This document shows, one piece after another, positions 1-64,000 of a stretch of 64,000 nt of DNA. The position numbers and the translations under genes are program-made. How positions within the stretch are numbered: position 1 is the stretch's first letter; the number at the start of each line of letters is the position of its first letter. Source of the DNA: Alphaproteobacteria bacterium (GTDB lineage: Bacteria > Pseudomonadota > Alphaproteobacteria > Rs-D84); assembly GCA_015062495.1 (NCBI GenBank), contig SUUN01000001.1, forward strand, positions 19,881-83,880, in the 5' to 3' direction. Below the pieces are notes generated by a model. The model made no database searches, was not told the DNA's origin, and worked only from the letters and a program-made list of their open reading frames with translations.

Positions 1-577
1 TGGTTGAATTGCATTTGACGCAAATTTTTTCGTTACCTATTGTGCCTATTCCCTGGGATGCATTGGTGGGACATTCGATGCATGTGTTTGATGTCTTGCT
101 TTCATATGCCATGTTGCCATCGGTTGCGCCACATGGTTCGATACATACGCCATTGCGTTTGATGTATGGGGCGGTGCAATTGGTTGGTTCGGTACAGGGT
201 TCACCACTGATTTCGCCACATGCATTGGTGGTTTGGACATATGTGCATGTGCCACCGTTGGCCAGTTGTACTGTTATGGTTTCGGATGTTTCCCATTTGG
301 ATGCTTCTACGAAATATCCAGTTTCGGTCAAAGTACCATCGCAGCACCATGCAGTAACCGATCCATATGAGAATTTTTCCCCGTGAACCAGTGGATATAC
401 ATTATGTTTGTTTTTCATTTTTTGTTTGCATTTGCGATTGTGTTTGCCACAGAACCAAGCGCTGTCGCGTTTGTGGGTTTCAATATAACATTCTTTTTGG
501 TCGCCAAATCCATCTTGGACAGCAAATGCAACGTTTGTGCATAGAATCATAGAAATTGCGGTAATGATTTTTTTCAT
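1..577 (-). CDS. Secreted Cys-rich protein, N-terminal part only (runs off the window start)
   Basis: Not in the ORF track. Manual translation from ATG at 577 gives MKKIITAISMILCTNVAFAVQDGFGDQKECYIETHKRDSAWFCGKHNRKCKQ..., a signal peptide followed by Cys-rich sequence. RBS-like GGGGGA lies upstream. Confidence 0.8.
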   Translation of the reverse strand, partial: MKKIITAISMILCTNVAFAVQDGFGDQKECYIETHKRDSAWFCGKHNRKCKQKMKNKHNVYPLVHGEKFSYGSVTAWCCDGTLTETGYFVEASKWETSETITVQLANGGTCTYVQTTNACGEISGEPCTEPTNCTAPYIKRNGVCIEPCGATDGNMAYESKTSNTCIECPTNASQGIGTIGNEKICVKCNST

Positions 578-597
578 TTTGTCCCCCGTTTTTGCAA

Positions 598-806
598 GAA
601 AAAACCGTCACAGAAATGACGGTCGGGGTGTTAGAAAAATCAGTCATTTGGTGATTCCTGTTGCCTTCGATATATAACAACAGCACCCCGACATGCGTGG
701 GGTAAAAATAACGGTGCAATAGACACCGATATCATCGGATTACGATGCAATTGCACCGAAATGACTGGGCTTTCTAAGGCCCCGAACAAACATCCCTGTT
801 CATTCA
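598..806 (-). promoter_or_regulatory. Structured leader/attenuator copy L1 (long type)
   Basis: Promoter TTGCAA-17-TAAAAT (841-813). Sense strand contains ACAGGGATG, TTCGGGGCCTTAGAAA, GTCGGGGTG and TTTCTAACACCCCGAC. Terminator ACCGTCA-TTTCTG-TGACGGT plus U-tract. Confidence 0.8.
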
Positions 807-850
807 GTGTTTATTTTATGTAATTTTAGATATTTTTGCAATATAAAAAC

Positions 851-876
851 ATCCCCGCCCAAAAAGGTGCGGGGAT
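851..876 (-). terminator. Intrinsic terminator after the small Cys-rich ORF
   Basis: ATCCCCGC...GCGGGGAT hairpin followed by GTTTTT on the minus strand. Confidence 0.65.
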
Positions 877-885
877 TGGTGGATT

Positions 886-993
886 TTATTTATCACAGTC
901 TTTTTTGTTCATTTCGGGCTTTTTATTGCAACCGCCGTCATGTGTGTTTGAACAGTTTTTACATTTGCCTGATTTGTTTTCAGATTTTGACAT
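886..993 (-). CDS. 35-aa Cys/His/Lys-rich small protein (possible metal-binding peptide)
   Basis: Manual translation MSKSENKSGKCKNCSNTHDGGCNKKPEMNKKDCDK*. AAGGA RBS upstream and a terminator directly downstream. Confidence 0.6.
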   Translation of the reverse strand: MSKSENKSGKCKNCSNTHDGGCNKKPEMNKKDCDK

Positions 994-1138
994 TTTTCAT
1001 CCTTTTGTTAATGTTTGTTTTTGTTGTGTCCGGACGTAAAAATAATATCGTGCGGGGGGCAATATCACAATACGCGTGTTTTCCCAAAAAAAGTATTTGT
1101 AATTTTAGTGAATGTACATTAATATCAATGGCGTTGTT

Positions 1139-1215
1139 CGGGGTGTAGCTCAGCCTGGTAGAGTACTTGCATGGGGTGCAAGGGGTCGCAGGTTCGATTC
1201 CTGTCACCCCGACCA
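1139..1215 (+). tRNA. tRNA-Pro(GGG)
   Basis: Cloverleaf CGGGGTG...CACCCCG-A-CCA; anticodon arm CTTGC-ATGGGGT-GCAAG. Confidence 0.95.
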
Positions 1216-1223
1216 TAAAAATT

Positions 1224-1250
1224 AAACCGTCGCGTTTGCGACGGTTTTTT
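1224..1250. terminator. Bidirectional intrinsic terminator (tRNA-Pro / rne)
   Basis: AAACCGTCGC-GTTT-GCGACGGTTT flanked by A and T tracts between convergent genes. Confidence 0.85.
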
Positions 1251-1251
1251 C

Positions 1252-3045
1252 TTAACTGACCAATTTTTGCCAGAAAGTTTTCTTTTGTGGTTGTTTTTTG
1301 CGTTTGCGACGTTGGGCATTGACTGTGGTCCGTTTTGCATCAACGTGCTGGGCATTTTTGCGTTTTGCATCGGTTGATGGTGCGTATGCCCCCAGCAAAT
1401 CTTCGGTTTTATTCTGTTCAGGTGCAACACGCTGAATCGAATATTGGTCAATGTTCATCAGGCTGTCATCGCCAACAATCACAATTTCGGTTTCGAATTT
1501 GGATTCCATTTCGGCCAATTCGGCACGTTTGTGGTTCAACAGATATACTGCGACATCGGTTGGGACGGTCATGATGATTTTCTGAGCCGCCTTGGCTAAT
1601 AATTTTTCTTGCAAGTGGCGGAACAGAATAATCGCGGCCGTCTGAATCGATGGTACAACACCCGCACCCATACAGTGTGGACATGCGACGTATGATGATT
1701 CCATGAAACTGCTGCGCAGGCGTTGACGCGACAACATCAATACACCAAAGTTGTTGATTTTTGCAACCTGGGTGCGGGCGCGATCGCGTTTCATAACTTC
1801 GCGCATTTTCAGTTCCAATTTGCGGTTGTTCTTTTCTTCTTCCATGTCGATAAAGTCAATCGCAACAATGCCGGCCAAATCGCGCAGACGCAATTGCAGG
1901 GCGATTTCTTCGGCCGCTTCCAGATTAGTGTTCAGGGCCGTTTGTTCAATATCTTTTTCCTTGATCGCGCGGGACGAATTAACGTCGATTGTTACCATGG
2001 CTTCGGTCTGGTTGATAACCAGTGAACCGCCCGATGGTAATTGGACGTATGGCCCGTGTAGACCTTCGAGTTGTTTTTCAACGCCGGCCTTGACCATTAA
2101 TGGAACGCCGGCATCTTTGTAGTGTACCAACTGTTTGCGGGGTGCGCGGCCGTACATTTGGATAAAATGCTGTTTAGCGGCATCAAATGCTTCTTCGCCC
2201 TGGATAATCAGTACGTCTTCTTTGTCGCTTAGAAAATCACGAACGACACGGCGCAACAGGGAATCTTCGGTGTGAATTGTGACCGGGGCGACTGATTCCA
2301 GTGTTGTTTTGCGGATTTCATTCCACAAATTTACCAGGTAATCATAGTCGGCGGCAATGTCGGCCGATGCCGCGCCCATGGCGGCGGTACGCAGAACAAC
2401 GGTCATGCCCTTGGGGATTTTCAGACCGTGCAGAACATCGCGCAGACGGGCACGTTCAGATTTATCAGAAATTTTCTTGGAAATGCCATAACTGTTGCGT
2501 TTACGTGAATTTGGCATCAGAACCGCGAAACGACCCGCCAATGACAGATATGTTGTCATTGATGCACCCTTTTGACCGCGTTCTTCTTTGACGCCCTGGA
2601 CCAGCAAGATTTGTTTTGGTTTGATAACGTCCTGGATTTTGAATTCACGTGCGCGTTTGGCAAATTCTTTGTTGTCTTCGCCGGCACTGTGGTCGTCATA
2701 TTCGGCGACTTCGTCTTCTTCGTCGTTTGGATCGTCGTCGTCGTCAACAATGTTGGCGTGCGCCAATTCCAGCAGTTTCTTTTTCTGTTCAGCAGTTACC
2801 TGGTAATAATCAGGGTGAATTTCAGAGAATGGTAAAAATCCATTTTTCCCAGTCCCATAATCAACAAATGCAGCCTGTAAAGATGGTTCAACGCGAATAA
2901 CCTTGGCCAGATAGATGTTGCCCTTAATCTGGGGTTTGGTGGTGGTTTCAACGTCAAAGTCTGATACGCGGTTAGTTGATGTATCGACAACTACGACACG
3001 TGTTTCTTCCGGGTGGACTGCATCCACATATATTTTTTTTGACAT
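1252..3045 (-). CDS. rne: Ribonuclease E/G family (catalytic domain, short C-terminus)
   Basis: KGNIYLAKVIRVEPSLQAAFVDYG S1 domain with an acidic insert, DFIDM catalytic motif and CPHC Zn-link. Start moved to MSKKIY at 3045. Confidence 0.95.
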   Translation of the reverse strand: MSKKIYVDAVHPEETRVVVVDTSTNRVSDFDVETTTKPQIKGNIYLAKVIRVEPSLQAAFVDYGTGKNGFLPFSEIHPDYYQVTAEQKKKLLELAHANIVDDDDDPNDEEDEVAEYDDHSAGEDNKEFAKRAREFKIQDVIKPKQILLVQGVKEERGQKGASMTTYLSLAGRFAVLMPNSRKRNSYGISKKISDKSERARLRDVLHGLKIPKGMTVVLRTAAMGAASADIAADYDYLVNLWNEIRKTTLESVAPVTIHTEDSLLRRVVRDFLSDKEDVLIIQGEEAFDAAKQHFIQMYGRAPRKQLVHYKDAGVPLMVKAGVEKQLEGLHGPYVQLPSGGSLVINQTEAMVTIDVNSSRAIKEKDIEQTALNTNLEAAEEIALQLRLRDLAGIVAIDFIDMEEEKNNRKLELKMREVMKRDRARTQVAKINNFGVLMLSRQRLRSSFMESSYVACPHCMGAGVVPSIQTAAIILFRHLQEKLLAKAAQKIIMTVPTDVAVYLLNHKRAELAEMESKFETEIVIVGDDSLMNIDQYSIQRVAPEQNKTEDLLGAYAPSTDAKRKNAQHVDAKRTTVNAQRRKRKKQPQKKTFWQKLVS

Positions 3046-3250
3046 TTTGTAATCCTTTTGTTTTGGCGTTGTATGCAATGGCAACAATCCGTCCCCGTGG
3101 GGCGTCCAAGCCCATGCCAAGGGATTGCGCCACGATAACCATCAGCGCCATGCGAATTGTTGAAAATAGTGATAATACAAACACTTATTATAGCCCCATA
3201 TTCATACACGGGTTTTATTCTAACATGCCATTATATAGTTCGCAAGGTAT

Positions 3251-4273
3251 TTATTTTCTGACGCGTATTTCAGATTTTATACGGTTGATTTTTGCAGGTA
3301 TTTTTTCTTTGGCTTCGTTCAGCCAACGTTTCATACGGGAACGCAACCAGCGTTCATAGATAAAGAACAAACTGCCCATGCCAATCAGTGGCAAAACATA
3401 ATAAATTATGCGATATGCCAACAGTGCGCCAAATATGTTAGCCTTGTCCACGGTGTCGGGCAGGGCGACCAAAAATACCGTTTCAAATACGCCGATGCCA
3501 CCGGGAACTTGGCTGAAAACGCCGGTCGATTGGGCAATGGCAAACAGTCCCATAAATACAACAAACGGTATTTTTACAAATGGGGTCAGACAGAAATAAA
3601 GTACCAGACCGGCCAGAATACTGTCTGTTATGCCCAGGATTGTTTGTGTAAATGCCATGCGTGTTGATGGTATCTGGAATTTTAATTGTCCGATTTTTAT
3701 GCTTTTTTTATGAAAGAATATTGTGGTCGCAAAATATACCAACAATGTGACCAAACAAAATATAAATAATGCGTTGATGCCAATACTGGCGCCGACCGAG
3801 TTCTGAAACAGCGCATGTGGGACCAAGAAATAACTGATGACCACAATGGCGGATGCCCCCAGGAAATATGTAAAGCCCGATATAGTCAGCATTTTTACAA
3901 TGTCGCCACCGCGAATGCGCCACCGTGTATACAGACGATATCGAATTGCGCCGCCACTGACCACGGCGTGGCCGGCGTTGTTGCTGATTGCAAAGCCCAG
4001 CATCCCCGCCAACATCCATTTCCACCATGAAACGCGTCCGCCAACATAGTTTAACGCTAAATAATCATACAGGGACAGCGTCAAATACCCCAGCATACAT
4101 GCCACGCATGCCATCGCCAGGTTCATAAATGGAATATCTAATATTGCGTGTGCGATGTCGGACAGACTGTAATCACGCAATTGCCACCACAGCATACCGG
4201 CGGCCAATATAAAAAAGAAAATGCCTGAGTAACTGATTACCTTTTTAATCAGGCGTTTTGTCTGTGCTGACAT
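3251..4273 (-). CDS. Lysylphosphatidylglycerol synthase TM / MprF flippase-like membrane protein (UPF0104)
   Basis: Multi-TM protein with SGGAIRYRLY and QVPGGIGVFE...LLAYRIIYY motifs. Start MSAQTK at 4273. No synthase domain. Confidence 0.85.
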   Translation of the reverse strand: MSAQTKRLIKKVISYSGIFFFILAAGMLWWQLRDYSLSDIAHAILDIPFMNLAMACVACMLGYLTLSLYDYLALNYVGGRVSWWKWMLAGMLGFAISNNAGHAVVSGGAIRYRLYTRWRIRGGDIVKMLTISGFTYFLGASAIVVISYFLVPHALFQNSVGASIGINALFIFCLVTLLVYFATTIFFHKKSIKIGQLKFQIPSTRMAFTQTILGITDSILAGLVLYFCLTPFVKIPFVVFMGLFAIAQSTGVFSQVPGGIGVFETVFLVALPDTVDKANIFGALLAYRIIYYVLPLIGMGSLFFIYERWLRSRMKRWLNEAKEKIPAKINRIKSEIRVRK

Positions 4274-4415
4274 TAAAATCCTTTTACAAGTGTAATAGGA
4301 TAACAATTTTATAAACAAAATCAATCTATAAATAAAATCTGGTGGGGGATTGGGCGGTTGCTTTTTATTTATCAAAGCAATTGAATATACCAAAATTATT
4401 GTGTATAATGTGTTG

Positions 4416-4555
4416 GCATTGGGAAACTGGTGTGAGGGTTCAAAGCCTCGTAAGGGATACTCCAACATTGGTTGGAGGGTTGTGAATATATTGAATAAGC
4501 ACACTATTACTCTTAATAGCTTTGAACCTCCAACCGCCTTTTGTGCGGTTTTTTA
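4416..4555 (+). promoter_or_regulatory. Structured leader/attenuator copy L2 (compact type)
   Basis: Promoter TTGAAT-17-TATAAT (4381-4409). Segments GAGGGTTCAAAGC (4434), CTCCAAC (4460), GGTTGGAGGGTT (4470) and GCTTTGAACCTCCAACC (4519). Terminator ACCGC..GCGGT-TTTTT. Confidence 0.8.
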
Positions 4556-4585
4556 TTTAACAAAATAAAAAAAGGGAGGATTTAA

Positions 4586-4804
4586 ATGGCAACACTGTTG
4601 GTTGATGCGCGATATTTTGGTAATTATTTGCGCATGGCGCGAAATTCAATGAATATCACGCGGTTTGAATGTGCAAAATTATTAGGTGTGTCACATTCAG
4701 AATTGATTAAGATAGAAAACGGCAAGGTTTTAATGCCCGATAAAATAATTCAAAAGGTTATGACGAACGGTATGGCGATGATTTTATGTAAACGACGCAA
4801 TTAA
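4586..4804 (+). CDS. XRE-family helix-turn-helix protein
   Basis: FGNYLRMARNSMNITRFECAKLLGVSHSELIKIENGK fits the XRE HTH pattern. Strong GGGAGG RBS. Confidence 0.85.
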   Translation: MATLLVDARYFGNYLRMARNSMNITRFECAKLLGVSHSELIKIENGKVLMPDKIIQKVMTNGMAMILCKRRN

Positions 4805-4830
4805 AAATCCCGCCATTTGGCGGGATTTTT
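4803..4830. terminator. Bidirectional intrinsic terminator
   Basis: AAAAATCCCGCC-ATTT-GGCGGGATTTTT between convergent genes. Confidence 0.85.
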
Positions 4831-6241
4831 AATTCTGAAAGAAACGGTTAAATATTTTTTCGTTTACTTCAATTGGATATTCACGCATCAGGAATGAATT
4901 GTAATCATCCATTATGCCTGATTTTGACATGGTTTGCATTTCATTGCGCAAATCAGCCATCTTTTTTGTGTCCATTTTTGGCGCAATTGAATCTTTGATA
5001 TTCAATACATAGAATGCGTCCGATGATGGAACAATTGATTTTTCGCCCGCGTCGCCACGGAATGCGGCAACCAACACGTCGGTTGGTGCGCCCGATGTAC
5101 GTGACACAGTTGCGGATTTTCCGTTTGCCAATTTTCCGTTTGATTTAAAGTCTGTTAAAACTTCGTTGGCGCGGACGTATGCCTGTTTTTTCTGTTCGGC
5201 GCGTTTCCAATCACCCGTCAATGATTTTTTGACAGATTCAAATTCCGCCGTGTGTGATGGCGTAATTTTGTTTACGCGCAAGAATACAAAACCATCCTTG
5301 GTTTCAATCATTTCACTTTCCAGTTCGGCGTCCATATCAAATATTTTTGCCATCATTGTATCCGTCAGAACTTTGTCCACAGGGCGATGGTCGCGATCAA
5401 ATGTGCCCAGGTCAACATATTTTGCGCCATGCGTCTTGGCGGCGTCCGCCATTGGTTCGCCGGCGATGATATCGTCTTCGAATTTAATGGCGATGGCATA
5501 GCCTGCATCATATTTGTCTGGTTGTGACATTTCAGCCGGAATAATCACATACGACACATTGCGTGTTTCTGGGACGATTTGTGGGTTTTGTTTGTAATAT
5601 TCGGCCAATTGTTCATCCAAAGGTGCGGCAACATCAAAATCTGAATATTTAATTGTTGCGTATTCGATTTCGCGTTCCCCATAACGTGCATCGTATGCCG
5701 CACGCACTGCAAATTCAGGCACAGGTACATCAACCCCGACCGCGCCCAATACCATAGAACGCAATACATTGCCACGCAGGACGTCGGCAAAGGCAGCCTC
5801 GGAATAGCCGGAATTGTTTAAAACCGTGTCGAATGCCAGGGTGGAAAATTCGCCGTTGACCTGAAATTCTGGGAATGAACGAATTTCGTGGGCAATGCGT
5901 TTGTCGCTGACCACGAACCCCAGGTCATCTGCGCGGTTTTCCGCCATCTGTTGGGTTGTCATTTTTGTCAAAATTTGTTTGGAAAAAGCGTTTTGGGTTG
6001 CGGTGTCTGTATAGATTGCGCGTTGTTCGTCCCGGCTTAACTGGGCCAGGGCACGCGATTTTTCCAGGTTAAATTCCTGGGCGGAAATTTCTGTGTCGCC
6101 AACGTGGACCAGTGTGTTATCGTTTACAACGTTGCCAAAAATCCATTCGGCAACACCCCAACCAACGAATGAAAATGCCAAAATGCTGATTAAAATCTTG
6201 GCAACTGGTTTTTCTGATGCATTTCTTAAATATTCTAGCAT
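4829..6241 (-). CDS. SurA N-terminal domain / PpiD-like periplasmic chaperone
   Basis: MLEYLRNASEKPVAKILISILAFSFVGWGV N-terminal anchor and SurA_N-type helical domain. Adjacent to tpiA, as is common in Alphaproteobacteria. Confidence 0.8.
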   Translation of the reverse strand: MLEYLRNASEKPVAKILISILAFSFVGWGVAEWIFGNVVNDNTLVHVGDTEISAQEFNLEKSRALAQLSRDEQRAIYTDTATQNAFSKQILTKMTTQQMAENRADDLGFVVSDKRIAHEIRSFPEFQVNGEFSTLAFDTVLNNSGYSEAAFADVLRGNVLRSMVLGAVGVDVPVPEFAVRAAYDARYGEREIEYATIKYSDFDVAAPLDEQLAEYYKQNPQIVPETRNVSYVIIPAEMSQPDKYDAGYAIAIKFEDDIIAGEPMADAAKTHGAKYVDLGTFDRDHRPVDKVLTDTMMAKIFDMDAELESEMIETKDGFVFLRVNKITPSHTAEFESVKKSLTGDWKRAEQKKQAYVRANEVLTDFKSNGKLANGKSATVSRTSGAPTDVLVAAFRGDAGEKSIVPSSDAFYVLNIKDSIAPKMDTKKMADLRNEMQTMSKSGIMDDYNSFLMREYPIEVNEKIFNRFFQN

Positions 6242-6310
6242 TTGTTCCCCTTTTGCGATACCATAGCAAAACGATATGACAAAAAGCAATTAAAAAAAAG
6301 GGAATTTCAA

Positions 6311-7015
6311 ATGAAAATTATTGCTGGAAATTGGAAAATGAACGGGTCGCGCGCAGGGTTGGATGCGATGTTGCGTGATCTGGAAAATCTTGATACAGAA
6401 AATACAGTTATTCTGTGTGTGCCATATACTATGTTGCGTGCGGGAAATGCACGCGTGGCGATTGGTGCACAGGATGTGAGTCAACATACACACGGCGCAT
6501 ATACGGGTTCTGTGTCGGCCCAGATGGTTGCAGATGCGGGTGCAAAATATGTAATTGTTGGGCACAGTGAATGTCGTCAGTATAACGGGGATACGAATTC
6601 GATCGTGCGACAAAAGGCGGCCCAGGTTTTGGCCAATGGGATGATTCCAATTATCTGTGTTGGCGAAACAATGGATGAAAAGCAGGCCGGTAAAACCATG
6701 GCGGTGATTGAATCTGGGGTGCGTGAATCAATTCCATCGGATGTTGGCACACCGATTATTATTGCGTATGAGCCACGGTGGGCAATTGGGGCGGGTTTGA
6801 CGCCCACGGCGGATGAAATTGCGTGTGCGCATACACTGATTGCCAATACGCTGGCGGAGATGGGATTGGCGGGGACGCCGGTTCTGTATGGTGCGTCGGT
6901 CAAGGGTTCGAATGCCGCAGAAATTATGTCGATTCCAAACGTTGATGGGGTGTTGGTTGGTGGTGCGTCCTTGAAAAGTGATGATTTCATACCTATAATA
7001 ACCAGTGTAAAATAA
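6311..7015 (+). CDS. tpiA: Triosephosphate isomerase
   Basis: AGNWKMN, GHSECR, AYEPRWAIG and LVGGASL motifs. Confidence 0.98.
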   Translation: MKIIAGNWKMNGSRAGLDAMLRDLENLDTENTVILCVPYTMLRAGNARVAIGAQDVSQHTHGAYTGSVSAQMVADAGAKYVIVGHSECRQYNGDTNSIVRQKAAQVLANGMIPIICVGETMDEKQAGKTMAVIESGVRESIPSDVGTPIIIAYEPRWAIGAGLTPTADEIACAHTLIANTLAEMGLAGTPVLYGASVKGSNAAEIMSIPNVDGVLVGGASLKSDDFIPIITSVK

Positions 7016-7034
7016 TTATATAGTATGAACAAAA

Positions 7035-7553
7035 ATGGAAGACGGTATGAATAACGAAGATAAAGAAGTTCAGGTAGAGGCAGTGTCTGTTGATGATGCG
7101 CCGGTCGTGGACACACCACAGCAAGAATCAGATGTTGAAAAATTAACCGCCCAGTTGGCGGAAATGAATGACAAATATCTGCGTATGGCGGCGGAACTGG
7201 AAAATACGCGTCGTCGGGCGGCGTTGGATGCGGAATCGCGTGCGCGGACGCGTTCGATGGGGGTGGCGGAAAAAATCTTGCCGGTGATGGATGCGGTGGA
7301 TTCTGCGTTAAAGCATGCCCCCGATGATGCAGGGATTCAGTCGATGGCGCGTGCGCTGGAATCTGCATTTGCCCAGATTGGGATTGTAAAAATTGAATCT
7401 GTGGGCCAGGCGTTGAACCCGATGTTTCATAATGCGATTCAGGTTGTGGAATCTGGGGATGCAGCGTCCGGCACGATTGTCGAAGAAATGCAGACCGGGT
7501 ATATGTTTGGCGATACCGTGCTGCGAACTGCAATGGTTGTTGTCGCAAAATAA
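7035..7553 (+). CDS. grpE: Nucleotide exchange factor GrpE
   Basis: YLRMAAELENTRRR, ILPVMDAV, NPMFHNAI and GYMFGDTVLRTAMVVV motifs. Confidence 0.95.
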   Translation: MEDGMNNEDKEVQVEAVSVDDAPVVDTPQQESDVEKLTAQLAEMNDKYLRMAAELENTRRRAALDAESRARTRSMGVAEKILPVMDAVDSALKHAPDDAGIQSMARALESAFAQIGIVKIESVGQALNPMFHNAIQVVESGDAASGTIVEEMQTGYMFGDTVLRTAMVVVAK

Positions 7554-7557
7554 TCCC

Positions 7558-7581
7558 ACCGCCCAGATGGGCGGTTTTTTT
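7558..7581 (+). terminator. Intrinsic terminator after grpE
   Basis: ACCGCCCA-GA-TGGGCGGT followed by a T-tract. Confidence 0.8.
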
Positions 7582-7632
7582 GTTTGCCAAAAAAATATAA
7601 ATTTTTGTATTTTTTTGTGATATAATACCAGT

Positions 7633-7806
7633 GACGCAGGCGACTGTGTTGGGGCGTAAGAACCTCGAAATTTGTGGTGTCCGTGGGGACAAAAAATACC
7701 TCCAACAAATTGGTTGGAGGGTCGCGAATATATTGAATAAGCGCGCTATTTTCCACAAGTTATAGTTCTTAACCTCCAACCGTCTGCTTTGTGACGGTTA
7801 TTTTTT
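7633..7806 (+). promoter_or_regulatory. Structured leader/attenuator copy L3 (compact type)
   Basis: Extended -10 TGA-TATAAT (7618-7626). Segments GTTGGGGCGTAAGAAC (7648), CCTCCAAC (7699), GGTTGGAGGGT (7712) and GTTCTTAACCTCCAACC (7765). Terminator AACCGTC..GACGGTT-ATTTTTT. Confidence 0.8.
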
Positions 7807-7825
7807 ACAAAAAGGGAATACAAAT

Positions 7826-8716
7826 ATGCGATTAACATTTGGGGTTTTAATGTCGCTGATGGTGGGGGCGGCGCATGCAAACACCGACCTGGCCGCGGCG
7901 ATTGAAAATGTCCGCACCGCATGCGGAAACATCAGTGTGGAATTATCGGACATGAAAAAAATGGCGGGTATAACAACCGCCGTCACCGGTGTTGGCACGG
8001 TCGCTGGTGGCGTTGCACTGGGGACAGGTATTGCCAAGGCGGGTGTTGATAAGGAAATAGAGGCCATGGAAAAATTACCTTTATTGACAATTGCAAATGA
8101 GAATGAGTTTGAAACCGCTGTGTTAAATTATGCCAAATCAATAAATCACTCGGTCAATACGGCAATAGGGCATGCTGAAAAGAAATCAAAACAACTGGGC
8201 AATGTTCGTACGGGAACATTGGCAACATCAACAGTTGCCAATATCGCGGGTGCGATTATGTCGGGTACAAATCGGGTAAAGGGTGATTTGAAACAACAAA
8301 TTGATGAATGCTTGGCATCGGTTAAAATATTATCAAATGTTCGTATGCAGGCGCGTATTTCCAAAACTGTCACGGATGCTGATTTGGCACGTGCGGAAAA
8401 TATCATTCATGCATGCGATGCATGGACCACGGTTGATATCAGTTCAATCAATAAACGTTCAACGGGCGCAACCGTATCATCGGGCATTGGTGCGGGGTTG
8501 GGGCTGGCCGGCACAATAACATCTGCATCGGCAAATTCAGACGGTGTTCGTGATGGTGATGCCGACAAAGAAAAGAAATTAAACGCCGCGGCAAATGTGT
8601 TGGCGGGGGGCACAACGGCGGCGGGATTGTCCGCCACAATATTTAACGCAACACAAATAAGTGCAATTAAACGTGCGGCAACGGTTGCCGATGAATGCGA
8701 GGGGGCGCTGAAGTAA
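7826..8716 (+). CDS. Secreted hypothetical protein with Gly/Ala-rich hydrophobic helices
   Basis: Signal peptide ending AHA. Several GxxxG-rich segments (TTAVTGVGTVAGGVALGTG; SSGIGAGLGLAGTIT). Four Cys. Confidence 0.8.
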   Translation: MRLTFGVLMSLMVGAAHANTDLAAAIENVRTACGNISVELSDMKKMAGITTAVTGVGTVAGGVALGTGIAKAGVDKEIEAMEKLPLLTIANENEFETAVLNYAKSINHSVNTAIGHAEKKSKQLGNVRTGTLATSTVANIAGAIMSGTNRVKGDLKQQIDECLASVKILSNVRMQARISKTVTDADLARAENIIHACDAWTTVDISSINKRSTGATVSSGIGAGLGLAGTITSASANSDGVRDGDADKEKKLNAAANVLAGGTTAAGLSATIFNATQISAIKRAATVADECEGALK

Positions 8717-8717
8717 A

Positions 8718-9425
8718 ATGAAAAAAATAGCTTTGTTTTTCTTAACTTTTATATTTTCAACTAATGTGTTTGCGAGTCAACAAACCAGTAACGAAATAGA
8801 ATTAAATACCCCTGTACGTTGGTATGCCAAGGCCTTGAGTAATGCCATATTCAAAATGGTTTATCAATCCAATCAGGATGCAGATGGGGCAGAACATGCC
8901 TCCGCAATCAGAAGTGAATTTTTGCAAACCTTGGATGTAAAAGATGGTGTTGTACTGATTAGCCCTGCTGAATTTATAGATAAATGTATGTCTGTATATC
9001 AAGCGTTTGATGCATCTACAAAATGTTCGAATGCGTTGATGGATGCTGTTCATTTTCATAACGAACTTGTCCAATCGTTTGCGAACGCAAATGCGCTGAA
9101 TGATAGAAATACAAAAATAGAGTGGCAATTCCGGGTTTGGTATAGTGCATTAAGCGTCGTTCTTGATTTGGATTTAGATCCGTTAGTGAATATATTTAGC
9201 GATTATATGAATACTGTTAACAATACAGCCTCGTTAAATGAGTGGTTGTCAGAGTGTAATAGAGCCATGCAATTTATTTCTTCAAGCAATACACCGTATC
9301 ATAAAGATGCCGTTGTTAGAATGCAATCTCATGACTTTTCGTGTCAAAAATATATAGAAGCGCTGGAGCAAAAATACAATGAATTTAGGGCGGCATATCA
9401 TACTGAAACAACGATAAAATTATAA
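8718..9425 (+). CDS. Secreted hypothetical protein
   Basis: MKKIALFFLTFIFSTNVFA signal peptide; starts 1 nt after the upstream stop codon. Confidence 0.75.
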   Translation: MKKIALFFLTFIFSTNVFASQQTSNEIELNTPVRWYAKALSNAIFKMVYQSNQDADGAEHASAIRSEFLQTLDVKDGVVLISPAEFIDKCMSVYQAFDASTKCSNALMDAVHFHNELVQSFANANALNDRNTKIEWQFRVWYSALSVVLDLDLDPLVNIFSDYMNTVNNTASLNEWLSECNRAMQFISSSNTPYHKDAVVRMQSHDFSCQKYIEALEQKYNEFRAAYHTETTIKL

Positions 9426-9437
9426 GGAGCTGAAAAA

Positions 9438-9731
9438 ATGAACAAAAATGATTTAGAAAATTTAGTGGAAGACTATGGTTATTTTGATGCGTTTCCCGGT
9501 GGTGCACCCGCGGGGCGTGCGTCACAGGCGGTGGAATATATGGCCGTCCTGCCCAAGCGGGGTAAAAAACAGGCCCTGATTGACGGGGCGGCACGTATTG
9601 GGGTTTTATTACAAACCGCACGCAAACGATTCCCGGACGGCAAAACACACGAATGTTTGACATTTCCAACGGCATATCAGCAGAAATTCAAACAACAAAT
9701 TCGTGATGTTGTAAAAGCACGTGAAAAATAA
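9438..9731 (+). CDS. Hypothetical protein (97 aa)
   Basis: AAGGAG RBS; followed by terminator CACCGCCCA-TC-TGGGCGGTG-TTTTT (9735-9760). Confidence 0.7.
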   Translation: MNKNDLENLVEDYGYFDAFPGGAPAGRASQAVEYMAVLPKRGKKQALIDGAARIGVLLQTARKRFPDGKTHECLTFPTAYQQKFKQQIRDVVKAREK

Positions 9732-9877
9732 CCCCACCGCCCATCTGGGCGGTGTTTTTTTGGGGGGGGGAGAAAGAAAATGTTGTAGCGCGACTTGACA
9801 AATATAAATGTTGTGTTATATATGTGTGATACGGAGAGTGAGCCGTATCATGAACAGCATAACCAAGAGGTGCTATC

Positions 9878-11428
9878 ATGACAAACGTAAAAACAAACCT
9901 TCCTCAAACATCCCTAGTCAGTAAGACGGCAAATATCATTTCTGAAACACGTCGTCCAGATGGTTCTTTGGCCACGCAGATATTAACAATCGGATTCGAC
10001 AAATATTTAATTCAATATGATTCCCAGGGTCAGGTTGTGTTCAAAGAAAAAATGGGCGAGTTATTCTTTAATGAAAAAGACATAACTTATAATAATGGTT
10101 GCGTTGCATCAATTACACGTCGTGATTATAGGGGCAACAGGGCCATTTCTCAATACGATGAAAATGGTCATATTATTGCGACTATAAATGCTAATAAAAA
10201 CGATATTGTAAACTTTGCGCCATCAGGATATGTCCGGTCTGTTATTAAACATTTGTCAGAATACGGTGATTTTGGCAAAACAACTGAAATCGAAGAAATC
10301 ACATTTAATGATTTCGGACATATAGTATCTTCTGCACACAAGGTGAAAATGACAGATTTGTTTGGCCCAGGACGTGATAAATGGATGACAACAGACACCA
10401 AGCAATATTATCCAAATGGGCAAATGGCCAGTCATATCACGTATAAGCAAAAAACAAAACGTACAGGCAGATGGACATCTGAAAATCAAGAAGACGAAGC
10501 GGCATCGTATATTTCATCAATCACTCAATATAGTGAAAAAGGCAAGTTGCAGGTGTCTGCACAACTGGGCGAATATGATGAAATAAACTTTAACGGCGAT
10601 AAAGTTGCGTGTATAACCAGACGTGTAAAGAAAGGTGACAGCCTGGAAACAATGTCCCAAACAACATATTATCCATCTGGAAATTTGTGCACAATAACAA
10701 CATACCAAGATGGCAGGGTTGTGTCTTCTGTGACTTATGATGAACAGGGCAAGCCACAAAGTAGTGCCCAGCAAGGAACAGAAAATTATCAGGATATATA
10801 TCAGAACGCACAGCAGACACGCCAAAACACACAGAACATTAAGTCTTTTGCCAAGATTGGCATGACGCCACAGCAGGCGGCCAGCATTTTGGGTGTGTCC
10901 TTAAGTGCAACCGAACAGGAAGTAAAAGTGGCATATCGTAAACTGTGTAAAATCTGGCATCCGGACAGAAACCAAGGAAATGAAGAGGTGGCTAAGCGCA
11001 AAATGCAACAAATCAATGAAGCGTACAGCGTTATGTCACAATACATCAGGAACCGCGGTGGTCAATCTCGTCCTGAACAGCCACAACAACCGCGACCTGA
11101 ACACATTAACCGAATGCAGCAGGCATGGAATAAACTACAACAGGCTATTCGTGATTATGACTATGCCGTAGATAGGTTAAAAGCCGCCACGGCAGAAAAA
11201 GAAAGAATCAGAAGCGAATATGTCAGAACAGCAGCAAATGATCAAAAGAAACGAAAATTGGAACAGCAATTAAGAAAGGCTGAGATTGCTTGGTCAGCGT
11301 GTGTTAACAACAAAATCCGGGCACAGGCATATAAAGATAAATGTGAACGTGAATATAATATGTTGCGCATGCAAAAATATACGAAAATGTATCAACAAAA
11401 ATGTTGTGAATATCAACGTGCTGCATAA
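9878..11428 (+). CDS. J-domain (DnaJ-like) protein with N-terminal YwqK/MORN-variant-like beta repeats and C-terminal coiled coil
   Basis: AASILGVSLSATEQEVKVAYRKLCKIWHPDRN..MQQINEAYSVM is a J-domain with HPD. Repeats such as QYYPNGQMAS and TYYPSGNLCT precede it. Confidence 0.85.
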   Translation: MTNVKTNLPQTSLVSKTANIISETRRPDGSLATQILTIGFDKYLIQYDSQGQVVFKEKMGELFFNEKDITYNNGCVASITRRDYRGNRAISQYDENGHIIATINANKNDIVNFAPSGYVRSVIKHLSEYGDFGKTTEIEEITFNDFGHIVSSAHKVKMTDLFGPGRDKWMTTDTKQYYPNGQMASHITYKQKTKRTGRWTSENQEDEAASYISSITQYSEKGKLQVSAQLGEYDEINFNGDKVACITRRVKKGDSLETMSQTTYYPSGNLCTITTYQDGRVVSSVTYDEQGKPQSSAQQGTENYQDIYQNAQQTRQNTQNIKSFAKIGMTPQQAASILGVSLSATEQEVKVAYRKLCKIWHPDRNQGNEEVAKRKMQQINEAYSVMSQYIRNRGGQSRPEQPQQPRPEHINRMQQAWNKLQQAIRDYDYAVDRLKAATAEKERIRSEYVRTAANDQKKRKLEQQLRKAEIAWSACVNNKIRAQAYKDKCEREYNMLRMQKYTKMYQQKCCEYQRAA

Positions 11429-11583
11429 TTTGACTGAATGTGTAAAAACTCGTCATTTTGGCGAGTTTTTTATATAAAAAAGTTCGTAAATGTGTGAAAC
11501 GGTGGTGCTTTTGACGTACGATTTACGAACCGATGAAAGTATTGGAAAACAAAGAAAACCACCAAAAGGTCGGTTGTTATTTG

Positions 11584-11782
11584 GGCAGCCCCAACATCGC
11601 TCCTCGATACGCAATAAATAAAATCAAAAAAATCTCCCTTGGTCGATTTTTTAAGATTTTTCTAATTGTGTATTCTCGTATTCGCCATGCGCAACTGGGG
11701 TTGCTCTGGCGTATCCGGTTGTGGCGTTATAGCAAAATAAAAAAATCGGGAAAACCCCGATTTGTTTATTTTGGCAGCCCCA
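11584..11782. repeat. Left direct repeat of the tRNA-Glu trailer unit
   Basis: Starts with GGCAGCCCCAACATCGC (same as 13373-13389). Ends with a 70-bp near-identical copy (11713-11782) of 13551-13620 that includes the tRNA-Glu 3' end TTGGCAGCCCCA. Confidence 0.9.
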
Positions 11783-11876
11783 GCTGGACGGCTTTCGAAC
11801 TTTACTGCTGCGCGACTATGACGAAATAGTCAGAAATATCAACGAACTTTCAGAATGGGTTGAAAATAACAAGTGA
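11772..11876 (+). pseudogene. Possible C-terminal remnant of a large serine recombinase overlapping the att core
   Basis: Frame reads WQPQLDGFRTLLLRDYDEIVRNINELSEWVENNK*, resembling the WxxxxDxxRT tails of tRNA-targeting serine integrases. Pattern recall only. Confidence 0.35.
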
Positions 11877-11891
11877 TAATTTTAGCTTGAT

Positions 11892-12224
11892 TTATACTGT
11901 CAGCAGAAAAATATATCCCACAGTAAGCAAACTTGGCCAAATGGCGTACCAAATAGCTTTGCATTGTTTTTGTCTGCTGACTTCAATTATTGACCTGTAT
12001 ATAAAAAACACGTCTAAGCACCCCAATAGTATCAGGCTTGTAAAAAAAGCGACCGCAGATGAGCGAATAAATCCGAAAGCCTCGGCTCCCCAATGGCATC
12101 CGCCCATTTCTGCGCAATTATAAAAACAAATATCAATAATTGTGTCTGCTATCATATACAGCAAAAACAGGTTCCATATCAAGAATAAGACAAATATTGT
12201 ATAAAATGCAAACTTTTTTATCAT
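11892..12224 (-). CDS. Small membrane protein, candidate immunity protein
   Basis: 110 aa with about 3 hydrophobic helices; begins 8 nt after the stop of the Tlde1-like gene. Confidence 0.65.
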   Translation of the reverse strand: MIKKFAFYTIFVLFLIWNLFLLYMIADTIIDICFYNCAEMGGCHWGAEAFGFIRSSAVAFFTSLILLGCLDVFFIYRSIIEVSRQKQCKAIWYAIWPSLLTVGYIFLLTV

Positions 12225-12232
12225 ATTATCAT

Positions 12233-13228
12233 CTAATATTTTACGTGCAGTATAACATCTTTTTTGTTTTGCTCAAACCATTTTATAAAATCACTTATTT
12301 CTGTTCGTAAGTCAATACAGCCGGCAGAGCCGAAAGCAACGCCGCCATGTATAGAAAATTTGTCTCTCCCGAATGTGTTAGTTTCTTTTGCAGGTTCTAA
12401 CCATACTCTGTGGTCTCCCCAGGAAGCATAACCGCCTGGCCATCCTGTTATTTTCCCTTTTGTAGAATATTTATCTCTATGTTGGGCATTTATTTGTCGT
12501 ATCACATATATTCCTTCTGGCAAAGGCCCTTTATCTTTCTCTTTTTGCATATCTTTGCCCTGATAACTTGGCATACCAGACATTGCGCCCCAATATCCTG
12601 TTCTTTTATCATTCGTATTTACCGTCAGGGCTACCCCATCAAATACTGCAACTTGATTTTTGTTTGTATTGACCGGATATTCAAATTTTGCGCCATGTGA
12701 TTCAAACTTCGTATTCAACACGCGTTCTGTTTCGTCACCCGATGATATGCGCCCGGTTATTGGTAAATTGTTATCGCGTTGAAAATCCTTAATCGCTGTA
12801 ATCAGTTCTGTGTTTGCGTATTTGTGAAATTGCCCGTCAGGCTCGCTACGCTCATTGGGCTTATAGTAATTCATTTTATACAGGTTCTTTTTCAGTTTTA
12901 TAACATCGTCTTCATTTGTTGCGTTATTGGCCGATACTGTGCCACTCAGGCTAAAATCTTTTTCTTTGGTTTTGTCTTCTTTTTTATCCTTATTTTCTGG
13001 TTTTTGTCCGTTATAGTGATATGGGCAAATACGCTCGTATGGTGCAACTTCGGTACCATCGGCACGTGTGTATCCGGATACTTGAATAATTCCGTCGCAT
13101 TGTTCGGTGGAATCACGACCATTATTTGCACCTTGTTGTCCTTTCAGTTTTGCGTATATGTTGGCCAGTGTGCCTGTGGCCTGAACCCAATCTTTGGTTC
13201 GCATAGATGTGTATTCTTTTAATGACAT
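12233..13228 (-). CDS. Peptidoglycan-binding domain + DUF2778/Tlde1 (L,D-transpeptidase fold) protein
   Basis: PG-binding segment DDVIKLKKNL..AIKDFQRDNNLPITG; C-terminal GPLPEGIY, WGDHRVWL and FSIHGG..GSAGCIDL. Start MSLKEY at 13228 with AAGGA RBS. Confidence 0.8.
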   Translation of the reverse strand: MSLKEYTSMRTKDWVQATGTLANIYAKLKGQQGANNGRDSTEQCDGIIQVSGYTRADGTEVAPYERICPYHYNGQKPENKDKKEDKTKEKDFSLSGTVSANNATNEDDVIKLKKNLYKMNYYKPNERSEPDGQFHKYANTELITAIKDFQRDNNLPITGRISSGDETERVLNTKFESHGAKFEYPVNTNKNQVAVFDGVALTVNTNDKRTGYWGAMSGMPSYQGKDMQKEKDKGPLPEGIYVIRQINAQHRDKYSTKGKITGWPGGYASWGDHRVWLEPAKETNTFGRDKFSIHGGVAFGSAGCIDLRTEISDFIKWFEQNKKDVILHVKY

Positions 13229-13372
13229 ATTTAATCCTTTGGTAAAAAAACACCCGCATATGCGGGCAATAAAAAAGACGACCAAATGTCGTCTGCTGAA
13301 TGTGTGTATTATACCATAATATACGAATTTTTTCAATAAAAAATCCGCCCAAATGGACGGAAAATCAGATTT

Positions 13373-13620
13373 GGCAGCCCCAACATCGCCCCTTGACAAC
13401 CAATAACCAAACCTAGACGCAAAAACTCTATTAACCATATCCGTTTTTGCAGGTTTGCTAATTGTTTGTCTGCGTATTGGTCATGCGCGCCACCTGTCAC
13501 GTAAACTTTGTTTACGTGTGGCACATAAATGTGCCTGGGCGCTCTGACCGATCCGGTTGTGGCGTTTTAGCAAAATAAAAAAATCGGGTAAAACCCGATT
13601 TGTTTATTTTGGCAGCCCCA
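13373..13620. repeat. Right direct repeat of the tRNA-Glu trailer unit
   Basis: Homologous to 11584-11782 and ends inside the tRNA-Glu 3' end. Includes the terminator AAATCGGG..CCCGATTT. Confidence 0.9.
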
Positions 13621-13685
13621 ACCGGATTCGAACCGGTGTTCTCGCCTTGAAAGGGCGGTGTCCTAGGCCTCTAGACGATGGGGCC
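13610..13685 (-). tRNA. tRNA-Glu(TTC)
   Basis: GGCCCCATCGTCTAGAGGCCTAGGACACCGCC-CTTTCAA-GGCGA...GGTTCGAATCC..GCCA. Confidence 0.95.
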
Positions 13686-13763
13686 AAAACTGCCATGTTC
13701 ATAACTGAACGCCGGCAAATTATACATGTTGTTTGCCGGCTTGTCAAGTGATTATCAATGATT

Positions 13764-14195
13764 TTATTCCGATGTGGTTTCGGAATCTGCCACAGGGGCA
13801 GCGGTGTCTTCGATTTGGGTAAAGATAATTTCTTTGCCGTCAGATGCAATCAATGTTAATTTGCCGTCGCCCAATTCATATGTTTCAACCGTTGGCATGA
13901 ACTCAAAGTATTCACGTTCGGTTTCCATGGCCTCAGCATCGCCCATCATCATTGTGGATGCAAAGCCTTCGAATTTAATGTTGTTGCCGTCCGCAGTATA
14001 ACCGCCGTTATAGCGATTTACAACGCCGCCAAATACGCGCATTTCAACCGGGTCAAATGACAATGTAATGTCAACGCCAGGCTGGGCGGATATAAAGTTT
14101 GCGCCCTTTAACAATTCGGGGTTCTGGGTGTCGTCCGCGCCACAGGCCGCCAATGCCAGGGCACATGCGCCAATTGCGAATAATTTGAATTTCAT
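13764..14195 (-). CDS. META domain lipoprotein (HslJ-like)
   Basis: Lipobox LAAC; GVVNRYNGGY, FASTMMMG and YELGDGKLTL match the META domain. Confidence 0.85.
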   Translation of the reverse strand: MKFKLFAIGACALALAACGADDTQNPELLKGANFISAQPGVDITLSFDPVEMRVFGGVVNRYNGGYTADGNNIKFEGFASTMMMGDAEAMETEREYFEFMPTVETYELGDGKLTLIASDGKEIIFTQIEDTAAPVADSETTSE

Positions 14196-14322
14196 GTGTT
14201 TTCTCCTTTGGTATTTATATCATGGTTCGATTATAGAACATTATTTTCAATAATAAACAAGAAAATACACCGCGTATTATGCAAGGCTTGACAATAATTG
14301 TGTTTGTGTTAACTTTGTCTTT

Positions 14323-15492
14323 GTGACAGATAAAGATGATGTGATTTTAATTTCGAATGCTGATAACAGGGCAAAGCCAAGTTTTGCCCAGCGTTTTCGT
14401 GAACGCTTGGTATATCCGTTCCAGAAACGGCGTTTTTATGCCCAATGGGAAAACGCACCAATGGATATGCGGTTTCGTCTGACTAATAAATGTAATGAAA
14501 ACTGTGCGCGTTGTTTCGAGTGTTCGGGCCCAGATAAACCGTTAAACATCGTTCCTGTGGATGATATTTCGTTTTATGTTAATCGGTCGGGGGCGAATTT
14601 TACAGGCATTTATATGACGGGTGGGGAATGGTCGCTGATATACGATATTCGGCCACACTATATGCGTGAAATATTTGATAAACTGGATTTATCCAGGTCA
14701 GATGAATACACCATTCAGACCAATGCACGATGGGTGCGCGGGGTGCATCGGGATGAAATACTGGGGGATATAAAATATATTCAGTCGAAATTGCGGGGGC
14801 AAAATCGCGGGCTGAAATTAGATATGTCGGTGGATCGGTATCGCAGTGCGCAAAGTATCGACTGTGTGCGCGATGTTGTTGCTGCGGTTGCGTCGGATGG
14901 GGATTTTGATAATACTAAAATTCGGTTAATGTCGTGCGCGTTGGATGCCAAAATGGCAAATGAACGGGTTTTAATTCCTGAATTCTTTGCGGCACGTGGG
15001 ATAGAGTTAAAGTTTGAAAACCGTTCGTGGTTTAATCCATATTTCCAGGTGTGCTATGCCAACAATACACGCATTGTTATTCACGAAGAAGGGCCAACTA
15101 TGCGTATCGGGCGTGCCCGGCAAAATGGTATTGGGTATAAAATTTATTATCCGCAATTACAGTGTGGCGGTCTGCAACGTGAAAATACATTGATGGAACT
15201 GTCGCTGCGCGAAGATGGTATGATAAAATGGCATAATTGGTACGATTGGGATATAATGACCCCATACCGTGATGCCAATGGTGGGTATAAGTCCATGGGG
15301 CAAATTCGGGCGGAACTGGTGGATATGGTATGGCCGCGTTTGCTGCGTCATAATATAAAAAATACAGTACTGAATCTGTTGCCAATATATGGCGATATTC
15401 GTCAGATTTATATCAATAATCAAATCCAAAAAACATACGAAGAAAACAGAAAACAATTTGTACACATCGCCACGCCGATTAAGGAATTGTAA
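14323..15492 (+). CDS. Radical SAM protein
   Basis: CNENCARC (CxxxCxxC), TGGE, QTNA and MSVD motifs. GTG start uncertain. Confidence 0.85.
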   Translation: MTDKDDVILISNADNRAKPSFAQRFRERLVYPFQKRRFYAQWENAPMDMRFRLTNKCNENCARCFECSGPDKPLNIVPVDDISFYVNRSGANFTGIYMTGGEWSLIYDIRPHYMREIFDKLDLSRSDEYTIQTNARWVRGVHRDEILGDIKYIQSKLRGQNRGLKLDMSVDRYRSAQSIDCVRDVVAAVASDGDFDNTKIRLMSCALDAKMANERVLIPEFFAARGIELKFENRSWFNPYFQVCYANNTRIVIHEEGPTMRIGRARQNGIGYKIYYPQLQCGGLQRENTLMELSLREDGMIKWHNWYDWDIMTPYRDANGGYKSMGQIRAELVDMVWPRLLRHNIKNTVLNLLPIYGDIRQIYINNQIQKTYEENRKQFVHIATPIKEL

Positions 15493-15574
15493 TACCTGTC
15501 GCGGGGCAGGGGACAAAAACGCACCATTTGGTGCTTTTTTTTGCGGTTTGCGTGTGATGGGGGTGATTGTCCGT

Positions 15575-15591
15575 GACCTACTGATTACAAA
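15575..15591. repeat. att-like 17-bp copy of the tRNA-Thr anticodon arm
   Basis: GACCTACTGATTACAAA is identical to 18360-18376. A copy of the tRNA terminator (CGCACC..GGTGC) lies at 15514-15540. Confidence 0.75.
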
Positions 15592-15860
15592 CCGCCCAAA
15601 CGAGTGTTGAATAACGTTTGTCAACGTTGAATTTTGCTTAGTATTCTGGGCTTTACAGCGGATTTTAAATTTATTATACTTAAATAAAAATCGGTAGCAA
15701 AAACTAAAATTTCATACCTGCGTGGCGAAGATCCGTCGGCCGAACGTCGTGATGTGCTGCGTGACATGACCCCGCGCCGCCCCATGATAATGAAACGGTC
15801 GCAACCACGTCGCCAACATTTAGCTTCGCAGGTTTTATGCCCATGTCTGTCCCCTTGATT

Positions 15861-16217
15861 TTATCTTATAATCGTGTGCTTGAACCACTGTTCTTGGAAA
15901 GCGGTTTTTTGTTCAATATATTCGTTTGTTGGATTTTGTCCGTCTGGCACAACAATCAGTTTATCGTCGTTGTCATTTGTGCGATGAATAATCGCAACGC
16001 ATTTTCCAGAAAATGTTGCCAATGGTGTATCGATGCCCAATACATATGCGTCTAATTCTTCGCCATCGCCCGATATGGTGTTTGGGATAAATCCATAATT
16101 CACTTCGTATGTAAAGCCGTGTTTTGGATGTTTGCTGCCCAGTGGTCTGTCCATTTGTACATTGACGATTTTACCCAGAAAATCACGTGCATTTACGATG
16201 TTGGAATTTGTGGACAT
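15861..16217 (-). CDS. Small family-I inorganic pyrophosphatase-like protein
   Basis: YEVNYGFIPNTISGDGEELDAYVLG and DNDDKLIVVP motifs. Confidence 0.85.
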   Translation of the reverse strand: MSTNSNIVNARDFLGKIVNVQMDRPLGSKHPKHGFTYEVNYGFIPNTISGDGEELDAYVLGIDTPLATFSGKCVAIIHRTNDNDDKLIVVPDGQNPTNEYIEQKTAFQEQWFKHTIIR

Positions 16218-16303
16218 TTTATATCCTTATGGTTGGGATTATAGAATCAGTATAGATTACAATATTTATGTTGTCAAAGTTTATGTATGCTGATTTTTTG
16301 CAG

Positions 16304-16333
16304 CATACAATCCTTTTTGACATCTGTTGAATT
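16304..16333. repeat. 30-bp direct repeat, left of the AIPR-like gene
   Basis: CATACAATCCTTTTTGACATCTGTTGAATT, identical at 18144-18173. Confidence 0.9.
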
Positions 16334-16753
16334 TGGGTGAGCATTGAATTGCGGGATAACAAAAGATTCTTATCGGTTGCGCAATATTTTCTGCTTGTGT
16401 AATTCTGCGCGTATACGAGATTTTGGACCACACATACGAAATCCAATTACGTGTCCACGACGATATGCACTGGGGACCAGTATCAGACCTGCCATCCCAC
16501 CCACAATTACTGGCGGATTTAATCGTGTCGGAAAGTTTGCACAAGTCCCAGAAAAAATTTATGTGTCTAACTATTAATATTGGATAAAAATCGTATAAAA
16601 TTCTTGACTTGTTCTAAATCTGTACTAAACTTAATGGCGAGAGATACCCGGATGGGTGTTTTATTTGTGGCCGGACGGCTGCAGCGGGCTGTATTTGATC
16701 ATAGATATGGTTGAATATGATATTAATAACAGGCAGAACAAAGGTAAAAAAAG

Positions 16754-18109
16754 ATGTCTGATAATAAAAACAGCGTTACGGTACGCTTTATGAAACCGGT
16801 TGTAAAACAAACAATTCCAGAAACTAATATTTCAAGAATCGTAGGGTTTATTGACCCGTTATCTTTTATTCGCTTATATAGAGCTGGTGGAATGGAAGCC
16901 AATCCTCGTGTGCCAAAGGAATCGCAAATTACAAAAGCGATTATAGACACAATAGAAAATCAACCAGACTTATTCCCCTTTAAAACCAAAGGCGTATTGT
17001 TTGGGGCAACGAAATGTATAGAGTTAGAACGCGAAAGGTATGAAGTATCGTTCGACGGTGAAAAAGATCGTCTAGGCGTATTGGATGGTGGGCACAACAC
17101 CTTTGCTATTATTAAATATTTATGTGGTTTGCTTGATGATGTTGATGTGCGATTTAAGAAGAAAGATGACATGCAAGATTTTTTTGATGCACATTATCAT
17201 GATCTGGTGAATAAGTTGCAACAGTTGAAATCAGAAGATGATATATCTGTAAAGTTTGGCATTCCTGTAGAAATTATAATGCCTACAAACTCAGAAGACA
17301 AACAAACACTACAAGATTTCTTTGATAACTTGGTTGATATATGTCAGGCGCGTAATAAAAATCAATCATTGAAAGAGGAAGCTTTAGATAACAAGGAAGG
17401 CATTTATGATTTTATCAAAGATGAAGTTTTGCCCCATGAAGTCTCAAAACGTATCATTTGGAAGACGAACGAAGAAGGCGATATCCCGTCTACGGATATA
17501 ATTGCGTTTGCGTGGGCTTTTTTACAAGATTTTGAAAAACCGATGTCGTTAACGCAAATTTATTCGTCTAAGGGTGCGTGCGTAAAGGGGTTTGGAAACC
17601 TAGTAAAAAAACGCGATGAAAACGGCCGTTATATTTATGTTGAACAGACACCAGATGCTAAATTAAAAATTACTGATAAGCAACTGCTGTCGGCGCTGAG
17701 TTTGATGCGAGTGTTTCCTCGTATATACGATAATGTTTACAAAAAGTTCCCAGAAGCATATAACGCATCTGGTGGATCGTTTGGACGTATAAACGGAGTT
17801 AAACGAATAGCTGCCGGTAAAAATCGTAGTTATTTAACCAAGTTTTATAATGAGCCTTGTGATTATTCGTATCCAGATGGTTTTATCGTTCCTTTAATTT
17901 GTGGCGCAATTGCCGCTTTAATAACACGTGATGATAACGGTATGTATGCGTGGAAAGTAGACCCGGTTCAGTTTTTTGACGATCATTTAAATGATTTGTT
18001 GAAAGTTTATAAGGGGTTAATAGATATGGCGAAATGGAATCCTCAGAATGTTGGAAAAAATTCGTCTACCTATTCAACCATACAGGCTATTGTACCCGCA
18101 TATCTTTAA
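16754..18109 (+). CDS. AIPR-like (abortive infection / ParB-DndB-type fold) protein
   Basis: EANPR, LGVLDGGHNTFAI and ICQARNKNQSLKEEALDN motifs recalled from AIPR-family proteins. AT-rich, atypical codon usage. Confidence 0.55.
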   Translation: MSDNKNSVTVRFMKPVVKQTIPETNISRIVGFIDPLSFIRLYRAGGMEANPRVPKESQITKAIIDTIENQPDLFPFKTKGVLFGATKCIELERERYEVSFDGEKDRLGVLDGGHNTFAIIKYLCGLLDDVDVRFKKKDDMQDFFDAHYHDLVNKLQQLKSEDDISVKFGIPVEIIMPTNSEDKQTLQDFFDNLVDICQARNKNQSLKEEALDNKEGIYDFIKDEVLPHEVSKRIIWKTNEEGDIPSTDIIAFAWAFLQDFEKPMSLTQIYSSKGACVKGFGNLVKKRDENGRYIYVEQTPDAKLKITDKQLLSALSLMRVFPRIYDNVYKKFPEAYNASGGSFGRINGVKRIAAGKNRSYLTKFYNEPCDYSYPDGFIVPLICGAIAALITRDDNGMYAWKVDPVQFFDDHLNDLLKVYKGLIDMAKWNPQNVGKNSSTYSTIQAIVPAYL

Positions 18110-18143
18110 CAATAACCGCCCCCATGTGGGCGGTTCTTTTATC

Positions 18144-18173
18144 CATACAATCCTTTTTGACATCTGTTGAATT
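18144..18173. repeat. 30-bp direct repeat, right of the AIPR-like gene
   Basis: Identical to 16304-16333. Confidence 0.9.
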
Positions 18174-18331
18174 CGGTTTATACTGATTCCCGGAATGGTG
18201 GGATGGGGTTGGAATTGTGCGCCCCGAATAAAATAAAAACCATCCGCCCCACACGACTTCGCCACCCGACACAAACCCCAACAGTGCAAAGAAACTAAAC
18301 AAAAAACGCACCGTTTGGTGCGTTTTAAAAC

Positions 18332-18407
18332 TGGTGCCGGTTGTCGGACTTGAACCAACGACCTACTGATTACAAATCAGCCGCTCTACCAGCTGAGCTA
18401 AACCGGC
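18332..18407 (-). tRNA. tRNA-Thr(TGT)
   Basis: GCCGGTT...GCTGA-TTTGTAA-TCAGT...GGTTCAAGTCC..AACCGGC-A-CCA. Confidence 0.95.
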
Positions 18408-18606
18408 AATGCCATGCAATTATACATATCTGGGCGCGCAACGCAAGCAAAAAAATCACAAATGGGTGAAAAATATTAGCGCTGGGGTTGGGAGATGTGT
18501 CGTGCAATCTGTTATGCGTGTCGATAAGAATGTTTGCCTATGGCATAAGAGTCGGATTTTATGCATAATTTATGGCATGTGTTTAACAATAACAAGGGGC
18601 GCTTTT

Positions 18607-18888
18607 ATGATAACCCACCAGGATATTTGGAGTGCGATTGATGCAGTGGCGGTTAGTCATAAAATTACACCATCGCGTATGGCAATTAATTGTGGGCTGG
18701 ATGCGACCACATTTAATAAAAGCAAGCGTCTGGATTCGTATGGGAAACTGCGTTGGCCGTCATCTGAAACAATTGCCAAGATTCTTAATCGGCATAATAT
18801 TACCATGACGGAATTTGGGTGTATGTGTGATAAGTGCGCCACAGAGCGTATCAAACGCGAGCAACAGCAGGGTGGAGAAAGTATGTGA
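18607..18888 (+). CDS. Alphaproteobacterial HTH regulator (N-terminal domain of S24-repressor type, no peptidase domain)
   Basis: THQDIWSAIDAVA..GLDATTFNKSKR..RWPSSETIAKIL is a widespread alphaproteobacterial HTH signature. Start at 18607. Confidence 0.8.
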   Translation: MITHQDIWSAIDAVAVSHKITPSRMAINCGLDATTFNKSKRLDSYGKLRWPSSETIAKILNRHNITMTEFGCMCDKCATERIKREQQQGGESM

Positions 18889-18947
18889 ACACAAGTGCTG
18901 GATATTTTGTCCTTGCCTTTGGGTTTATTTAGGGCAGAATAGGGGGT

Positions 18948-20207
18948 ATGAAAAACGTAAAATTACCAGAATTGTTGGCACCGGCGGGGACGTTGGACGC
19001 CTTTAAAACCGCCATTTTATATGGTGCGGATGCGATTTATGCGGGATTGCCCGGGTTTTCAATGCGCGCGCGTGCAAAGATTGATGTCGAAGGGGTGCGC
19101 CAGGGTATTGAGTTGGCGCATGCGGCGGGGAAAAAAGTCTATTTGGCATTTAACCTGTTCGCGCATGATTATGAGTATGCAAATATGCCACGAGTGGCAG
19201 AGATTATTCGGCATCTAAATCCGGATGCGTTAATTGTATCTGATCCGGGGATTGTTATGTGGGTGCGGGAAAATTTCCCCAATATGCCGATACACATTTC
19301 AACCCAGGCAAATATTTGTTCGGCAAAAACGGTGAAATTCTGGCAAAATGCGGGGGCGAAGTTGTGCGTCCTGGCGCGCGAGGTGTCGCACAATGAATTT
19401 AAAAACATCCGTGCAGAATGTCCAGATGTCGGTCTGGAAATATTTGTCCATGGGGCGATGTGCATGTCGTATTCGGGGCGGTGTTTGCTGTCGAACTTTA
19501 TAACAGGGCGACCGGCAAACCGTGGTGCGTGTGCGCAACTGTGTCGGTGGAAGTATGATGTAATCTTGCGTGAGCGCGAATCTGGCGTTGAAATGCCAAT
19601 CGAAGAAGACGCGCGTGGTGCGTATATCATGAATTCCAAAGATTTGTGCCTGATGCCGCGGTTGGCAGATGTTGTGGCGGCAGGGCCAGATTCATTAAAA
19701 ATCGAAGGACGCAATCGGTCGGAATACTATGTGGGGTCGGTTGTTCATGCGTATCGTTGCGCGTTGGATGCGTATGCGGCCAATCCAGATAATTTTGATC
19801 CTGCGCCGTTTATGGACAGTTTGAACCGGTTGGAAACACGCGGGTATACAACGGCATTCTTTGACGGGCCGGTTGGGGCGGATGCGCATAACTATGAAAC
19901 AACACGCAGTACGTCGAACTGGCACGCGGCGGGTGTGATTGTGGCGACGGATGATGAAAATATAACGTTTGAGTTACGTAATGAAACGCGCGTGGGCGAT
20001 GAAATCACATTTATTTTACCAGGGACGATGGATTCTGTGACGGTTAAATTGACCGAATTAATCAACGCCAAGAATGGTGAACGTGTGGAAAAGTTGGCGG
20101 CCGGTATGGGCAATTCGATTTTGATTCCGCGGACGTGGTTGGGGGATGCGCATGCGGATAAATTTGTACCATATGTTTTGGCGTACAAGGCCAAGTATCG
20201 TAAATAA
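18948..20207 (+). CDS. trhP: Peptidase U32 family, TrhP/YegQ-like tRNA hydroxylation protein
   Basis: PELLAPAG, EIFVHGAMCMSYSGRCLLS, NRGACAQLCRW and SLKIEGR motifs. Confidence 0.85.
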   Translation: MKNVKLPELLAPAGTLDAFKTAILYGADAIYAGLPGFSMRARAKIDVEGVRQGIELAHAAGKKVYLAFNLFAHDYEYANMPRVAEIIRHLNPDALIVSDPGIVMWVRENFPNMPIHISTQANICSAKTVKFWQNAGAKLCVLAREVSHNEFKNIRAECPDVGLEIFVHGAMCMSYSGRCLLSNFITGRPANRGACAQLCRWKYDVILRERESGVEMPIEEDARGAYIMNSKDLCLMPRLADVVAAGPDSLKIEGRNRSEYYVGSVVHAYRCALDAYAANPDNFDPAPFMDSLNRLETRGYTTAFFDGPVGADAHNYETTRSTSNWHAAGVIVATDDENITFELRNETRVGDEITFILPGTMDSVTVKLTELINAKNGERVEKLAAGMGNSILIPRTWLGDAHADKFVPYVLAYKAKYRK

Positions 20208-20231
20208 AAAGACCGCCGTTTGGCGGTTTTG

Positions 20232-20972
20232 TTATTGTTGCCCCGCATAACTGCATGGGCTGTCCAATTCGAACGAACCAATATCGTCCCAGTATGTGCC
20301 CGCAGGCATAATGCATGCGGTTATTTTTATTGCGCCGATTCCAGTTGTAGTGCCATATGCGGGTGTTTTTTTATCGTCGCTATAATGACCCGAAATTTCG
20401 GGGCATCGTACGCATTTGTCGGAATCCATATAATATCCAATGTCGCAACCGCATGCAGACCAGGTATTCAGGTCGGGGGTGGTCGAATTGGCGATTGTGC
20501 ATTTTGTGCATGTGTTATAGTATTTATAATATCCCGCCTTGCATGCGGTAAAGGTTTTTAGAGGGGGGCTTTTGGTGGCGTCGTATTCAAAATATCCGAC
20601 GTCGTTTAAACCATAATATATGGCGTCTGGCAGATAGCATTGGTCGGCATTGGTGGCGCCGATGTTGCTGGTTTTGTATGCGATTTTGTCGCGCGCCGCG
20701 TTGGTGTATAACGTGTTGTTGTCAATGGTTGCGGCGGGACATTTTTCGCATGTTTTTGTGCCATAATATCCGGTATTGCACTTTAATCCCGCTGTATTTG
20801 AACAGGTGTCGTAAGTGGTGTAATCTGTGGGGCATTTTATGCATTCGTATTCTTTGGATTGTTCTGTTTCGAAATATGGGAAATATCCATCATTGCATTC
20901 TACGCTAAAGCCCGTTGCGTCGGTTATGCCGATGCACATTATTATGCCGATAATGGTGGCTGTGATTTTCAT
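20232..20972 (-). CDS. Secreted Cys-rich protein (GCC2/GCC3 / ephrin-receptor-like repeats)
   Basis: Signal peptide; CxxGYY..CxxCP repeats; C-terminal ITACIMPAG..D.GSF..C.Y module. Confidence 0.85.
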   Translation of the reverse strand: MKITATIIGIIMCIGITDATGFSVECNDGYFPYFETEQSKEYECIKCPTDYTTYDTCSNTAGLKCNTGYYGTKTCEKCPAATIDNNTLYTNAARDKIAYKTSNIGATNADQCYLPDAIYYGLNDVGYFEYDATKSPPLKTFTACKAGYYKYYNTCTKCTIANSTTPDLNTWSACGCDIGYYMDSDKCVRCPEISGHYSDDKKTPAYGTTTGIGAIKITACIMPAGTYWDDIGSFELDSPCSYAGQQ

Positions 20973-20998
20973 GTGTCGTCCCCCCGTGGTTGGTTGTT

Positions 20999-21237
20999 AA
21001 ACAAAACCACCAAAAAACTGTATGGTGGTCGGGGTGTTAGAAAAATCATGAAAAAGAGTGATCCCGTCGGCCTTTGGGGCGAAACGCCCCTGTGGTATAA
21101 CCGACGGCACCCCGACAATACGACGGGAAAGACACAAACAATTTTGTGTTTGCGTGTATATGGATTACAGTATTTGTTATCATACCGCTTTTTCATAGGC
21201 TTTTCTAAGGCCCCGAATACACATCCCTGTATATTCA
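20999..21237 (-). promoter_or_regulatory. Structured leader/attenuator copy L4 (long type)
   Basis: Promoter TTGCAC-17-TATACT. Sense strand contains ACAGGGATG, TTCGGGGCCTTAGAAAA, GTCGGGGTG and TTTTCTAACACCCCGAC. Terminator ACCACCA..TGGTGGT-TTTGTTT. Confidence 0.8.
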
Positions 21238-21338
21238 TAAGTAAGTATAATTTATAAAAAGCCCCAGTGCAATTACTTTGCTAAATAAATGTTTAGCAAA
21301 GTAAATACGGAATAAAAAATCCCCCAAACGGGGGATTT

Positions 21339-23552
21339 TTATTCGGAATAGTGGCAGTTTTCGCCATATTCCCAATTGCCGGTGTCATCGGATTCCGAAT
21401 AGCCCGCCGGGATAAAGCAATCGGTGATGGCGGCTGGGGTGTTGGTGGCTTGATCAAATGTTGTATGGGCAACAAATCCGCCCGATGTTGGGCACAGTTC
21501 TGCGCCTGCACCAATCCAATAGGTGGCGGTGCTTCTGTTTGAACCATCAAAAATTATATTTACTGCATCGGCGATGGTATATGTCCCGCCCGGGCAATAA
21601 TATCCATTTGGGCATGGAAAACATGGTTGTAGCCAAGAACCATATGTACTTGTGTTAAGCGCGGCAAAAGTTCCGGGTTGGCATGTGATTGCTGCGGATG
21701 ATACATAACATGATGAACTGCTGCCCATATTCCCGGGACATATAGCGCAAGAAGCGGTCCCAGCCCTGCCAAATGTATTGTAATATGCCCCTTCGGTATA
21801 TACACCGTTGGTTGGCAGTGTTACGGTGCATGGCAGGCATGCATCCACCGATGTTGCGCCGGTTGTGCTGTTATATGTGCCCGCGGGACATGGATACATG
21901 CCGAACATGCCAACCGTTTCGAAAAATTGTGAAACACCGGGGCAATAATATCCCTTGGGACAGGTGTCGCATTTGGCGTCGGTGGTAGAGTTTGATTTGT
22001 AAAAATACGTTCCGGCGGCACAGGTTGTGACGCTGGTGGCGGCGACACAGGTGTTGCCACTTTTTACATATCCATCGTCACAGGTAAAGTATAAGGTTGT
22101 GCCACAATCGCATCCGGACGAGCATGAATAACAGTCGCTTTTGCTGTCTGAACCGGTGGGTGAAGTTCCCGTGTCGCAAATATAATAACAGTCATGTGCA
22201 TTGTCGGGACATGTGGCGGTTTTTTGCATGGTTGAATATCCGCAACTTTTCCGTCCCTGAAAGGTATCGCCACCAACGGTGTATGTTACGCCGGGACAGT
22301 AATAGCCCGCATCACATTCATCGCAACTTTCGCTGCCATCATAATAGTATTTGCCGGCGGGGCATGTGCCGGTTGTTGGCTCGGTTTCGTCGGCTGTCCA
22401 ATTGGCATAGTATGTTTTGTTGCCGGTTGTGCTGGTTGAAATGCTTGTTGCCTTGGTTGAACCGGTGGATGTTGTGTACCAACCATCAAATGTATAGCCC
22501 GAACAAGATGCCGGGGTTGGCAATGTGACTGGCAGGCTGGATGCCGTATATGTTGTCGGGGTCAGGCCGGATACCGAACATGACGATGGTGCGCCAGACT
22601 GTTTGGAATATGTGATGGTGTACGATGTTTCAACAGCCTGGCATGCAGTAGAAGTTGTTGTCGTAGAACCGCCCGCCAGACCTGTTGTTGTATAGCCAGA
22701 ATTACATGTACACGATGTTGCCGTTGCTGATGATGCAGATGAATTGCTGGGGCAAGTTTTACATGTGCCACTGGACAGAAATTGAGTTGTACTGGTACAC
22801 GATGTGTATGTCTTTGTGCCATCGTCGGTATCGTAAGTAAAAGCACCCGTACTATCTGTGCCATATGCTGTGCCACCGGCTGGTATGCTGCATGCGGCAC
22901 TGGATGTTGCGCCCGTGGATGATGTTGTGGTGTAAAATGGTGATTGATAGGCGTTTGTTGTGTACAGCAGGTTTCCTTCGTCATCTTCTGCCTGGGGACA
23001 ACGAGTACATCCATAATAATTACTGGACGTGCCTATTATTAGGTTTCTGTAATAGCCCTTGGCACAGGTAAGTGTTGAACCCGAGCATGTCGCATAAGAA
23101 CCAGATGATGGACATGGTGCGCATATGTTGTTATATTTATAATAGCCAGAGTTACAGGTGAATGTTGAACTATTGCCACCCGGACATGTTGCATTGTCGG
23201 GACATTTGGTACAGCCAGATGTTCCAGACGAGTTCGCCGTACCGTAATAACCACTGGCACATTTATATGTTGGGGCCCCCAAGGAACACGAACATTGAAA
23301 TTTTGTAGTGCCATTACAGAAATAGCCCGGTTCATTTACGGTGGTTGCCACATAGCCGCCAAGTGTAGTGGTTGTCGTTACGCAAGTGTTGCAGAAATCA
23401 TCGTTGCAATAATAATCATCAGGGGTCGCGTTTGGGCAACCGCTTAGTCCCGCATTCGCACCCGTTAATGGATAGCAAACGGTTGATGCGCCCCATGCCG
23501 TTGTGCCAAGGCAAATTGCCAATGTGGTGAATAGTATGGAAAGTTTTTTCAT
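21339..23552 (-). CDS. Secreted Cys/Thr-rich protein with ephrin-receptor-like repeats and an InlB B-repeat (Listeria-Bacteroides repeat)
   Basis: Signal peptide AWG; many CPAGxY repeats; YTFDGWYTT...NKTYYANW B-repeat; C-terminal ITDCFIPAG..DDTGNW..C.Y. Confidence 0.85.
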   Translation of the reverse strand: MKKLSILFTTLAICLGTTAWGASTVCYPLTGANAGLSGCPNATPDDYYCNDDFCNTCVTTTTTLGGYVATTVNEPGYFCNGTTKFQCSCSLGAPTYKCASGYYGTANSSGTSGCTKCPDNATCPGGNSSTFTCNSGYYKYNNICAPCPSSGSYATCSGSTLTCAKGYYRNLIIGTSSNYYGCTRCPQAEDDEGNLLYTTNAYQSPFYTTTSSTGATSSAACSIPAGGTAYGTDSTGAFTYDTDDGTKTYTSCTSTTQFLSSGTCKTCPSNSSASSATATSCTCNSGYTTTGLAGGSTTTTSTACQAVETSYTITYSKQSGAPSSCSVSGLTPTTYTASSLPVTLPTPASCSGYTFDGWYTTSTGSTKATSISTSTTGNKTYYANWTADETEPTTGTCPAGKYYYDGSESCDECDAGYYCPGVTYTVGGDTFQGRKSCGYSTMQKTATCPDNAHDCYYICDTGTSPTGSDSKSDCYSCSSGCDCGTTLYFTCDDGYVKSGNTCVAATSVTTCAAGTYFYKSNSTTDAKCDTCPKGYYCPGVSQFFETVGMFGMYPCPAGTYNSTTGATSVDACLPCTVTLPTNGVYTEGAYYNTFGRAGTASCAICPGNMGSSSSCYVSSAAITCQPGTFAALNTSTYGSWLQPCFPCPNGYYCPGGTYTIADAVNIIFDGSNRSTATYWIGAGAELCPTSGGFVAHTTFDQATNTPAAITDCFIPAGYSESDDTGNWEYGENCHYSE

Positions 23553-23582
23553 CTCTTTTAACCCTCGTGTTTTTTTTGTTGT

Positions 23583-23829
23583 AAAACATGGCCACCAAAT
23601 GTGGTGGTTGGGTCATCAGAAAAATTATGAAAAAGAACATCAACGACGGTGTATAAAATCAACCGTGTGATTTTTTATAATCAACAACATTCCCCCGATA
23701 AGCACGTCGGGGCAAAATACAAACGTTCGCATGCGCGTAACGATTGCGTGTGTGGATTCCAGTACTTGTTATCATACCGCTTTTTCATAGGCTTTTCTAA
23801 GGCCCTGAATGCATGTCCCCATGCACTCG
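23583..23829 (-). promoter_or_regulatory. Structured leader/attenuator copy L5 (long type, weaker terminator)
   Basis: Promoter TTGTTT-17-TATACT. A 40-nt block (23766-23805) is identical to L4 (21174-21213). CCCCGA..TCGGGG hairpin; terminator CCACCA-CATT-TGGTGG. Confidence 0.75.
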
Positions 23830-23889
23830 GTATTCAGTATAATTTATAAAATGGATAAAAACAAGGGTAAAAATTACCCTTGTTATCTT

Positions 23890-25059
23890 TTATTTGTTTT
23901 CCAGGATTGCAATGCCGGGCAGGGTGCGACCTTCGATAAATTCCAGGAATGCGCCACCGCCGGTGGATACATATGTTATATCGCCTTTTACCCCACATGC
24001 GGACAGGGCTGCGACCGTGTCTCCACCGCCGACGATACTGGTTAATTTGCCGGCGCGGGTTTGTTCGGCAATCGCGCGCGCCAATGCAAATGATCCGTAT
24101 GACCATGTTGGTGACCATTCCGCCATGCCAACTGTGCCGTTCCAGATTACTGTTTTCGCGTTGCGAATGGCCGCAACGTCGCGTTCGGTGGTCTGGATGC
24201 CGGCATCAATAATTACGTCGTCATCTTCGATTTGTGTAAAGTCTTTGTTGGTGCGGGCGGCGTCGCGTTCAAATGTTTTTGCGACCCCCTTGTCCAATGG
24301 TAATAATACATCGCAGTTGTTCTGTTTGGCGTATTCCAAAATTTCCAGGGCGGTGTCACGCTGGTCCGCTTCGTACAGGGAATTACCAACACGGCCGCCG
24401 GTTGCATAGTTGAACGTTGTGCCCAATGCACCGCCGATAATTAAGGTGTCGGACAGTTTGGCCAGGGCCTTTAATACGCCGATTTTGGTGGAAACCTTGC
24501 TGCCGGCGACAATGGATAATAATGGGCGTGATGGGTTTTCCATAACTGCGGTCAGGTGTTCAATTTCAGATGCCAACAATTTCCCCGCATATGACGGCAG
24601 GATTTCTGCCACACCAACAGTACTGGCGTGGGCGCGGTGTGATACCGCAAATGCATCGTTTACAAATATATCAAATCCCCGTGCCAGGTCGGCGGAAAAC
24701 GCAGGGTCGTTGGATTCTTCGCCTGCATAAAAGCGCACATTTTCCAGTAATACCACGTCGCCGTCGTGCATTTCGGTCATAAATGATTTATCCAGACAAT
24801 CAGGGATTAATTTAATTCCCATATAATCTGCGATTGGTTGCAGGGTGTATTCCATATTACGCGCACCCCGTGGGCGACCGCGGTGGGCAACAATCGCGAT
24901 GCGCGCGCCCAACGCACGCAGGGCGTTGATGGTTGGCATACTTTCGTCAATTCTGAACGGTTCGGTAATTGTGCCGTCTACGATTTGTACGTTAAAGTCG
25001 TCGCGCAGTAATACATATTTACCGCGTAAATCCAGATTTTCAATTGTGCGAAGTTTCAT
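23890..25059 (-). CDS. pgk: Phosphoglycerate kinase
   Basis: DFNV, AHRGRP, LLENVRF, NDAFAVSHRAHAS and STGGGAFLE motifs. Confidence 0.98.
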   Translation of the reverse strand: MKLRTIENLDLRGKYVLLRDDFNVQIVDGTITEPFRIDESMPTINALRALGARIAIVAHRGRPRGARNMEYTLQPIADYMGIKLIPDCLDKSFMTEMHDGDVVLLENVRFYAGEESNDPAFSADLARGFDIFVNDAFAVSHRAHASTVGVAEILPSYAGKLLASEIEHLTAVMENPSRPLLSIVAGSKVSTKIGVLKALAKLSDTLIIGGALGTTFNYATGGRVGNSLYEADQRDTALEILEYAKQNNCDVLLPLDKGVAKTFERDAARTNKDFTQIEDDDVIIDAGIQTTERDVAAIRNAKTVIWNGTVGMAEWSPTWSYGSFALARAIAEQTRAGKLTSIVGGGDTVAALSACGVKGDITYVSTGGGAFLEFIEGRTLPGIAILENK

Positions 25060-25666
25060 TCTTTATCCTTTCCTTAATCGGGCCAAAACTTTTTCGATAA
25101 TGTTCATTTATACCATATTGGTCAATCGCCTGCAAATGTGATTTCGTGGGGTATCCTGCGTTTTTGTCCCAGCCGTATTGGGGAAAACGCGTGGATAGGT
25201 CGTGCATTGTGCGGTCACGTGTTTCCTTGGCAATAATGGATGCGGCGGCGATTGATAATGATTTTGCGTCGCCACGGACGACGGCTGTGCCGACTAAATC
25301 GCGCGGCAATCTGTTCCCGTCGATTAAACAGTGGTCGGGCTTTGAATTTAATTTATCAATTGCACGCTTCATGGCGGTCATAGATGCCCACAGTATATTT
25401 AATTCGTCGATTTCAGCCGGACTGCATTCGGCAACCGCCCAGATTGTGTTCTGGGTTATCCAGTCGTATGCACGGGCGCGCATGGATGCGGTCATCTGTT
25501 TTGAATCGCGGATTATAACGGGAATTTCAATGTCATAGCGTGGGAAAATTACCGCCGCCGCCACAACCGGCCCACACAGGGGGCCACGGCCCGCTTCGTC
25601 CACGCCGGCAACCAATTTTGCACCACATGCGATTTCTAATGAAAAGTCAGGTGTTTGTATACTCAT
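25040..25666 (-). CDS. rnhB: Ribonuclease HII
   Basis: GVDEAGRGPLCGPVVAAAV, DSK, DGN and AAASIIAKETRD motifs. Start MSIQTP at 25666; overlaps the pgk start. Confidence 0.97.
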   Translation of the reverse strand: MSIQTPDFSLEIACGAKLVAGVDEAGRGPLCGPVVAAAVIFPRYDIEIPVIIRDSKQMTASMRARAYDWITQNTIWAVAECSPAEIDELNILWASMTAMKRAIDKLNSKPDHCLIDGNRLPRDLVGTAVVRGDAKSLSIAAASIIAKETRDRTMHDLSTRFPQYGWDKNAGYPTKSHLQAIDQYGINEHYRKSFGPIKERIKNETSHN

Positions 25667-25795
25667 GCCTGGAACAATAGCAAGAAACGCGCAGAAAATA
25701 AAATACTTTTTTGTTGACAAAAATAGCGTTTTGGAATATTGTCGTAGGCAATATAAAAAGCAGATTGATAACAATCAAAAACAAAGGTAAATATA

Positions 25796-26092
25796 ATGAC
25801 GCCAAAGCAAGAACTGATTAAATCAACAGAAGAATTGATAAAAAAATCGCAGGACAGTGAACGTGTGTCCCGGGTGGTTGGATATGGTGGTGTTGCAATT
25901 GGTGGTGCATGTATGTTGGCTGCAATTGCGATGGCAATTCGGGAAAATTATGATTGGACAGTAATTAATGGTTTGGTTGGGGCGTTGAACCTGTATCTGG
26001 GGGGCGCAAATATTCAGCGTGCCAAGACGTGCCGTGGTAATATTCAAAAACTGATTAAGTCAAAGCAGGAATTGGAAAAAATTAAATGGTAG
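25796..26092 (+). CDS. Small membrane protein (2 TM)
   Basis: Two hydrophobic Gly-rich helices; stop codon overlaps the start of the next radical SAM gene. Confidence 0.75.
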   Translation: MTPKQELIKSTEELIKKSQDSERVSRVVGYGGVAIGGACMLAAIAMAIRENYDWTVINGLVGALNLYLGGANIQRAKTCRGNIQKLIKSKQELEKIKW

Positions 26093-27117
26093 ATTCTTAT
26101 TCCAAGCGTATATCAGATATTATATATGATACGAAAAATTACGAGATTGAGGTACTGTTTTATTTAACCCAGCATTGTAATTTGGGGTGTCGTGGGTGTT
26201 ATATGCGTTCGTCGCCAAATGCACCCCGGAACGTGTTGCCGTATGATGATTTGGATTTTTATTTGAATCAATTTGATAATGTTCCAAATTTTACAAATAT
26301 GGTTACTTTTTCGGGCGGGGAAATTTTTACCGCGCCAATAAACTATGTGCGGACGTGTGCGAATATGGTTCTGGACCGTGGGTGGGGATTGCAGTTAAAG
26401 ACAAATGGTGCATGGGTTATGGATACACAAAAATGCGCCGATGTTATGAATATGTTGCAAAATTTGCAACCTGGGCGCGGAATGGTGGCCGACGAAAAAC
26501 AAATCCATGATTTCTTGCGCCGATATCCAAAATGGCTGTTGCGGGTTTGTGGTCGGTGGTTGTTGATGCGGAAAATGCCCACCACGTCAATGTTAAGTAT
26601 GGCGGTGTCTGTGGATGATAAATTGCACCCCGTCCAATCGGCGGATTGGTTTGTGAAAATTGCTGATCTGATTACAAACGACAAGAAATTGCGCAACAGG
26701 GTGAATTTAAAGACGTTCACAGTTGCAGATTCTGTGCCATTACTGGAATCACGTGTATTGAATAATCCAGATTTGAATGTGCAAAATTTTCAAAAAATGC
26801 CGGGTAAATGGGCCGCAAAATACAAGATAAATGGTGCGACGGTCGAATCGTATGTGGGGGATTTCGTGGATGTTGGTAATGTGCCAATGGAAAAAAAGTT
26901 GACCGAAATTGTTGTGCCACCATTGGGCGGGTCGCGTGGGCGTGTTGTTTATTGCTTTTACCCCGATGGTACGGTTGGGTTTGATTGTAATTATCTGGAA
27001 TCGGTTGGACGCGTTCCGTTCAAGACAGATACAGGAACATATAAATCATTTGCGCAAATTCAACATGATATACATGAAAAATTGGTTTCTGATTATGCAC
27101 GTGTAATTCAAAAATAA
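26086..27117 (+). CDS. Radical SAM protein (paralog of 14323-15492)
   Basis: CNLGCRGC, FSGGE, KTNG and VSVDD motifs. Confidence 0.85.
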   Translation: MVDSYSKRISDIIYDTKNYEIEVLFYLTQHCNLGCRGCYMRSSPNAPRNVLPYDDLDFYLNQFDNVPNFTNMVTFSGGEIFTAPINYVRTCANMVLDRGWGLQLKTNGAWVMDTQKCADVMNMLQNLQPGRGMVADEKQIHDFLRRYPKWLLRVCGRWLLMRKMPTTSMLSMAVSVDDKLHPVQSADWFVKIADLITNDKKLRNRVNLKTFTVADSVPLLESRVLNNPDLNVQNFQKMPGKWAAKYKINGATVESYVGDFVDVGNVPMEKKLTEIVVPPLGGSRGRVVYCFYPDGTVGFDCNYLESVGRVPFKTDTGTYKSFAQIQHDIHEKLVSDYARVIQK

Positions 27118-27150
27118 AACCCGCAGTTGCGGGTTTTATTTTTTTTTGGT

Positions 27151-27609
27151 TTAGAACGGTATGTCGTCACCAATGTCAGCCACAGAAATTTCTTCGCGTG
27201 GGGCAGATGCCGGGGTGGCGGATGCCGCATATTCAGAACCCGCGCCGTCCATAGATTTTGCACCGCTTAAAATAACCATCTGGCCGCCAAATGGGTTCAA
27301 GACAACTTCGGTTGTATAAACGTCTGCGCCGGATTGGTTTTGCCATTTGCGTGTGCGCAGAGAGCCTTCAAGATACAGTTTTGTGCCTTTCTGCAACATG
27401 CGTTCGGCAACCTCGACCAAATTGGGGTTAAAGATTACAACGCGATGCCATTCGGTTTGTTCTTTTTGTTCGCCGGTTGCGCGGTCGCGCCAACGATCAG
27501 ATGTCGCCAGGGAAAAACTGACCACCTTTTGACCGCTGCCCATGGTGCGAACCTGGGGTTCTTGGCCGATGTTTCCAACCAGTATGACTTTATTAATGCT
27601 TCCTGCCAT
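27151..27609 (-). CDS. ssb: Single-stranded DNA-binding protein
   Basis: [19 protein letters not shown] and C-terminal DDIPF. Confidence 0.98.
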
Positions 27610-27741
27610 GTCACTTTCCTTTTAGTTTTTATTCATATGTTTGATTTGAGCAATTATAACCCTAAAAAGCAAGTCTTTTTTATATAGGACAAGAATGTCA
27701 AGAATACACACGTAAGCCAAATAAAAACAAGGAGATATAAA

Positions 27742-28383
27742 ATGATTTACGGCTATATACGTGTGTCAACAGACCATCAAACAACAGAAAACCAGCGTTT
27801 CGAAATCAAGCGTTTTTGCGAAAAACAAGATCTGGTCATAGATTGCTGGATAGAAGAGACGATTTCATCAACCAAGGATTTGAGCAAGCGAAAATTGGGA
27901 CGATTGCTGCGCCGGATTCAAAAAGATGACCTGATTATTGCGTCTGAATTGTCGCGATTGGGGCGTAATTTATTGCAAGTAATGAGTATTTTGCATCATT
28001 GTATGGATGTTGGGGCAAAAATCTGGACGATTAAGGATAATTACAGGCTGGGGGCTGATATTACGTCCAAAGTGTTGGCGTTTGCGTTCGGGTTGTCTGC
28101 GGAAATTGAACGAAATCTGATTTCGCAACGAACCAAAGAAGCGATTGCGCGTGTCAGGGCCGAAGGAAAACGTGTGGGACGGCCGCTGGGCAGTCGCAAT
28201 ACATATAAATTAGAGGGGCGCGAAAGATACATATCGCAAAAATTAGGTGATGGGCGTTCACGGTATGAAATCGCACGACGTCTGCGGGTGCATCGTGATA
28301 CATTGGCCCGGTTTATCGAAGACCGAGAAATTCAGCCAGAATGTAGTGTCGAACAAAACCAAACGCCGGTCTTAAAACTGTAA
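27742..28383 (+). CDS. mpi: Serine recombinase of the Mpi (master DNA invertase) family
   Basis: MIYGYIRVSTDHQTTENQRFEI, SELSRLGRNL, WTIKDNYRLG.DI.SKVLAFAFGLSAEIERNLISQRTKEA match the Bacteroides Mpi pattern closely. C-terminal HTH. Confidence 0.85.
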   Translation: MIYGYIRVSTDHQTTENQRFEIKRFCEKQDLVIDCWIEETISSTKDLSKRKLGRLLRRIQKDDLIIASELSRLGRNLLQVMSILHHCMDVGAKIWTIKDNYRLGADITSKVLAFAFGLSAEIERNLISQRTKEAIARVRAEGKRVGRPLGSRNTYKLEGRERYISQKLGDGRSRYEIARRLRVHRDTLARFIEDREIQPECSVEQNQTPVLKL

Positions 28384-30213
28384 TTTGGTTTTTGCCAGGA
28401 CGTAAATTTCATCTGTGCCAAATGGATTATCAACAAATCCAGCGGTCATGAATTTATATGATGCAGATATCTCGACAGATGGGCGGGTTGCCATGTCAAT
28501 AGTATGGTTTGCGAATGTGTATTCGCCATTAACGCGACGACCAGTTGGTGTGCGCAGGTACATGTTGCCGCCAATGATTGTGTCGGGTGTGCCAATAGTG
28601 AATGTCCAATTATTATGTTTTACACCCATGGTAATAGAACCGGTCATAATGTCTGAAAAGCCATTAATCATAGATTCTGTGGATGCGGTTGGGTTCATTG
28701 TGCCAATTGTTGTGCGACCAAATAATGTTGTGTTGCCCAATTGGACTTCATTGTTTAACCCAATAAAAGTAATTGTATTTTGTGAATCTGTGGCCAGGAA
28801 TCCATCACTGCTTAATAATTCGCTGTTTTTAAAGCCAAATTCGATGTTGCCAAAATGCATACGTGTTTCGTTGTTGTCGCGCAGACGTTCAAAACCAATA
28901 CCGCGATTCTTGATTTCGATATTATCGTTCAGGTTTGTGTTAAATGCGCGACCATAGCTGTCAACAAATGCGAATTTAATATTTTCTGATTTTACATTGT
29001 GTGCAATCGTGCCCGACATGCGTGCGGTCTGTAATGGTACGGTTGTGCCATTGGCCAAAGGTACTAGTTCTGCGCCAACTGGGCGGGTTGCGCGTTCCAG
29101 GTCCAACATGCCGTGTCCATATACATTATCAACGCCCACTGCGCCAATATCGCGCGCGGTTTCGAACAATAATGCGGTAATTTGATTGGATTTTAGGTAT
29201 GGAAAGGCTTCGCGAATGACGGAAATTGCGGCGGATACGATTGGGGCTGCAAAACTGGTGCCGTCGATGATTTCGTCTGATGCGGGGGCGTTAATATTAC
29301 TGCCGGGGGCGGTAATACAATAGTTTTTTGTTATTCCACATTGATTGCTGTAATATGCCAATTCGCCGGTTTCGCTGTCCCAGGCAACAACATTTACAAA
29401 GTGACCGTTCAGTTCAGGTACGTGCAGCGGTAATGCCGACATGGCACTGGATTGGCTGTTGCCATCGTTGCCAGCCGCCCAAACAAATATAGCGTCGTTT
29501 TTTTTGGTTGCGTCTGTTAATGCGCCAATAAAGTTTCGGTCTGTTAATTGTTCCATGTGATAGCGGGAATAAACCTGGTTGGCAAAGATGTCCATAGACC
29601 AACTGAAATTATAAATGTTCGCGCCGTCCGATGTGGCGGTTCGGATTGTATTGCCAATTTTATTAAATGAATCAAAGTCGCGGTGTGAACGCGCAACGGT
29701 GTAAATGTTTACGTCTGCATCAGGGGCAATTGTTCCACCCGCCAGGGCCGCGACATTTGCGCCGTGTGATGTGGTGTTGTCTGAATCAAATACCGCAACA
29801 TATGAATTTTTACCTGTGTATCCACGGGCCAATGAATATGCAACACGAATGTCGTTATATTGACTGGCGTTATTATTGTAGTTCGTTGTATTAAATATAG
29901 ATGCCAGGTGAACAGAATCTACGTCGCCACCAACCATTGTATAGGTTGGCAGGGTGGGGCGGGATGTGCCGTCAGAACCGCTGTCGGATGAAGACGCGCC
30001 AAATAATGCGATTGCACCACCAATCAATGCCGCAGCCCCCGATGCAACGCCGACGGTTGTTGCAAATGAAAAACCGTCGCCAGCCAAATCGGATGCGCAT
30101 TTGTCTGGGTTATAACGGCGATACATTGCGTTGTCGCAATTGTTGGCCACGGCCGGTGCGCAACACAGTGCGGCCGATAAAAAGGCAACAAATATATTCT
30201 TGTACGTCGTCAT
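28372..30213 (-). CDS. S8 (subtilisin-like) serine peptidase with C-terminal beta-rich region (autotransporter-like)
   Basis: Catalytic triad VAVFD, HGANVA, GTSFAAP; oxyanion AAGND; terminal Phe (TKLQF). Start MTTYKN at 30213. Confidence 0.9.
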   Translation of the reverse strand: MTTYKNIFVAFLSAALCCAPAVANNCDNAMYRRYNPDKCASDLAGDGFSFATTVGVASGAAALIGGAIALFGASSSDSGSDGTSRPTLPTYTMVGGDVDSVHLASIFNTTNYNNNASQYNDIRVAYSLARGYTGKNSYVAVFDSDNTTSHGANVAALAGGTIAPDADVNIYTVARSHRDFDSFNKIGNTIRTATSDGANIYNFSWSMDIFANQVYSRYHMEQLTDRNFIGALTDATKKNDAIFVWAAGNDGNSQSSAMSALPLHVPELNGHFVNVVAWDSETGELAYYSNQCGITKNYCITAPGSNINAPASDEIIDGTSFAAPIVSAAISVIREAFPYLKSNQITALLFETARDIGAVGVDNVYGHGMLDLERATRPVGAELVPLANGTTVPLQTARMSGTIAHNVKSENIKFAFVDSYGRAFNTNLNDNIEIKNRGIGFERLRDNNETRMHFGNIEFGFKNSELLSSDGFLATDSQNTITFIGLNNEVQLGNTTLFGRTTIGTMNPTASTESMINGFSDIMTGSITMGVKHNNWTFTIGTPDTIIGGNMYLRTPTGRRVNGEYTFANHTIDMATRPSVEISASYKFMTAGFVDNPFGTDEIYVLAKTKLQF

Positions 30214-30364
30214 GTTTTTCCTTTTGTTCCCGTGTGGACAACCCACACACTATTAATATAGTACAAAGCCTTTGTTTGTCAATGCGAAATGCGGTTTTTT
30301 TCTTATGCGGGATGATGATGATTTTTTTATATTTTTACTTGATTTTTTGATTGGTTTTGGTTAT

Positions 30365-30480
30365 TATCGGGGCACGCACTTGGTGCGAAGAACACAGCCG
30401 TTCTGTTAAATTTGTGTCCAAATCATTGGTTTGGGTTTCCACAGACGGCGAGGATAACAACACAAAAAAGGATAAAAATC
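30365..30480 (+). promoter_or_regulatory. Possible rpsB 5' leader (S2 autoregulatory RNA)
   Basis: Structured about 120-nt UTR with GGGGCAC and GAGGATAAC elements, reminiscent of rpsB leaders. Confidence 0.35.
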
Positions 30481-31332
30481 ATGGCATTGCCAACATTTAC
30501 AATGAAACAGTTGATGGAAGCGGGTGTTCATTTCGGTCACCACACACGTCGCTGGAATCCATTGATGACACCATATGTTTATGGCGTAAAAGATAAAATT
30601 CATATCATTAATTTGAACAAGACTGCGCCTTTGTTGCACCGTTCTCTGGTTGCGTTGGAAGCAATCGCGGCCGCCGGTGGCAAGGTTCTGTTTGTTGCGA
30701 CCAAGCATCAGGCAAAAGATATTGTGAAAGATGCAGCAGAACGTTGTGGTCAGTACTATGTTAACAACCGCTGGTTGGGTGGTATGTTGACAAACTGGAC
30801 AACAGTTTCACAGTCAATTCGTCGTCTGAAGAAAATGGAAGCGGATATCGCAAATGCTGACAAATTGGGTCTGACCAAGAAAGAAGTCGGCGTTATGACC
30901 AAAGAAGTTGAAAAACTGCGCGATATTTTCGGTGGTATCTTGGATATGCACGGCGTTCCACAGGCGATGATTGTTATTGATGTGCCACGTGAAATGAACG
31001 CGGTTCGTGAAGCGAAAAACCTGGATATCCCAACAATCGCGATTTGCGATACAAATGCAAATCCAGAAATGGTCGACTATCCAGTCCCAGGTAATGATGA
31101 CGCGGCACGCGCAACACAGTTGTACTGTGACCTGTTCGTGGATGCGATTTTGTCGGGTATCGAAAAACGTTTGGGCGGGGCGGCCGGTAAAAAGGTCGAA
31201 TCTGATATGCGTGCAGATGCAGCCGATGAATTAGAAGATGAAATCAAGGAAAAAGAAGCCAAGATTAAGTCAAAAACATCTGAAGCCCGCGCAGAACGTC
31301 GTGGTAAATTGGCAGATAAAGCCGATAAATAA
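30481..31332 (+). CDS. rpsB: 30S ribosomal protein S2
   Basis: MKQLMEAGVHFGH, RWLGGMLTNW and PGNDDA motifs. Start at 30481. Confidence 0.98.
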   Translation: MALPTFTMKQLMEAGVHFGHHTRRWNPLMTPYVYGVKDKIHIINLNKTAPLLHRSLVALEAIAAAGGKVLFVATKHQAKDIVKDAAERCGQYYVNNRWLGGMLTNWTTVSQSIRRLKKMEADIANADKLGLTKKEVGVMTKEVEKLRDIFGGILDMHGVPQAMIVIDVPREMNAVREAKNLDIPTIAICDTNANPEMVDYPVPGNDDAARATQLYCDLFVDAILSGIEKRLGGAAGKKVESDMRADAADELEDEIKEKEAKIKSKTSEARAERRGKLADKADK

Positions 31333-31347
31333 TACTGGGGTTGTGTT

Positions 31348-31620
31348 ATGGGTAAAAACGATAAAACACAAGAACAGTTAATTAAAACATCCGTCGGAAA
31401 CCAGTATATGGCAACATATGCTGGGGTTCTGGGGGATGCGAAATACTATGAGTGCAAAGATCCGGTAAACGGTAAAACCGTTGGTTTTGTTGCGACAATT
31501 ATTCCGGGTAAGTTTGGGCCAATGTGTTTGGACTATATTGCGGCGTCGAAACGTGCGCGCAATATCGTAGACAGTACTGGGTCATGGTGGACACGGATAT
31601 TGTTTGCAAGACAGAGATAA
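31348..31620 (+). CDS. Hypothetical protein (90 aa) between rpsB and tsf
   Basis: Fills the gap exactly, has a GGGG RBS-like motif and typical codon usage. Confidence 0.7.
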   Translation: MGKNDKTQEQLIKTSVGNQYMATYAGVLGDAKYYECKDPVNGKTVGFVATIIPGKFGPMCLDYIAASKRARNIVDSTGSWWTRILFARQR

Positions 31621-31648
31621 TAAACTTTAAACAAATGGGGGATTCAAA

Positions 31649-32518
31649 ATGGCAGAAATTACAGCAAAATTGATTCAGGAACTGCGCGAAAAAACAGCCG
31701 CAGGTATGATGGATTGTAAAAAAGCCCTGGTTGAAAATAATGGTGATATCGAAGCCGCAGCAGATTGGTTGCGTCAAAAAGGTATCGTAAAAGCAGCGTC
31801 CAAGGCGGGCCGTGTTGCAGCGTCTGGTTTGGTGACGGTTGTGAAATGTGACGATATGGGCTGTGTCGTTGAATTGAATGCAGAAACAGATTTTGTTGCG
31901 AAAAATGAAAAATTCCAGAAGCTGGTTGCCGATGTCGCAAACAAGGCAATGGAATTAAAGGGTGATTTTGATGCAACAATGAGTGCGGTTAAAGATGATA
32001 TCGCGGCGACTATTTCCACAATTGGTGAAAATATGAATCTGCGTCGTATTGCCAGTGTTCAAGGCGATAAAATCTTTACATATATTCATAACGCATTGGT
32101 TCCAGGTATGGGCCAGATTGGTGTTGCGGTTGCAATTAATGGTGATGATGCAAAAATCGATGAAATTGGTTCAAAAATCGCAATGCATATTGCAGCGAAC
32201 AAGCCTGAATTTATGACAATTGCAGATGTTGATCCGGTTGCGGTTGAACGCGAAAAGAAAGTGTTCATCGAATCGGGTGCGACGGCGGGCAAACCAGAAA
32301 ACATTGTCGAAAAGATGGTTGAAGGTCGTATCAAGAAGTACTATGGCGAATCCGTTCTGGAAGAACAGCCATTCGTTTTGGACCCTTCCAAGGCAGTTAA
32401 GGATGTTGTTGCCGAAGCTGGCGGTAAGTTGGCTGGCTTTGCGTTCTTTGTACTGGGTGAAGGTATCGAAAAACGTGAAGACAACCTGGCCGATGAAGTG
32501 GCAAAAATGTTGAAGTAA
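31649..32518 (+). CDS. tsf: Elongation factor Ts
   Basis: LREKTAAGMMDCKKAL, ELNAETDFVAKN and KIAMHIAA motifs. Confidence 0.98.
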   Translation: MAEITAKLIQELREKTAAGMMDCKKALVENNGDIEAAADWLRQKGIVKAASKAGRVAASGLVTVVKCDDMGCVVELNAETDFVAKNEKFQKLVADVANKAMELKGDFDATMSAVKDDIAATISTIGENMNLRRIASVQGDKIFTYIHNALVPGMGQIGVAVAINGDDAKIDEIGSKIAMHIAANKPEFMTIADVDPVAVEREKKVFIESGATAGKPENIVEKMVEGRIKKYYGESVLEEQPFVLDPSKAVKDVVAEAGGKLAGFAFFVLGEGIEKREDNLADEVAKMLK

Positions 32519-32583
32519 TAAAAAATCCCCCGTTTGGGGGATTTTTATTTGAATTTTTTTTATCTTTATATTATAATCTGCCT

Positions 32584-32839
32584 TGAACCAACAGGGATGT
32601 TGGGTCAGGGACGTAAGAAATCCTTTATCATTGCGATGTTCTTTGGGGCATTGAATCCGACTTTGGCAAAATAAATAAACCAGGGCGCGGATGCGCTTTT
32701 TATTTTGCAAAAATTCGCCCGATTTTTGTCGGGGGGTCCGTGGCTATACAACAGCGCATACGCGTAAAGGCCACGGAGGTCATTCAATGATATGATTTTC
32801 TTAACCCCCTGACCGTCATTTCCATGACGGTTTTTGTTT
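32584..32839 (+). promoter_or_regulatory. Structured leader/attenuator copy L6 (long type)
   Basis: Promoter TTGAAT-17-TATAAT (32549-32577). ACAGGGATG (32591), TCAGGGACGTAAGAAA (32605), GTCGGGGGGT (32728), TTTCTTAACCCCCTGAC (32797). Terminator ACCGTCA..TGACGGT-TTTT. Confidence 0.8.
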
Positions 32840-32864
32840 AATTAAACGAAAAAGGGAAAAGAAA

Positions 32865-34529
32865 ATGAAAAAACACTTTATTTTAACTTCGTTGGTTGCA
32901 ATTGCCATGTCTTGCCCAGCCGTGGCGGCAACAGATGTTACATTCAGTGGTATGTATAACGGTGACGCATCAAAGATTGCCGATGGTGTTGCAGATACGA
33001 CATATGATTACGTAAAATCAGACGGTACAACAGCGTCGGGTGTTGCGTATGATGCAAACCCGGTGTTGACCGATTTTACATATCAGGATGTTGATGGGGC
33101 AATCAAAAGCCTGGCCGACGGAACGCCAGATATATCGGTATATACCGGCACAACAACCGCGTCGGGCGATATCGTGAGCACACAGACAGTCGCCGCAGGG
33201 GAAACAGCAAGCCGTGATAATTACACCTATAAAAACGGTGCGGGTGAAGTTGTAACACTGGGCGAAAATGCACAGGATATGGTTGCAACGCATACTCTGT
33301 CCGATTATGCAGGTGGTGCAGTTGCCACGATTACAAATGGTACATCTGATACAGCAATTGATGGTTCAATGTATTCGTTTGAATATGAAGGTCAAACCTT
33401 AAAATTATCATCGGATGGGACACAATATACACTGAATGGTATCCCCCAGGAAGAACCAACCTCAGGCGCATTGTTTGATTTGTTGACAGAAGTTCGTGGT
33501 GCATTTGATAACGATAAGACAGCAATTGAAAATGCAAAAACCACAACAGCTGATAATTGGACAACAGAACAAACCAACTTTGACGCAGCAAATGATGTGT
33601 TTGTCGCAGATAGCAATAAAATTGCGGAACTGAATGGTTATTTCGAAACTGTTGGTGCTGCAACTGATGCGTTGGAAGCAGCCAAGACAGCCCAACAGGT
33701 GGCGGCAGATAAATACGCAGAAAACGGTGCATTGTTCCAGGCGGCGAAAGACGTCTATGATGCGCCAATTCTGGAAACAATCACAAATGGTGCGAATGAA
33801 GCAATTGATGACGCGTTGGCCGAAGGTGGTGCAATCCGTTCTGAATTGGATGTAAACGCAACAGCAATTGCAGACAATAAAACTGCAATTGAAACTAACG
33901 CTGCGAATATTGAAGTAAACGCGACAAATATTGCTGCAAATAAAACTGCAATTGAAACTAATGCTGCGAATATTGAAGTAAACGCGACAGCAATTGCAGA
34001 CAATAAAACTGCAATTGAAACTAATGCTGCGAATATTGAAGTAAACGCGACAAATATTGCTGCAAATAAAACTGCAATTGAATCCGAAGTTGCACGCGCA
34101 ACAGCGGCTGAAATCGAATTGGATGGAAAAATTGCCCAAAATACATCAGCAATTGAAGAAGAAGTTGCAAATCGTATCGCGGGTGATGAAATGACATTGG
34201 CATCGGCCAAGGCATATGTCGATTCCAAGAACGAATTGGCATTAAAGTCTGCATATGATTATACAGACAGCAAGGTTGACGCATTGGAAGATGAACTGTC
34301 GGCCGGTATTGCCAGTGCCGCGGCGATGTCTTCGGTTGCGGTGTCTGGCGTAGGCAAGGGTGAAGTGTCTGTTGGTGGTGGCTATGGCTATTACAACAGT
34401 CAATCCGCGATTGCATTGGGTGCGGCGATGGGGCTGACCGATAACTGGTCTGTGAATGCAGCGGCCGGTTTGGCAGATTCAAATGTCACATTCCGTGCAG
34501 GAACAAATTACAAGTTCAAATTGTTTTAG
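32865..34529 (+). CDS. Trimeric autotransporter adhesin (YadA-like C-terminal anchor)
   Basis: Signal peptide; coiled-coil stalk; anchor AGIASAAAM..SVGGGYGYYNSQSAIALG..RAGTNYKFKLF. Confidence 0.9.
   Translation: MKKHFILTSLVAIAMSCPAVAATDVTFSGMYNGDASKIADGVADTTYDYVKSDGTTASGVAYDANPVLTDFTYQDVDGAIKSLADGTPDISVYTGTTTASGDIVSTQTVAAGETASRDNYTYKNGAGEVVTLGENAQDMVATHTLSDYAGGAVATITNGTSDTAIDGSMYSFEYEGQTLKLSSDGTQYTLNGIPQEEPTSGALFDLLTEVRGAFDNDKTAIENAKTTTADNWTTEQTNFDAANDVFVADSNKIAELNGYFETVGAATDALEAAKTAQQVAADKYAENGALFQAAKDVYDAPILETITNGANEAIDDALAEGGAIRSELDVNATAIADNKTAIETNAANIEVNATNIAANKTAIETNAANIEVNATAIADNKTAIETNAANIEVNATNIAANKTAIESEVARATAAEIELDGKIAQNTSAIEEEVANRIAGDEMTLASAKAYVDSKNELALKSAYDYTDSKVDALEDELSAGIASAAAMSSVAVSGVGKGEVSVGGGYGYYNSQSAIALGAAMGLTDNWSVNAAAGLADSNVTFRAGTNYKFKLF
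33852..34082 (+). repeat. Coding tandem repeat, 63-bp unit x about 3.7 (126-bp higher-order repeat)
   Basis: VNATAIADNKTAIETNAANIE alternating with VNATNIAANKTAIETNAANIE. Confidence 0.9.
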
Positions 34530-34607
34530 TTGAATAAATCCCGCCAAATGGCGGGATTTTTTTAAGAGCAAATAGCAAAGCGCAAATAGCAATTAAATAT
34601 TAAGACT

Positions 34608-34777
34608 CGTCATTCCCGCTTGGTTTCACCCACGCAAACATTTGTTTGCGCAGGGCCCGGGGCGGGAATCCACTGCGTCGCAGACATTTTTATGCAGTCC
34701 CTGCGGGGCAATAGATACCTGCCTGGTATCACCCACAAAAATTTTCAATTTTTGCGGGGCCCGAAGCGGGTATGACG
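34608..34777. repeat. REP/RPE-like palindromic element with nested inserts
   Basis: CGTCATTCCCGC..GCGGGAATCCA ... GATACCTGC..GCGGGTATGACG. Each arm holds a TGGT(T/A)TCACCCAC-hairpin-GGGCCC insert. Confidence 0.75.
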
Positions 34778-34855
34778 ATTTTATTTTTTTACTTAAATAA
34801 ACTTTTATTTATCTAAGTAATTGAATTTATAACAACTATAGCGTATAATTGTTTT

Positions 34856-35085
34856 GTTGCCGGGTGTTCCGGTGATGGGGTGTCGAAACCCTTGCTCTAA
34901 GCGTCTGTGATATTAATTGCACGCCGGGTGGCGTGTTTTTATGCTGTGGACGAGAATTTATAACTCCTGGTCTTTGCTGGTCAGGAGGGTTGTGAATAAT
35001 GCGCGCCTTGTGCGCAAAATAAGCACACAATTCTTAGAGATTGTTTCGAACCTCCTGACCGTCTGATTATTGACGGTTTTTTATT
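34856..35085 (+). promoter_or_regulatory. Structured leader/attenuator copy L7 (compact-type core)
   Basis: Promoter TTGAAT-17-TATAAT (34821-34849). GGGGTGTCGAAAC (34877), CTCCTGGTC (34964), GGTCAGGAGGGTT (34979), GTTTCGAACCTCCTGACC (35043). Terminator ACCGTC..GACGGT-TTTTT. Confidence 0.8.
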
Positions 35086-35111
35086 AACAAAATTAAACAG
35101 GAGTTTGAACA

Positions 35112-35822
35112 ATGAAAAAAATTTTAATACCAATATTTTTATTTGCACCAATGGTTGCAAATGCGGCGACGACGGCTGTGTGTGTGTCGACAACGTGTCC
35201 GTCTTCTTCGTCCACGGCAACAATTTATGATTTGCCGGACCCGGGATGTGGTACATATACAACGAAATGTCTAAGGCGTCAGGTAGGTACATCTGGTCTT
35301 ACATCAGATTATGTATATCTGCGGTACAAAGATTGCACCGCTTGCAAAAGTGCTGCTACAATGGTAACCCAAAATATATCAACTGGAACTAATCTTATTA
35401 GGTATCAGCAGGCGTGTGGTGAAACAACGTCGATGACGACGCGAAATGAGTGTTCATGTGGAACGCAATGTGATTCTGCGTACTGTTTGATTATGTGGAC
35501 GCCTTGGTCCACGGTCAAGACGGGGTATCAAGAACGCACCAAGTCGGCGTGTAATGCATCAACGAATTGTGCATGCGCTGTTGTGGAAAGAGAGGTTCGA
35601 TGTGCCGCGGGATACTATGGTACTGCCAGTTATGGTATGCTTGCCGATGGTACATATGGGTATTCCGGTTGTTCACGATGTCCATCATCGGGTGGGGTCT
35701 ATGGCACAAGTGTTGCGGGCAGTACCGCGATAACATCATGCTATATACCCGCGGGTGATATATCGTGGACCGATAATACAGGCACCTATGTATGTGGTGA
35801 AGATTCTTTTTATGTAAAATAA
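35112..35822 (+). CDS. Secreted Cys-rich protein
   Basis: Signal peptide ANA; CAAGYYGTAS..SGCSRCP; C-terminal AITSCYIPAG..DNTGTY module. Confidence 0.85.
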   Translation: MKKILIPIFLFAPMVANAATTAVCVSTTCPSSSSTATIYDLPDPGCGTYTTKCLRRQVGTSGLTSDYVYLRYKDCTACKSAATMVTQNISTGTNLIRYQQACGETTSMTTRNECSCGTQCDSAYCLIMWTPWSTVKTGYQERTKSACNASTNCACAVVEREVRCAAGYYGTASYGMLADGTYGYSGCSRCPSSGGVYGTSVAGSTAITSCYIPAGDISWTDNTGTYVCGEDSFYVK

Positions 35823-35846
35823 AATGGGGGTGTCCCCCCAGTTTTG

Positions 35847-38615
35847 TTATTTGCCCCATGTGGTGCCAATTGTAAATTCGGCCACCAATGGAATGGATAA
35901 CTGGGTTATATTTTCCATGGCGAATTTTATTTTGTGCGCGAATTCATCGGCAAATTCAGATTTACATTCAAATACGATTTCATCGTGCACCTGCATAATC
36001 ATGCGGATTTTGTCGGCATTGGGGTGCATGATATTTTTATCAATTTCAACCATGGCGCGCCGCATCAGGTCGGCTTCGAATCCCTGGATTGGGGCGTTGA
36101 TGGCCGCACGCATTGCATAGGCGCGCATGCGCGGATTTTTGACGTCTGGTAATTCAATTCGCCGTCCCCATGGGGTGTACACACAGGCGTTTGCCAATGC
36201 AAATTCTTTGGTTTTATCAATATATTCCCGAATTTCGGGCAGGCCAGCCATATATGTGTTTATGATATTTTGCGCATCCCCACGCGATACACCCAGTTGC
36301 GACGCTAGACCAAACGATGATATCCCATAAATAATGGAAAAGTTCACGGTTTTTGCCGCGCGGCGTAAATCACGTGGGACCGGTTGGTCGGTGGGGATAT
36401 TAAATATCTTGCGCGCGGTTTGTTCGTGGATGTCTGCGTTATTATTAAATGTTTCTTTGAATGTGTGGACGTTTGCCATGTCCGCCAACAGGCGCAACTG
36501 AATCTGGGAATAGTCAACTGATATCAGCGTATGGCCCGGGGCGGCGATAAAGCATTTGCGGATTTCTTCGCCCAGTTCGGTTTTAATCGGTATGTTTTGC
36601 AGGTTCGGATCGCGACTGGACAGGCGGCCGGTGTTGGTGCTGGTCTGTAAATAGGTGGTGTGGATGCGACCGTCGGATGCAATTTGGCGCGGCAATGCGT
36701 CTGCGTATGTGCCAGCCAGTTTTGCGATTGAACGCCAATTTAGTATTTTTTCAATGATTTCGTGCGCGTCGATTAAATCGTTTAATGCATCGGCGTCGGT
36801 GGAACGCTTTTTATTCGCGGGCAGGTTCAGTTCATCGAATAAAACGCAGCCCAGTTGTTTGGGACTGGCGATATTAAATTCGTGGCCGGCCAATGTCCAG
36901 ATTTCAGATTGTAATTTTCCCAGTTGTTCGTGGAATATGGCGGACAGGTGTTGCAATTTTGCCCGATCGGCCAGAACGCCAGCGCGTTCCATTTGCATTA
37001 ATATCGGCATCAGGGGTAAATCGCATGTTTCGTATAATTCGCGTAATTTGTTGTTTGCATTCAGTTCAGGACGCATTAAATCGTACAATGCGCGACAGAT
37101 ACAGGCATCTTCGGCGGCGTACAGGCATGCGTCTGCGACGGTCAGGGTGTCAAAGCGCATGTCAGCGTCGCGGGTTTTGGGCGGAAACAGGGATGAAAAT
37201 TTTATGTTTTCGTGCCCCAGGTACATTAATGCCAATTCATCCAGCCCGTGGCCGTGGCGCGTGCCGTGCAAGGCATATGACAACAGCATTGTGTCGTCGA
37301 TTGGGCGAATTAGTGTTGTATCCCAACCCTCGTTAGCCATAATATGTAAATCATATTTCAGGTTATGACCAATTTTTATAATGTCTGGGTTTGTTAGTAT
37401 GGGCCACAATTTTTCCCGTACAATTTCAATTGGGATTTGATTTGGCGCGATATTGTCACCCCCAAACAGGTCGGGTGTGCCACACCGATGACGGATTGGG
37501 ATATATGCCCCATGTGTGTCGTCAATCGCCAATGATATGCCGACGATTTTATCGGATATATGATTTAAACCGGTTGTTTCGGTGTCAATTGCCAATATTT
37601 TATCGATACGTCCCAGATATTTTTCCAGTGCTGATACGGTTGTAATTGTTTCGCATTTGATTTCGCGTTTTTTTGCAGGCGCGGGGGCAGGGGACGCGTC
37701 GGGTACATCACACGCGTTGCCGGGAAACGAAAATTCAGTTGCAGCGGGTGAATTTTGTTCGACTGGAAACAGTTTTTCGATTTTTGCAATCAGCGAATTG
37801 CTTTCGATATTTTTGCGAATAAATTCCAGTGCGCCCGGTGTGTTAAATCGAAATGGGGTAATCGTTAATCCCGATAAATCGACATCTGTCTTTAATGTGA
37901 CCAGTTGTTTGGAAATGTACGCCATTTCACGGTTGTCGCGCAACAGACCGCGAATGCGTTCGTTTTGAACCGCGTCCAGGTTTGCATACAGGTTGTCCAG
38001 GCTGCCGAACTGGTTGATAAGTTCCGCCGCCTTTTTCGGGCCAATACCGGGCACGCCGGGAACGTTATCGGACGAATCGCCCATCAGGGATTGAACGTCG
38101 ATAACCTGGTGCGGTTTGACACCGAATTTTTCCAGGACGGCGTCTTCGTGGATTTCGCGATTTTTCATGCCGTCGTATAAAAAGACGCAGTCGGATACCA
38201 GTTGCATCAGGTCTTTGTCACTGGTGATAATTCGGGTGGCGTTTGTTGATGTACAGTTTTGGTGCGCCAGGGTGGCGATTACATCGTCGGCTTCGACCCC
38301 GGGAACGCACAAGACCGGCATTCCCAATGACATCAGGCCAGATTGAATCATTTGGCCCTGGGCGATTAAGTCCGCCGGTGTGGCCGCGCGGTTCATTTTG
38401 TATTCGGGGTATATATCCTGGCGAAATGTGATGCGGGATGCGTCGAATACGCATATAAATGCATCGTCGGGTTTTGCGGATGCCAATATGGGTAAAATCA
38501 TATTGAAAAATCCGTACACTGCACCGGTCGGTGTGCCGTCGGCACGGGTCAGGCGACTGTGCACGCCATAGTAGGCACGAAACAAAAGCGAATTTCCGTC
38601 AATCAGTGTCAGCAT
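35847..38615 (-). CDS. polA: DNA polymerase I
   Basis: IDGNSLLFRAY 5'-3' exonuclease; IDTETTGL 3'-5' exonuclease; DYSQIQLR, AKTVNFSIIYG and QVHDE polymerase motifs. Confidence 0.98.
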   Translation of the reverse strand: MLTLIDGNSLLFRAYYGVHSRLTRADGTPTGAVYGFFNMILPILASAKPDDAFICVFDASRITFRQDIYPEYKMNRAATPADLIAQGQMIQSGLMSLGMPVLCVPGVEADDVIATLAHQNCTSTNATRIITSDKDLMQLVSDCVFLYDGMKNREIHEDAVLEKFGVKPHQVIDVQSLMGDSSDNVPGVPGIGPKKAAELINQFGSLDNLYANLDAVQNERIRGLLRDNREMAYISKQLVTLKTDVDLSGLTITPFRFNTPGALEFIRKNIESNSLIAKIEKLFPVEQNSPAATEFSFPGNACDVPDASPAPAPAKKREIKCETITTVSALEKYLGRIDKILAIDTETTGLNHISDKIVGISLAIDDTHGAYIPIRHRCGTPDLFGGDNIAPNQIPIEIVREKLWPILTNPDIIKIGHNLKYDLHIMANEGWDTTLIRPIDDTMLLSYALHGTRHGHGLDELALMYLGHENIKFSSLFPPKTRDADMRFDTLTVADACLYAAEDACICRALYDLMRPELNANNKLRELYETCDLPLMPILMQMERAGVLADRAKLQHLSAIFHEQLGKLQSEIWTLAGHEFNIASPKQLGCVLFDELNLPANKKRSTDADALNDLIDAHEIIEKILNWRSIAKLAGTYADALPRQIASDGRIHTTYLQTSTNTGRLSSRDPNLQNIPIKTELGEEIRKCFIAAPGHTLISVDYSQIQLRLLADMANVHTFKETFNNNADIHEQTARKIFNIPTDQPVPRDLRRAAKTVNFSIIYGISSFGLASQLGVSRGDAQNIINTYMAGLPEIREYIDKTKEFALANACVYTPWGRRIELPDVKNPRMRAYAMRAAINAPIQGFEADLMRRAMVEIDKNIMHPNADKIRMIMQVHDEIVFECKSEFADEFAHKIKFAMENITQLSIPLVAEFTIGTTWGK

Positions 38616-38669
38616 ATAATTTTTCCCCAGGTTGTTAGTTTGGGGGGCAAATGCCCCCCCGATTGTTAT

Positions 38670-39221
38670 TTAAAAGACATAACGCAGTTTTACGCGACCT
38701 TCGTATTGTAACAGGTCTGGTTCTGTGTCTGTTGCTTTGAAAATGTCTGGGGCGTACAGGACGCGACCTTCGACGTCGATGTTAAATGGAATTACCGGTA
38801 TGTCCAGTGTGATTCCCAACATGCCCTGGTATACCAAGGTATCTTCGATATCAATTGTGGCCAGATTTTTGGGTTCGTATTTGCTGTCGAATGTAGAGCC
38901 AATACCAACGCCGATGTATGGTTTTACAATTGGGGTGGGTAATTTAAAGTACGCATTAACCAACCCCAGGTTTGCGGTTATGGCATCTGCGTCCAGATAG
39001 TTGTATTCCAATTCAACGCGGAACAATGGAATATCCATACCCAGAACCGCACCATATGATTGTGATGATTTAGAAATATCGTTGTCGTCTGCGAACAGGG
39101 TATAACCACCAATGCCGTATGTTGCGCCGGCATAGATATCAAACAGCATATTTGCGTTCGCCGCGCCCGCGGACATCATAATTGTGGTCGCAGTTAAAAT
39201 AGCAAAAGATTTTATGTTCAT
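38670..39221 (-). CDS. Small outer-membrane beta-barrel protein (OmpA/Opa-like, about 8 strands)
   Basis: Signal peptide; FRVELEYNY and KPYIGVGIG strands; terminal LRYVF. Confidence 0.85.
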   Translation of the reverse strand: MNIKSFAILTATTIMMSAGAANANMLFDIYAGATYGIGGYTLFADDNDISKSSQSYGAVLGMDIPLFRVELEYNYLDADAITANLGLVNAYFKLPTPIVKPYIGVGIGSTFDSKYEPKNLATIDIEDTLVYQGMLGITLDIPVIPFNIDVEGRVLYAPDIFKATDTEPDLLQYEGRVKLRYVF

Positions 39222-39267
39222 GTTTTCTCCTTTCTGTGATAGTATAATAAAAAAAAGAGTGGTAAAT

Positions 39268-39789
39268 ATGCAAGAAAATAAACCTTGTTTAGTCGTTGGA
39301 TTGGGGAATCCCGGGGCGCAGTATGCGAATACGCGTCATAATGTTGGTTTTATGGCGGTTGATTACCTGGCGGGGGTGGGGGCGACGTGGAAAAATGAAA
39401 AAGACGCGCTAACCACGCGTGCGGAAATTGATGGGCGACGCGTGATTTTTGTAAAACCCCAGACGTTTATGAACAACAGTGGTGTGGCGGTTGGGGCATT
39501 GATGACATTTTATAAAATACCGTTGGAAAATTTGATTGTAATTCATGATGATATGGATATTACGGTTGGTGATTGCCGCGAAAAAATCGGCGGGGGCAGT
39601 GCCGGACACAATGGTATTCGTTCGATTGATGCGCACGTTGGACGCGATTATCGTCGGATTCGTATTGGAATTGGACATCCGCGTGACTTTGATTTGCCGA
39701 TAGATCCGGCGGATTGGGTTCTGGGGAAATTTGGTACGGCGCAGTTGGTTTTGATTGACAGTGCAATTGGCAAAATAAAATTGTGGTAG
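39268..39789 (+). CDS. pth: Peptidyl-tRNA hydrolase
   Basis: VGLGNPGAQYANTRHNVGF, KPQTFMNNSG, HDD and AGHNGIRSI motifs. Start at 39268. Confidence 0.97.
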   Translation: MQENKPCLVVGLGNPGAQYANTRHNVGFMAVDYLAGVGATWKNEKDALTTRAEIDGRRVIFVKPQTFMNNSGVAVGALMTFYKIPLENLIVIHDDMDITVGDCREKIGGGSAGHNGIRSIDAHVGRDYRRIRIGIGHPRDFDLPIDPADWVLGKFGTAQLVLIDSAIGKIKLW

Positions 39790-39823
39790 TTGATAAAATA
39801 AATCCCGGTTGTCCCGGGATTTA

Positions 39824-41107
39824 TTAGTTGTTTCCACCGTGATAATATATTTTTGTTGTTCCGGGTAATGTAAATTCATTATCGGCTGCGTCCAAAATTA
39901 TTGTTGTGCCCCCAACCATATAGCATTGGGTTATTGCGGTTGATTTAGCGTCGGATGTCGAACCCGCGGGGCATTCGTTGTCTGTACTGATATCTGGACA
40001 GTAATAGCCCGCCGGACATTCGGCCCATTGGGCGGTTAATGTCATATCGTTGCCACCAGATATATCGTTGATGTCTGTGTTCGGGGATATTATGGTGTTG
40101 CTGTCATTGCAACCGGATGTGCATTTCCAGCCATTGAATAAATAACCGTTGTATGTACAGCCATTTGGTATATTGGGGGCAGAACATTTTTTGCCGTATG
40201 TACAGGATGGTGGGTTCGCGGGTTGGCATGTCGTGCCCGCGTCGCCAACCTGATATGTTATCTTAAATGATTTAGCGGACCATTGGGCCTTTAATTCAAT
40301 ATCGGTGGTATATGTATACTGAAATGTGCCACCCGCCGGCGTGATGTCCAAGGGAAGCGCATCATTTTTCCAACCTGTTAATGTATGACCCGTATTGCTG
40401 AATGTTTGGTCACCCAGGGTGGTGACAGTTGAGTCGTAACTGACGTTTTTCTGTGTTGTTGTTTGGTCTGTTCCGTTATTGGCGCGATATGTTATGGTGT
40501 ATGTGTTTATTACGCAATCGTCCCCATTTGCGACCGTGTCGCTGTTTGTGCCACCAATGATGTGATAATTCGGCCGGCAGTCACAGCCCAGGCCGTTACT
40601 GCTGGTTGTTGAGTTTGCGCCGCATCGGGCACAGGCTTTGTCTGTATTGATAGCGCTGTTGATATCGCCCCATGTTCCATTTATTGTGTATCCGGATTCC
40701 CTGGTGCCGTAATAATATATACCCTGTAATGCATTGTTTTTTGATGAACAGGCGTTGCACCCCCACCCCCAGGAGTTACCATTAGTAAATGCCTGGGCGG
40801 CTTTGCATTGTGCTGTAAATGCGCATGCGTCTTGGGATGTTTGGCCGGTTGAGGTCTTTGACCATTCGGTGTTAGAGTTGGCGTCCCATGTGCCACAGGA
40901 AAAGCAAGCAGTTGCGTTTTCGCCAAGCGTACCATCATTATATGTTCCGACAGGACACTTGGCACATGAAGTCAAATGTGTTTGCCAATAGCACCCGGGG
41001 GTGGTGTTGCAAGTTGCCTTTGACAGGGTTGTGCAATCTGTATCAGCGGCATGTGCCACGCACGCGCAGAATGTTAATAAAAATGCAGTGGTAATAAATT
41101 TCCTCAT
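39824..41107 (-). CDS. Secreted Cys-rich protein with two InlB B-repeats
   Basis: Signal MRKFITTAFLL..AHA (start 41107); CPVGTY and CPAGYYC repeats; GHTLTGWK..LKAQW and GYLFNGWK..LTAQW; C-terminal AITQCY. Confidence 0.85.
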   Translation of the reverse strand: MRKFITTAFLLTFCACVAHAADTDCTTLSKATCNTTPGCYWQTHLTSCAKCPVGTYNDGTLGENATACFSCGTWDANSNTEWSKTSTGQTSQDACAFTAQCKAAQAFTNGNSWGWGCNACSSKNNALQGIYYYGTRESGYTINGTWGDINSAINTDKACARCGANSTTSSNGLGCDCRPNYHIIGGTNSDTVANGDDCVINTYTITYRANNGTDQTTTQKNVSYDSTVTTLGDQTFSNTGHTLTGWKNDALPLDITPAGGTFQYTYTTDIELKAQWSAKSFKITYQVGDAGTTCQPANPPSCTYGKKCSAPNIPNGCTYNGYLFNGWKCTSGCNDSNTIISPNTDINDISGGNDMTLTAQWAECPAGYYCPDISTDNECPAGSTSDAKSTAITQCYMVGGTTIILDAADNEFTLPGTTKIYYHGGNN

Positions 41108-41181
41108 CCTGAGAGATATGCTAGAAAAAAGGGGGCGATAAAGCAATAAAAAAATCCGACGCATGTCGGATTTTATATGTT

Positions 41182-41613
41182 TTATCGTTGGTTGTCCGTG
41201 GCCAATTGTGCGTTAATTGTCCAACCGTTTTGAACATACCACAGGCTGTCTTCGGGGACTTTGCTGGCTTCGCCTGGTTCAAAGTCGAAGTTGCCACGCC
41301 CGCGAATCTTTGGTGACAGTTCTATTCTGGGTTCAAGTTGCAACATGCGGAAATTACGAATCGATACGCGATTCCAATGATTGTAATAGCCAACTGGAAC
41401 CATGTATACATAACGAACGTCAGGTTGGGCGGCGGCCTTTTCCAGTGCGAAGTATGTCAGGTTGGTCAGATCGTATTCGGAAAACTTAAACTCAATATCG
41501 CGGGTGGGTATTGGTTCTTCTTTTTCACAGGATGTGAAAATTGTTGCGCCGGCCAATCCCAGGATGGGCAGTGCGCGTTTCAGGTAATATGGTAATGTTT
41601 TTGTTAGTTTCAT
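41182..41613 (-). CDS. Putative lipoprotein
   Basis: Basic N-terminus, hydrophobic stretch and FTS-C-EKEE lipobox. Confidence 0.75.
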   Translation of the reverse strand: MKLTKTLPYYLKRALPILGLAGATIFTSCEKEEPIPTRDIEFKFSEYDLTNLTYFALEKAAAQPDVRYVYMVPVGYYNHWNRVSIRNFRMLQLEPRIELSPKIRGRGNFDFEPGEASKVPEDSLWYVQNGWTINAQLATDNQR

Positions 41614-41659
41614 AGTTTAATCCTTTTTTGTTGGGGTGGGAATGTTTTCCTGGGGTATA

Positions 41660-41862
41660 AACAAAAAATCCGGCAAAAAGTCCGGATTTTTAGCGTTTAT
41701 ATCGTTGATAAAAAACCAATTTACAGATGGGGTGTTGGTCGTGGTGGCACAGGGCACACCGTCAACCGCCCGCCATGGGTGGGTGGTATTGCGCCAAATC
41801 CCGATATGTATATTGGTTGTATTCATGTTATGGATTCTAGCGCAGGTTTATTGGTGTGTCAA
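41660..41862 (-). promoter_or_regulatory. sigma70 promoter plus structured leader with terminator (different from L1-L7)
   Basis: TTGACA-17-TAGAAT (41862-41834); basal stem AACCAATATACA/TGTAAATTGGTT; terminator ATCCGG..CCGGAT-TTTTT before the RBS. Confidence 0.6.
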
Positions 41863-41904
41863 GAATATATGCAAAAAACAATATGTTGTTTGTTATGCGC
41901 GTGT

Positions 41905-44900
41905 TTAGGGGCATATGTTGCTGAATTCGATTGACCATTTGTCGGGTTCGGCGCAATCGGCACCACCGCATGTTTTCCATGATTGACCATTATATACACA
42001 GGTGTCAGTGGCGGTTTTATAATATGATGATACACCTTTATTATTTGTCGGGTCTAAATAGTGACCATCGTCGTCAATTAATACCAATTTGCCATTGCAT
42101 TGCACCGATTTGCCATATGGATAGTTGTCGTCCGCTGTGCCCGTCCAGTTAACCGTGCCCAAACACACCAGGTTATAGTATGTGCCGTTGTCGGTATAGC
42201 GAACAATCAGGTTTGTGTATTGCACGCCACTGGTTATACAGACATCGTTCCCGCCAATATCGTTTGTGCCAAAATATGTATCCTTTGTGACCTTGACCGA
42301 TTGTGTCACATCCGATTGGCAACAATTGCGGGCTGTGCCATTTATGTTTTCATATTGGTTATTGTCACCACAACAATTGCGAGTGTTTGCGTTGTCGGCG
42401 AATACGCTGAATTGGCGGTCGCCACAAAGGGTGTTCGTGATGTCCATGCTGCCTGGTGGGACGCACATTCCGTCGGAATATGTAAAGCCAGGGCGGCAAC
42501 TGGTGTCGCGACAACTGTCGGGAGCGTCGGACGTGCCGGTGTTTTTTGCAAACCATGCCAACAGTGTATCATATGTGTTGCCGGATTGATCTGTTGCCCT
42601 GATACGGTTGTGATATGTAATGGATGCACTTAGGTTTGTTTTTGCGGGCGCTTCGCAATTGCCCCAAATGCGTTCCGCCAGGCGGCATGCATAGCATTTG
42701 GCGGATACTGGGGTATCGGCAGCTGAATTAAGGCATTCCGTTTCACAAATACTGTTAACACAGTTTGAACCTTTCATATCCGAACTTATGCAGGCGTTTG
42801 TTTGGGTGGTGTTAGGTTCTATGGTGATGTTGGACCATCCATCAGGTTTTATGCCGTACATTTTGCCATAGAATGTGCGGAAAATATTCGGGCGTGTTTC
42901 AGTGTCACCTGTGTCTGCGTCGGCGGTTTCGACGCCTGCGTCTGGGGTATCATTTTTAATCGTGTCCAGTGGGTGCAGTTCTTGAATCCGGTTCAGGGCA
43001 TCGTCGCCGGCACTGGCAACACATTCAACAACATCGTCCCAACATGCAGTGCGATTGATGATTGATTTGCGGTTAATGGATGTGTCTATGTTTTCACACA
43101 GGCCAAAGTTTCCAGTTACAGATGTACAGGCCTGGATAATGCAGGCGCGTCCAACCTCGCGACAGGTTTGCAGGATTGTTTCGTACGTTTTTTCGGTTGA
43201 TATGTCGGTTATGCCTGTTTGCCAGTTTTCGCCACCACCAGATGTCTGCATTAATGCGGTGCATGCGGTTTGAACATCTGCACACATCGCATTTACCGTT
43301 TGGTCAACCGCAACACCAAAGATAGATAGCGCGCGTGCGTCAAATTCGGTAATGGAATCATATGTTTCGTCCAAGCATTGTGCCGTCAGGGTGGTACAGG
43401 ATTGACGTACTTCTTCTAACTTGGATTCCTGGGCCAATTTGATTTGGGCCAGCGCGTCGTCAATAAAGCCGTCCCAAACATAATCTGATATGTCCTGGCA
43501 ATTTTCCATGGCGGGTTCTAGGAATTTCTTTTTAGAATTTAAAAATGTTATAAACCGATCGTTGCCCGGGGCAGTGCGCCATGTTTGGCCCGATTCAGGA
43601 CGCGATATTAATGATGCCAGGTTATACAGTTCGGTGGTTAAAAACGCCGTGCCCGTTGTGGGGTCAATATAGCGGCCGGTTGTGTCCAGACATTTGCCCA
43701 TGTCGGCACCACATACGGTCGAATCGGTTAACATGTCCAGCATTTTGCGTTTGCAGGTTAAAATGTCGTCAGAATTGCGTTTCTGGTGTATGTCCAGGCG
43801 CGACATGTCCAACAGTGCGCCCGATTCGAATACCTGGGTGCGGGCCTGGTCAACCTGGGTCTGGTATGATTTTTTGACGGTGTTGCAATCAGATTCAATC
43901 GCCATTTGATAACTGCTTTCTGCGATGGCCAGGTCGTCGGTGCTGCAAACCTCCATCGCCATTTCGCGACATACCGGCAGGGCAGATACATATAAGTCTG
44001 TGCCGGATTTCGCCGTTGTGGATGCGCCCGCCATGGAATCAATCGTGTCAAATGCAGAATCCATATTTAATGATAATGATATGGCGTTCAGGCTTTGGTC
44101 AAAGTTGCTGTCATTAAAACTGGTGTTTAATTTTTTGGCAATTTCATCCAGCATTTTTTTTGAAGCGGATGTGTCGTCGGCCGCATATGCCAATTCACCT
44201 TCGGTTGGTTTGTATAATGCTTCGGCGTCTTCGCGTTCCATGTTGACGGTTATCAGGCGTTGACTGAAATCCATCAGTTTTTCTTCGACGTTGGCCAGGT
44301 TCTGTTTCGTGCCGTCAAATTCGTGTATGCGTGAAGAACAGGCGCAACGTTTAAGTTGTGCGTCCTTGTTCGCGCAGAATTCATCCATACAATCATAAAA
44401 TACCGTGCGACATTTGGAAAAATCACGGTTCAGCATGTCGGACGCAGTTGTTGCAGTTGCGGTTGCAGTGCGGGCGCGTGTTGGTTGCGTGGCTGTACGT
44501 GATTTGTTTGATGTGCGTGTAGTGGGCGCGCCGGTGCGCGCGGTCGTCGCCATGGTGCGCGATTGTGTGGTCTTGATTGTGCGTGGCGCAACCGTTGCAG
44601 TGCGTGCCGATACGCGTTTTGTTTCCGGGGTGGATGCCATGCGTGTGATGGTTGTGCCGGTGCGCGGTGTTGTGGTTGTCGTTTGTGTGCGTTCGCGCAC
44701 AGTCGCGCCCGATTTGCCAATATTTGTTGCACGGGATGCGGTGGTTGCCTTTTTCGCGGGCGTTGTGGTCGGTTTTTGACGATTTGTTGTTATTGGGGTT
44801 GATGCGCTGCGTCGCGTGGCCGCACGCGCGATGTCAGATGCATCATCAGCAGCCGCCTGAAACGCAAGCGGCGCAAGCAATACAGCCAAAAGCAGTTTAA

Positions 44901-44910
44901 TTCCCTTCAT
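41905..44910 (-). CDS. Large secreted Cys-rich protein of unknown function (paralog of 57119-59722)
   Basis: Signal peptide, Thr/Arg/Ala low-complexity region, then a Cys-patterned domain CMDEFC..RCAC, MAIESDCNTV, VCG..KCLD. Confidence 0.85.
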   Translation of the reverse strand: MKGIKLLLAVLLAPLAFQAAADDASDIARAATRRSASTPITTNRQKPTTTPAKKATTASRATNIGKSGATVRERTQTTTTTPRTGTTITRMASTPETKRVSARTATVAPRTIKTTQSRTMATTARTGAPTTRTSNKSRTATQPTRARTATATATTASDMLNRDFSKCRTVFYDCMDEFCANKDAQLKRCACSSRIHEFDGTKQNLANVEEKLMDFSQRLITVNMEREDAEALYKPTEGELAYAADDTSASKKMLDEIAKKLNTSFNDSNFDQSLNAISLSLNMDSAFDTIDSMAGASTTAKSGTDLYVSALPVCREMAMEVCSTDDLAIAESSYQMAIESDCNTVKKSYQTQVDQARTQVFESGALLDMSRLDIHQKRNSDDILTCKRKMLDMLTDSTVCGADMGKCLDTTGRYIDPTTGTAFLTTELYNLASLISRPESGQTWRTAPGNDRFITFLNSKKKFLEPAMENCQDISDYVWDGFIDDALAQIKLAQESKLEEVRQSCTTLTAQCLDETYDSITEFDARALSIFGVAVDQTVNAMCADVQTACTALMQTSGGGENWQTGITDISTEKTYETILQTCREVGRACIIQACTSVTGNFGLCENIDTSINRKSIINRTACWDDVVECVASAGDDALNRIQELHPLDTIKNDTPDAGVETADADTGDTETRPNIFRTFYGKMYGIKPDGWSNITIEPNTTQTNACISSDMKGSNCVNSICETECLNSAADTPVSAKCYACRLAERIWGNCEAPAKTNLSASITYHNRIRATDQSGNTYDTLLAWFAKNTGTSDAPDSCRDTSCRPGFTYSDGMCVPPGSMDITNTLCGDRQFSVFADNANTRNCCGDNNQYENINGTARNCCQSDVTQSVKVTKDTYFGTNDIGGNDVCITSGVQYTNLIVRYTDNGTYYNLVCLGTVNWTGTADDNYPYGKSVQCNGKLVLIDDDGHYLDPTNNKGVSSYYKTATDTCVYNGQSWKTCGGADCAEPDKWSIEFSNICP

Positions 44911-45047
44911 CCTTGTTTATTAAAGTTTAGCAAATTTATAAAAAGCCAGGCAAGGGGAAAATGTGGTATGAGACAGGGCTGTTTGGTTCTTTCAGTCCGT
45001 CTGCGCTGACGCTACGCCGAGACGTTGAATAACCGTTGGTTCTTGCC

Positions 45048-45114
45048 GTCCGTCGGTGCAAAGCACCGCCGAGACACTCAAATTTTCAACGCGCGCTGCG
45101 CTTGCTTGAAAATT
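45048..45114. repeat. Palindromic tRNA-trailer repeat, copy 1
   Basis: About 67 bp, near-identical to 56769-56834. Hairpins AAATTTTCAA..TTGAAAATTT and CGGTGC..GCACCG. Confidence 0.85.
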
Positions 45115-45199
45115 TGGTGCGACCAGGGGGAATCGAACCCCCAAGGGTTGCCCCACAGCATCCTTAGTGCTGCGCGTATACCAGTTCCGCCATGGTCGC
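45115..45199 (-). tRNA. tRNA-Leu(AAG)
   Basis: GCGACCA/TGGTCGC acceptor, A73, long variable arm; anticodon arm CAGCA-CTAAGGA-TGCTG gives A34-A35-G36 and G37. Confidence 0.9.
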
Positions 45200-45204
45200 A
45201 TATG

Positions 45205-45234
45205 TGAGACATGAGACATGAGACATGAGACATG
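45205..45234. repeat. Heptamer tandem repeat (TGAGACA)x4
   Basis: Read directly, just upstream of tRNA-Leu(AAG). Confidence 0.9.
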
Positions 45235-45325
45235 TCGCGGTGATATATTTTTGCAATATGAAATTTGTTTTTCAACCTTTTTTATGATAAAATTGTTTTC
45301 AAAGGACTCAAGGAAAGGGCGTCAT

Positions 45326-46924
45326 ATGAAATTTTTGCCACGATTTTTGTTTAATTGTTCGGCGTTGCTGCTGATGTCGGCGGCGGCGAATGCAGCGGGT
45401 ACATACTATACGGGTAATTATCAGTCCCCACAACGTGGATACGCCACGCAATCGTATGCACAACGTGCACGGACAAATACATCAAACTATTCGTCCCAGG
45501 GTGTGTCGGCATATAATCGTAATCAGTATGCAAATGCGGGATATACAAATTCGCGTGCGGGTGTTGCATCGCAACCACAGCAACAGCAAACACGTGCGGC
45601 AACACAATCCAGTAAACGCGGATTCAGTCTGGATGCCGGATTGTCCAAGCAGGTGGCAATGTGGGATTTTGAAATGAATACCGCAGGGTCGAAATTACAC
45701 TATGATAATATTGATTGGTTGGTGTTTGATGCAGCGGGTAAATATGTGTTTGATGTCGGAAATACAACACTGCAAATTGGTGCGGGATTGCAATACGGTA
45801 TGCAGATGGGCGAATCCACAATGATTGACGATGATATTAGCCATGGCGGGTATCCAAATGGCGCATATGTTGGTGAATACAATAATCAACGGTATTATGG
45901 TGAAAAGATAGGTCATGCATTATCCATTGGGTCAAGCAAAGATGGCAGCATGTTTGGATTTAATGTTGGTGTTGGGTTGACTGATTTTTGGAAGTGGGGA
46001 AATGTGAAAATTACACCGTCGGTCGGATGGCGTTATTTGAAATATAAATTAGAAACGTCGGACAACAAGGGTAGTGTTATCGTCAGTGCCGATTATGGTA
46101 ATGAATGCGTTCTTTTTGATGATGGTTCAACACAGTGTGGGCCGGTGGTGACGTTGTCTAATGGATATACACCTGGGGAATTACATGTGTATCCGGGATA
46201 TACGTATTTTGATGCGAATGGCGTGGTTTTGGATATTAATGAAAATGGTAATTTTGTGTATCCTGGCACAACAAATTTAGCCGAACCAGCATATGCCGCA
46301 GTTCTGGTAGATGGGTGGCGTTACGCCGAAGCGGACGGGACGTACTATTTTGAACAACCGGGGGTCAGCCATTCGTATGATGTTGAATGGTCCGGGCCAT
46401 ATATTGGGTTGGATATGCAATATGATATTAACCAGTATAATGTTGTGACGGCGAATGTTGAATTGGGGTTGCCGTCATATACGGCAACGGGTGACCAGCC
46501 GTATCGTTTTGATTGGCAACATCCAAAGTCGGTTCAGGACAAGGGTGGTATTGGCAGTGGTTTCCACTTTGGCGCGGGTGCAAATTGGCGTACGGCAATT
46601 ACAGACAGTGTTGCGTTGTCAATTGGTGTGACATATGATTATTATTCTGTATCGGATGCAGATGCGACGACGTTTTGGGACCCGGTATATGGGGAACAGG
46701 AATATAAATATGCACTGGAATGGTGGATGGATGAGTATGGCTTAACCCAGGAATTGGCAGAGCAATATATGTTAACAGGCATGACGACATCTGACGGTGA
46801 AAAGATTCCGGCCGAAGGTATTGCGGTGGCCCGTGCAAATAACTGGGAAGACAAGGTTGATGGCGAAATTGAATCGTTCTATAAATCGTTGGGTGTTCGT
46901 ATTGGTATAAATGCAAGGTTCTGA
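45326..46924 (+). CDS. Large outer-membrane beta-barrel protein
   Basis: Signal peptide (start MKFLPR at 45326); Tyr/Gln-rich N-terminus; alternating beta strands; terminal IGINARF. Confidence 0.8.
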   Translation: MKFLPRFLFNCSALLLMSAAANAAGTYYTGNYQSPQRGYATQSYAQRARTNTSNYSSQGVSAYNRNQYANAGYTNSRAGVASQPQQQQTRAATQSSKRGFSLDAGLSKQVAMWDFEMNTAGSKLHYDNIDWLVFDAAGKYVFDVGNTTLQIGAGLQYGMQMGESTMIDDDISHGGYPNGAYVGEYNNQRYYGEKIGHALSIGSSKDGSMFGFNVGVGLTDFWKWGNVKITPSVGWRYLKYKLETSDNKGSVIVSADYGNECVLFDDGSTQCGPVVTLSNGYTPGELHVYPGYTYFDANGVVLDINENGNFVYPGTTNLAEPAYAAVLVDGWRYAEADGTYYFEQPGVSHSYDVEWSGPYIGLDMQYDINQYNVVTANVELGLPSYTATGDQPYRFDWQHPKSVQDKGGIGSGFHFGAGANWRTAITDSVALSIGVTYDYYSVSDADATTFWDPVYGEQEYKYALEWWMDEYGLTQELAEQYMLTGMTTSDGEKIPAEGIAVARANNWEDKVDGEIESFYKSLGVRIGINARF

Positions 46925-46928
46925 TAGG

Positions 46929-47543
46929 ATGTTGAAAATACGTTCGTTTTTTGTTGGGGTTGTATTGTGCCTGTGTTCTGTGTCGGTGTGGGCGGTTGAT
47001 TTGAGTGGATCAGCGGCCGTGAGTATCACCAGTGATACCGCCGCAAATGCAAAGACTATGGCCTTTGACGAGGCGCGGCGACAAATTATTGGTGATTCAC
47101 TGCGGCAATATGTTGACGTGGATACCGTGGCGGTGGCATTGCAAAATGCAAAAAATTCAGAATTGGCCAATTTGGTGGCAACGTCCAGTATCGATGGGGA
47201 AAAGGTGTCGGATACAACGTATTCTGCGAATATTACAATGACGTTGGATTCAAATGCGGCGCGGACATGGTTGGAAAATAATAATGTGCAACATTGGTTG
47301 CCAGACGAATCCAAACGTGATGTGTTTGTTGTGTCGGTAAAACTGTCAGATCCGATTGCAGATTGGATTCAATTAAATCAGATTGCACGAAATGAACGGA
47401 TTGATTTGGGAACACAGTCGATTTCGGGGGATATGGTGACGCTGGAATTGCCGGTGTCGGCGCGTGGTAAATTTACAATCGCGGTGCGCGAAGGTGGATG
47501 GCGGTACGCCAGTAGTGATGGGGTATTAAAAATTTGGAAATAG
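46929..47543 (+). CDS. Secreted hypothetical protein
   Basis: Signal peptide VWA; start at 46929 with AGGA RBS. Confidence 0.75.
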   Translation: MLKIRSFFVGVVLCLCSVSVWAVDLSGSAAVSITSDTAANAKTMAFDEARRQIIGDSLRQYVDVDTVAVALQNAKNSELANLVATSSIDGEKVSDTTYSANITMTLDSNAARTWLENNNVQHWLPDESKRDVFVVSVKLSDPIADWIQLNQIARNERIDLGTQSISGDMVTLELPVSARGKFTIAVREGGWRYASSDGVLKIWK

Positions 47544-47555
47544 TGGGGTGTTGAA

Positions 47556-48416
47556 TTGAAAAAAATATCGTGGGTTGCATTATTGGGTTTGTTGCCGGGT
47601 ATGGCGTTGGCGGATGATGCAGTGGCGGACAAAGGAAAATTGACATTGGCGGTGCGTCGAATTGGACTGGAATGGTCGCAGACGGATGTAAAAAATGCCG
47701 ATGTGTATGAAGATTCGCCGGTATCTGCGCTGAAAGCAGACAGTCAGACATTTATGAAGGGTGTTTTTGATACGGCACTGGAATACAGCAAGAATCGATT
47801 TCAGTGGGATAATTCACTGTTCATGGAATATGGTGAAACCAAATTGAAACCATCTGACGAGCCTGAAACAGTCAGTGAAAACGCCGATGATATTTTGTTG
47901 AGTTCGAATTTGTCATATGCGTGCTGGGAATTTTCAGGGTTCAAGTTTGGTCCAACGGTTCGTGGCGCGTATGATACAGAATTCAAGACCACCGACGGTA
48001 CACCGCGCCAGAATATTCTGCGTACAAATGCGGGTATTTCGCTGTTTGATAATGAAATTGTGAAAAGTCTGTATTTGACCGGGGTGTATGAATATGACTT
48101 TACATATGCCGGCGAACAGACCAGTAAATTGGCGGCGGAAATCGGTTGGCGTTTAGAATATCAAATTCGCGAAGGGGTAAAATTGTCGTCCAATGGATAC
48201 TATCGTGAATATCTAAGTTATTCTGAATTTGTTCCGACAGACCTGGAACGTGATTTAAGTGCGGTTCTGCGTCTGGATACGAATTTGTGGGGTGATTTGA
48301 CGATGGGGCCATATGTGCAATATCGTCGCGCCCGCGCCCGTGGGGTTGATGTTTATGGCAGCAACTTTATCATGGGAATCTCTTTCAACTATATCACGTC
48401 CTTTGGATTGATATAG
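47556..48416 (+). CDS. Putative outer-membrane beta-barrel (DUF3078-like)
   Basis: TTG start, signal peptide ALA, alternating aromatic strands, WDNSLFMEYG motif. Confidence 0.7.
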   Translation: MKKISWVALLGLLPGMALADDAVADKGKLTLAVRRIGLEWSQTDVKNADVYEDSPVSALKADSQTFMKGVFDTALEYSKNRFQWDNSLFMEYGETKLKPSDEPETVSENADDILLSSNLSYACWEFSGFKFGPTVRGAYDTEFKTTDGTPRQNILRTNAGISLFDNEIVKSLYLTGVYEYDFTYAGEQTSKLAAEIGWRLEYQIREGVKLSSNGYYREYLSYSEFVPTDLERDLSAVLRLDTNLWGDLTMGPYVQYRRARARGVDVYGSNFIMGISFNYITSFGLI

Positions 48417-48465
48417 AAAACCAGTTCCTTTCTTGTCTTGAAAATCCCGCCAATGGCGGGATTTT

Positions 48466-49188
48466 TTATTTTAACTTTTTGGTCCAGGTGTTGTCTGGAA
48501 AATTTAATTTTAACATTTCGGCATATCCGTGCGCCTGGTCGGGCAGGCCGATGGCGGTGTATGCCTCGGTCAGGCGGTACAGGGCCTCGGGCGTCATGAC
48601 GGTGTCCTGTGCGTCGCGGACGACGGTTTGCAATTGATTTATTGCACTGGGCCAATTTTCAACGCGCATGTCGTTGCGGGCGGAATACATCACTTTGCCT
48701 GCGATATAGTTCTTTAATATATTAATTTTGTTTTCGGCGTTTTTTGCATATTCGCTGGTTGGAAAGCGTTGAACCAATGCCTGAAACTGCGTCAATGCGT
48801 ACGCGGACATGCCGGGTTCGCGGCGAACATCGCTGACCTGGCGATAATAGCACATGCCGCGCAGGTACATTACATATGGCACATCGCGGTGGCCGGGATG
48901 AAATCGCATAAATCGGTCGGTTGCCAACAGTGCGCCCGCAAAGTCGCCATCCATATAATGTGAATATGCCGCCATTATTAATGCGTCGGCGGCCCAAGGA
49001 CTGGCCGGGTGCTGGGTTTCAGCGCGCAGGAATTCCATGGCGGCGGCTTCGTAATCTTCGTCGTTAAATTCCGCGTATGCCATTTCGTATATTTCCGGCA
49101 GGGATTGTTCCGCCACGATTTCGTTATCTGAACCGGCGCAGCCCGCCAAAATTGCCAAAATTCCAATCAAAGCCAATTGTTTTTTCAT
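48466..49188 (-). CDS. bamD: Outer membrane protein assembly factor BamD
   Basis: Lipobox LAGC (start 49188); TPR segments HPASPWA, FHPGHRDVPYVMYLRG and RFPTSEYA. Confidence 0.92.
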   Translation of the reverse strand: MKKQLALIGILAILAGCAGSDNEIVAEQSLPEIYEMAYAEFNDEDYEAAAMEFLRAETQHPASPWAADALIMAAYSHYMDGDFAGALLATDRFMRFHPGHRDVPYVMYLRGMCYYRQVSDVRREPGMSAYALTQFQALVQRFPTSEYAKNAENKINILKNYIAGKVMYSARNDMRVENWPSAINQLQTVVRDAQDTVMTPEALYRLTEAYTAIGLPDQAHGYAEMLKLNFPDNTWTKKLK

Positions 49189-49240
49189 GTCTTGATTCCT
49201 GTCTTGATTTTTTATTGCTGATGGCAGTATAATCGAAAAC

Positions 49241-50704
49241 ATGAAACTGGGCAAACATATTTTTGGCGTTGGTGCAATGACTGGCATCAGTCGTATTTTC
49301 GGATTTGTGCGCGATATGCTGATTGCGCGCGTGCTGGGGGCGGGGCGATTATCTGATATATTTCTGGCGGCGTTCAAGTTGCCGAATTTGTTCCGCGACC
49401 TGTTGGGCGAAGGGGCGTTGTCTGCAATCTTTATTCCGATGTATACGGATTCAAAAAAAGATGAATCATTTGCACGAAATGTGTTTTCGTGGCTGATGGT
49501 TGGTTTGCTGGGGATAACGATATTGTTTGAAATATTTATGCCGTTGATTGTGTGGGTGTTGGCGCCGGGGTTTGATGCAGTGCCGGGCAAAATGGAAATG
49601 ACGGTTGTTATATCGCGGATAATGTTCGTCTATGTGATTTTTGTATGTGGGGCGGCATTTTTATCGGCAATATTGAATGCTTTTTCACGGTTCTTGTTGG
49701 CGGCGTTTATGCCAGTGTTGCTGAATATTATGTTGATTGGGGCGTTGCTGATTGCGATGGCCTGGGGTACGACGCATGTTCTGTATTTAATGGCGGGGAC
49801 GGTCGTTTTATCGGGAATTATTCAGTTCGCTGTGCTGTGGGGGCGGATTCGTCGTCGGCATTTTGGGCTGCGGCTGGTTGTGCCACGGTGGACACCACGG
49901 ATGAAGTCTTTGTTCAAGCGTCTGGGGGTCAGTATTGTTGGCAGTGGGTTCTATCAGATTACGATAATTGTTGGGACGTTGGTTGCCAGTTTTCAAAGTG
50001 GGGCGGTGTCGTGGCTGTATTATTCGGATCGTATTGTTCAGTTGCCGTTCGCGATGATTGGGTTGGCGGTGGGAACGGTTCTGATGTCGTCGATTTCAAA
50101 TGCGTTGGCGGAAAAAAATATGCGCAGTGTGTATATTCAGCAAAATTCGTCAATGCGGCGGTCGTTGATGCTGATATTGCCGTGTGTGGCGGGGCTGGTT
50201 GTGTTGGCAGAACCGATAATTCGATACCTGTTTGAATATGGCGCGTGGACGGCGGAATCAACGCGGGCGGTTGCGCACGCTATTATGATTCAGGCGTTGG
50301 TGTTGCCGGCCATGCTGGTCAGTCAGATTTACAGTAAAACCCTGTACGCGTCCCAGGATGTTAAGACCCCGGTCAAGACCAGTATGGTGTCTTTGGGGGT
50401 GGCGGCGGTGCTGTATTTGACATTATTCCCGTTTGTTGGATATTTGGCTGTGCCGATTGGTGTGGTGGTCAGTGGATATCTGAAAAATTATTTGTTGGGG
50501 CGGGCGTGTCGTGCGCGGGCGTTGGTAAATCACGATGGGCGCACAATGCGCGCGGTTGTGGCGTTCGGTTTGTGGGCGGCGATTTTGGGCGTGTTGATGT
50601 CGTGCGTTGAAATTGACAGTATCTGGATGCTGGGGTTTGTAATCGCGGGGTATGGGATGCTGTATCTGCCGCTGGCATATCTGATTGATAGGCGTATTAA
50701 ATAG
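49241..50704 (+). CDS. murJ: Lipid II flippase MurJ
   Basis: SRIFGFVRD, AAFKLPNLFRDLLGEGA, DRIVQLP and QDVKTPV motifs. Confidence 0.95.
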   Translation: MKLGKHIFGVGAMTGISRIFGFVRDMLIARVLGAGRLSDIFLAAFKLPNLFRDLLGEGALSAIFIPMYTDSKKDESFARNVFSWLMVGLLGITILFEIFMPLIVWVLAPGFDAVPGKMEMTVVISRIMFVYVIFVCGAAFLSAILNAFSRFLLAAFMPVLLNIMLIGALLIAMAWGTTHVLYLMAGTVVLSGIIQFAVLWGRIRRRHFGLRLVVPRWTPRMKSLFKRLGVSIVGSGFYQITIIVGTLVASFQSGAVSWLYYSDRIVQLPFAMIGLAVGTVLMSSISNALAEKNMRSVYIQQNSSMRRSLMLILPCVAGLVVLAEPIIRYLFEYGAWTAESTRAVAHAIMIQALVLPAMLVSQIYSKTLYASQDVKTPVKTSMVSLGVAAVLYLTLFPFVGYLAVPIGVVVSGYLKNYLLGRACRARALVNHDGRTMRAVVAFGLWAAILGVLMSCVEIDSIWMLGFVIAGYGMLYLPLAYLIDRRIK

Positions 50705-50779
50705 TATAAAATAAATTTGAAACGGGGACTGATTTATGATAAAATTATAATCATAAAAGAATGTAAGGAGTCCCAAATT

Positions 50780-51664
50780 ATGAAAAAAATAGTTTCCTTG
50801 GCGGTGTTGGCCGCAATGTTGGCGGGGTGTGCAGATCTGAGCACGACTGGCAATAATACAAGTTATGGTGATGGCTTTGGCGAAGAACCATTGGCAGCCG
50901 CCCCAGCACAGAGTTTGAATGATTCTTATTTATTGGCGGCAGCACCAAAGTACTATATTGGTACTGCGTACAAAGTTGATGATGTTCAATATATCCCAGT
51001 CGAAGATATGACATATAATCAGACCGGTGTTGCGGGGATTATTCCGACGGAATTAAATGGCACAAAAACCAGTAACGGCGAAGTCTTTGATATTAACCAA
51101 ATGGTCGCAACCAGCAAGACGTTGCCATTGCCAACAATTGCCCGTGTGACAAATTTGGATAATGGTCAGTCTGTTGTGGTTCGTATAAATAATCGTGGGC
51201 CGTTTGTAAATACGCGTTTGATGGATTTGTCGCCAGCTGCCGCCCAGAAAATTGGCTTGAATGGCCAGGGCAAGGTTCAAATTCAGGTTATGGGCGATCA
51301 ATCGATTGCAGTTAAAAATGCGACACTGGGCGCAGCCGCACCAGTAGTTGTGGAAACAACAACTGCAGTTGTTGAGCCACAACCTGTGGCACAGCCTGCA
51401 CCTGTTGCAACTGCCCCAGTTTCGGGTGATTACAGTGTACAGGTTGCCGCGTTTTATGCCCAGGATAGTGCAGATTCATTGGCGCAGCGTATGAAAGCAT
51501 ATGGTGATGCAGTTGTCGTTAACGAAGGTGACATGTTCAAGGTTCGTATCGTAAACCTGGATGCGGCGCAGGCACGTGGTGTGATTGATGCGTTGCGTAA
51601 CAGCGAAGGTATGGCGCCGGGACTGTTGAAAAATGGTCGTTGGGTCAATGCGGACAGTATTTAA
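50780..51664 (+). CDS. rlpA: RlpA-like septal ring lytic transglycosylase lipoprotein with SPOR domain
   Basis: Lipobox LAGC; DPBB motif KTLPLPTIARVTNLDNGQSVVVRIN.RGPF..DLS; SPOR YSVQVAAF. Confidence 0.85.
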   Translation: MKKIVSLAVLAAMLAGCADLSTTGNNTSYGDGFGEEPLAAAPAQSLNDSYLLAAAPKYYIGTAYKVDDVQYIPVEDMTYNQTGVAGIIPTELNGTKTSNGEVFDINQMVATSKTLPLPTIARVTNLDNGQSVVVRINNRGPFVNTRLMDLSPAAAQKIGLNGQGKVQIQVMGDQSIAVKNATLGAAAPVVVETTTAVVEPQPVAQPAPVATAPVSGDYSVQVAAFYAQDSADSLAQRMKAYGDAVVVNEGDMFKVRIVNLDAAQARGVIDALRNSEGMAPGLLKNGRWVNADSI

Positions 51665-51803
51665 AAAAATCCCCCGTCTGGGGGATTTTTTTATGGGTTG
51701 GCAGAAAACACAACGGCAATAATCCAGGTAATTAAATTCACTGTTGAAAATTATTAAATTCGGTATAATATATAGGTCATATTTAGATATAGGGGTGAAT
51801 ATT

Positions 51804-53165
51804 ATGCCGGCAAAAACAGTAAATGATATTGTTGCGTTATGTAAACGTCGTGGTTTTATTTTTACAGGGTCTGAAATCTATGGCGGTTTGGGTGGTGCAT
51901 ATGACTATGGTCCGTATGGCGTTGAATTGATGAAAAATATCCGCAATGCGTGGTGGAATGCCATGATTTATTCGCGTGATGATATCGAAGGACTGGATGC
52001 GGCATTGATTTCAAACCGTTTATTGTGGAAATATTCTGGGCACGAGGCAGGATTTTCAGATCCATTGGTGGAATGCAAAAAATGCGGCACACGTATGCGC
52101 CAGGATAAAATGAAAGACCCAACCAAATGTGATAATTGTGGCAGTACGGATATTACCGAACCGCGTGCATATCAGTTGATGATGGGGCTGTCCATTGGGG
52201 CGACGGCGGATGGGGCGGTTAATGCGTACCTGCGTCCGGAAACGGCGACAACAACATATACTAATTTCAAAAATGTTTTGGATGCAAAACCGCACAAGTT
52301 GCCGTTTGGTATTGCCCAAATCGGCAAGGCGTTCCGGAATGAAATTTCCCCACGTGGATTTGTGTTCCGTATGCGTGAATTTGAACAAGCGGAAATGCAG
52401 TACTTTGTAAATCCGGCGGACGATGAAAAATATCATCAGATGTGGATGGAAACGCGCATGGCGTGGTGGATTGATGTGCTGGGGATTCCGGCGAATAAGT
52501 TGCGTTTCCTGCCACATGAAAAGTTGGCGCATTATGCCAAGGCTGCGGTTGATATTGAATATGAATTTCCAGATGGGTTTGACGAAGTCGAAGGGATTCA
52601 TAACCGCCAGGATTTTGACCTGGGGTCGCATACCAAAGGACAGAAAGATTTCAAAATTAACGCAAATGTGTTGGAAAACAAAGACAGTACAACCAAATTG
52701 TCTTATTCTGACCCGCAATCAGGTGAAAACTTTATCCCATATGTAATTGAAACGGCGATGGGTGTTAATCGTGCGATGTTGGCGGTTATGATAGAAGCGT
52801 ACGAAGAAGAAGACCTGGGCGACGGTAAAACGCGTACTGTGTTAAAGTTAAAGCCACAGTTATCGCCGGTCAAGGCGGCGGTTATTCCGTTGGCGCGTAA
52901 TGTGCCAGAATTGCTGGATATTTCAAATGATGTGGTGTCGAAACTGCGCAAAATGGGAATTGGTCGCATTGAACTGGAAAATTCGGGGAATATTGGGAAA
53001 AACTATCGCCGTCATGACGAAATCGGTACGCCAGTATGTATCACAGTTGATCACCAGACAATGGAAGATGGCACAGTGACACTGCGTCATCGCGACACGA
53101 TGGCCCAGGAACGCGTTGCAATCGCAGATGTGCCGGGGCGCGTGCTGGAAATTGTTAATGGATAA
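51804..53165 (+). CDS. glyQS: Glycine--tRNA ligase, alpha2 (homodimeric) type
   Basis: LCKRRGFIF..SEIYGG, YLRPETA, GKAFRNEI, FRMREFEQAE and YRRHDEIGTP motifs. Start at 51804. Confidence 0.95.
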   Translation: MPAKTVNDIVALCKRRGFIFTGSEIYGGLGGAYDYGPYGVELMKNIRNAWWNAMIYSRDDIEGLDAALISNRLLWKYSGHEAGFSDPLVECKKCGTRMRQDKMKDPTKCDNCGSTDITEPRAYQLMMGLSIGATADGAVNAYLRPETATTTYTNFKNVLDAKPHKLPFGIAQIGKAFRNEISPRGFVFRMREFEQAEMQYFVNPADDEKYHQMWMETRMAWWIDVLGIPANKLRFLPHEKLAHYAKAAVDIEYEFPDGFDEVEGIHNRQDFDLGSHTKGQKDFKINANVLENKDSTTKLSYSDPQSGENFIPYVIETAMGVNRAMLAVMIEAYEEEDLGDGKTRTVLKLKPQLSPVKAAVIPLARNVPELLDISNDVVSKLRKMGIGRIELENSGNIGKNYRRHDEIGTPVCITVDHQTMEDGTVTLRHRDTMAQERVAIADVPGRVLEIVNG

Positions 53166-53202
53166 TTTGGAAACGCCCCATGTGGGCGTTTTTTGTACAA
53201 AT

Positions 53203-53856
53203 ATGAAAAAATACATAGATGCGCATTGTCATTTGTTTGATGAAAATTTGCCCAATAATATTGGGGCGATTGTTAATGCAACGCGCCCGTCCGAATGGTG
53301 CGATGTGATTGCCGGGGCAGAAAAAAATCCTAATGTTTTCGCGGCGATTGGTGTACACCCGTGGTTTGTTGGCGAACTGGGGGCGGGGTGGGATGCGCAG
53401 ATGTGTGAATTGTTGGCACAAAATCCCGGGGTGACGATTGGTGAAATTGGTCTGGATAAGCATAAGCCCGATATGGATACGCAAATAAACGTATTTGTGT
53501 GTCAGATGGATTTGGCGGTGGAATTGGGGCGTGGGGTACATGTGCACTGTGTTGGTGCATGGGATAAAATGTTCGCCGTATTAAAGAAATATAAATCACA
53601 GCAACCGCCATTTATTTTATTTCACCGTTTTTCGGGAAATGCGATGGATGTGGCACGATTGGTTGCGGACTATAATGCGTACTTTTCATTTTCTGGGACG
53701 CGGCGCATAATTGCGGATGTGCCACGGGACAGAATACTGGTTGAAACAGATTCAAATAACCCAACGGGGATTATTAGGGTTGCGGAACAGATTGCCGCGA
53801 TTTGTCCGGATTGTGATTTTTATAAAAATACAATGGGGATGTTGAAACATGGATAG
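53203..53856 (+). CDS. TatD-family hydrolase
   Basis: DAHCHL, GVHP, IGEIGLD and ETD motifs. Start at 53203. Confidence 0.9.
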   Translation: MKKYIDAHCHLFDENLPNNIGAIVNATRPSEWCDVIAGAEKNPNVFAAIGVHPWFVGELGAGWDAQMCELLAQNPGVTIGEIGLDKHKPDMDTQINVFVCQMDLAVELGRGVHVHCVGAWDKMFAVLKKYKSQQPPFILFHRFSGNAMDVARLVADYNAYFSFSGTRRIIADVPRDRILVETDSNNPTGIIRVAEQIAAICPDCDFYKNTMGMLKHG

Positions 53857-54529
53857 ATTACACAGAACACGTTTGTTGTTTGGCGATGCAGGAATTGAAA
53901 AACTGAAAAAATCAACGGTTATGGTTGTTGGCTGTGGCGCGGTGGGTTCGTTCGCGATTGAGGCCCTGGCGCGCAGTGGTGTTGGACATTTAGTGGTTGT
54001 GGACTTTGATACGGTGGAAGAATCAAATATAAATCGCCAGTTGTTTGCACTGACATCGACCATTGGCCGGCCCAAGGTTGATGTTGCCGCGACGCGCGTG
54101 CGTGATATAAACCCAGATATTATGGTTGATGCGCTGAATATCCGTTGGGATGAAAATACAGATGTTAAAATTATACCGGACTTTGTCATTGATGCGATTG
54201 ACAGTGTGGAATCCAAGGTTGCATTATATAAATGGGCGGATGCGCATAATGTGCCACTGATTACCAGTATGGGTGCGGCGTCCAAGACCGACCCGGCCCA
54301 GATTAAAATTGCGCCGATTTCCCGCACAACGGTGTGTCCGTTGGCGGCGCGTGTGCGGCGTATGGTGCGTGGGGCGGGGTTGTCGGATTTCCCAGCCGTT
54401 TATTCGACCGAGTCGCCTGCGCCGGTCGTTGGACATGCAAAAAACCTGGGGTCGATTATATGTGTGACGGGGGTGTTTGGGTTGATGATGGCGAACTGGG
54501 TGATTGGGAAAATTGTTCGCAATATTTAA
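53849..54529 (+). CDS. tcdA: tRNA threonylcarbamoyladenosine dehydratase (ThiF/E1-like)
   Basis: GCGAVGS, VDFDTV..SNINRQ, DAIDS, SMGAA and CPLAARVR motifs. Confidence 0.88.
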   Translation: MDRLHRTRLLFGDAGIEKLKKSTVMVVGCGAVGSFAIEALARSGVGHLVVVDFDTVEESNINRQLFALTSTIGRPKVDVAATRVRDINPDIMVDALNIRWDENTDVKIIPDFVIDAIDSVESKVALYKWADAHNVPLITSMGAASKTDPAQIKIAPISRTTVCPLAARVRRMVRGAGLSDFPAVYSTESPAPVVGHAKNLGSIICVTGVFGLMMANWVIGKIVRNI

Positions 54530-54585
54530 CTTTGACATATGGCGCGCATTTTATTACATTATAATAGGTGGCAGGGAGGATATTC

Positions 54586-55332
54586 ATGAAAATTACACAG
54601 AAATTAAAGTCTATGTCCGGTGTTTGGATGGTTGTATTGGCGATTGGAATTGCGCTGGGCGGGTATTTTATTGGTGATGGGATTTATCGCGCGATGTCAG
54701 GTCGTACCGTTACGGTCAAGGGGTTGGCCGAACGTGATGTTGTGGCTGATACCGCGGTGTGGAATATTAAAATTAACGGTGTTGGTGGTGATTTGACTGA
54801 ACTGCAACAGCGTATTGATAATGATTTAACAGAAATTAATGCGTTTTTAATTGATGCCGGTTTTGCGCCGGGTGATATTCAAAAACTGCGTGTTCAGGTA
54901 CGTGATAAATATGCGGGATATACCGATTCGGAATTAAAGAATCAGCAAAATGATGGTCGCTATGTCATTGAAACGGGTGTTATGGTGCGGTCGCATGATG
55001 TTGCGTTGGTTGACAGTGTATCGCGCAGAATGGGTGAACTGGTGCGGCGTGGGATTACGATTACCGAAGATTATTCAGGGCCAATTTATATATTTAACGG
55101 ATTGAATGATATTAAAATTTCGATGATTGAGCAAGCAACCAAGAATGCAACGGCGGCTGGGGAACAGTTTGCCAAAGATGCAGACGCGCGTCTGGGCAAG
55201 ATTAAAAGTGCAAATCAGGGTGTTTTCAGTATCGAATCACGTGATCCGACCGACAGTTGGTCATCCAATGAACGTCAGGCAATAAATAAAAAAGTTCGCG
55301 TGGTTGCAACTATAACATTCTATTTGAAATAA
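54586..55332 (+). CDS. SIMPL (DUF541) domain protein
   Basis: RTVTVKGLAERDVVAD, LGKIKSANQGVFSI and KKVRVVATITFYL motifs. Confidence 0.9.
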   Translation: MKITQKLKSMSGVWMVVLAIGIALGGYFIGDGIYRAMSGRTVTVKGLAERDVVADTAVWNIKINGVGGDLTELQQRIDNDLTEINAFLIDAGFAPGDIQKLRVQVRDKYAGYTDSELKNQQNDGRYVIETGVMVRSHDVALVDSVSRRMGELVRRGITITEDYSGPIYIFNGLNDIKISMIEQATKNATAAGEQFAKDADARLGKIKSANQGVFSIESRDPTDSWSSNERQAINKKVRVVATITFYLK

Positions 55333-55411
55333 ATATCCTCGGAAACGGGGATTTTTATTTGTTGCAGCAAGTGTATAATCAAAAACACCCCAAACGGGGT
55401 GTTTTTATTTG

Positions 55412-55488
55412 TGGTGGATGTGATTGGACTCGAACCAACGACCTCTTCGATGTGAACGAAGCGCTCTAACCAACTGAGCTACACATCC
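55412..55488 (-). tRNA. tRNA-Val(CAC)
   Basis: Anticodon arm CTTCG-TTCACAT-CGAAG; CCA end. Confidence 0.95.
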
Positions 55489-55576
55489 AAAACAGTGGGT
55501 GTATTATAAGAATAAAACAGTGGCGGTTCAAGTTTTTATTTTGGCGTTTTTGGGGAAAATGTTATAATGCAGTGGT

Positions 55577-56584
55577 ATGATAAAAATCGGATTGTTTTTT
55601 ATTGTGATCTTATGCGGGATTCCGGTTGGGGCTGTGACGGCGTCACTGTTGCGTCCGACGCAGTTCCCAACAACATCGGCGGACGCTTCTTTTGTAGAAC
55701 GTATGGAAAACCTGGCCGATGGGTACGAGCCGTATGCCGGAATGAGTGCGTATCAAATAATGGAATTTGAAGAAATGGAAGATTATGCCCAGCGCGCAAT
55801 CGAGGCAGAATTACATGCCGCAGGTATCCCAGTGTGTGATGGATGTGATGAAAATGGAAAACCACCCGCCCAGGATGGCAGTACGATTGTACCAGATAAA
55901 CCACAGCAATCGCCGGTCGTGGCGACAGATGTGCCCGCGCCGGCTGTGTCGTCTGGTGGTGTGGCCAATGGGTATTGCAGTATGCGTAATCCCAATTTGC
56001 TCAGTGGTCAATCCATACCGTTTGGCTTGCCAGTGAATACGGCGGATTTGTCCAGTGATATATCAGACAGGACAAAAAAAATAGCACGCAATACGGATAA
56101 AGGGTTGTTTTGTGCCCCGTATGGGTGCGACCGTGGTCGCCCGCACGAAGGGATTGATATCGGGTGTGATGCGGGATTCTATCAGATGCCAATTTATGCA
56201 ACCGCGGATGGTGTGGTGGATTATCTGGTGCGCGCGGGTAATAATGCGTCGGCGGGAAACTATATTCGAATTAATCATGGTAATGGTTGGGCCACACAGT
56301 ATATGCATTTGGATGAAATATTTGTTACACAGGGGCAACGTGTTCAGTCTGGATGTTTAATTGGATTAATGGGGCACACAGGCGGAAATCGTGACCAGAA
56401 AGTGCGTCAGATGTCCCGGGATTTGACGCATTTGCATTATGAAATTATATATTCTGGGCGCGCGTCCTATGTTATGGCACCAAATGGTAATAAAATCCCG
56501 ATTATACGTGGTTGTACTCGGCTGGGGCCGTGTGGGGATTTTAAAAGTAAAATCTATCCTAATGAGATTATGGTGTATGAATAA
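55577..56584 (+). CDS. M23-family metallopeptidase
   Basis: HEGID (HxxxD) and YMHL (HxH) Zn motifs, GNYIRINH; N-terminal hydrophobic signal. Confidence 0.9.
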   Translation: MIKIGLFFIVILCGIPVGAVTASLLRPTQFPTTSADASFVERMENLADGYEPYAGMSAYQIMEFEEMEDYAQRAIEAELHAAGIPVCDGCDENGKPPAQDGSTIVPDKPQQSPVVATDVPAPAVSSGGVANGYCSMRNPNLLSGQSIPFGLPVNTADLSSDISDRTKKIARNTDKGLFCAPYGCDRGRPHEGIDIGCDAGFYQMPIYATADGVVDYLVRAGNNASAGNYIRINHGNGWATQYMHLDEIFVTQGQRVQSGCLIGLMGHTGGNRDQKVRQMSRDLTHLHYEIIYSGRASYVMAPNGNKIPIIRGCTRLGPCGDFKSKIYPNEIMVYE

Positions 56585-56616
56585 AAAACGACCAAGAATT
56601 TGGTCGTTAATTTTTG

Positions 56617-56703
56617 TGGTGGGGATAGTGGGACTCGAACCCACACGGTCGCAATGACCAAAGGATTTTAAGTCCTCAGCGTCTACCATTCCGCCATATC
56701 CCC
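56617..56703 (-). tRNA. tRNA-Leu(TAA)
   Basis: Anticodon arm GAGGA-CTTAAAA-TCCTT; long variable arm; CCA end. Confidence 0.95.
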
Positions 56704-56768
56704 GAAGACTTTTAATAATGCCGCATTCCCGCGGCATTGAATATATTTTTACAAATTTGAGCTTTCTT

Positions 56769-56834
56769 GTCCGTCGGTGCAAGCACCGCCGAGACACTCA
56801 AATTTTCAACGCGCGCTATGCTTGCTTGAAAATT
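56769..56834. repeat. Palindromic tRNA-trailer repeat, copy 2
   Basis: Near-identical to 45048-45114; abuts the tRNA-Ala CCA end. Confidence 0.85.
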
Positions 56835-56910
56835 TGGTGGAGCTGATGGGACTCAAACCCACGACCTCTACGATGCGAACGTAGCGCTCTATCAACTGAG
56901 CTACAACCCC
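56835..56910 (-). tRNA. tRNA-Ala(CGC)
   Basis: G3.U70 identity pair; anticodon arm CTACG-TTCGCAT-CGTAG. Confidence 0.93.
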
Positions 56911-56915
56911 AAAAC

Positions 56916-57002
56916 TGGTGCGGATAAGAAGACTCGAACTTCCAAGGTATTGCTACCACTAGTACCTGAAACTAGCGCGTCTACCAATTCCGCCATATCC
57001 GC
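56916..57002 (-). tRNA. tRNA-Leu(CAG)
   Basis: Anticodon arm CTAGT-TTCAGGT-ACTAG; long variable arm; CCA end. Confidence 0.95.
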
Positions 57003-57118
57003 AGGCGACAGGTATAATATATTAATTTTCAAATCTTTGCAACAAGAAAAATAGGTTTTTTTGTTGTTATTATTCGCTTGCACGGGAAATCGCAAATTTG
57101 CTAGACTTTTTATCAGAG

Positions 57119-59722
57119 ATGAAGAGAGTTCTGGTTTTTCTTGCAAATCTGTTGGTTTGCGTTGGTATCGCAAATGCCGCTGTTCGTGATGGAACGGCTG
57201 TTTCGCGCGCAAAATCAGACAAGAATACTGTGGCAACCCAGGCGCGCAGTGCGACCGTTGTAAAGCGTGAAACACCACGTACAAGTGTTTTGTCGGCGCG
57301 TAGTGCAACAAATTCTGTTCAAAATCGGTCTGGGTCAGTGGCGCGTACCGCTGTTGCGCGGCCGGCCAGTGTGCGGACGGATAAAAATATCAATACCAAG
57401 CGTAATATGACGCCAATTGTTGCGCGTGCGGGTTCGGATACGTCGTCGGGGGTGATGTTGTCAACGCGTACGGGCGCAGAATATGAACAGTGTAAGAATA
57501 CATACTTTTCGTGTATGGATCAGTTTTGTATGCTGAAAAATGATGATTACAGACGATGTTCGTGCAATGATCGTGTGTTTGCATTGGACGAAGTTCGCGA
57601 TGTATTGGAACAGGCGGGCGAAAAGCTGACCGTGTTTACAGAAAGTTTGGATGTGGTTGGTATGACAGCCGCGCAAGCCACAGCAATGCGCACCCAGTCC
57701 GAGGGTGAAGCCGCCTTGACGGGCGATAGTTCAGCGTCCAAGGCATTGTTGCAGGCAATTATGAATTCTATTCGCGGTGAAGACAGCACCGTTGGTGGTA
57801 AATATGCAGATTTGAACAGTATTAATATGTCGTTTGATACAGTTAATGCCTTTGGTATGGTTGACGCAGGCCAGGCGATTGCGGCATATAATGGTAATGC
57901 GTTGTACAGTGCGGTTTTCCCGCAATGTCGTGATGCGGTGCGGGCGGATTGTAATGATGCGTCATTGCAACGTGCAATAACAGCATATCTGATGGCGATT
58001 GAACAGGACTGTAACACGGTGCAAACCGCAATGGAACAGACACAACAAAAAATGAAGGCCGCCATACGCGAAGGGGGGGCAATGTTGGACCTGGCGCGGG
58101 TGGAAAATCGGCAAAAACATAATTCGTCTGATATAACAACCTGTATTAACGAGGTTGAATCTGCAATTTTAAGTGAACAGGTATGTGGGGCAAACTATCA
58201 TAAATGTCTGGATAATGGTCAATATATTGATGTTTCTACGGGCAAACCAATTGTTGGTGTCAAAGATTTTTATAAATTGGAACAAATGTTGGTGTTCAGC
58301 GATGGGGTAGAGGCAGCGCATCAAAAACTGGCCAAGAATTCCAGCAATCGTGGATTTGTTCAAAATTTTGAAAACAGGGTAAAAAAATTTGCGCAACCGG
58401 CATTGGATAAATGTGTGGAAAACGCAGATGTTGTGTGGGCTGAATATCTGGACAAGGCCATGTTGTCAATATACTATGCCCAGAAATCTAAAGTGGCCGA
58501 GATTAAGCAGGGATGTTTTGATTATGTGTCCAGTTGTTATATGAATGGTGATGCGGCGATAACGGCTGCTATGAAAGAATTGACCGGCAGCAGTGGTGTC
58601 GTATTACAGCCGGACAAGGTGGTATTGAATGCACAGATGTGTTCTGATTATGTGATTTCGTGCGATAATATGTTTGATGGAAATATTGTTGCGCAGTACA
58701 TTGACAATATTAAAAATACAGATACTTTGACGGCGTGTCGTGCGGTTGTGAAGCAGTGCTTTGATAAATATGGCGGGACGAACTATGAAAATTTCTATTA
58801 TCCGTACAGTGGATTGTTCCCGGCAAATTCTGATCGGGCCCCGGATTGGTTCGCATTGTATGAATACAATAACAAGGGAGAGCGGATAAAAAACGATGAT
58901 GGTACGTGGGCGTATAAATCAGAGTGCGCCAAACAGTTGCAGGGTATAGCAGCATGCAGCGATTCCGATATGATAGAACAGGCGTTCGGTGGATTTGATG
59001 TGGTGCAAGCAGAGCGGAGGAGAAATAATGAATATGGTCAATTCGTGTACACATTGCCGAATGACGATACAACGGGCGATTTGTTTGTCAGGTACGGTTT
59101 GATAGATGATTCTGATAATACTACATTGAAACATCGCTATACGCGCTCGACAGGTGTCGCAACCGAAGTTTATAATCAGATTATATCCGTTTTATCAACG
59201 CAGTGTATGAACCTGCAGGGGCGGTTTATGGAATATCAGTTCTTTGATGATGGTGCATATGATGCGGATAATTTGTGTAAATCTAATTTTGCGGATTCGC
59301 GTTATGGGGATAAGAAGATACTGGGGACTTCGTTGGTTGATTTGTACGGTGTTGGTGATGGCGAAGATATGTGCCCACGCGATTATAATTTGGGTGTTGC
59401 AACGCAGTCGTGGGGGGCGTGTCTGTGCTGGGAAAATGGTGCACGACGCAGCAAATGGGGCAAGTCTGCAAAATGTGTGGCCGCAGTGCCAAACGTATCC
59501 GCAGCGGATGCAATATGTTCTGGCGGTTCTGTTGAAACGGCGACAGATGATTTGACCGAAAATGATTGGTGTACCGTGGGGCGGATTTCAGATTTGAACC
59601 AGGCATGTGCGCCGGGTATGACATTGGGGCACGATGATGGTGATTATGAAACCAAATACTGTATATATAATAATGATACAAATAATGATACATTTGGTGA
59701 TTTGCCCAAGGGGATAGAGTAA
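57119..59722 (+). CDS. Large secreted Cys-rich protein of unknown function (paralog of 41905-44910)
   Basis: Signal MKRVLVFL..ANA; Arg/Thr/Ala-rich linker; CMDQFC..RCSC, MAIEQDCNTV and VCG..KCLD motifs. Confidence 0.85.
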   Translation: MKRVLVFLANLLVCVGIANAAVRDGTAVSRAKSDKNTVATQARSATVVKRETPRTSVLSARSATNSVQNRSGSVARTAVARPASVRTDKNINTKRNMTPIVARAGSDTSSGVMLSTRTGAEYEQCKNTYFSCMDQFCMLKNDDYRRCSCNDRVFALDEVRDVLEQAGEKLTVFTESLDVVGMTAAQATAMRTQSEGEAALTGDSSASKALLQAIMNSIRGEDSTVGGKYADLNSINMSFDTVNAFGMVDAGQAIAAYNGNALYSAVFPQCRDAVRADCNDASLQRAITAYLMAIEQDCNTVQTAMEQTQQKMKAAIREGGAMLDLARVENRQKHNSSDITTCINEVESAILSEQVCGANYHKCLDNGQYIDVSTGKPIVGVKDFYKLEQMLVFSDGVEAAHQKLAKNSSNRGFVQNFENRVKKFAQPALDKCVENADVVWAEYLDKAMLSIYYAQKSKVAEIKQGCFDYVSSCYMNGDAAITAAMKELTGSSGVVLQPDKVVLNAQMCSDYVISCDNMFDGNIVAQYIDNIKNTDTLTACRAVVKQCFDKYGGTNYENFYYPYSGLFPANSDRAPDWFALYEYNNKGERIKNDDGTWAYKSECAKQLQGIAACSDSDMIEQAFGGFDVVQAERRRNNEYGQFVYTLPNDDTTGDLFVRYGLIDDSDNTTLKHRYTRSTGVATEVYNQIISVLSTQCMNLQGRFMEYQFFDDGAYDADNLCKSNFADSRYGDKKILGTSLVDLYGVGDGEDMCPRDYNLGVATQSWGACLCWENGARRSKWGKSAKCVAAVPNVSAADAICSGGSVETATDDLTENDWCTVGRISDLNQACAPGMTLGHDDGDYETKYCIYNNDTNNDTFGDLPKGIE

Positions 59723-59734
59723 TTAAAAGAGAAA

Positions 59735-59941
59735 TTATTTACGAGTGGCCCAGAATAAAGACCACAGCCAGCCGATAATTGACCAGCCGAAAATCCAACT
59801 GGCTAGTCTGACGGCGTGCATGTCGGGTTTGCCTTGGTTATTTTGGCGGGCAACCCATGCGGGCGCAAAGATAATGCCGATGGTCAGCAATGCGCACAGT
59901 GCGTATTTTATTACCAGTACAAAATCAATGTTGTTCAGCAT
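59735..59941 (-). CDS. Superinfection immunity protein-like small membrane protein
   Basis: FAPAWVARQ..WIFGWSIIGWLWSLFWA resembles the Imm_superinfect pattern (P..IA..R..GWT.IGW..AL.WA). Confidence 0.7.
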   Translation of the reverse strand: MLNNIDFVLVIKYALCALLTIGIIFAPAWVARQNNQGKPDMHAVRLASWIFGWSIIGWLWSLFWATRK

Positions 59942-59992
59942 CTTATTTATATAAAGGGGGACAGATGCCCCCCGTTTGTTATTCCGCGATGA

Positions 59993-61273
<1,281 letters not shown>

Positions 61274-61364
61274 TCATCTGATAATGTAGACAATTTCATC
61301 TTGCCATAGTAAAATGAAATGTGCCATAATATAATCACAATTGTGATGGGAAGGAAACATAAAA

Positions 61365-64000
61365 ATGATAAAAAAGTTATTGTCCTTGGTTTGTTGTGTT
61401 TTGCCAATGGGGGTGCGGGCCGCACCACAGGAAATTGCGCCAATTGGTGCAGATGCGGCGGTGGCCACCACATATGACGCGTGGCAGTCGGCCATAGCCG
61501 GCGGACAATCAATTGTTGTCAGTGGCGGAAATGGTATTAATGCGACCGGTGGTCAGACGACGGGTGGTGTTGATGTTGCGCCTGGGTTTGATGTGACGAA
61601 TAACATGATTGTTGGATTAGATTTGAATCCAGGGACAAACGATGCGACACCGAATGGGGCGGTTAATAATTTATATGTTCTAAATAGTGCAAGCAGTCCA
61701 TTTACCGTAATTTCAACCGGTGATATTTCAATTGGGTCAATGTTACAGGTATTGAATGGGGTAAATTTGGGATTCAAGACGTCTGACACAAATCCAGAAA
61801 AGTTTAGCGTGGATGTTGGCGCAGATGGGATAAAAATAGGTGACGCAATAAATACGGCAGCGTTGACATTGGATAACATTAATGTATTAGATGTGGCGGG
61901 GTCTGTTATTGCGTATGGGGATTTTTCGGTTGATGCAAATTCGGTGAATGTTACAGGTGGTGTTAATCTGTATAACGGCACGATGAACATTGATTCCGCG
62001 GGTGCGGTGACACTGGGGGAATTGATTGCGAATGATAATGTGGTTGGGACAGCTGTGTCTGGGCAAACAATCACGGTTAGTGGGGATGTGTCTAATCAGG
62101 GTGGCGATATGGAATTAATCGCCGAAGATGATGTTAATATTACCGGTAGTTTGGAAAATTCGGTGGCATCGAATTTAAGTGTGTCTGGTGCTGATTTGGT
62201 TGTGACGGGGACAGTAAAGAATGATGAAACCGATGGTGGTACATTGACGCTGAATGTTGATTCGTGGCGCATTAATGGTGGTAATCAGAATACGTATTCA
62301 CTTGTTAATAATGGTAATTTGTATGCGACTGTTGATGGGGAAACCTATATGGAATATGGGTTGAACCTGACGGGGATGGGCACAGATAACGAATTTAGTT
62401 TAACAACGGGTACTTTGGTGTTTGGGGCGAATGCTGATTCTGATAAGTGGTTCGGTGCGTTCGCAAATAATTTGAATAAATTTAATGTTAATATCACAGG
62501 GGGCGACCTGGATAATTTAACGACTGTATTAAATGGTGCGAATGGTAATACAAATGCAACAATGACGGTTGCAGCCCAAAATATAGTTGCGGATTCTGTT
62601 CAGAATGATGCGACGTCATTAACAATGAATGCGCAACAGAATATGACGATAAATGGTGCGGTTCAGGGGAATGCTGGGACAACGAAATTAGTCGCTGCAA
62701 ACACTTTGAGTGTTGTTGGGGCGGTATCGAATAGTGCGAATACGGTGTTAAATGGAAATGTTGTAAATGTTGCTTCGTTGTCTAATTCGGGTGTGGGGGC
62801 GGAATTGACGGTGTCTTCGTTGACAGAAGCAAGCGGCACGGTTAATGTGTCGGGCGATATTACAAATACAGCGGGCACAACAACAGTATGGGCAAAAAAT
62901 GTTGATATTGATGGAACGGTGACAAATAACAGTGGTACGACGACGATTCGTGGGTCTAATGCGAATGGTGGGGCGGTTGCCGTCGGTGGGATTGATGCAG
63001 CGGGTGGTGCGATTGATTTAATTGCACTTGCTGGAAATATGGCGATTGATAATAATTTGGCTGTATCTAATGGTGTGCTGAATATAGACAGCAGTTTGCG
63101 TAATTTAACCGTTGGTGGAACTGTGCAGATTGCGGGTAATATGAATGTGGGCGCGGGTGGCGCGTCGGCTGCGGGTGATATGAATATTGTGCGCAGTGAT
63201 GCGTCGCAGTTTGCCATGACGTCATATAATGCAATTTTAATTAGTGGTGATGTGAATGCTGTGGATTCAACGGTGGTTGGTAATGTCGCTTTGGATGCGC
63301 CGATTGTGAATATAACGGGTAATGCAACGGTCGCAAATTCTGGGCATTTGACCCTGGGGACGAAAGCGACGTCTTATATTCGTGTGGCGGGCGATTTGAC
63401 ATTTAATGATGGTGGCATATTTGAAACATATGCCCAAGATTTAGTTGTTGGTACTTTGTCCGGTGATGGTAAATTTATGGCGCATGGCGCGGGTATTACT
63501 GCAAATAATGGAAATATTGATATTGATGGCAATATCTATTTTGATGCGGATAATGATCCTGTTGACCCTTCGTCGGGTATGGTGGTGCACGATACAACGA
63601 CATTAACACTGAAAACAACGCTGGAAGATATGGATATCAGTGTTGGTGCGGTTTCATTGGGCGATGGTAACACATTGGTGTTAAATTCTGCAGATGCACT
63701 TGATATTAATGGCGTGTTGGCCAATAACGGGACACTGGATATTGATGCCGTGGGCGCGGTTGGCGTTGATGGCGCGACAACAAATACGGGGACGTTGGAT
63801 TTGTTGGCGGATAGTGTTTCCATGGTGGGAATTAATAATTCTGGTAATGCCCAGATAGTATCTACAAATGGTGAAATTACAGCGGGTGGTATTACAAATT
63901 CTGGATCGATGGAAATCAATGCGGCGACGGATTTGGTTGCGGGCGTTATAACGCATACGGCCGGGGTGATGGATTTGGATGCGAATTCATTGAGTGCGCA
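61365..64000 (+). CDS. Large secreted beta-helical adhesin / autotransporter passenger (runs off the window end)
   Basis: Not in the ORF track. ATG at 61365 after an AAGGA RBS gives MIKKLLSLVCCVLPMGVRAAPQEIAPIGADAAVATT..., then Gly/Asn/Thr/Val-rich beta-solenoid-like repeats. The many antisense shadow ORFs are consistent with one long open + frame. Confidence 0.8.
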   Translation, partial: MIKKLLSLVCCVLPMGVRAAPQEIAPIGADAAVATTYDAWQSAIAGGQSIVVSGGNGINATGGQTTGGVDVAPGFDVTNNMIVGLDLNPGTNDATPNGAVNNLYVLNSASSPFTVISTGDISIGSMLQVLNGVNLGFKTSDTNPEKFSVDVGADGIKIGDAINTAALTLDNINVLDVAGSVIAYGDFSVDANSVNVTGGVNLYNGTMNIDSAGAVTLGELIANDNVVGTAVSGQTITVSGDVSNQGGDMELIAEDDVNITGSLENSVASNLSVSGADLVVTGTVKNDETDGGTLTLNVDSWRINGGNQNTYSLVNNGNLYATVDGETYMEYGLNLTGMGTDNEFSLTTGTLVFGANADSDKWFGAFANNLNKFNVNITGGDLDNLTTVLNGANGNTNATMTVAAQNIVADSVQNDATSLTMNAQQNMTINGAVQGNAGTTKLVAANTLSVVGAVSNSANTVLNGNVVNVASLSNSGVGAELTVSSLTEASGTVNVSGDITNTAGTTTVWAKNVDIDGTVTNNSGTTTIRGSNANGGAVAVGGIDAAGGAIDLIALAGNMAIDNNLAVSNGVLNIDSSLRNLTVGGTVQIAGNMNVGAGGASAAGDMNIVRSDASQFAMTSYNAILISGDVNAVDSTVVGNVALDAPIVNITGNATVANSGHLTLGTKATSYIRVAGDLTFNDGGIFETYAQDLVVGTLSGDGKFMAHGAGITANNGNIDIDGNIYFDADNDPVDPSSGMVVHDTTTLTLKTTLEDMDISVGAVSLGDGNTLVLNSADALDINGVLANNGTLDIDAVGAVGVDGATTNTGTLDLLADSVSMVGINNSGNAQIVSTNGEITAGGITNSGSMEINAATDLVAGVITHTAGVMDLDANSLSA

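Follow-up and report, generated by a model that had tools for sequence, protein, structure and literature searches.

Seven copies of a folded RNA leader of 140–270 bases, each with a built-in transcription stop, were found in a gut bacterium with a tiny genome, an alphaproteobacterium of the order Rs-D84, within a 64,000-nt stretch of contig SUUN01000001.1 (hereafter, the window), where the genes that they precede encode secreted proteins and, in one case, a small regulator. The leader family, whose anatomy, covariation, geometry and relatives we describe here, is genuine and widespread among the relatives of the host. It is a terminator-coupled relative of the phage sRNA-Xcc1 antirepressor leaders and of the Bartonella Brt RNAs, and not a wholly new class. 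The best reading is probably that a phage immunity-type RNA module has been domesticated and now serves as a default-OFF transcription attenuator. A sequence-only reading had proposed an unrecognised RNA class gating a surface-antigen repertoire, and that interpretation as a whole is partly supported.

How are these leaders built? All seven lie where the sequence-only reading had placed them. Downstream of its own promoter, each leader begins with a 5′ hairpin (P0), followed by a closing helix composed of S1a:S4a, S1b:S4b and P2, which encloses the S2:S3 hairpin and the P4 hairpin, and then by an intrinsic terminator 20–40 nt upstream of the start codon; RNAfold gave this one architecture as the minimum-free-energy fold of all seven. 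The four segments S1–S4 described previously are present, and duplex folding recovered all the S1/S4 and S3/S4 pairings given for them, but that layout was incomplete, P0, P2, P4 and the hairpin P5 having been overlooked. The promoter claimed for each leader was found by a strict sigma-70 scan for L1, L2, L6 and L7 and by eye for L4 (TTGCAC-17-TATACT), L3 (an extended −10, TGTGATATAAT) and L5 (weak). The terminators, likewise claimed for each, were detected by scan in L1, L2, L3, L5, L6 and L7, the 12-nt loop of L4 exceeding the loop-size limit of the scan.

The GGGG-type comprises L1, L4 and L6. L1 (598–805, minus strand, spanning P0 through the terminator U-tract) has the promoter TTGCAA-17-TAAAAT at 841–813 and contains P0 (797–805/784–792), S1a (780–783), S1b (771–777), P2a (759–766), S2 (697–703), S3 (685–692), P4 (678–683/658–663), P2b (642–649), S4b (631–637), S4a (625–628) and the terminator (617–623/604–610; 624–603 by scan). 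It precedes a gene (2–577, minus strand) for a Cys-rich secreted protein of more than 192 aa that extends past the window and has a signal peptide and no Pfam match. L4 (20999–21236, minus strand) contains P0 (21228–21236/21215–21223), S1a (21211–21214), S1b (21202–21208), P2a (21188–21196), S2 (21122–21127), S3 (21109–21116), P4 (21101–21107/21064–21070), P2b (21048–21056), S4b (21037–21043), S4a (21031–21034) and the terminator (21024–21028/21007–21011), and its gene (20232–20972, minus strand) encodes a Cys-rich secreted protein of 246 aa. L6 (32585–32839, plus strand; promoter 32549–32577) contains P0 (32585–32593/32598–32606), S1a (32607–32610), S1b (32614–32620), P2a (32627–32633), S2 (32718–32722), S3 (32728–32736), P4 (32738–32743/32771–32776), P2b (32785–32791), S4b (32797–32803), S4a (32807–32810) and the terminator (32813–32818/32825–32830); behind it lies a gene (32865–34529, plus strand) for a trimeric autotransporter adhesin of 554 aa (Pfam YadA_anchor, E 8.5e-10).

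The TTGG-type is represented by L2 and L3, both on the plus strand. L2 (4416–4556; promoter 4381–4409) is a minimal copy of 141 nt with P0 (4416–4422/4427–4433, GAAA loop), S1a (4434–4437), S1b (4439–4445), P2a (4451–4456), S2 (4460–4466), S3 (4471–4478), P4 (4479–4484/4500–4504), P2b (4510–4515), S4b (4520–4526), S4a (4527–4530) and the terminator (4532–4537/4545–4550). L3 (7633–7806), located between grpE and a secreted-protein operon, has P0 (7633–7639/7644–7650, GCGA loop), S1a (7651–7654), S1b (7657–7663), P2a (7672–7677), S2 (7700–7706), S3 (7713–7720), P4 (7721–7726/7742–7746), P2b (7753–7758), S4b (7765–7771), S4a (7774–7777) and the scan-confirmed terminator (7778–7784/7793–7799). Its operon (7826–9425, plus strand), which recurs in metagenome contigs, encodes secreted proteins of 296 aa (Ala/Gly-rich) and 235 aa, with signal peptides and no Pfam match. 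The single CAGG-type copy, L7 (34856–35085, plus strand; promoter 34821–34849), has P0 (34856–34863/34869–34876), S1a (34877–34880), S1b (34883–34889), P2a (34895–34901), S2 (34964–34972), S3 (34979–34988), P4 (34989–34994/35024–35028), P2b (35033–35039), S4b (35043–35049), S4a (35052–35055) and the terminator (35058–35063/35072–35077), and precedes a gene (35112–35822, plus strand) for a Cys-rich secreted protein of 236 aa with a signal peptide.

Six of the seven leaders are intact. L5 (23583–23828, minus strand), previously noted as the odd copy, is decayed: its S3:S4 duplex is degenerate at −5.6 kcal/mol, against −13.5 to −21.3 kcal/mol in the other six, and its P4 is weak. Its 5′ half (P0, S1 and P2a) is nearly identical to that of L4, and its terminator consists of CCACC/GGTGG followed by CCATGTTTTA. 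The gene behind it (21339–23552, minus strand) encodes a Cys-rich secreted protein of 737 aa with a Flg_new match (Listeria-Bacteroides repeat; Pfam E 2.8e-10). The product behind L4 shows weak paralogy to those behind L5 and L7, and the L7 product shares paralogous segments with those behind L4 and L5. Secreted proteins do stand behind six leaders, as the surface-antigen proposal held; that proposal does not apply to L2, whose gene (4586–4804, plus strand) encodes a 72-aa XRE-family HTH protein (Pfam HTH_3, E 3.9e-5; HTH_31/HTH_19), and it is too narrow for the family, because small XRE regulators lie downstream of about a third of the leaders in relatives.

A covariance model (R1) trained on five trimmed copies detected L2, which was not among its seeds (48.5 bits, E 4e-11), as well as 31 full-length relatives in other genomes, and found no additional copy at 36–64 kb of the window; a pattern scan revealed at least 120 further copies in uncultured gut Alphaproteobacteria (order Rs-D84 / Ca. 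Enterousia). The earlier claim that pairing is kept while the sequence varies was borne out: in the 31 aligned relatives, 93.0% of the predicted-pair cells form, compared with 62.5% after shuffling and 39–49% with slid partners, and 39 of 41 pairs vary on both sides. S1b:S4b (98.5% paired) and P2 (96%) each show three to five pair types per position. Among 104 parsed leaders, S1b:S4b is Watson–Crick at seven of seven positions (725 Watson–Crick and 3 G-U pairs, 39 variants), P2 has 80 variants, and S3:S4 spans 9–11 bp (927 Watson–Crick, 8 G-U, 1 mismatch) with covariation among TTGG/CCAA, TCAGG/CCTGA and CTGG/CCAG. The P5 hairpin (5–7 bp) occurs in 96 of 103 leaders, or 97 with one 8-bp stem, and its arms covary. 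A local hairpin between S1a and il5 is only weakly supported (100 of 104 leaders have three or four of its four pairs; controls, 60%).

Because 7-bp inverted repeats are perfect and almost free of G-U pairs, S1/S4 and P2 might be read as DNA repeats inverted by the serine recombinase whose gene lies at 27742–28383. We regard such inversion as scarcely credible. A recombinase requires a common site, whereas the repeats vary from copy to copy (39 S1b and 80 P2a variants); the promoter lies outside them; no inverted variant was seen among about 125 loci; and P0, P4, P5, the S2:S3 hairpin and the terminator overlap would be meaningless for it. In addition, S1a:S4a contains 88 G-U against 3 A-C combinations and P0 is G-U-rich, a strand-specific pattern consistent with an RNA on the leader strand.

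We propose instead that the leader is a cis-acting 5′ RNA, a default-OFF transcription attenuator with two mutually exclusive folds. In a constant scaffold, two copy-specific helices would link the 5′ and 3′ domains: S1b, which a small S1 hairpin would expose in its loop, would pair with S4b, and P2a with P2b, located in the P5 hairpin loop. In state A (OFF), this clamp would be lengthened by S1a:S4a and S2 would hold S3, so that the terminator could form and RNA polymerase would halt 20–40 nt before the start codon. In state B (ON), S3:S4 would close an sRNA-Xcc1-type three-way junction (S3:S4, P4 and P5) and sequester the lowest three to five bases of the terminator 5′ arm, and transcription would thereby enter the gene. 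Some signal would presumably shift the balance between the two. The terminator lies directly 3′ of S4 in all 104 parsed leaders, and 3–5 nt of its 5′ arm fall within S3:S4 in 95 of them (96 with one 6-nt case), a median of half the terminator stem being taken; given this coverage of the foot, the OFF/ON logic is geometrically sound as modelled. In nested energy calculations, state A is the more stable by about 5 kcal/mol while the terminator 3′ arm is still unmade and by about 10 kcal/mol once it has been transcribed, which fits a default-OFF element. The two-state logic put forward earlier (S1:S4, S2:S3 and terminator versus an S3:S4 antiterminator) thus appears to be supported by anatomy and comparison. 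Counting against this explanation, one RNA-labelled contig, among low-depth contigs assembled from public runs, spans the L7 terminator; these contigs yielded no usable 3′ ends.

What might act on such a switch? Ribosome-mediated attenuation through a leader peptide seems very improbable: short ORFs exist in some copies (TTG AAT AAG... in L2; ATG...TAA in the P4 loop of L7), but neither frame nor start is conserved, L2 and L7 do not read the conserved AATAAG in the same frame, the P2a–S2 gap of L2 is 3 nt, and L1, L4 and L6 lack a suitably spaced Shine–Dalgarno sequence. A metabolite or ion riboswitch, in which a small ligand bound at the three-way junction or the P4 loop stabilises one state, is a minor possibility. 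The terminator/antiterminator pair would serve as its expression platform, the multi-helix junction covaries, the P4 loop is strongly conserved (core AGGGTNNNGAATATATTGAATAAG at least 120 times in many species), and Brt1 readthrough has been reported to respond to haem level (PMC8070961). Yet the XRE regulators, diverse secreted proteins, phage antirepressors and symE have no common metabolic theme (bioRxiv 10.1101/2025.06.18.660453), the P4 loop varies by subtype (L1, L4 and L6 versus L2, L3 and L7), the junction strands are not conserved, and the copy-specific clamp looks less like an aptamer than like antisense recognition. Beyond the P4 loop and the S2/S3/S4 boxes, no aptamer-like conserved unpaired pocket was seen in the leaders.

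When S3:S4 was enforced in nested folding, the freed S2 paired with the Shine–Dalgarno sequence in 74 of 97 leaders, suggesting that state B may not be simply "ON". The same pairing would suit a mainly translational output, in which anti-Shine–Dalgarno-like boxes (S2 or S4, CUCC...) mask the ribosome-binding site and the terminator is secondary; this would parallel the phage relatives, whose leaders target the ant Shine–Dalgarno sequence. S3 also mimics that sequence (CAGGAG in 18 of 48 CAGG-type and 1 of 48 TTGG-type leaders; TGGRG in 3 of 48 and 16 of 48, respectively), and the minimum-free-energy fold of a Brt copy on plasmid pBGR3 pairs an S4-like box with the Shine–Dalgarno sequence. We nevertheless consider a mainly translational role improbable, since canonical U-tract terminators are present in 104 of 104 leaders, the match to S3 may be inherited along module subfamilies, and S2 pairing is a long-range prediction from the nested model only.

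It is also unlikely that the units are stand-alone genes for trans-acting sRNAs, with incidental readthrough and with alternative pairings that have no switching role. The literature does describe sRNA-Xcc1, mapped as a discrete 88-nt RNA (PMC2996969), and Brt1 as stand-alone, trans-acting sRNAs; each unit has a promoter and a terminator; Brt RNAs (~200 nt) are among the most abundant Bartonella transcripts, with trans effects proposed (PMC5387305, PMC8070961); and the Xcc1 boxes of phages have a further match at the ant ribosome-binding site, which would suit an antisense role. Against this, a promoter would not fit between the terminator and the start codon (median S4-to-start distance 61 nt), the terminated RNA has both recognition boxes paired in cis, the S3:S4/terminator overlap (96 of 104) is needless for an sRNA gene, and a leader's own boxes are not enriched at its ribosome-binding site. 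The S1b+P2a combination is unique to each copy in a genome and this address occurs at no other locus (48 of 48), so that no trans targets are evident.

The attenuator proposed here would descend from, or share ancestry with, a temperate-phage RNA located before antirepressor genes, namely Rfam sRNA-Xcc1 (RF02221), which was described from Xanthomonas integron cassettes and also precedes ant, ORF6N and symE of prophages and integrons. Over the full model, RF02221 matches L6 (32728–32821, 38.1 bits) and L4 (21020–21116, 32.7 bits, E 4e-4), both below its gathering score of 53 bits, and aligns them precisely in the S3:S4 conformation; L2 and L3 gave no match at E<=10. These matches, together with the layout shared with phage Xcc1 loci and Brt, argue against the suggestion of an unrecognised class. 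Like Xcc1, state B would have a three-way junction with a 9–10-bp outer helix (corresponding to S3:S4) and the P5 hairpin; P4 with an AUACAA...[stem]...AA(A)G loop and a 6–7-nt junction strand (S4b) are common to both. In the bona fide Xcc1 loci of phages Aaphi23 (86 bits to RF02221), Xfas53 and Rac-SA53, the loop of an S1 hairpin is complementary to the Xcc1 junction and a P2a box to the P5 loop, and these upstream boxes covary across the three (twelve shuffle tests, p 0.0025–0.11). The S1 12-mer GGTGTCGAAACC is identical in L7 and the Aaphi23 leader, and the variable regions of the three phage loci contain an internal terminator, as do those of L1, L6 and L7. In contrast to our leaders, the phage loci carry second copies of both boxes overlapping the ant ribosome-binding site and no downstream U-tract terminator, whereas the Rs-D84 leaders lack downstream box copies and have an intrinsic terminator overlapped by S4 and a strong S2 competitor for S3. 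We found no paper connecting sRNA-Xcc1 to ant control.

In the alphaproteobacterial versions, Bartonella Brt and the Rs-D84 leaders, a terminator would have replaced the target boxes at the phage ribosome-binding site. Brt RNAs, which precede trp (XRE HTH) genes, are published attenuators (Tu et al. 2016, PMC5387305; PMC8070961); trp is barely transcribed, and trp1 is transcribed more when the Brt1 3′ stem-loop is deleted (PMC5387305; PMC8070961), so that attenuation by this stem-loop has been demonstrated experimentally in Bartonella. Both families are alphaproteobacterial, multicopy (2–34 per genome) and driven by their own promoters, and Brt RNAs likewise terminate just upstream of a small XRE gene. 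The element order is the same (P0, S1a+S1b, P2a, variable hairpin, S2:S3, P4, P5 with P2b in its loop, S4b, S4 and 3′ hairpin), with the hairpin foot (CCGG) inside S3:S4. Brt copies show compensatory change (UUGAAAA/UUUUCAA versus GUAAAG/CUUUAC; boxes AAUCCGAA, AGUUCUAA and AAUUCUAG, each with its complement), and the Brt regulon includes the trimeric autotransporter adhesin BadA, L6 standing directly before such an adhesin gene. The Brt boxes are CCGGGAG/CUCCCGG and those of the leaders GGUUGGAGG/CCUCCAACC. Unlike the leaders, most of which stand in front of secreted-protein genes, Brt occurs only before XRE genes, and it has no U-tract after its 3′ hairpin; Trp proteins (108–152 aa) are longer than the 72-aa protein behind L2, and Brt has been reported as genus-specific (PMC5387305; PMC8070961). 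No similarity between Brt and the leaders was found by BLAST. Because L2 and L3 lack an RF02221 match and R1 gives no score to a Brt copy, the proposed homology to Xcc1 and Brt is based on architecture and two sub-threshold matches.

Phage immunity RNAs with two-box recognition, such as P4 CI RNA (seqA/seqC), which the phage sRNA-Xcc1 layout resembles, P1/P7 C4 RNA and Gifsy-1 IsrK/STnc1160 (PMC4825925), are also structured RNAs in an operon leader whose short boxes pair with the same transcript, in P4 causing premature transcription termination. Their specificity is determined by the boxes, which vary among related elements, matching the copy-specific S1b/P2 "addresses" of the leaders. They are processed and act in trans. 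The downstream target set is absent from the Rs-D84 leaders, and no Rfam C4 or isrK match to the leaders was found. With classical attenuators and transcriptional riboswitches, the leaders share four competing segments (S2, S3, S4 and the terminator 3′ arm) and an intrinsic terminator immediately before the ribosome-binding site. Unlike classical attenuators, they have no leader peptide, known ligand or known protein factor, and they would add an anti-antiterminator layer imposed by a distal 5′ domain through two copy-specific helices.

The seven leader RNAs of the window (L1, L4 and L5 on the minus strand; L2, L3, L6 and L7 on the plus strand) are distantly related to sRNA-Xcc1 (RF02221) and have the architecture of the Brt RNAs, the leaders that precede trp genes in Bartonella. 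All seven leaders proposed in the sequence-only reading were confirmed: when the stretches were read on their sense strands, RNAfold gave the same overall fold in seven of seven, and duplex folding reproduced every pairing that had been listed between S1 and S4 and between S3 and S4. The promoter claimed for each copy was found a few bases upstream of the leader, either by a strict sigma-70 scan (TTGCAA-17-TAAAAT for L1; TTGAAT-17-TATAAT for L2, L6 and L7) or by eye (TTGCAC-17-TATACT for L4; an extended -10 for L3), but that of L5 is weak. At its 3' end each leader has a hairpin rich in G+C and followed by a U-tract, which lies 20-40 nt upstream of a Shine-Dalgarno (SD) sequence and start codon.

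The anatomy first proposed, with boxes S1 to S4, was correct as far as it went, but overlooked four helices. From 5' to 3', the elements are P0, S1a, S1b, P2a, S2, S3, P4, P2b, S4b, S4a and the terminator. P0, a hairpin of 7-9 bp, opens the leader and adjoins S1a; six copies cap it with a GNRA loop (GGGA, GAAA, GCGA). In the window copies, P2 is a long-range helix immediately inside S1b:S4b (AGTCATTT/AAATGACT in L1, ATGAAAAAG/CTTTTTCAT in L4, ATCATTG/CAATGAT in L6, TTGTGG/CCACAA in L3 and CTCTAAG/CTTAGAG in L7). P4, a hairpin directly 3' of S3, has a conserved loop of the form (T)TATAC..[stem]..AAAGG in L4 and L6 (in full, TTATACCACA[stem]AAAGG and CTATACAACA[stem]TAAAGG, respectively), of which the loops of L1, L2, L3 and L7 are variants (AATATATTGAATAAG in L2 and L3). 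P5 is a short hairpin that carries P2b in its loop (e.g., CTAT/ATAG, CAAT/ATTG or AATCA/TGATT). L5, at 23583-23828 (-), had rightly been called the most divergent copy, its S3:S4 helix being worth -5.6 kcal/mol by duplex folding versus -13.5 to -21.3 kcal/mol in the other copies. In its 5' half L5 hardly differs from L4, but its S3:S4 and P4 are weak and its terminator U-tract is interrupted. L5 is a decayed copy, and readthrough into its downstream 737-aa gene may be constitutive.

Three other readings of these elements were rejected. The sequence ACAGGGAUGU in the P0 hairpin loop of L1 (784-805), L4 (21215-21236) and L6 (32585-32606) is near the SELEX consensus of a CsrA site, but it is missing from most relatives, which carry other loops (GUGAUUA, GCGA); it is probably no more than a GNRA loop. 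A promoter embedded in the P4 loop would use a TTGAAT that has no fixed spacing to any -10. A leader peptide would call for a conserved reading frame, and no conserved ORF was found in the seven window leaders.

How widespread are these RNAs? A covariance model built from five trimmed window copies (R1) recovered L2, which lay outside its seed, at 48.5 bits (E 4e-11), and found no further copy in the remainder of the window; its extra matches, at 55335 and 60240, were discarded as ordinary terminators or coding sequence. R1 under-counts, because copies with long inserts are broken up. The proteins of the window were found in metagenome contigs only. For relatives, one genome per species was scanned for the P4 core AGGGTNNNGAATATATTGAATAAG, which yielded at least 120 stretches. 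Among the matches listed, nearly all were MAGs from the guts of ruminants, chickens, rabbits and humans, filed as Alphaproteobacteria, Candidatus Enterousia or 'Rickettsiales'; this clade is the order Rs-D84, whose genomes are smaller than 1 Mb (PMC12306168). R1 identified at least 31 full-length relatives in these loci, and in the alignment of 31 copies standard pairs fill 93.0% of the cells, as against 62.5% after shuffling and 39-49% with slid partners, both sides varying in 39 of 41 pairs. Our own parser reduced the 123 distinct pattern matches listed to 104 clean leaders, on which the following counts are based. S1b:S4b is paired at 7/7 positions in 104/104 leaders (725 Watson-Crick and 3 G-U pairs) across at least 39 sequences, and P2 (6-11 bp) occurs in at least 80 sequences. 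S3:S4 comprises 9-11 contiguous pairs (927 Watson-Crick, 8 G-U, 1 mismatch), in the types GGTTGGAGG/CCTCCAACC, GTCAGGAGG/CCTCCTGAC and GGCTGGAGG/CCTCCAGCC.

The S1a:S4a helix contains 88 G-U versus 3 A-C combinations, and this excess, together with the G-U pairs of P0, speaks for an RNA of this strand and against a repeat at the DNA level. Invertible DNA was rejected because the repeats are unique to each copy and the G-U pairs are strand-specific. Within nine MAGs, the combination of S1b and P2a is unique for 48/48 leaders, and the same combination is kept by orthologues in different MAGs; these 'addresses' are thus stable and private to each copy. Cross-talk between loci through common addresses was likewise discarded, no address being common to two loci within a genome of the nine. 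The window holds its seven copies within 35 kb, and one subtype alone reaches a maximum of six parsed copies (seven to eight pattern-match loci) per MAG.

The proposed mechanism, a putative OFF state of S1:S4, S2:S3 and terminator and a putative ON state with S3:S4 as antiterminator, is well supported by this anatomy and by the comparison of relatives. The window copies and the 104 relatives have the anatomy of an attenuator, in which a terminator stands right before the gene and competes with a helix that excludes it. The intrinsic terminator lies immediately 3' of S4 in 104/104 parsed leaders, and S3:S4 covers 3-5 nt at the foot of the terminator's 5' arm in 96/104 (the median is half of the stem); because it takes this foot, S3:S4 is a geometrically valid antiterminator. 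P5 has 5-7 bp in 96/103 leaders (97 with one 8-bp stem), and its arms covary. The public RNA-seq runs, low-depth assembled contigs of which some are probably DNA, gave no usable 3' ends, and a 279-nt contig ending 20 nt past the L7 terminator is no evidence of a transcript end, because it starts in the promoter.

We propose that S2:S3 and S1a:S4a together would free the terminator, and that once S3:S4 formed, the 3' half would become a three-way junction of S3:S4, P4 and P5, with S4b as the junction strand and P2b in the P5 loop. Because S1b pairs with S4b and P2a with P2b, the 5' domain is clamped to the 3' domain by two adjacent helices specific to each copy, and these might remain in place as pseudoknots whichever state is adopted. 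A local hairpin of S1a with il5, for which support is weak, has S1b in its loop. The switch would then consist of two strand exchanges, S1a pairing with il5 or S4a, and S3 with S2 or S4. Scored by a nested energy model, outside which the pseudoknots lie, the terminator state leads by approximately 5 kcal/mol while the terminator's 3' arm has yet to be made and by approximately 10 kcal/mol afterwards, and from these energies we infer that the leaders would be OFF by default. When S3:S4 was enforced, the freed S2 was predicted to pair with the SD sequence in 74/97 leaders, which may be the sign of a translational layer.

Do the leaders gate surface-protein genes, as had been suggested? Six window copies do precede secreted proteins: L1, L4, L5 and L7 stand before Cys-rich secreted proteins, L3 before an operon for an Ala/Gly-rich secreted protein and L6 before a YadA-type trimeric autotransporter. 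L2, on the other hand, precedes a gene for a 72-aa XRE HTH protein. Among the relatives, gene class goes with the S3 subtype of the leader. Behind GTCAGGAGG leaders, 45-48 of 48 genes encode signal-peptide proteins, and no XRE gene was detected among the matches listed; behind GGTTGGAGG leaders the corresponding figures are 13/48 and at least 27/48 (70-95 aa). The association of subtype with gene class has a Fisher p of 8e-12, the copies not being independent. The gene's own SD sequence copies the flank of S3, CAGGAG occurring in 18/48 GTCAGGAGG-type versus 1/48 GGTTGGAGG-type leaders, and TGGRG in 3/48 versus 16/48 (where the flank is TGGAG). Two features of the surroundings were also observed. 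At 7035-11428 (+), L3 lies between grpE and an operon ending in a gene for a 516-aa DnaJ-domain/MORN-repeat protein, an unusual neighbourhood for chaperone genes. At 34590-34775 (+), between the terminator of the L6 gene and the L7 promoter, are two adjacent imperfect palindromic elements of approximately 80 nt (TCATTCCCGC...GCGGGAATCC and CCTGCCTGGTATCACCC...CGGGTATGACG), and one metagenome contig skips 34726-34765.

The proposal that the leaders form an unrecognised class is not supported. An Rfam scan at gathering thresholds returned tRNAs and no leader, but at a permissive threshold L6 (32728-32821; 38.1 bits) and L4 (21020-21116; 32.7 bits) matched RF02221 over the full model, in an alignment that is exactly the S3:S4 junction state. 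Both scores are below the gathering score of 53 bits, and the positive control, phage Aaphi23, scored 86.1 bits; L2 and L3 gave no RF02221 match at E<=10, and besides Xcc1 the permissive thresholds produced just terminator-driven noise. The leaders share with RF02221 the 9-bp outer helix, the AUACAA/GAA internal loop of the first hairpin, the second hairpin and the 6-nt junction strand, which in the leaders take the form of an S3:S4 helix of 9-11 bp, a P5 of mostly 5-7 bp and an S4b of 7 nt.

In the literature, Xcc1 precedes symE in Xanthomonas integron cassettes and an ORF6N gene in an APSE phage, and in Xylella it forms five tandem units of ~385 bp in an X. fastidiosa genomic island (PMC12189769). 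Records of Shiga-toxin-converting phages match Xcc1 too; the loci compared here are three bona fide ones of phages for which no toxin is listed, namely Aaphi23, Xylella phage Xfas53 and E. coli Rac-SA53, in each of which Xcc1 is directly upstream of an antirepressor gene (ant). All three have the same order: an S1 hairpin with the complement of the junction strand in its loop (TCGAAA/TTTCGA in Aaphi23, GTAAGAA/TTCTTAC in Xfas53, TCGAAAC/GTTTCGA in Rac-SA53), immediately followed by a box complementary to the P5 loop (CAAACAG/CTGTTTG, GAAACAG/CTGTTTC and TACAAG/CTTGTA, respectively), and then an internal terminator and the three-way junction. In 3/3 phages both boxes recur downstream, overlapping the ant RBS (TCGAAA...CAAACAGGAG, GTAAGAAC...GAAACAGGAG and TTCGAAA...TACAAGAGG); twelve shuffle tests gave p values of 0.0025-0.11, and the boxes covary between phages. 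At 582-1480 of the Xfas53 locus, the Xcc1 leader lies inside annotated tandem repeats of ~380 bp called 'anti-repressor' CDSs, which match the tandem units of the island (PMC12189769); these calls probably overlie RNA.

The upstream hairpin loop and box of the phage leaders are also present in the six intact window copies and in the 104 relatives, and the S1 of L7 (GGTGTCGAAACC) is identical to that of Aaphi23. The downstream copies are absent: a leader's own S1b recurs in 2/103 and its own P2a in 6/103, compared with 2 and 5 for the boxes of another leader. The Rs-D84 leaders keep the upstream clamp of the phages, with a terminator in place of the downstream boxes. Like the phage leaders, L1 (712-728, -), L6 (32682-32699, +) and L7 (34919-34936, +) have internal terminator-like hairpins with T-runs in their variable inserts, and a stop there could free a separate 5'-domain RNA of ~90-100 nt. 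The L7 insert GGCGTGTTTTTATGC resembles TTTTTTTATGYC, the internal terminator between 5' domain and Xcc1 junction in the three phage leaders. As a separate observation, P2a of L4 and L5 (ATGAAAAAG; 21188-21196 and 23780-23788) nearly matches the start region ATGAAAA... of their own genes (20972 and 23552), so that the P5 loop could also pair with the start codon; this likeness may hark back to the RBS target of the phages, or it may be chance in signal peptides beginning MKK.

What would throw the switch? By rough odds, the trigger has somewhat less than an even chance of being a factor, protein or RNA, that acts on the clamp or the junction. A small ligand is rather unlikely, and so is a purely kinetic set-point without any signal. 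We give a slim chance to a reading in which phage immunity systems have bequeathed to each leader the role of a self-addressed RNA memory switch that locks its own locus ON or OFF in trans: the 5' domain, freed by the internal terminator (in L1, L6, L7 and the phage leaders), or a processed three-way-junction domain, would bind nascent transcripts with the same unique S1b and P2 address. If so, a bacterium with a genome of <1 Mb could vary individual surface proteins and XRE regulators heritably without DNA change.

Brt1-9 are abundant RNAs of 194-203 nt, each lying 10-18 nt upstream of a barely transcribed XRE gene (trp); deletion of the Brt1 3' stem-loop raises trp1 transcription (PMC8070961), Trp1 activates the adhesin gene badA, and haem is suspected as the trigger (PMC5387305, PMC8070961). 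The BLAST criterion for the family is an identity of >79% to Brt1-9. The plasmid pBGR3 carries an HTH gene that is a member of the Trp family, and its upstream RNA gave nothing significant against Rfam and a noise-level score with R1; L2 had no blastn match among plasmids including pBGR3. We compared this RNA and two B. henselae copies with the leaders element by element and by MFE folds, that is, by inspection and not by statistics. All three contain P0, S1a (GGGAG), an S1b pairing with S4b and S4a (UUGAAAA/UUUUCAA...CUCCC, or GUAAAG/CUUUAC), P2 (AAUCCGAA, AGUUCUAA or AAUUCUAG with exact complements, presented in the loop of a CUGA/UCAG hairpin), a variable hairpin, S2:S3 (UCCCGG/CCGGGAG) and P4, and the CCGG of their S4 (CUCCCGG) is the foot of the 3' hairpin. 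The structural plan of Brt is that of the leaders, element by element, although sequence similarity is not detectable. The Brt traits, a multicopy RNA of ~200 nt that has its own promoter and stops 10-18 nt short of an XRE HTH gene lacking one, have their counterpart in L2 and its 72-aa XRE gene. Like Brt, at least 27 of the 48 GGTTGGAGG-type relatives precede XRE genes, in contrast to the six other window copies, which precede secreted proteins. In B. henselae (3001-3459 and 3846-4304 of the locus), the annotated 152-aa 'Trp6/7' ORFs begin inside the Brt RNA, with a GTG at the P4 hairpin; the true start is probably the GTG after GGGGGA, ~100 nt downstream, giving ~118 aa.

Three separately described RNAs, namely the catalogued trans-acting sRNA-Xcc1, the 'genus-specific' Brt and these leaders, are hereby joined in a single structural model that is explicit and testable. 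Against the literature searched, this link and the two-state, double-clamp model are new. The long-standing question of the Brt mechanism gains specific nucleotides for mutation, and in Rs-D84 and Ca. Enterousia, gut bacteria that are uncultured, small in genome (under 1 Mb) and poor in conventional regulators, the putative control would span much of the secretome and many small XRE regulators. In phage P1, C4 with a1b1/a2b2 has the same layout as the CI RNA of P4. Rfam C4 (RF01695) and isrK (RF01394) matched neither the leaders nor the Aaphi23 leader at permissive E-values, and the literature searched contained no paper tying Xcc1 to a layout of the P4 CI type. The phage Xcc1 leader has the layout described for P4 CI RNA with seqA and seqC and for IsrK/STnc1160 (PMC4825925), which suggests that prophage Xcc1 is an antisense controller of antirepressor translation. 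The leaders of the window are a terminator-coupled and greatly multiplied variant of this phage-type immunity RNA module.

Follow-up and report, generated by a model that had tools for sequence, protein, structure and literature searches.

The window, the whole stretch of 64,000 nucleotides analysed here, carries six leaders (L1, L2, L3, L4, L6 and L7) and a degenerate seventh copy, L5, in which S4 has decayed and hairpin A is rearranged. The leaders are surrounded by housekeeping genes, and the genes downstream of them are secreted, adhesin and XRE genes; an RNase E/G gene is also present in the window, and an open frame spans leader L2. The core of L1 comprises the junction helix S3:S4, hairpins A and B, the junction strand and the terminator. 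A preliminary description of this DNA had quoted six hairpins with a shared internal loop, and all six lie where it had placed them (Table 1).

Table 1. Hairpin A and leader cores in the window, with hairpin composition or downstream gene
Feature	Positions	Strand	Composition or downstream gene	Score
L1 hairpin A	658..683	-	CUGUUG-UU-AUA-UAUC-GAA-GG-CAACAG; terminal-loop variant, AUA/GAA core capped directly by 4 nt	
L2 hairpin A	4480..4504 (quoted string 4482..4502)	+	compact: [UGU]-G-A-AUA-UAUU-GAA-UAA-[GCA]	
L3 hairpin A	7722..7746 (quoted string 7724..7744)	+	compact: [CGC]-G-A-AUA-UAUU-GAA-UAA-[GCG]	
L4 hairpin A	21064..21107	-	long: CCGUCGGUU-AUACCACA-[GGGGCG UUU CGCCCC]-AAA-GGCCGACGG	
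L6 hairpin A	32737..32777	+	long: UCCGUGGCU-AUACAACA-[GCGC AUAC GCGU]-AAA-GGCCACGGA	
L7 hairpin A	34990..35028 (quoted string 34992..35026)	+	compact with apical hairpin: [UGU]-G-A-AUA-A-[UGCGCG..UGCGCA]-AAA-UAA-[GCA]	
L1 core	597..692	-	upstream of gene 577..2	97.1 bits
L2 core	4471..4556	+	upstream of 72-aa XRE-like helix-turn-helix gene 4586..4804	96 bits with R2
L3 core	7713..7805	+	upstream of genes 7826..8716 and 8718..9425	
L4 core	20999..21116	-	upstream of gene 20972..20232	114.5 bits
L5	23584..23699	-	upstream of 737-aa repeat protein 23552..21339	18.1 bits
L6 core	32728..32838	+	upstream of YadA-anchor adhesin gene 32865..34529	
L7 core	34980..35084	+	upstream of gene 35112..35822	

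Hairpin A and the predicted terminator switch

The preliminary description took the internal loop of hairpin A to be the sensing element of the leaders, where binding would stabilise the S3:S4 helix and turn genes on. No result of the analysis singles the loop out as the sensor. In all six window leaders, hairpin A is drawn the same whether the leader adopts the terminator fold or the junction fold and is therefore not among the competing helices; as the folds are modelled, hairpin A could influence S3:S4 only indirectly. In the compact leaders, S3:S4 shares 3-4 nt with a terminator stem of 6-7 bp, and the terminator state is the more stable one, by 1.3-2.3 kcal/mol. The overlap is only 3 nt in the long leaders (L1, L4 and L6), where the minimum-energy fold contains both S3:S4 and the terminator and less than 1 kcal/mol separates the two states when each is enforced, so it does not follow that stabilising S3:S4 would switch the genes on, and this step of the proposal lacks support as it was worded. 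A few contigs span the L6 terminator, and these could be DNA (low-depth contigs of relatives, four faecal/gut RNA runs).

Conservation and composition of the hairpin A loop

Additional copies were gathered by routes that never used hairpin A itself. Long-type leaders were retrieved by scanning metagenomes for a junction-strand/S4 pattern and a genome collection for a 5'-domain pattern, the latter yielding only 8 real loci; compact leaders were found via homologues of the downstream protein, and phage copies with a pattern consisting of the two pseudoknot strands only. Because MAFFT alignments of all six leaders were inconsistent with the structure, separate covariance models were used for the long and compact types. 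The junction structure was 97.5% paired, and none of 500 shuffles matched the observed covariation. The motif was kept throughout these copies, with AUA found in 43 of 44 long-type, 16 of 16 compact and all 21 parsed phage copies, and the 3' xAA was as constant as the AUA. Conservation of the loop was far above chance expectation: its columns carried 1.4-2.0 bits, compared with approximately 0.2-1.6 bits (about 1 on average) in the lower stem and 0-1.1 bits in the apical part. The stem below the loop covaries, as had been proposed from the window alone; in the 44 distinct long-type cores, 8 of its 9 pairs were changed on both sides while 95% remained paired, and the 5' strand occurred in 32 distinct versions. 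The top of the hairpin is free in both length and sequence, with an apical part of 7-37 nt and with 0-37 nt between AUA and RAA in lengths that are not multiples of three, which bears out the earlier observation that the apical part varies while the loop persists.

The conserved unit is a 5'-AUA opposite a 3'-RAA (R = A or G) and is almost invariant. This upholds the AUA of the preliminary description and replaces its AAG, the G of which belongs to the closing pair, with which the stem below begins; its partner there is U, and the position itself is G or A about equally often (long leaders: U:G 19, U:A 12, other 9; compact leaders: U:A 8, U:G 7, C:G 1). Nor is the AAG string equivalent between types, since it corresponds to UAA plus the first stem pair in the compact leaders and to RAA plus the closing pair in the long ones. 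AAG is the wrong unit to mutate. On the 5' side of the long type, conservation extends beyond the letters listed at first, to A-U-A-N-A-A-C-A, giving an asymmetric 8x3 loop; the five-nucleotide NNAYA bulge is missing from L1-type, compact and L7-type copies, in which the AUA/RAA core is 3x3. Compact and phage copies have a 5'-GAA opposite a 3'-UAA adjoining the lower stem. The long type has neither this G-A / UAA flank nor an AAUAA run, and its lower stem is 9 bp. Position within the hairpin is similarly restricted, with the AUA starting at 9 nt in 34 of the long cores, at 8 nt in 7 and at 10 nt in 3, and the distance from loop to junction is approximately 9 bp in the long leaders and 3-4 bp in the compact and phage copies.

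Hairpin A was the only element of the three-way junction without a complementary partner elsewhere in the leader. The 5' domain pairs both with the loop of hairpin B and with the junction strand, and for the hairpin B loop a private complement of 7-9 nt was present in the 5' domain of 40 of 44 leaders (mean 7.4, compared with 4.8 in shuffled sequence). The same kind of search for the hairpin A loop gave background values both against the 5' domain (5.4 versus 4.9 shuffled) and against downstream sequence (3.9 versus 4.1), as did the search with the hairpin A apex (4.75 versus 4.36), and the variable loop positions covaried with none of the elements examined. Pairing of a loop CAACA with the 3' strand of P1, judged by inspection, fits L6 and L006 but fails in L012, L010b and L1, and was rejected. 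We also rejected the idea that the GGGA loop of P1 is a free GNRA tetraloop docking on hairpin A: GGGA pairs with a downstream AUCC element, with compensating changes read from the alignment (GGGAC:GUCC, GGGA:UCCC), and L3 and L7 have no P1 loop of the GGGA type. Because the hairpin A loop is unpaired by Watson-Crick rules, almost invariant and matched by no complement in either the 5' domain or the downstream sequence, a putative binding or recognition surface is a fair reading of it.

Relatives in sRNA-Xcc1 and other RNA families

sRNA-Xcc1 is a small RNA of Xanthomonas and other bacteria, borne on integrons, phages and islands, which has been in Rfam since about 2012 and for which we know of no settled function. 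Judged from sequence and predicted architecture, the window leaders are sub-threshold relatives of this family (RF02221). The RF02221 model detected only L6 in the window, at 38.1 bits and thus below the gathering score of 53, and gave no match to the other window copies up to E = 5; phage controls scored 57-86 bits, above that threshold, including 57-74 bits for copies retrieved without the loop. Conversely, a compact model derived from the window recovered about 25 of these phage copies in the same positions, scoring 34.9 bits at most. Both groups share a three-way junction with a closing helix of approximately 9 bp, a hairpin 1 with AUA-NNAYA / RAA around an apical hairpin, a hairpin 2 and a junction strand of 6-9 nt, and in both the loop of an upstream hairpin pairs with the junction strand. 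No block of RF02221 is better conserved than the AUA/RAA loop; the family consensus has AUACAAuA...GAA, largely in upper case, in the same hairpin; long leaders match it with AUA-N-A-A-C-A / RAA and compact leaders with AUA / xAA-UAA, minus the 5-nt bulge. The settings differ. The phage copies examined precede an antirepressor gene and end in a hairpin that lacks a U-run, after which come sites at the ribosome-binding site, whereas the mobile-element context of sRNA-Xcc1 (phage, integron or island; antirepressor-type gene) was absent from the window, where the copies are chromosomal and multicopy, have an intrinsic terminator and precede secreted/surface-protein and XRE genes. In the phage taken as an example, Q and ant flank the element. 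The element of phage Aaphi23 has upstream matching sites GUCGAAAC and CAAACAG, and further matching sites at the ant ribosome-binding site, AUCGAAA and CAAACAGGAG.

The C4 antisense RNA of P1/P7-type phages (RF01695) has the same layout, with a closing stem, hairpin 1, hairpin 2, a junction strand and a CC-rich tail, and its antisense segments (a'/b') are the hairpin 2 loop and a 7-nt junction strand. Its closing stem, however, is 17 bp, and its hairpin 1 is a plain UUCG-capped stem without an internal loop; it is the predicted AUA/RAA module that distinguishes the sRNA-Xcc1 type from C4. Searches of the window gave no match to the C4 model and none to Rfam riboswitch families (E up to 5). The UAA/GAN and loop-E / UA-handle modules are, like the hairpin A loop, A-rich internal loops between regular helices. 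The arrangement of compact and phage copies, with GAA opposite UAA, resembles the UAA/GAN internal loop, a likeness in primary sequence that does not extend to the long type, which has no UAA strand. The title of the UAA/GAN paper refers to long-range tertiary interactions (Lee, Gutell and Russell 2006, cited in PMC2275092). By inspection, we rejected a kink-turn, as no class has a GA/AG tandem after the bulge, and the 11-nt GAAA tetraloop receptor (UAUGG ... CCUAAG), to which the likeness is confined to UAU.. and ..UAAG, with the GG/CC pairs and the register absent. Antiterminator hairpins of the RAT/BglG-SacY and ANTAR types also combine a conserved loop with a variable stem near a terminator in several operons per genome, as here, but in those systems the bound hairpin overlaps the terminator and hairpin A overlaps nothing; ANTAR-type hairpin loops were absent from these leaders.

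Possible roles of the loop

Our best explanation, held tentatively and at rather less than even confidence, is that the loop is a non-Watson-Crick module acting as a docking or recognition surface needed by the junction fold, rather than as a signal sensor. It would be a pre-organised internal-loop module of non-Watson-Crick pairs, with a core in which 5'-AUA and 3'-RAA probably stack as A.A, U.A and A.R pairs, and would represent the invariant hairpin 1 signature of an sRNA-Xcc1-type three-way-junction scaffold. Several apical helices, next to an 8x3 loop, consist of just 2 bp (about -0.6 kcal/mol), which means that part of the structure must come from the loop. In such a scaffold the hairpin B loop and the junction strand would each be a copy-specific 'address', pairing with the 5' domain to form two pseudoknots, and hairpin A would be the sole free arm, presenting its A-rich loop at a junction distance fixed within each leader class. 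Docking might consist of A-minor type packing on a neighbouring helix, or a trans-acting factor might use the loop as a handle. Neither a partner helix nor a receptor was identified for the hairpin A loop, and with the loop at approximately 9 bp from the junction in one type and 3-4 bp in the others a common docking geometry is not obvious. Since C4 combines the same overall architecture with a plain hairpin 1, the scaffold does not require the AUA/RAA module, which agrees with an added recognition function of the module no less well than with a purely architectural one.

It is possible, if somewhat unlikely, that the regulatory input is a trans-acting protein (a chaperone, nuclease or antitermination factor) that binds at the loop. 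Such a site would be consistent with a constant loop that sits on a variable, covarying stem, recurs in many paralogues per genome, lacks a partner in cis and has a free apex. For the phage hosts the candidate would be Hfq, whose preference follows the AAYAA/ARN rule; the 3' strand R-AAUAA-R holds an AAYAA or (ARN)n-like run, and neighbouring phage RNAs at such loci include isrK, an Hfq-binding RNA in Rfam. A study in Xylella reports Hfq signatures for sRNA-Xcc1 homologues (PMC12189769). Against this, the AAUAA run is missing from the long-type leaders, and a tblastn search with E. coli Hfq of 410 kb of the window and related contigs found no Hfq-like gene, a weak negative; the stem below the loop is restricted in length, a restriction that a free-standing protein-binding hairpin would not require, and a core common to gammaproteobacterial phages and reduced gut alphaproteobacteria would call for a near-universal protein. 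The original proposal, that the loop is all or part of a pocket for a small molecule or ion and the leader a riboswitch, is unlikely. Invariant unpaired nucleotides, the asymmetric loop of the long leaders and a multicopy regulon before surface-protein genes, with a terminator, would suit a riboswitch, but hairpin A keeps the same fold in both states outside the competing helices, the dispensable NNAYA bulge leaves a core small for a pocket, no Rfam riboswitch matches the window, and the relatives would by their architecture act as c4-like antisense RNAs.

Still less probable is that the loop determines processing or stability, as a recognition feature through which RNase E/G or RNase P would free the junction RNA or make it more stable. 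The c4 RNA is matured by RNase P, a discrete sRNA-Xcc1 transcript of about 88 nt has been detected, and the AU-rich single-stranded patch beside stems, together with the RNase E/G gene of the window, is consistent with cleavage; the invariance of specific letters, however, exceeds what RNase E would need. That the motif is no RNA feature at all, being an AT-rich chance occurrence, a DNA operator (e.g. for an XRE protein) or part of a leader peptide, is very improbable. Hairpins are also palindromes in DNA, and an open frame does span L2, but the stems conserve pairing rather than sequence, the AUA-RAA spacing is not in multiples of three, and the motif was missing from four stretches of coding DNA that the phage pattern hit by chance.

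Whichever role applies, the constant part without a partner has been narrowed to a few nucleotides, AUA / RAA, joined by G-A / UAA in two classes out of three, and AUA / RAA is a precise target for mutagenesis, pull-down and probing. A broader proposal, that the AUA/RAA loop is a receptor for a universal input (a metabolite, an ion or a near-universal protein) and the sRNA-Xcc1 superfamily a signal-responsive RNA class, is in our judgement unlikely. If it were true, the free arm would be the sensor and the two pseudoknots the copy-specific address, and the class would take in both the leaders of phage antirepressor genes and the multicopy leaders that precede surface-protein genes in reduced gut alphaproteobacteria. 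Relatives of sRNA-Xcc1 precede phage antirepressor genes and, in gut bacteria with small genomes, many surface-protein genes; if a factor binds at the loop, regulation in the phage and gut-bacterial settings could share one explanation.

Architecture and genes of the leaders

The window (G+C 45%) holds seven leader RNAs, of long (L1, L4, L6), compact (L2, L3, L7) or degenerate (L5) type, each running from promoter to terminator in the order -10 box, 5' domain, short S1:S3 hairpin, three-way junction, junction strand (7-9 nt) and intrinsic terminator, the last about 20-40 nt 5' of the start codon. Each junction is closed by the S3:S4 helix and carries two hairpins, A and B. Trained on L1, L4 and L6, covariance model R1 recovered six good copies in the window at 25-127 bits. 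The seventh, L5, has kept its 5' domain, with a decayed S4, a terminator without a clean U-run and a rearranged or duplicated hairpin A region (UUGAUUAUAAAAAAUCA, then UUGAUUUUAUACACCG), and looks like a decaying copy.

The downstream genes encode mostly orphan proteins that appear secreted on inspection of their N-termini, and the leader-gene units are separated by housekeeping genes (including RNase E/G, PGK, S2, EF-Ts and SSB), amid which lies a serine recombinase (resolvase) gene. Between the adhesin gene and L7, a GC-rich unit of about 80 nt (..CACCCAC..N..GCGGGGCCCGRRGCGGG..) occurs twice. The XRE-like gene behind L2 is conserved at 58-96% identity at loci L167-L179, with neighbours that differ by contig (RuvC, RmuC/IF-2, S15), and a compact leader lies directly 5' of it wherever the contig extends far enough (the L176 leader is cut by the contig end). 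Each leader also has, at its middle, a terminator-like GC hairpin with a U-run behind it (e.g. GGCGCGGAUGCGCC UUUUUAUUUUG); its equivalent in phage Aaphi23 comes after the promoter that lies directly 3' of gene Q, in the manner of a tR'-type terminator.

Features of the leaders and their surroundings; coordinates are those of the window, or of phage Aaphi23 (locus L135) where stated
Feature	Coordinates	Strand	Remark
L5, degenerate seventh copy	23584..23699	-	R1, 18 bits
L5 region	23584..23840	-	
L6 terminator	32793..32838		
L4 terminator	20999..21050		
L1 terminator	597..650		
Mid-leader GC hairpin	32680..32710		
Mid-leader GC hairpin	34915..34945		
Mid-leader GC hairpin	L135 1400..1447		
Start-codon complementarity	32855..32870		L6 start region; also loci L001, L044, L019, L103, L119
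Serine recombinase gene	27742..28383	+	
GC-rich repeat, two copies	34590..34770	+	
YadA-anchor adhesin			Downstream of L6
Listeria-Bacteroides-repeat protein, 737 aa			Downstream of L5
XRE-like regulator, 72 aa			Downstream of L2

Conservation of the hairpin A loop and relation to sRNA-Xcc1

Additional copies were retrieved by four routes, none of which used hairpin A. A 5'-domain pattern identified 8 loci in the genome collection, from Alphaproteobacteria and Candidatus Enterousia MAGs; a junction-strand/S4 pattern gave at least 120 metagenome matches, with the RNA carried by about 47 loci among the matches listed; homologues of the XRE-like protein led through their contigs to new compact leaders; and a viral-contig scan whose sole query was the pair of strands forming one pseudoknot (GTGTCGAAAC and TTTCGAAC, separated by 140-170 nt) returned 31 stretches and 26 distinct sequences, of which 22 were real elements and 4 chance matches in coding DNA.

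The preliminary description had proposed that hairpin A, a covarying stem with a variable apex, presents an "AUA / AAG" loop as a sensing element, and every string it quoted was found where it had been placed. Across 44 distinct long-type cores (alignment A7) the lower stem was 95% paired, with 8 of its 9 pairs changed on both sides and 32 distinct 5' strands, and the apical hairpin between the loop strands ranged from 7 to 37 nt with free sequence. The long-type loop reads A1 (44/44), U2 (44/44), A3 (43/44), a free N4, A5 (38/43), A6 (40/43), C7 (38/43) and A8 (40/44), with a 3' strand of A (32; G 7, C 1), A (40/40) and A (39/40). In L1 and two metagenomic copies, AUA is capped directly by four letters and then GAA (AUA-UAUY-GAA).

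The 16 distinct compact copies were best fitted by the register stem-G-A-AUA-(x)-xAA-UAA-stem, in which G, AUA and UAA were each present in 16/16 and A in 14/16, xAA was GAA (8), AAA (5), UAA (2) or CAA (1), and the closing pair was U:A (8), U:G (7) or C:G (1). This register gave perfect stems in L119c and L167, both fitted poorly by the earlier one (stem-AAUA..UAAG-stem), and in L019c only with one extra unpaired U. Phage copies (21 parsed) follow a 3-bp covarying stem with G/U-A/G-AUA-NNAYA-(CCC..GGG)-RAA-UAA, with AUA and RAA in 21/21 and UAA in 18/21. Taken over the three classes, these counts therefore define a constant core of AUA facing RAA (R is A or G). The preliminary description was right in part: the persistence of AUA held in every class (43/44 long, 16/16 compact, 21/21 phage); the "AAG" mixed non-equivalent positions, its G in the long type belonging to the pair directly beneath the loop (U:G 19, U:A 12, other 9). 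As a module the AUA/RAA loop is real, clearly delimited and highly conserved.

Only tRNAs exceeded Rfam thresholds in the window. L6 matched the full sRNA-Xcc1 model (RF02221) at 38.1 bits, below the gathering score of 53, and the RF02221 consensus has the same architecture and shows AUACAAuA ... GAA in the same hairpin, in upper case. Among viral loci tested, 11/12 exceeded the RF02221 threshold; in the reverse check, the compact-leader model R2 retrieved about 25 phage elements where RF02221 places them (best 34.9 bits, E = 4e-5) and R1 found nine. The window family varies, at some distance, on a kind already known, and the AUA/RAA module is already visible in the Rfam consensus. In the literature sRNA-Xcc1 is taken for a trans-acting small RNA whose mechanism is not known, with several copies in Xylella and one preceding an ORF6N gene in APSE phages (PMC12189769; bioRxiv 10.1101/2020.03.17.996009).

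In phage Aaphi23 an RF02221 element (86 bits) is flanked by gene Q and the antirepressor gene ant. Its upstream sites GUCGAAAC and CAAACAG match the junction strand (UUUCGAA) and hairpin-2 loop (CUGUUUG), and both sites are found again (AUCGAAA, CAAACAGGAG) at the ribosome-binding site of ant, a layout shared with the P1/P7 c4 antisense system. The presence of matching target sites at both places suggests that RF02221 spans no more than the central third of a c4-like immunity module (Aaphi23, L135 1349..1620). The Rfam C4 model shares the sRNA-Xcc1 junction architecture but has a plain UUCG hairpin as hairpin 1, so that the AUA/RAA module sets the sRNA-Xcc1 type apart.

Pairing partners and the junction helix

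In 40/44 long leaders the hairpin B loop has its own perfect 7-9-nt complement, which lies immediately 3' of the second hairpin of the 5' domain (mean 7.4 nt versus 4.8 shuffled) and differs in sequence in nearly every copy. The junction strand pairs with the loop of that second hairpin, with compensating changes in all window copies, and the phage scan was built on this pairing. Two metagenome leaders (L089, L098) keep the junction core including AUA/RAA and have unrelated sequence in place of the normal 5' domain (P1/P2), leaving the hairpin B loop without its upstream complement. For hairpin A, no partner was detected in the 5' domain of long leaders for either loop (5.4 versus 4.9 shuffled) or apex (4.75 versus 4.36 shuffled), nor for the loop in the 60 nt downstream (3.9 versus 4.1). 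Hairpin A is therefore the junction's one free arm, and Watson-Crick pairing in cis does not explain its conservation. In a subset of leaders the start-codon region is complementary over 8-10 nt to the junction strand and hairpin B 3' arm (e.g. AAGAAAAUG, GAAAAAUCAUG; mean 6.4 versus 5.1 shuffled), possibly a vestige of translational targeting of the c4 kind.

Folding of the six window leaders drew hairpin A identically in the junction and terminator states, indicating that it is not a switching element. In compact leaders S4 and the terminator stem (6-7 bp) have 3-4 nt in common, and on pseudoknot-free energies the state with the terminator and S1:S3 came out 1.3-2.3 kcal/mol more favourable. 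The overlap of S3:S4 with the terminator in long leaders is confined to 3 nt of a stem of 8-9 bp; the minimum-energy fold contains both helices, and the two enforced states lay <1 kcal/mol apart, again on pseudoknot-free energies. The small overlap and predicted coexistence argue against S3:S4 being a classical antiterminator in this class. The proposal that binding at the loop stabilises S3:S4 and turns genes on is unproven, hairpin A being the same in both folds, and in these models any effect of its loop on S3:S4 must act via tertiary contacts or a bound factor.

Role of the loop

We tentatively prefer to read the motif as an internal loop, structured and purine-stacked, that would offer the scaffold a docking or recognition surface, because specific loop letters are invariant, because loop height above the junction is fixed per class while the apex is free, because several apical helices (2 bp) are too weak without the loop's help, and because the GAA/UAA arrangement of two classes resembles, in sequence, the UAA/GAN loop, whose description in the literature covers long-range contacts (reference in PMC2275092). 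The same invariant letters might instead mark a protein site, an unlikely but serious reading for which the AAUAA run would make Hfq a candidate in phage hosts; a pocket for a small ligand seems improbable, and a processing determinant more improbable still. A DNA operator or leader peptide was rejected, as the stems keep pairing rather than sequence and the AUA-to-RAA spacer varies by non-multiples of three. The value of defining the loop is that it provides a precise experimental handle.

Follow-up and report, generated by a model that had tools for sequence, protein, structure and literature searches.

Behind the tRNA-Glu(UUC) gene of a gut alphaproteobacterium with a 0.9-Mb genome (97.7% complete; its congeners are Candidatus Enterousia) lie a putative cell-wall toxin gene and a small membrane-protein gene, bracketed by repeats and by copies of the tRNA 3' end. 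This arrangement raises the question of what the repeats are, how the two genes came to lie between them and what might move them. The window that we analysed is the whole 64,000-nucleotide stretch of DNA containing the locus, which consists of the following features.

11473-11560, no strand assigned: ancestral tRNA-Glu trailer (the "flank", ~85 nt) containing the inverted repeat GTTCGTAAAT...ATTTACGAAC; left limit of the inserted array
11557-11593, no strand assigned: hairpin H1 (terminator-like) followed by core 1, the tRNA 3'-end copy GGGCAGCCCCA (11583-11593)
11594-11771, plus strand (transcript strand undecided): unitL; conserved domain 11600-11692; 79 bits with model R1
11713-11726: inverted copy of the tRNA-Glu 3' end in unitL (ATCCGGTTGTGGCG)
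11743-11763: bidirectional terminator hairpin H2 in unitL
11772-11782, no strand assigned: core 2 (TGGCAGCCCCA); left boundary of the toxin cassette
11783-11876, no strand assigned: the "tail", a conserved left-end module of toxin cassettes (P'-side arm)
11892-12224, minus strand: candidate immunity gene, 110 aa; three TM segments by hydropathy; conserved loop motif C..C.WG.E..G
12233-13228, minus strand: putative polymorphic toxin, 331 aa; N-terminal domain (1-100), PG_binding_1 (106-161), Tlde1/L,D-transpeptidase-fold domain (~195-331; His294, Cys304)
13251-13336, minus strand: toxin promoter (TTGAAA-17-TGnTATAAT at 13336-13308) and 5' leader
13327-13382, plus strand: 3'-end remnant (FNKKSAQMDGKSDLAAP; last ~15 codons) of a large serine recombinase (LSR) gene plus core 3; P arm; hairpin 13344-13361
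13372-13382: core 3, adjoining the LSR gene remnant
13383-13609, plus strand (transcript strand undecided): unitR; conserved domain 13389-13488; 117.7 bits with model R1
13551-13564: inverted tRNA-end copy in unitR
13581-13601: terminator hairpin H4 in unitR
13610-13685, minus strand: tRNA-Glu(UUC), whose last 11 nt are core 4; Rfam tRNA, 56 bits
13747-13719: promoter of tRNA-Glu(UUC)

The four tRNA-Glu 3'-end copies named in a preliminary description of this DNA were all located, with exact matches to the core at 11772, 13372 and 13610 and one mismatch at 11583. They stand above shuffle expectation: five matches to the core sequence occur in the window (the four cores and one unrelated match) against 1.05 expected, and none of 100 shuffles gave five. 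The cores delimit the two-gene cassette and two units of ~200 bp, whose homology, also claimed in that description, was confirmed. At their starts, a 42-nt block is 81% identical, with the first 17 nt (GGCAGCCCCAACATCGC) identical, and towards their ends an 86-nt block that includes the terminator (11703-11788 versus 13541-13626) is 91% identical.

The 331-aa protein is, by its Pfam score, family profile and predicted fold, a Tlde1-family enzyme. Both domains previously suggested for it score above their Pfam cut-offs: Tlde1_dom (PF10908, Tlde1/DUF2778; residues 216-324) at 35.5 bits against a gathering cut-off of 30.1, and PG_binding_1 at 31.5 bits against 23. Tlde1_dom reached 37.4 bits in a whole-genome Pfam scan, and YkuD scored 22.6 bits. 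A phmmer search of the PDB with the toxin sequence gave no match, and Tlde1a was reached by the family profile only: a profile built from 62 toxin homologues matched a single PDB protein, Tlde1a (7UMA; E = 1.3e-4), in an alignment that includes the F.IH...S.GCI motif. All 62 homologues retain H294 and C304, which align with FYIH...SHGCI of Tlde1a. As AF2 on the single sequence reached a pLDDT of only 31, we used an alignment-based model (pLDDT 78.8 overall, >85 for residues 90-331), for which the top three Foldseek matches were the Tlde1a structures 7UO3, 7UMA and 7UO8 (E = 1.4e-7, target TM 0.58-0.60), followed by YkuD and Ldt enzymes. The fold assignment first made from the sequence alone is upheld by each of these lines, from Pfam to the invariant His/Cys pair.

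The same N terminus and PG_binding_1 domain, at 85-93% identity, are joined to GH108 in P0025, P0026, P0028, P0033, P0036 and G066. This constant N-terminal module, the exchangeable C-terminal toxin domains and the immunity-like genes downstream place the protein in a polymorphic-toxin family whose Tlde1 domain can be exchanged for GH108. Residues 1-105 matched no Pfam family and contained no Phage_Mu_F domain, and no signal peptide was found on the toxin. MuF-Tlde1 fusions are present in congeners. We considered whether the N-terminal domain is itself MuF, as a C...DG.EV...CP.H pattern is shared in a MAFFT alignment, but rejected this at an hhalign probability of 0.5% (E = 0.12). [quoted passage not shown] The parallel drawn there with Tlde1 effectors holds for the fold and for the candidate immunity gene; Tlde1 proteins, however, are known from T6SSs, and this genome has no TssC. 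A VirB4-type ATPase locus (C2:232152-234584), type IVb pilus genes and phage-like particles are candidate routes of delivery. Taken together, the domain content suggests that the cargo protein is probably a peptidoglycan-targeting toxin. Its leader carries two terminator-like hairpins (13294-13276 and 13268-13251) ahead of the ribosome-binding site and is 82-91% conserved before the toxin genes of other loci and at C1:327817-327923 of the same genome.

The 110-aa partner is likely an immunity protein that protects the producer. It aligns with small TM proteins beside Tlde1 genes in G066 (two of them), G019, G056 and G046, and as many as three copies of this three-TM family can accompany a Tlde1 gene, G066 having three paralogues. 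Its three hydrophobic segments and this recurrence support the initial proposal of an adjacent candidate immunity gene. The gene itself is 98% identical in G066, L071, L072 and L080. Searches of Pfam and PADLOC gave no match for the protein, and PADLOC likewise had none for the toxin or for two of the three neighbouring genes. A DnaJ-MORN neighbour protein gave a sub-threshold CARF match (PADLOC, E 0.009).

The repeats had been described as direct repeats of 200-250 bp with att cores. They are not plain att scars; by their structure and distribution, they are copies of a genus-restricted, multicopy structured non-coding element with tRNA-matched arms. Of 151 genomes of the order, 58 have such units by model R1; all 58 belong to a single one of the 22 genera, and copy numbers run from 1 to 13 per genome. 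The units sit behind the genes for tRNA-Glu, tRNA-Ser and tRNA-Gln. Their direct and inverted end copies are specific to the tRNA, such that the closing stem of a unit is formed by one direct copy and one inverted copy of the 3' end of the tRNA beside it. UnitL is 93-97% identical to copies in G044, G021, G023, G054 and G006, and the fold of unitR has a z score of -6.6 on the plus strand and -7.05 on the minus strand. Across 24 base pairs, 94% of cells are paired and the covariation score is 0.293; shuffles gave 0.109, none of 500 reaching the observed score, and slid partners gave no more than 0.05. In an Rfam scan of 11300-13800 (E <= 10), nothing apart from the tRNA exceeded 25 bits or reached a gathering score, and the units neither matched RF02221 nor aligned with the copies of a leader RNA reported elsewhere in the window; we could place the element in no Rfam family, and our literature searches found no published description of it. 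The conserved fold could reflect a function of the units as RNA. An origin as a retro-element, with the arms as PBS-like sequences, is unsupported because RVT_1 is absent from the window's genome and from the unit-rich G002, G104 and G055. Unit-rich genomes such as G002 and G007 have no LSR gene, and the units may therefore move by another route.

Contigs with an identical META protein show four states of the locus: the window arrangement (contigs such as L062 and L067 are window-like), absence of exactly unitL plus the cassette, other cargo, and an intact recombinase element. L064, whose flanks have ~98-99% nucleotide identity, lacks precisely the core 1 to core 3 block, which between strains is either there or absent as a whole. 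G021 has unitL, hairpin, core and unitR with nothing between and no cassette, and in five congeners (G064, G049, G066, G019 and G001) the ancestral flank and terminator directly abut tRNA-Glu, as expected of empty sites. Unrelated cargo sequences occupy the same position in other strains and relatives. In the arrays of relatives, the flank appears two or three times and delimits cassettes. The tail is found at 92-97% identity in L071, L072 (three copies), L076 and L078, and at 89.5% in G056; most of these copies come directly after flank-hairpin-core. A plasmid search gave nothing beyond tRNA matches. The locus is hence not invariant, and the successive integrations at tRNA-Glu first proposed for it are supported in the form of an insertion hot spot at the tRNA 3' end.

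The enzyme associated with this hot spot is an LSR. Over all of its 56 nt, the window segment 13327-13382 matches the 3' end of an intact 526-aa LSR gene in the sister-strain contig L065 at 100% identity, and the intact LSR adjoins the tRNA in L065, L066 and L068. By tblastn, the remnant is 89% identical over 19 aa to the recombinase of G056, which has Resolvase, Recombinase and Zn_ribbon_recom domains. Orthologues (55-93% identity) occur in 9 of 121 genomes of the genus, and the LSR gene overlaps tRNA-Glu in all five of them for which the tRNA-Glu position was available (G056, G023, G073, G022 and G057). These elements insert at one core, carry core repeats at both ends, with a second core marking the element ends in G073, G089, G095 and G116, and have empty sites in relatives. 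On the alignments, the LSR gene reads through its own crossover core into the tRNA gene, and its stump persists as a cassette boundary. Neither the window nor its 97.7%-complete genome holds an intact recombinase gene with Resolvase, Recombinase and Zn-ribbon domains, only the ~15-codon remnant, which extends to the whole genome the original observation that the window has no intact integrase. That remnant lies at the right junction and in another frame than the WQPQLDGFRT... frame at the left junction, which had been likened to a serine-integrase tail but is not a recombinase tail. The WQPQ frame, at 11772, is open for 34 codons without a start codon. We also rejected it as the recombinase C terminus of a circular form: in intact LSRs the core is translated in the LAAP frame, with only a 12-aa extension into the tail.

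The best explanation, to which we give a probability of roughly 0.7, is that this is a recombinase-less toxin cassette of LSR-family origin in an array at tRNA-Glu, with structured flanking units. Positions 11594-13620 would be an array of three small recombinase-less cassettes at the tRNA-Glu(UUC) 3' end, the middle one (11783-13382) being a decayed member of an LSR-moved element family. In intact elements the LSR gene runs into the tRNA, which puts the crossover core at the gene end; the window retains the last ~15 LSR codons beside core 3 and the conserved tail arm beside core 2. With both halves of an attP-like site kept, the cassette could therefore be moved by an LSR in trans. The toxin and its partner would be transcribed from the cassette's own promoter and then through the leader with its two terminator hairpins, and the structured units would settle behind tRNA genes. 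LSR-catalysed movement of the window's own cassette, which we infer from these sites, has several points against it. The absence of an LSR gene from the genome counts against movement today. The arms beside the cores differ among cassettes (unit-type, tail-type and others), and we found no half-site motif common to them, a strange situation if one LSR served them all. By the textbook, serine integrases do not stack elements in tandem, since attL and attR differ from attB. Gain and loss could also proceed through RecA, at repeats of 17-150 bp (core plus ACATCGC; flank-hairpin-core).

One could suppose that the array owes both its assembly and its reshuffling to homologous recombination of the ordinary kind between trailer modules (flank, hairpin, core and unit), with no site-specific recombinase, and that the LSR remnant is a bystander scar. 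The repeats, with 91% identity over 86 nt and the first 17 nt of the units identical, would suffice for RecA, and flank-hairpin-core modules of ~150 bp occur two or three times per array; the difference between L064 and the window falls exactly between two such repeats, and the genome has no LSR of its own. We nevertheless consider this account unlikely, given that intact LSR genes overlap the same tRNA in several species and sister strains, that the elements in G073, G089, G095 and G116 end in a second core of 9-11 bp with no longer homology, that the cassette retains 45 nt of LSR gene end identical to an active-looking copy, and that unrelated cargo lies at the same position. The units, in turn, might primarily be small-RNA genes and not recombination sites, producing tRNA-like RNAs with an acceptor-type closing stem behind tRNA genes, their proximity to the toxin being coincidental or regulatory. 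This we regard as doubtful, though a serious contender. It accords with a conserved multi-helix fold with compensatory changes (z of -6.6 and -7.05), with an intrinsic terminator at the end of each unit on either strand, with the closing stem of G009, which diverges from the tRNA sequence in a compensatory manner, and with the absence of an Rfam match for the units. However, a promoter scan and reading by eye gave no convincing promoter on either strand, G-U versus A-C counts favour neither strand, and the same covariation is expected of folded single-stranded DNA. The units are also patchily distributed (about half of the sampled genus genomes, copy number 1-13) and 93-97% identical between species, compared with 76-87% for the neighbouring META gene, a pattern that resembles a mobile element rather than a housekeeping RNA.

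As to the cargo, the 331-aa protein might serve the cell's own wall remodelling or be a phage-type lysin instead of an interbacterial toxin, with the membrane protein as a holin-like or anchoring partner. L,D-transpeptidase-fold and PG-binding proteins are common in housekeeping, Foldseek also matches YkuD and Ldt, the genome has no T6SS, and the same domain is fused to a phage MuF module in relatives. Yet the gene is strain-variable and on a mobile cassette, GH108 replaces the C-terminal domain behind a constant N terminus, the toxin genes are followed by several small TM paralogues in a row, in the manner of orphan immunity genes, and the closest sequence and fold matches are to the Tlde1 effector, not to housekeeping Ldt enzymes, all of which makes own use improbable. 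More speculative, and in our estimation a long shot, is the idea that the units are targeting modules of an undescribed recombination system: a folded RNA or single-stranded DNA scaffold whose arms, being both strands of the chosen tRNA's 3' end, would specify or rebuild the landing site that serine recombinases use to stack or swap one- or two-gene cassettes. If true, gut bacteria with genomes below 1 Mb would have a platform for gene exchange that resembles an integron and can be redirected from one tRNA gene to another.

On our preferred reading, that of a recombinase-less toxin cassette in an array of LSR-family origin, the locus shares traits with several known systems. The T6SS effector Tlde1a and its partner Tldi1a, from SPI-6 of Salmonella Typhimurium, have an L,D-transpeptidase-fold toxin solved in PDB 7UMA, 7UO3 and 7UO8 (PMC9638812), and the window pair is like them in its above-cut-off Tlde1_dom, best fold match, F.IH...S.GCI His/Cys motif and adjacent candidate immunity gene. 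Sequence identity to Tlde1a is, however, only ~23-24%, and the host genome has no T6SS sheath gene. The window toxin has extra N-terminal and PG_binding_1 domains, whereas a PG-binding domain is described as unnecessary for Tlde1a (PMC9638812). The partner, a three-TM protein without a Pfam or PADLOC match, also differs from the sec-signal-bearing Tldi1a. Polymorphic toxin systems, including MuF-type phage toxins (PMC3482391, PMC5576092), likewise offer a parallel: a constant N terminus with exchangeable Tlde1 and GH108 domains, immunity-like genes directly downstream and extra orphan paralogues in relatives. Unlike MuF-type toxins, the window toxin has an N terminus that matches neither MuF nor any Pfam family.

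In SCC-type islands, core direct repeats bound the elements, tandem stacking occurs and recombinase-less elements are possibly moved in trans. Composite islands of SCCmec and enterococcal cassette chromosomes use Ccr large serine recombinases at the rlmH 3' end (PMC6222049). The present locus resembles SCCmec in LSR insertion at a fixed site, the 3' end of a conserved gene, and in its core repeats, tandem stacking and recombinase-less members. It departs from SCCmec in its target, a tRNA gene into which the recombinase ORF crosses through the core, in cassettes of 0.2-2 kb with one or two genes, in the structured non-coding units of the array, and in its host, an alphaproteobacterium with a genome below 1 Mb. 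CIMEs (integrase-less tRNA-targeting elements) and integron arrays are built from short cassettes with repeated recombination sites and no recombinase of their own, accreting at one site. Here too, short recombinase-less cassettes accrete at one site, with hairpin-forming boundary elements, but the associated enzyme is a serine and not a tyrosine recombinase, and the boundary elements carry the 3' end of the adjacent tRNA in direct and in inverted orientation. We rejected an integron reading proper, as no attC R/L box pattern was seen by eye and the recombinase beside the arrays is a serine enzyme.

Collectively, these data suggest that an uncultured gut bacterium with a 0.9-Mb genome still exchanges weapon and defence genes, and that this exchange would run through a single fixed position behind a tRNA gene, at which tiny cassettes appear to be stacked, lost and replaced between strains. 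The repeats at this site are a structured, mobile-looking element with tRNA-matched arms, and the LSR, with its short, well-defined sites, is a candidate recombination tool. The cargo would place a Tlde1-type cell-wall toxin in a lineage without a T6SS, together with a new three-TM partner family and an N-terminal putative trafficking domain.

The host genome assembles into three contigs totalling 0.90 Mb (97.7% complete; the window is C1:19881-83880), with 44.9% G+C, 44 tRNA genes and a permuted tmRNA. Both ARAGORN and Rfam identify a tRNA-Glu(UUC) gene in the window, the last 11 nt of which read TGGCAGCCCCA on the plus strand. The preliminary description had reported four copies of this 3' end (cores 1 to 4), and all four are present: one within the tRNA itself at 13610, two further exact copies at 13372 and 11772, and one at 11583 that carries a single mismatch. 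Matches to the core sequence in the window number five (one unrelated), compared with 1.05 expected, and none of 100 shuffles reached five. On the plus strand, an A-run, a hairpin and a T-run come before each core. The array is made up as follows, from left to right on the plus strand.

Array segments and annotated features of the tRNA-Glu locus
Segment 1: ancestral flank (11473-11560), hairpin H1, core 1
Segment 2: unitL, hairpin H2, core 2
Segment 3: tail (11783-11876), immunity gene, toxin gene, leader and promoter, stump of a large serine recombinase gene (P arm), core 3
Segment 4: unitR, hairpin H4, core 4 (the tRNA)
11584-11771 and 13373-13609: homologous units
11892-12224, minus strand: 110-aa immunity candidate
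12233-13228, minus strand: 331-aa predicted toxin
13229-13336, minus strand: toxin promoter and leader, with near-consensus TTGAAA-17-TGnTATAAT, then two terminator-like hairpins, then a ribosome-binding site
13610-13685, minus strand: tRNA-Glu(UUC)

The homology of the two flanking units likewise stands: their first 17 nt are identical, and two blocks align, one of 42 nt (81% identity) and one of 86 nt (91%) that takes in the terminator.

Comparison with congeners (other genomes of Candidatus Enterousia) showed the tRNA to be a site of insertion. In five of them (G064, G049, G066, G019 and G001), what directly precedes tRNA-Glu is collinear with the 110 nt adjoining core 1 on its left (11473-11582), so 11594-13620 is an insertion relative to their state; the inserted segment has a G+C content of 38.5%, versus 45.1% for the window. 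Another congener, G021, has unitL, hairpin, core and unitR without the cassette. To compare sister strains, we collected contigs encoding a META protein identical to that of the window, and these show four locus states.

Locus states among contigs with an identical META protein
State 1: window arrangement (L062, L067 and 13 similar places)
State 2: block from core 1 to core 3 (unitL and toxin cassette) exactly missing (L064; flanks ~98-99% identical)
State 3: different cargo and a tandem pair of units (L063, L069)
State 4: intact recombinase gene (526 aa) directly next to the tRNA; cargo of Eco57I-like methylase and T5orf172/helicase genes (L065, L066, L068)

In L064, unitR comes immediately after H1 and its core. 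Empty sites and alternative cargo, which the preliminary description had proposed to look for across strains, thus both exist. The genes carried in state 4, one for an Eco57I-like N6-methylase/restriction protein and one for a T5orf172/ResIII helicase, look like defence cargo. L064 also lacks 7564-11514, a block of two small ORFs (235 and 97 aa) and a 516-aa DnaJ-MORN protein; here the end of the upstream gene meets the second half of the flank, making this a second strain-level indel, with no tRNA cores at its bounds. The flank (11473-11560) is itself an ~85-nt element with an inverted repeat (GTTCGTAAAT...ATTTACGAAC), found two to three times per tRNA-Glu array, between cassettes, in relatives (L026, L031, L021, L020, L024, L015, L055, L025 and L013), where it resembles an independent type of cassette boundary.

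A putative recombinase for this site is encoded by relatives. In G056, a 525-aa ORF with the domains Resolvase, Recombinase and Zn_ribbon_recom terminates within the tRNA (...DLAAPTGFEPVFSP). Of 121 genomes in the genus, 9 have orthologues of this putative large serine recombinase, with 55-93% identity, and the gene overlaps the tRNA in all five with a known tRNA-Glu position (G056, G023, G073, G022 and G057). At the far end of the element, G073, G089, G095 and G116 have a terminator hairpin and TGGCAGCCC(A/C)A. A search of the window's genome found no such gene; intact copies occur in relatives and in L065, L066 and L068. What the window holds is a stump at the right junction of the cassette: 13327-13382 encodes FNKKSAQMDGKSDLAAP, and the intact L065 gene ends in the same 56 nt (100% identity), with homology breaking off abruptly to their left. 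The serine-integrase tail previously read at the left junction was not borne out. The 94 nt right of core 2 (the tail) are instead a separate conserved module, 92-97% identical across species, which follows flank, hairpin and core in most copies, and opens each toxin cassette; L072 has a tandem run of three. The module's 34-codon frame lacks a start codon and differs from the recombinase frame, in which the ORF would reach only 12 residues into the tail.

The unit body is not tied to tRNA-Glu. Elsewhere in the same genome it follows tRNA-Ser(GGA) and, where C1 begins, a truncated tRNA, and congeners have it after Ser(CGA), Ser(UGA), Gln(CUG) and Gln(UUG) genes. The Ser copy (C1:213300-213592) has ~52-bp direct repeats (terminator and tRNA 3' end) on either side, differing at one base, and the copy at C1:100-350 has identical terminator hairpins on both sides. 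Most copies are flanked on both sides by a terminator hairpin and the first 9-15 nt of the adjoining tRNA's 3' end, the distal copy being lost in a few. The tRNA-proximal end of the body carries a 13- to 24-nt inverted copy of the same tRNA's end, and in most units direct and inverted copies pair as an 11- to 13-bp closing stem; in G009, both arms diverge from the tRNA sequence in a compensatory manner. RNAalifold gave three helices with many double changes. In the 5' domain (24 pairs, 94% paired), the covariation score was 0.293. Shuffles scored 0.109, none of 500 reaching the observed value, and slid partners gave no more than 0.05. Folding of the single sequence yielded z-scores of -6.6 (plus strand) and -7.05 (minus strand). 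No Rfam family matches the units, and a leader RNA present elsewhere in the window was rejected as the same element. Of 151 genomes of the order screened with a covariance model, 58 contain units. All 58 belong to the host's genus, one of 22, and carry 1-13 copies each (four in the host). Copies are 93-97% identical between species, versus 76-87% for META genes. With their uneven spread among genomes, differing copy number and higher-than-expected conservation, the units look like mobile, non-autonomous elements, which may act as RNA or as folded DNA. The unit-rich genomes G002 and G007 lack large serine recombinase genes, and the host genome, G002, G104 and G055 lack reverse transcriptase. 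Reverse transcriptase ORFs of ~350 aa occur in four of eight Enterousia genomes checked (L058-L061, in G205, G007, G115 and G046), with no correlation between presence and unit copy number across the eight.

The preliminary domain calls for the toxin were correct: Tlde1_dom at 35.5 bits and PG_binding_1 at 31.5 bits exceed their respective cut-offs of 30.1 and 23. Against 177,635 PDB sequences, a 62-homologue profile matched Tlde1a only (7UMA, 7UO8; E = 1.3e-4), aligning the motifs FDG, IPEG.Y, WG..R..LE and F.IH...S.GCI, and His294 and Cys304 are invariant in the 62 homologues. An alignment-based AF2 model (pLDDT >85 from residue 90 on) matched three Tlde1a entries best (E = 1.4e-7; target TM, 0.58-0.60), then YkuD and Ldt enzymes. 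Tlde1a is a type VI secretion effector of the L,D-carboxypeptidase/transpeptidase type with a catalytic cysteine (PMC9638812). The 331-aa protein is a putative toxin. Among its best 120 homologues, those with a name are annotated as uncultured Alphaproteobacteria, and the majority have none; public records from sheep colon and yak caecum that contain its close relatives bear the titles "MAG: Candidatus Enterousia sp." or "Alphaproteobacteria bacterium". Elsewhere, the first ~190 residues (N-terminal domain and PG_binding_1) are joined, at 85-93% identity, to a GH108 muramidase replacing Tlde1, and other congeners have fusions of Tlde1 to a phage MuF module; such exchangeable domains are the architecture of polymorphic toxins (PMC3482391, PMC5576092). 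A family search with the N-terminus gave no match, and kinship with MuF was rejected when a profile-profile test failed.

The two-hairpin toxin leader may be an attenuator. It is 82-91% conserved before toxin genes in nine other Enterousia loci, and an 87% copy lies directly after tRNA-His in the same genome (C1:327817-327923), where the N-terminus of the downstream ORF (MQTPKFLQELISSPEYGDKNSETYKRA...) matches that of MuF-Tlde1 toxins in congeners. The 110-aa neighbor of the toxin, a putative immunity protein, has three hydrophobic segments and 98% identical copies in four other assemblies. Small three-TM proteins with a common loop motif, C..C.WG.E..G, are encoded downstream of Tlde1 genes in G066 (three paralogues), G019, G056 and G046. 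The toxin is presumably exported. TssC is absent from the host genome, which does encode a VirB4-family ATPase with a VirB3-like neighbor, a possible export route; at this locus (C2:232152-234877), the 810-aa ATPase gene adjoins that of the 98-aa VirB3-like protein, with no further obvious type IV secretion genes alongside.

The middle segment of the array retains both arms of an attP-like site, and near-identical strains differ in whether they have the entire stretch between cores 1 and 3. The main rival explanation is RecA-dependent exchange between the repeated modules, which may also account for this polymorphism. Together, the anatomy of the array and the core 1-core 3 polymorphism fit a model in which small elements would accrete at the tRNA 3' end, with the recombinase gene having been lost. 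Such accretion at tRNA-Glu would resemble the stacking of SCC and pseudo-SCC elements at rlmH (PMC6222049).
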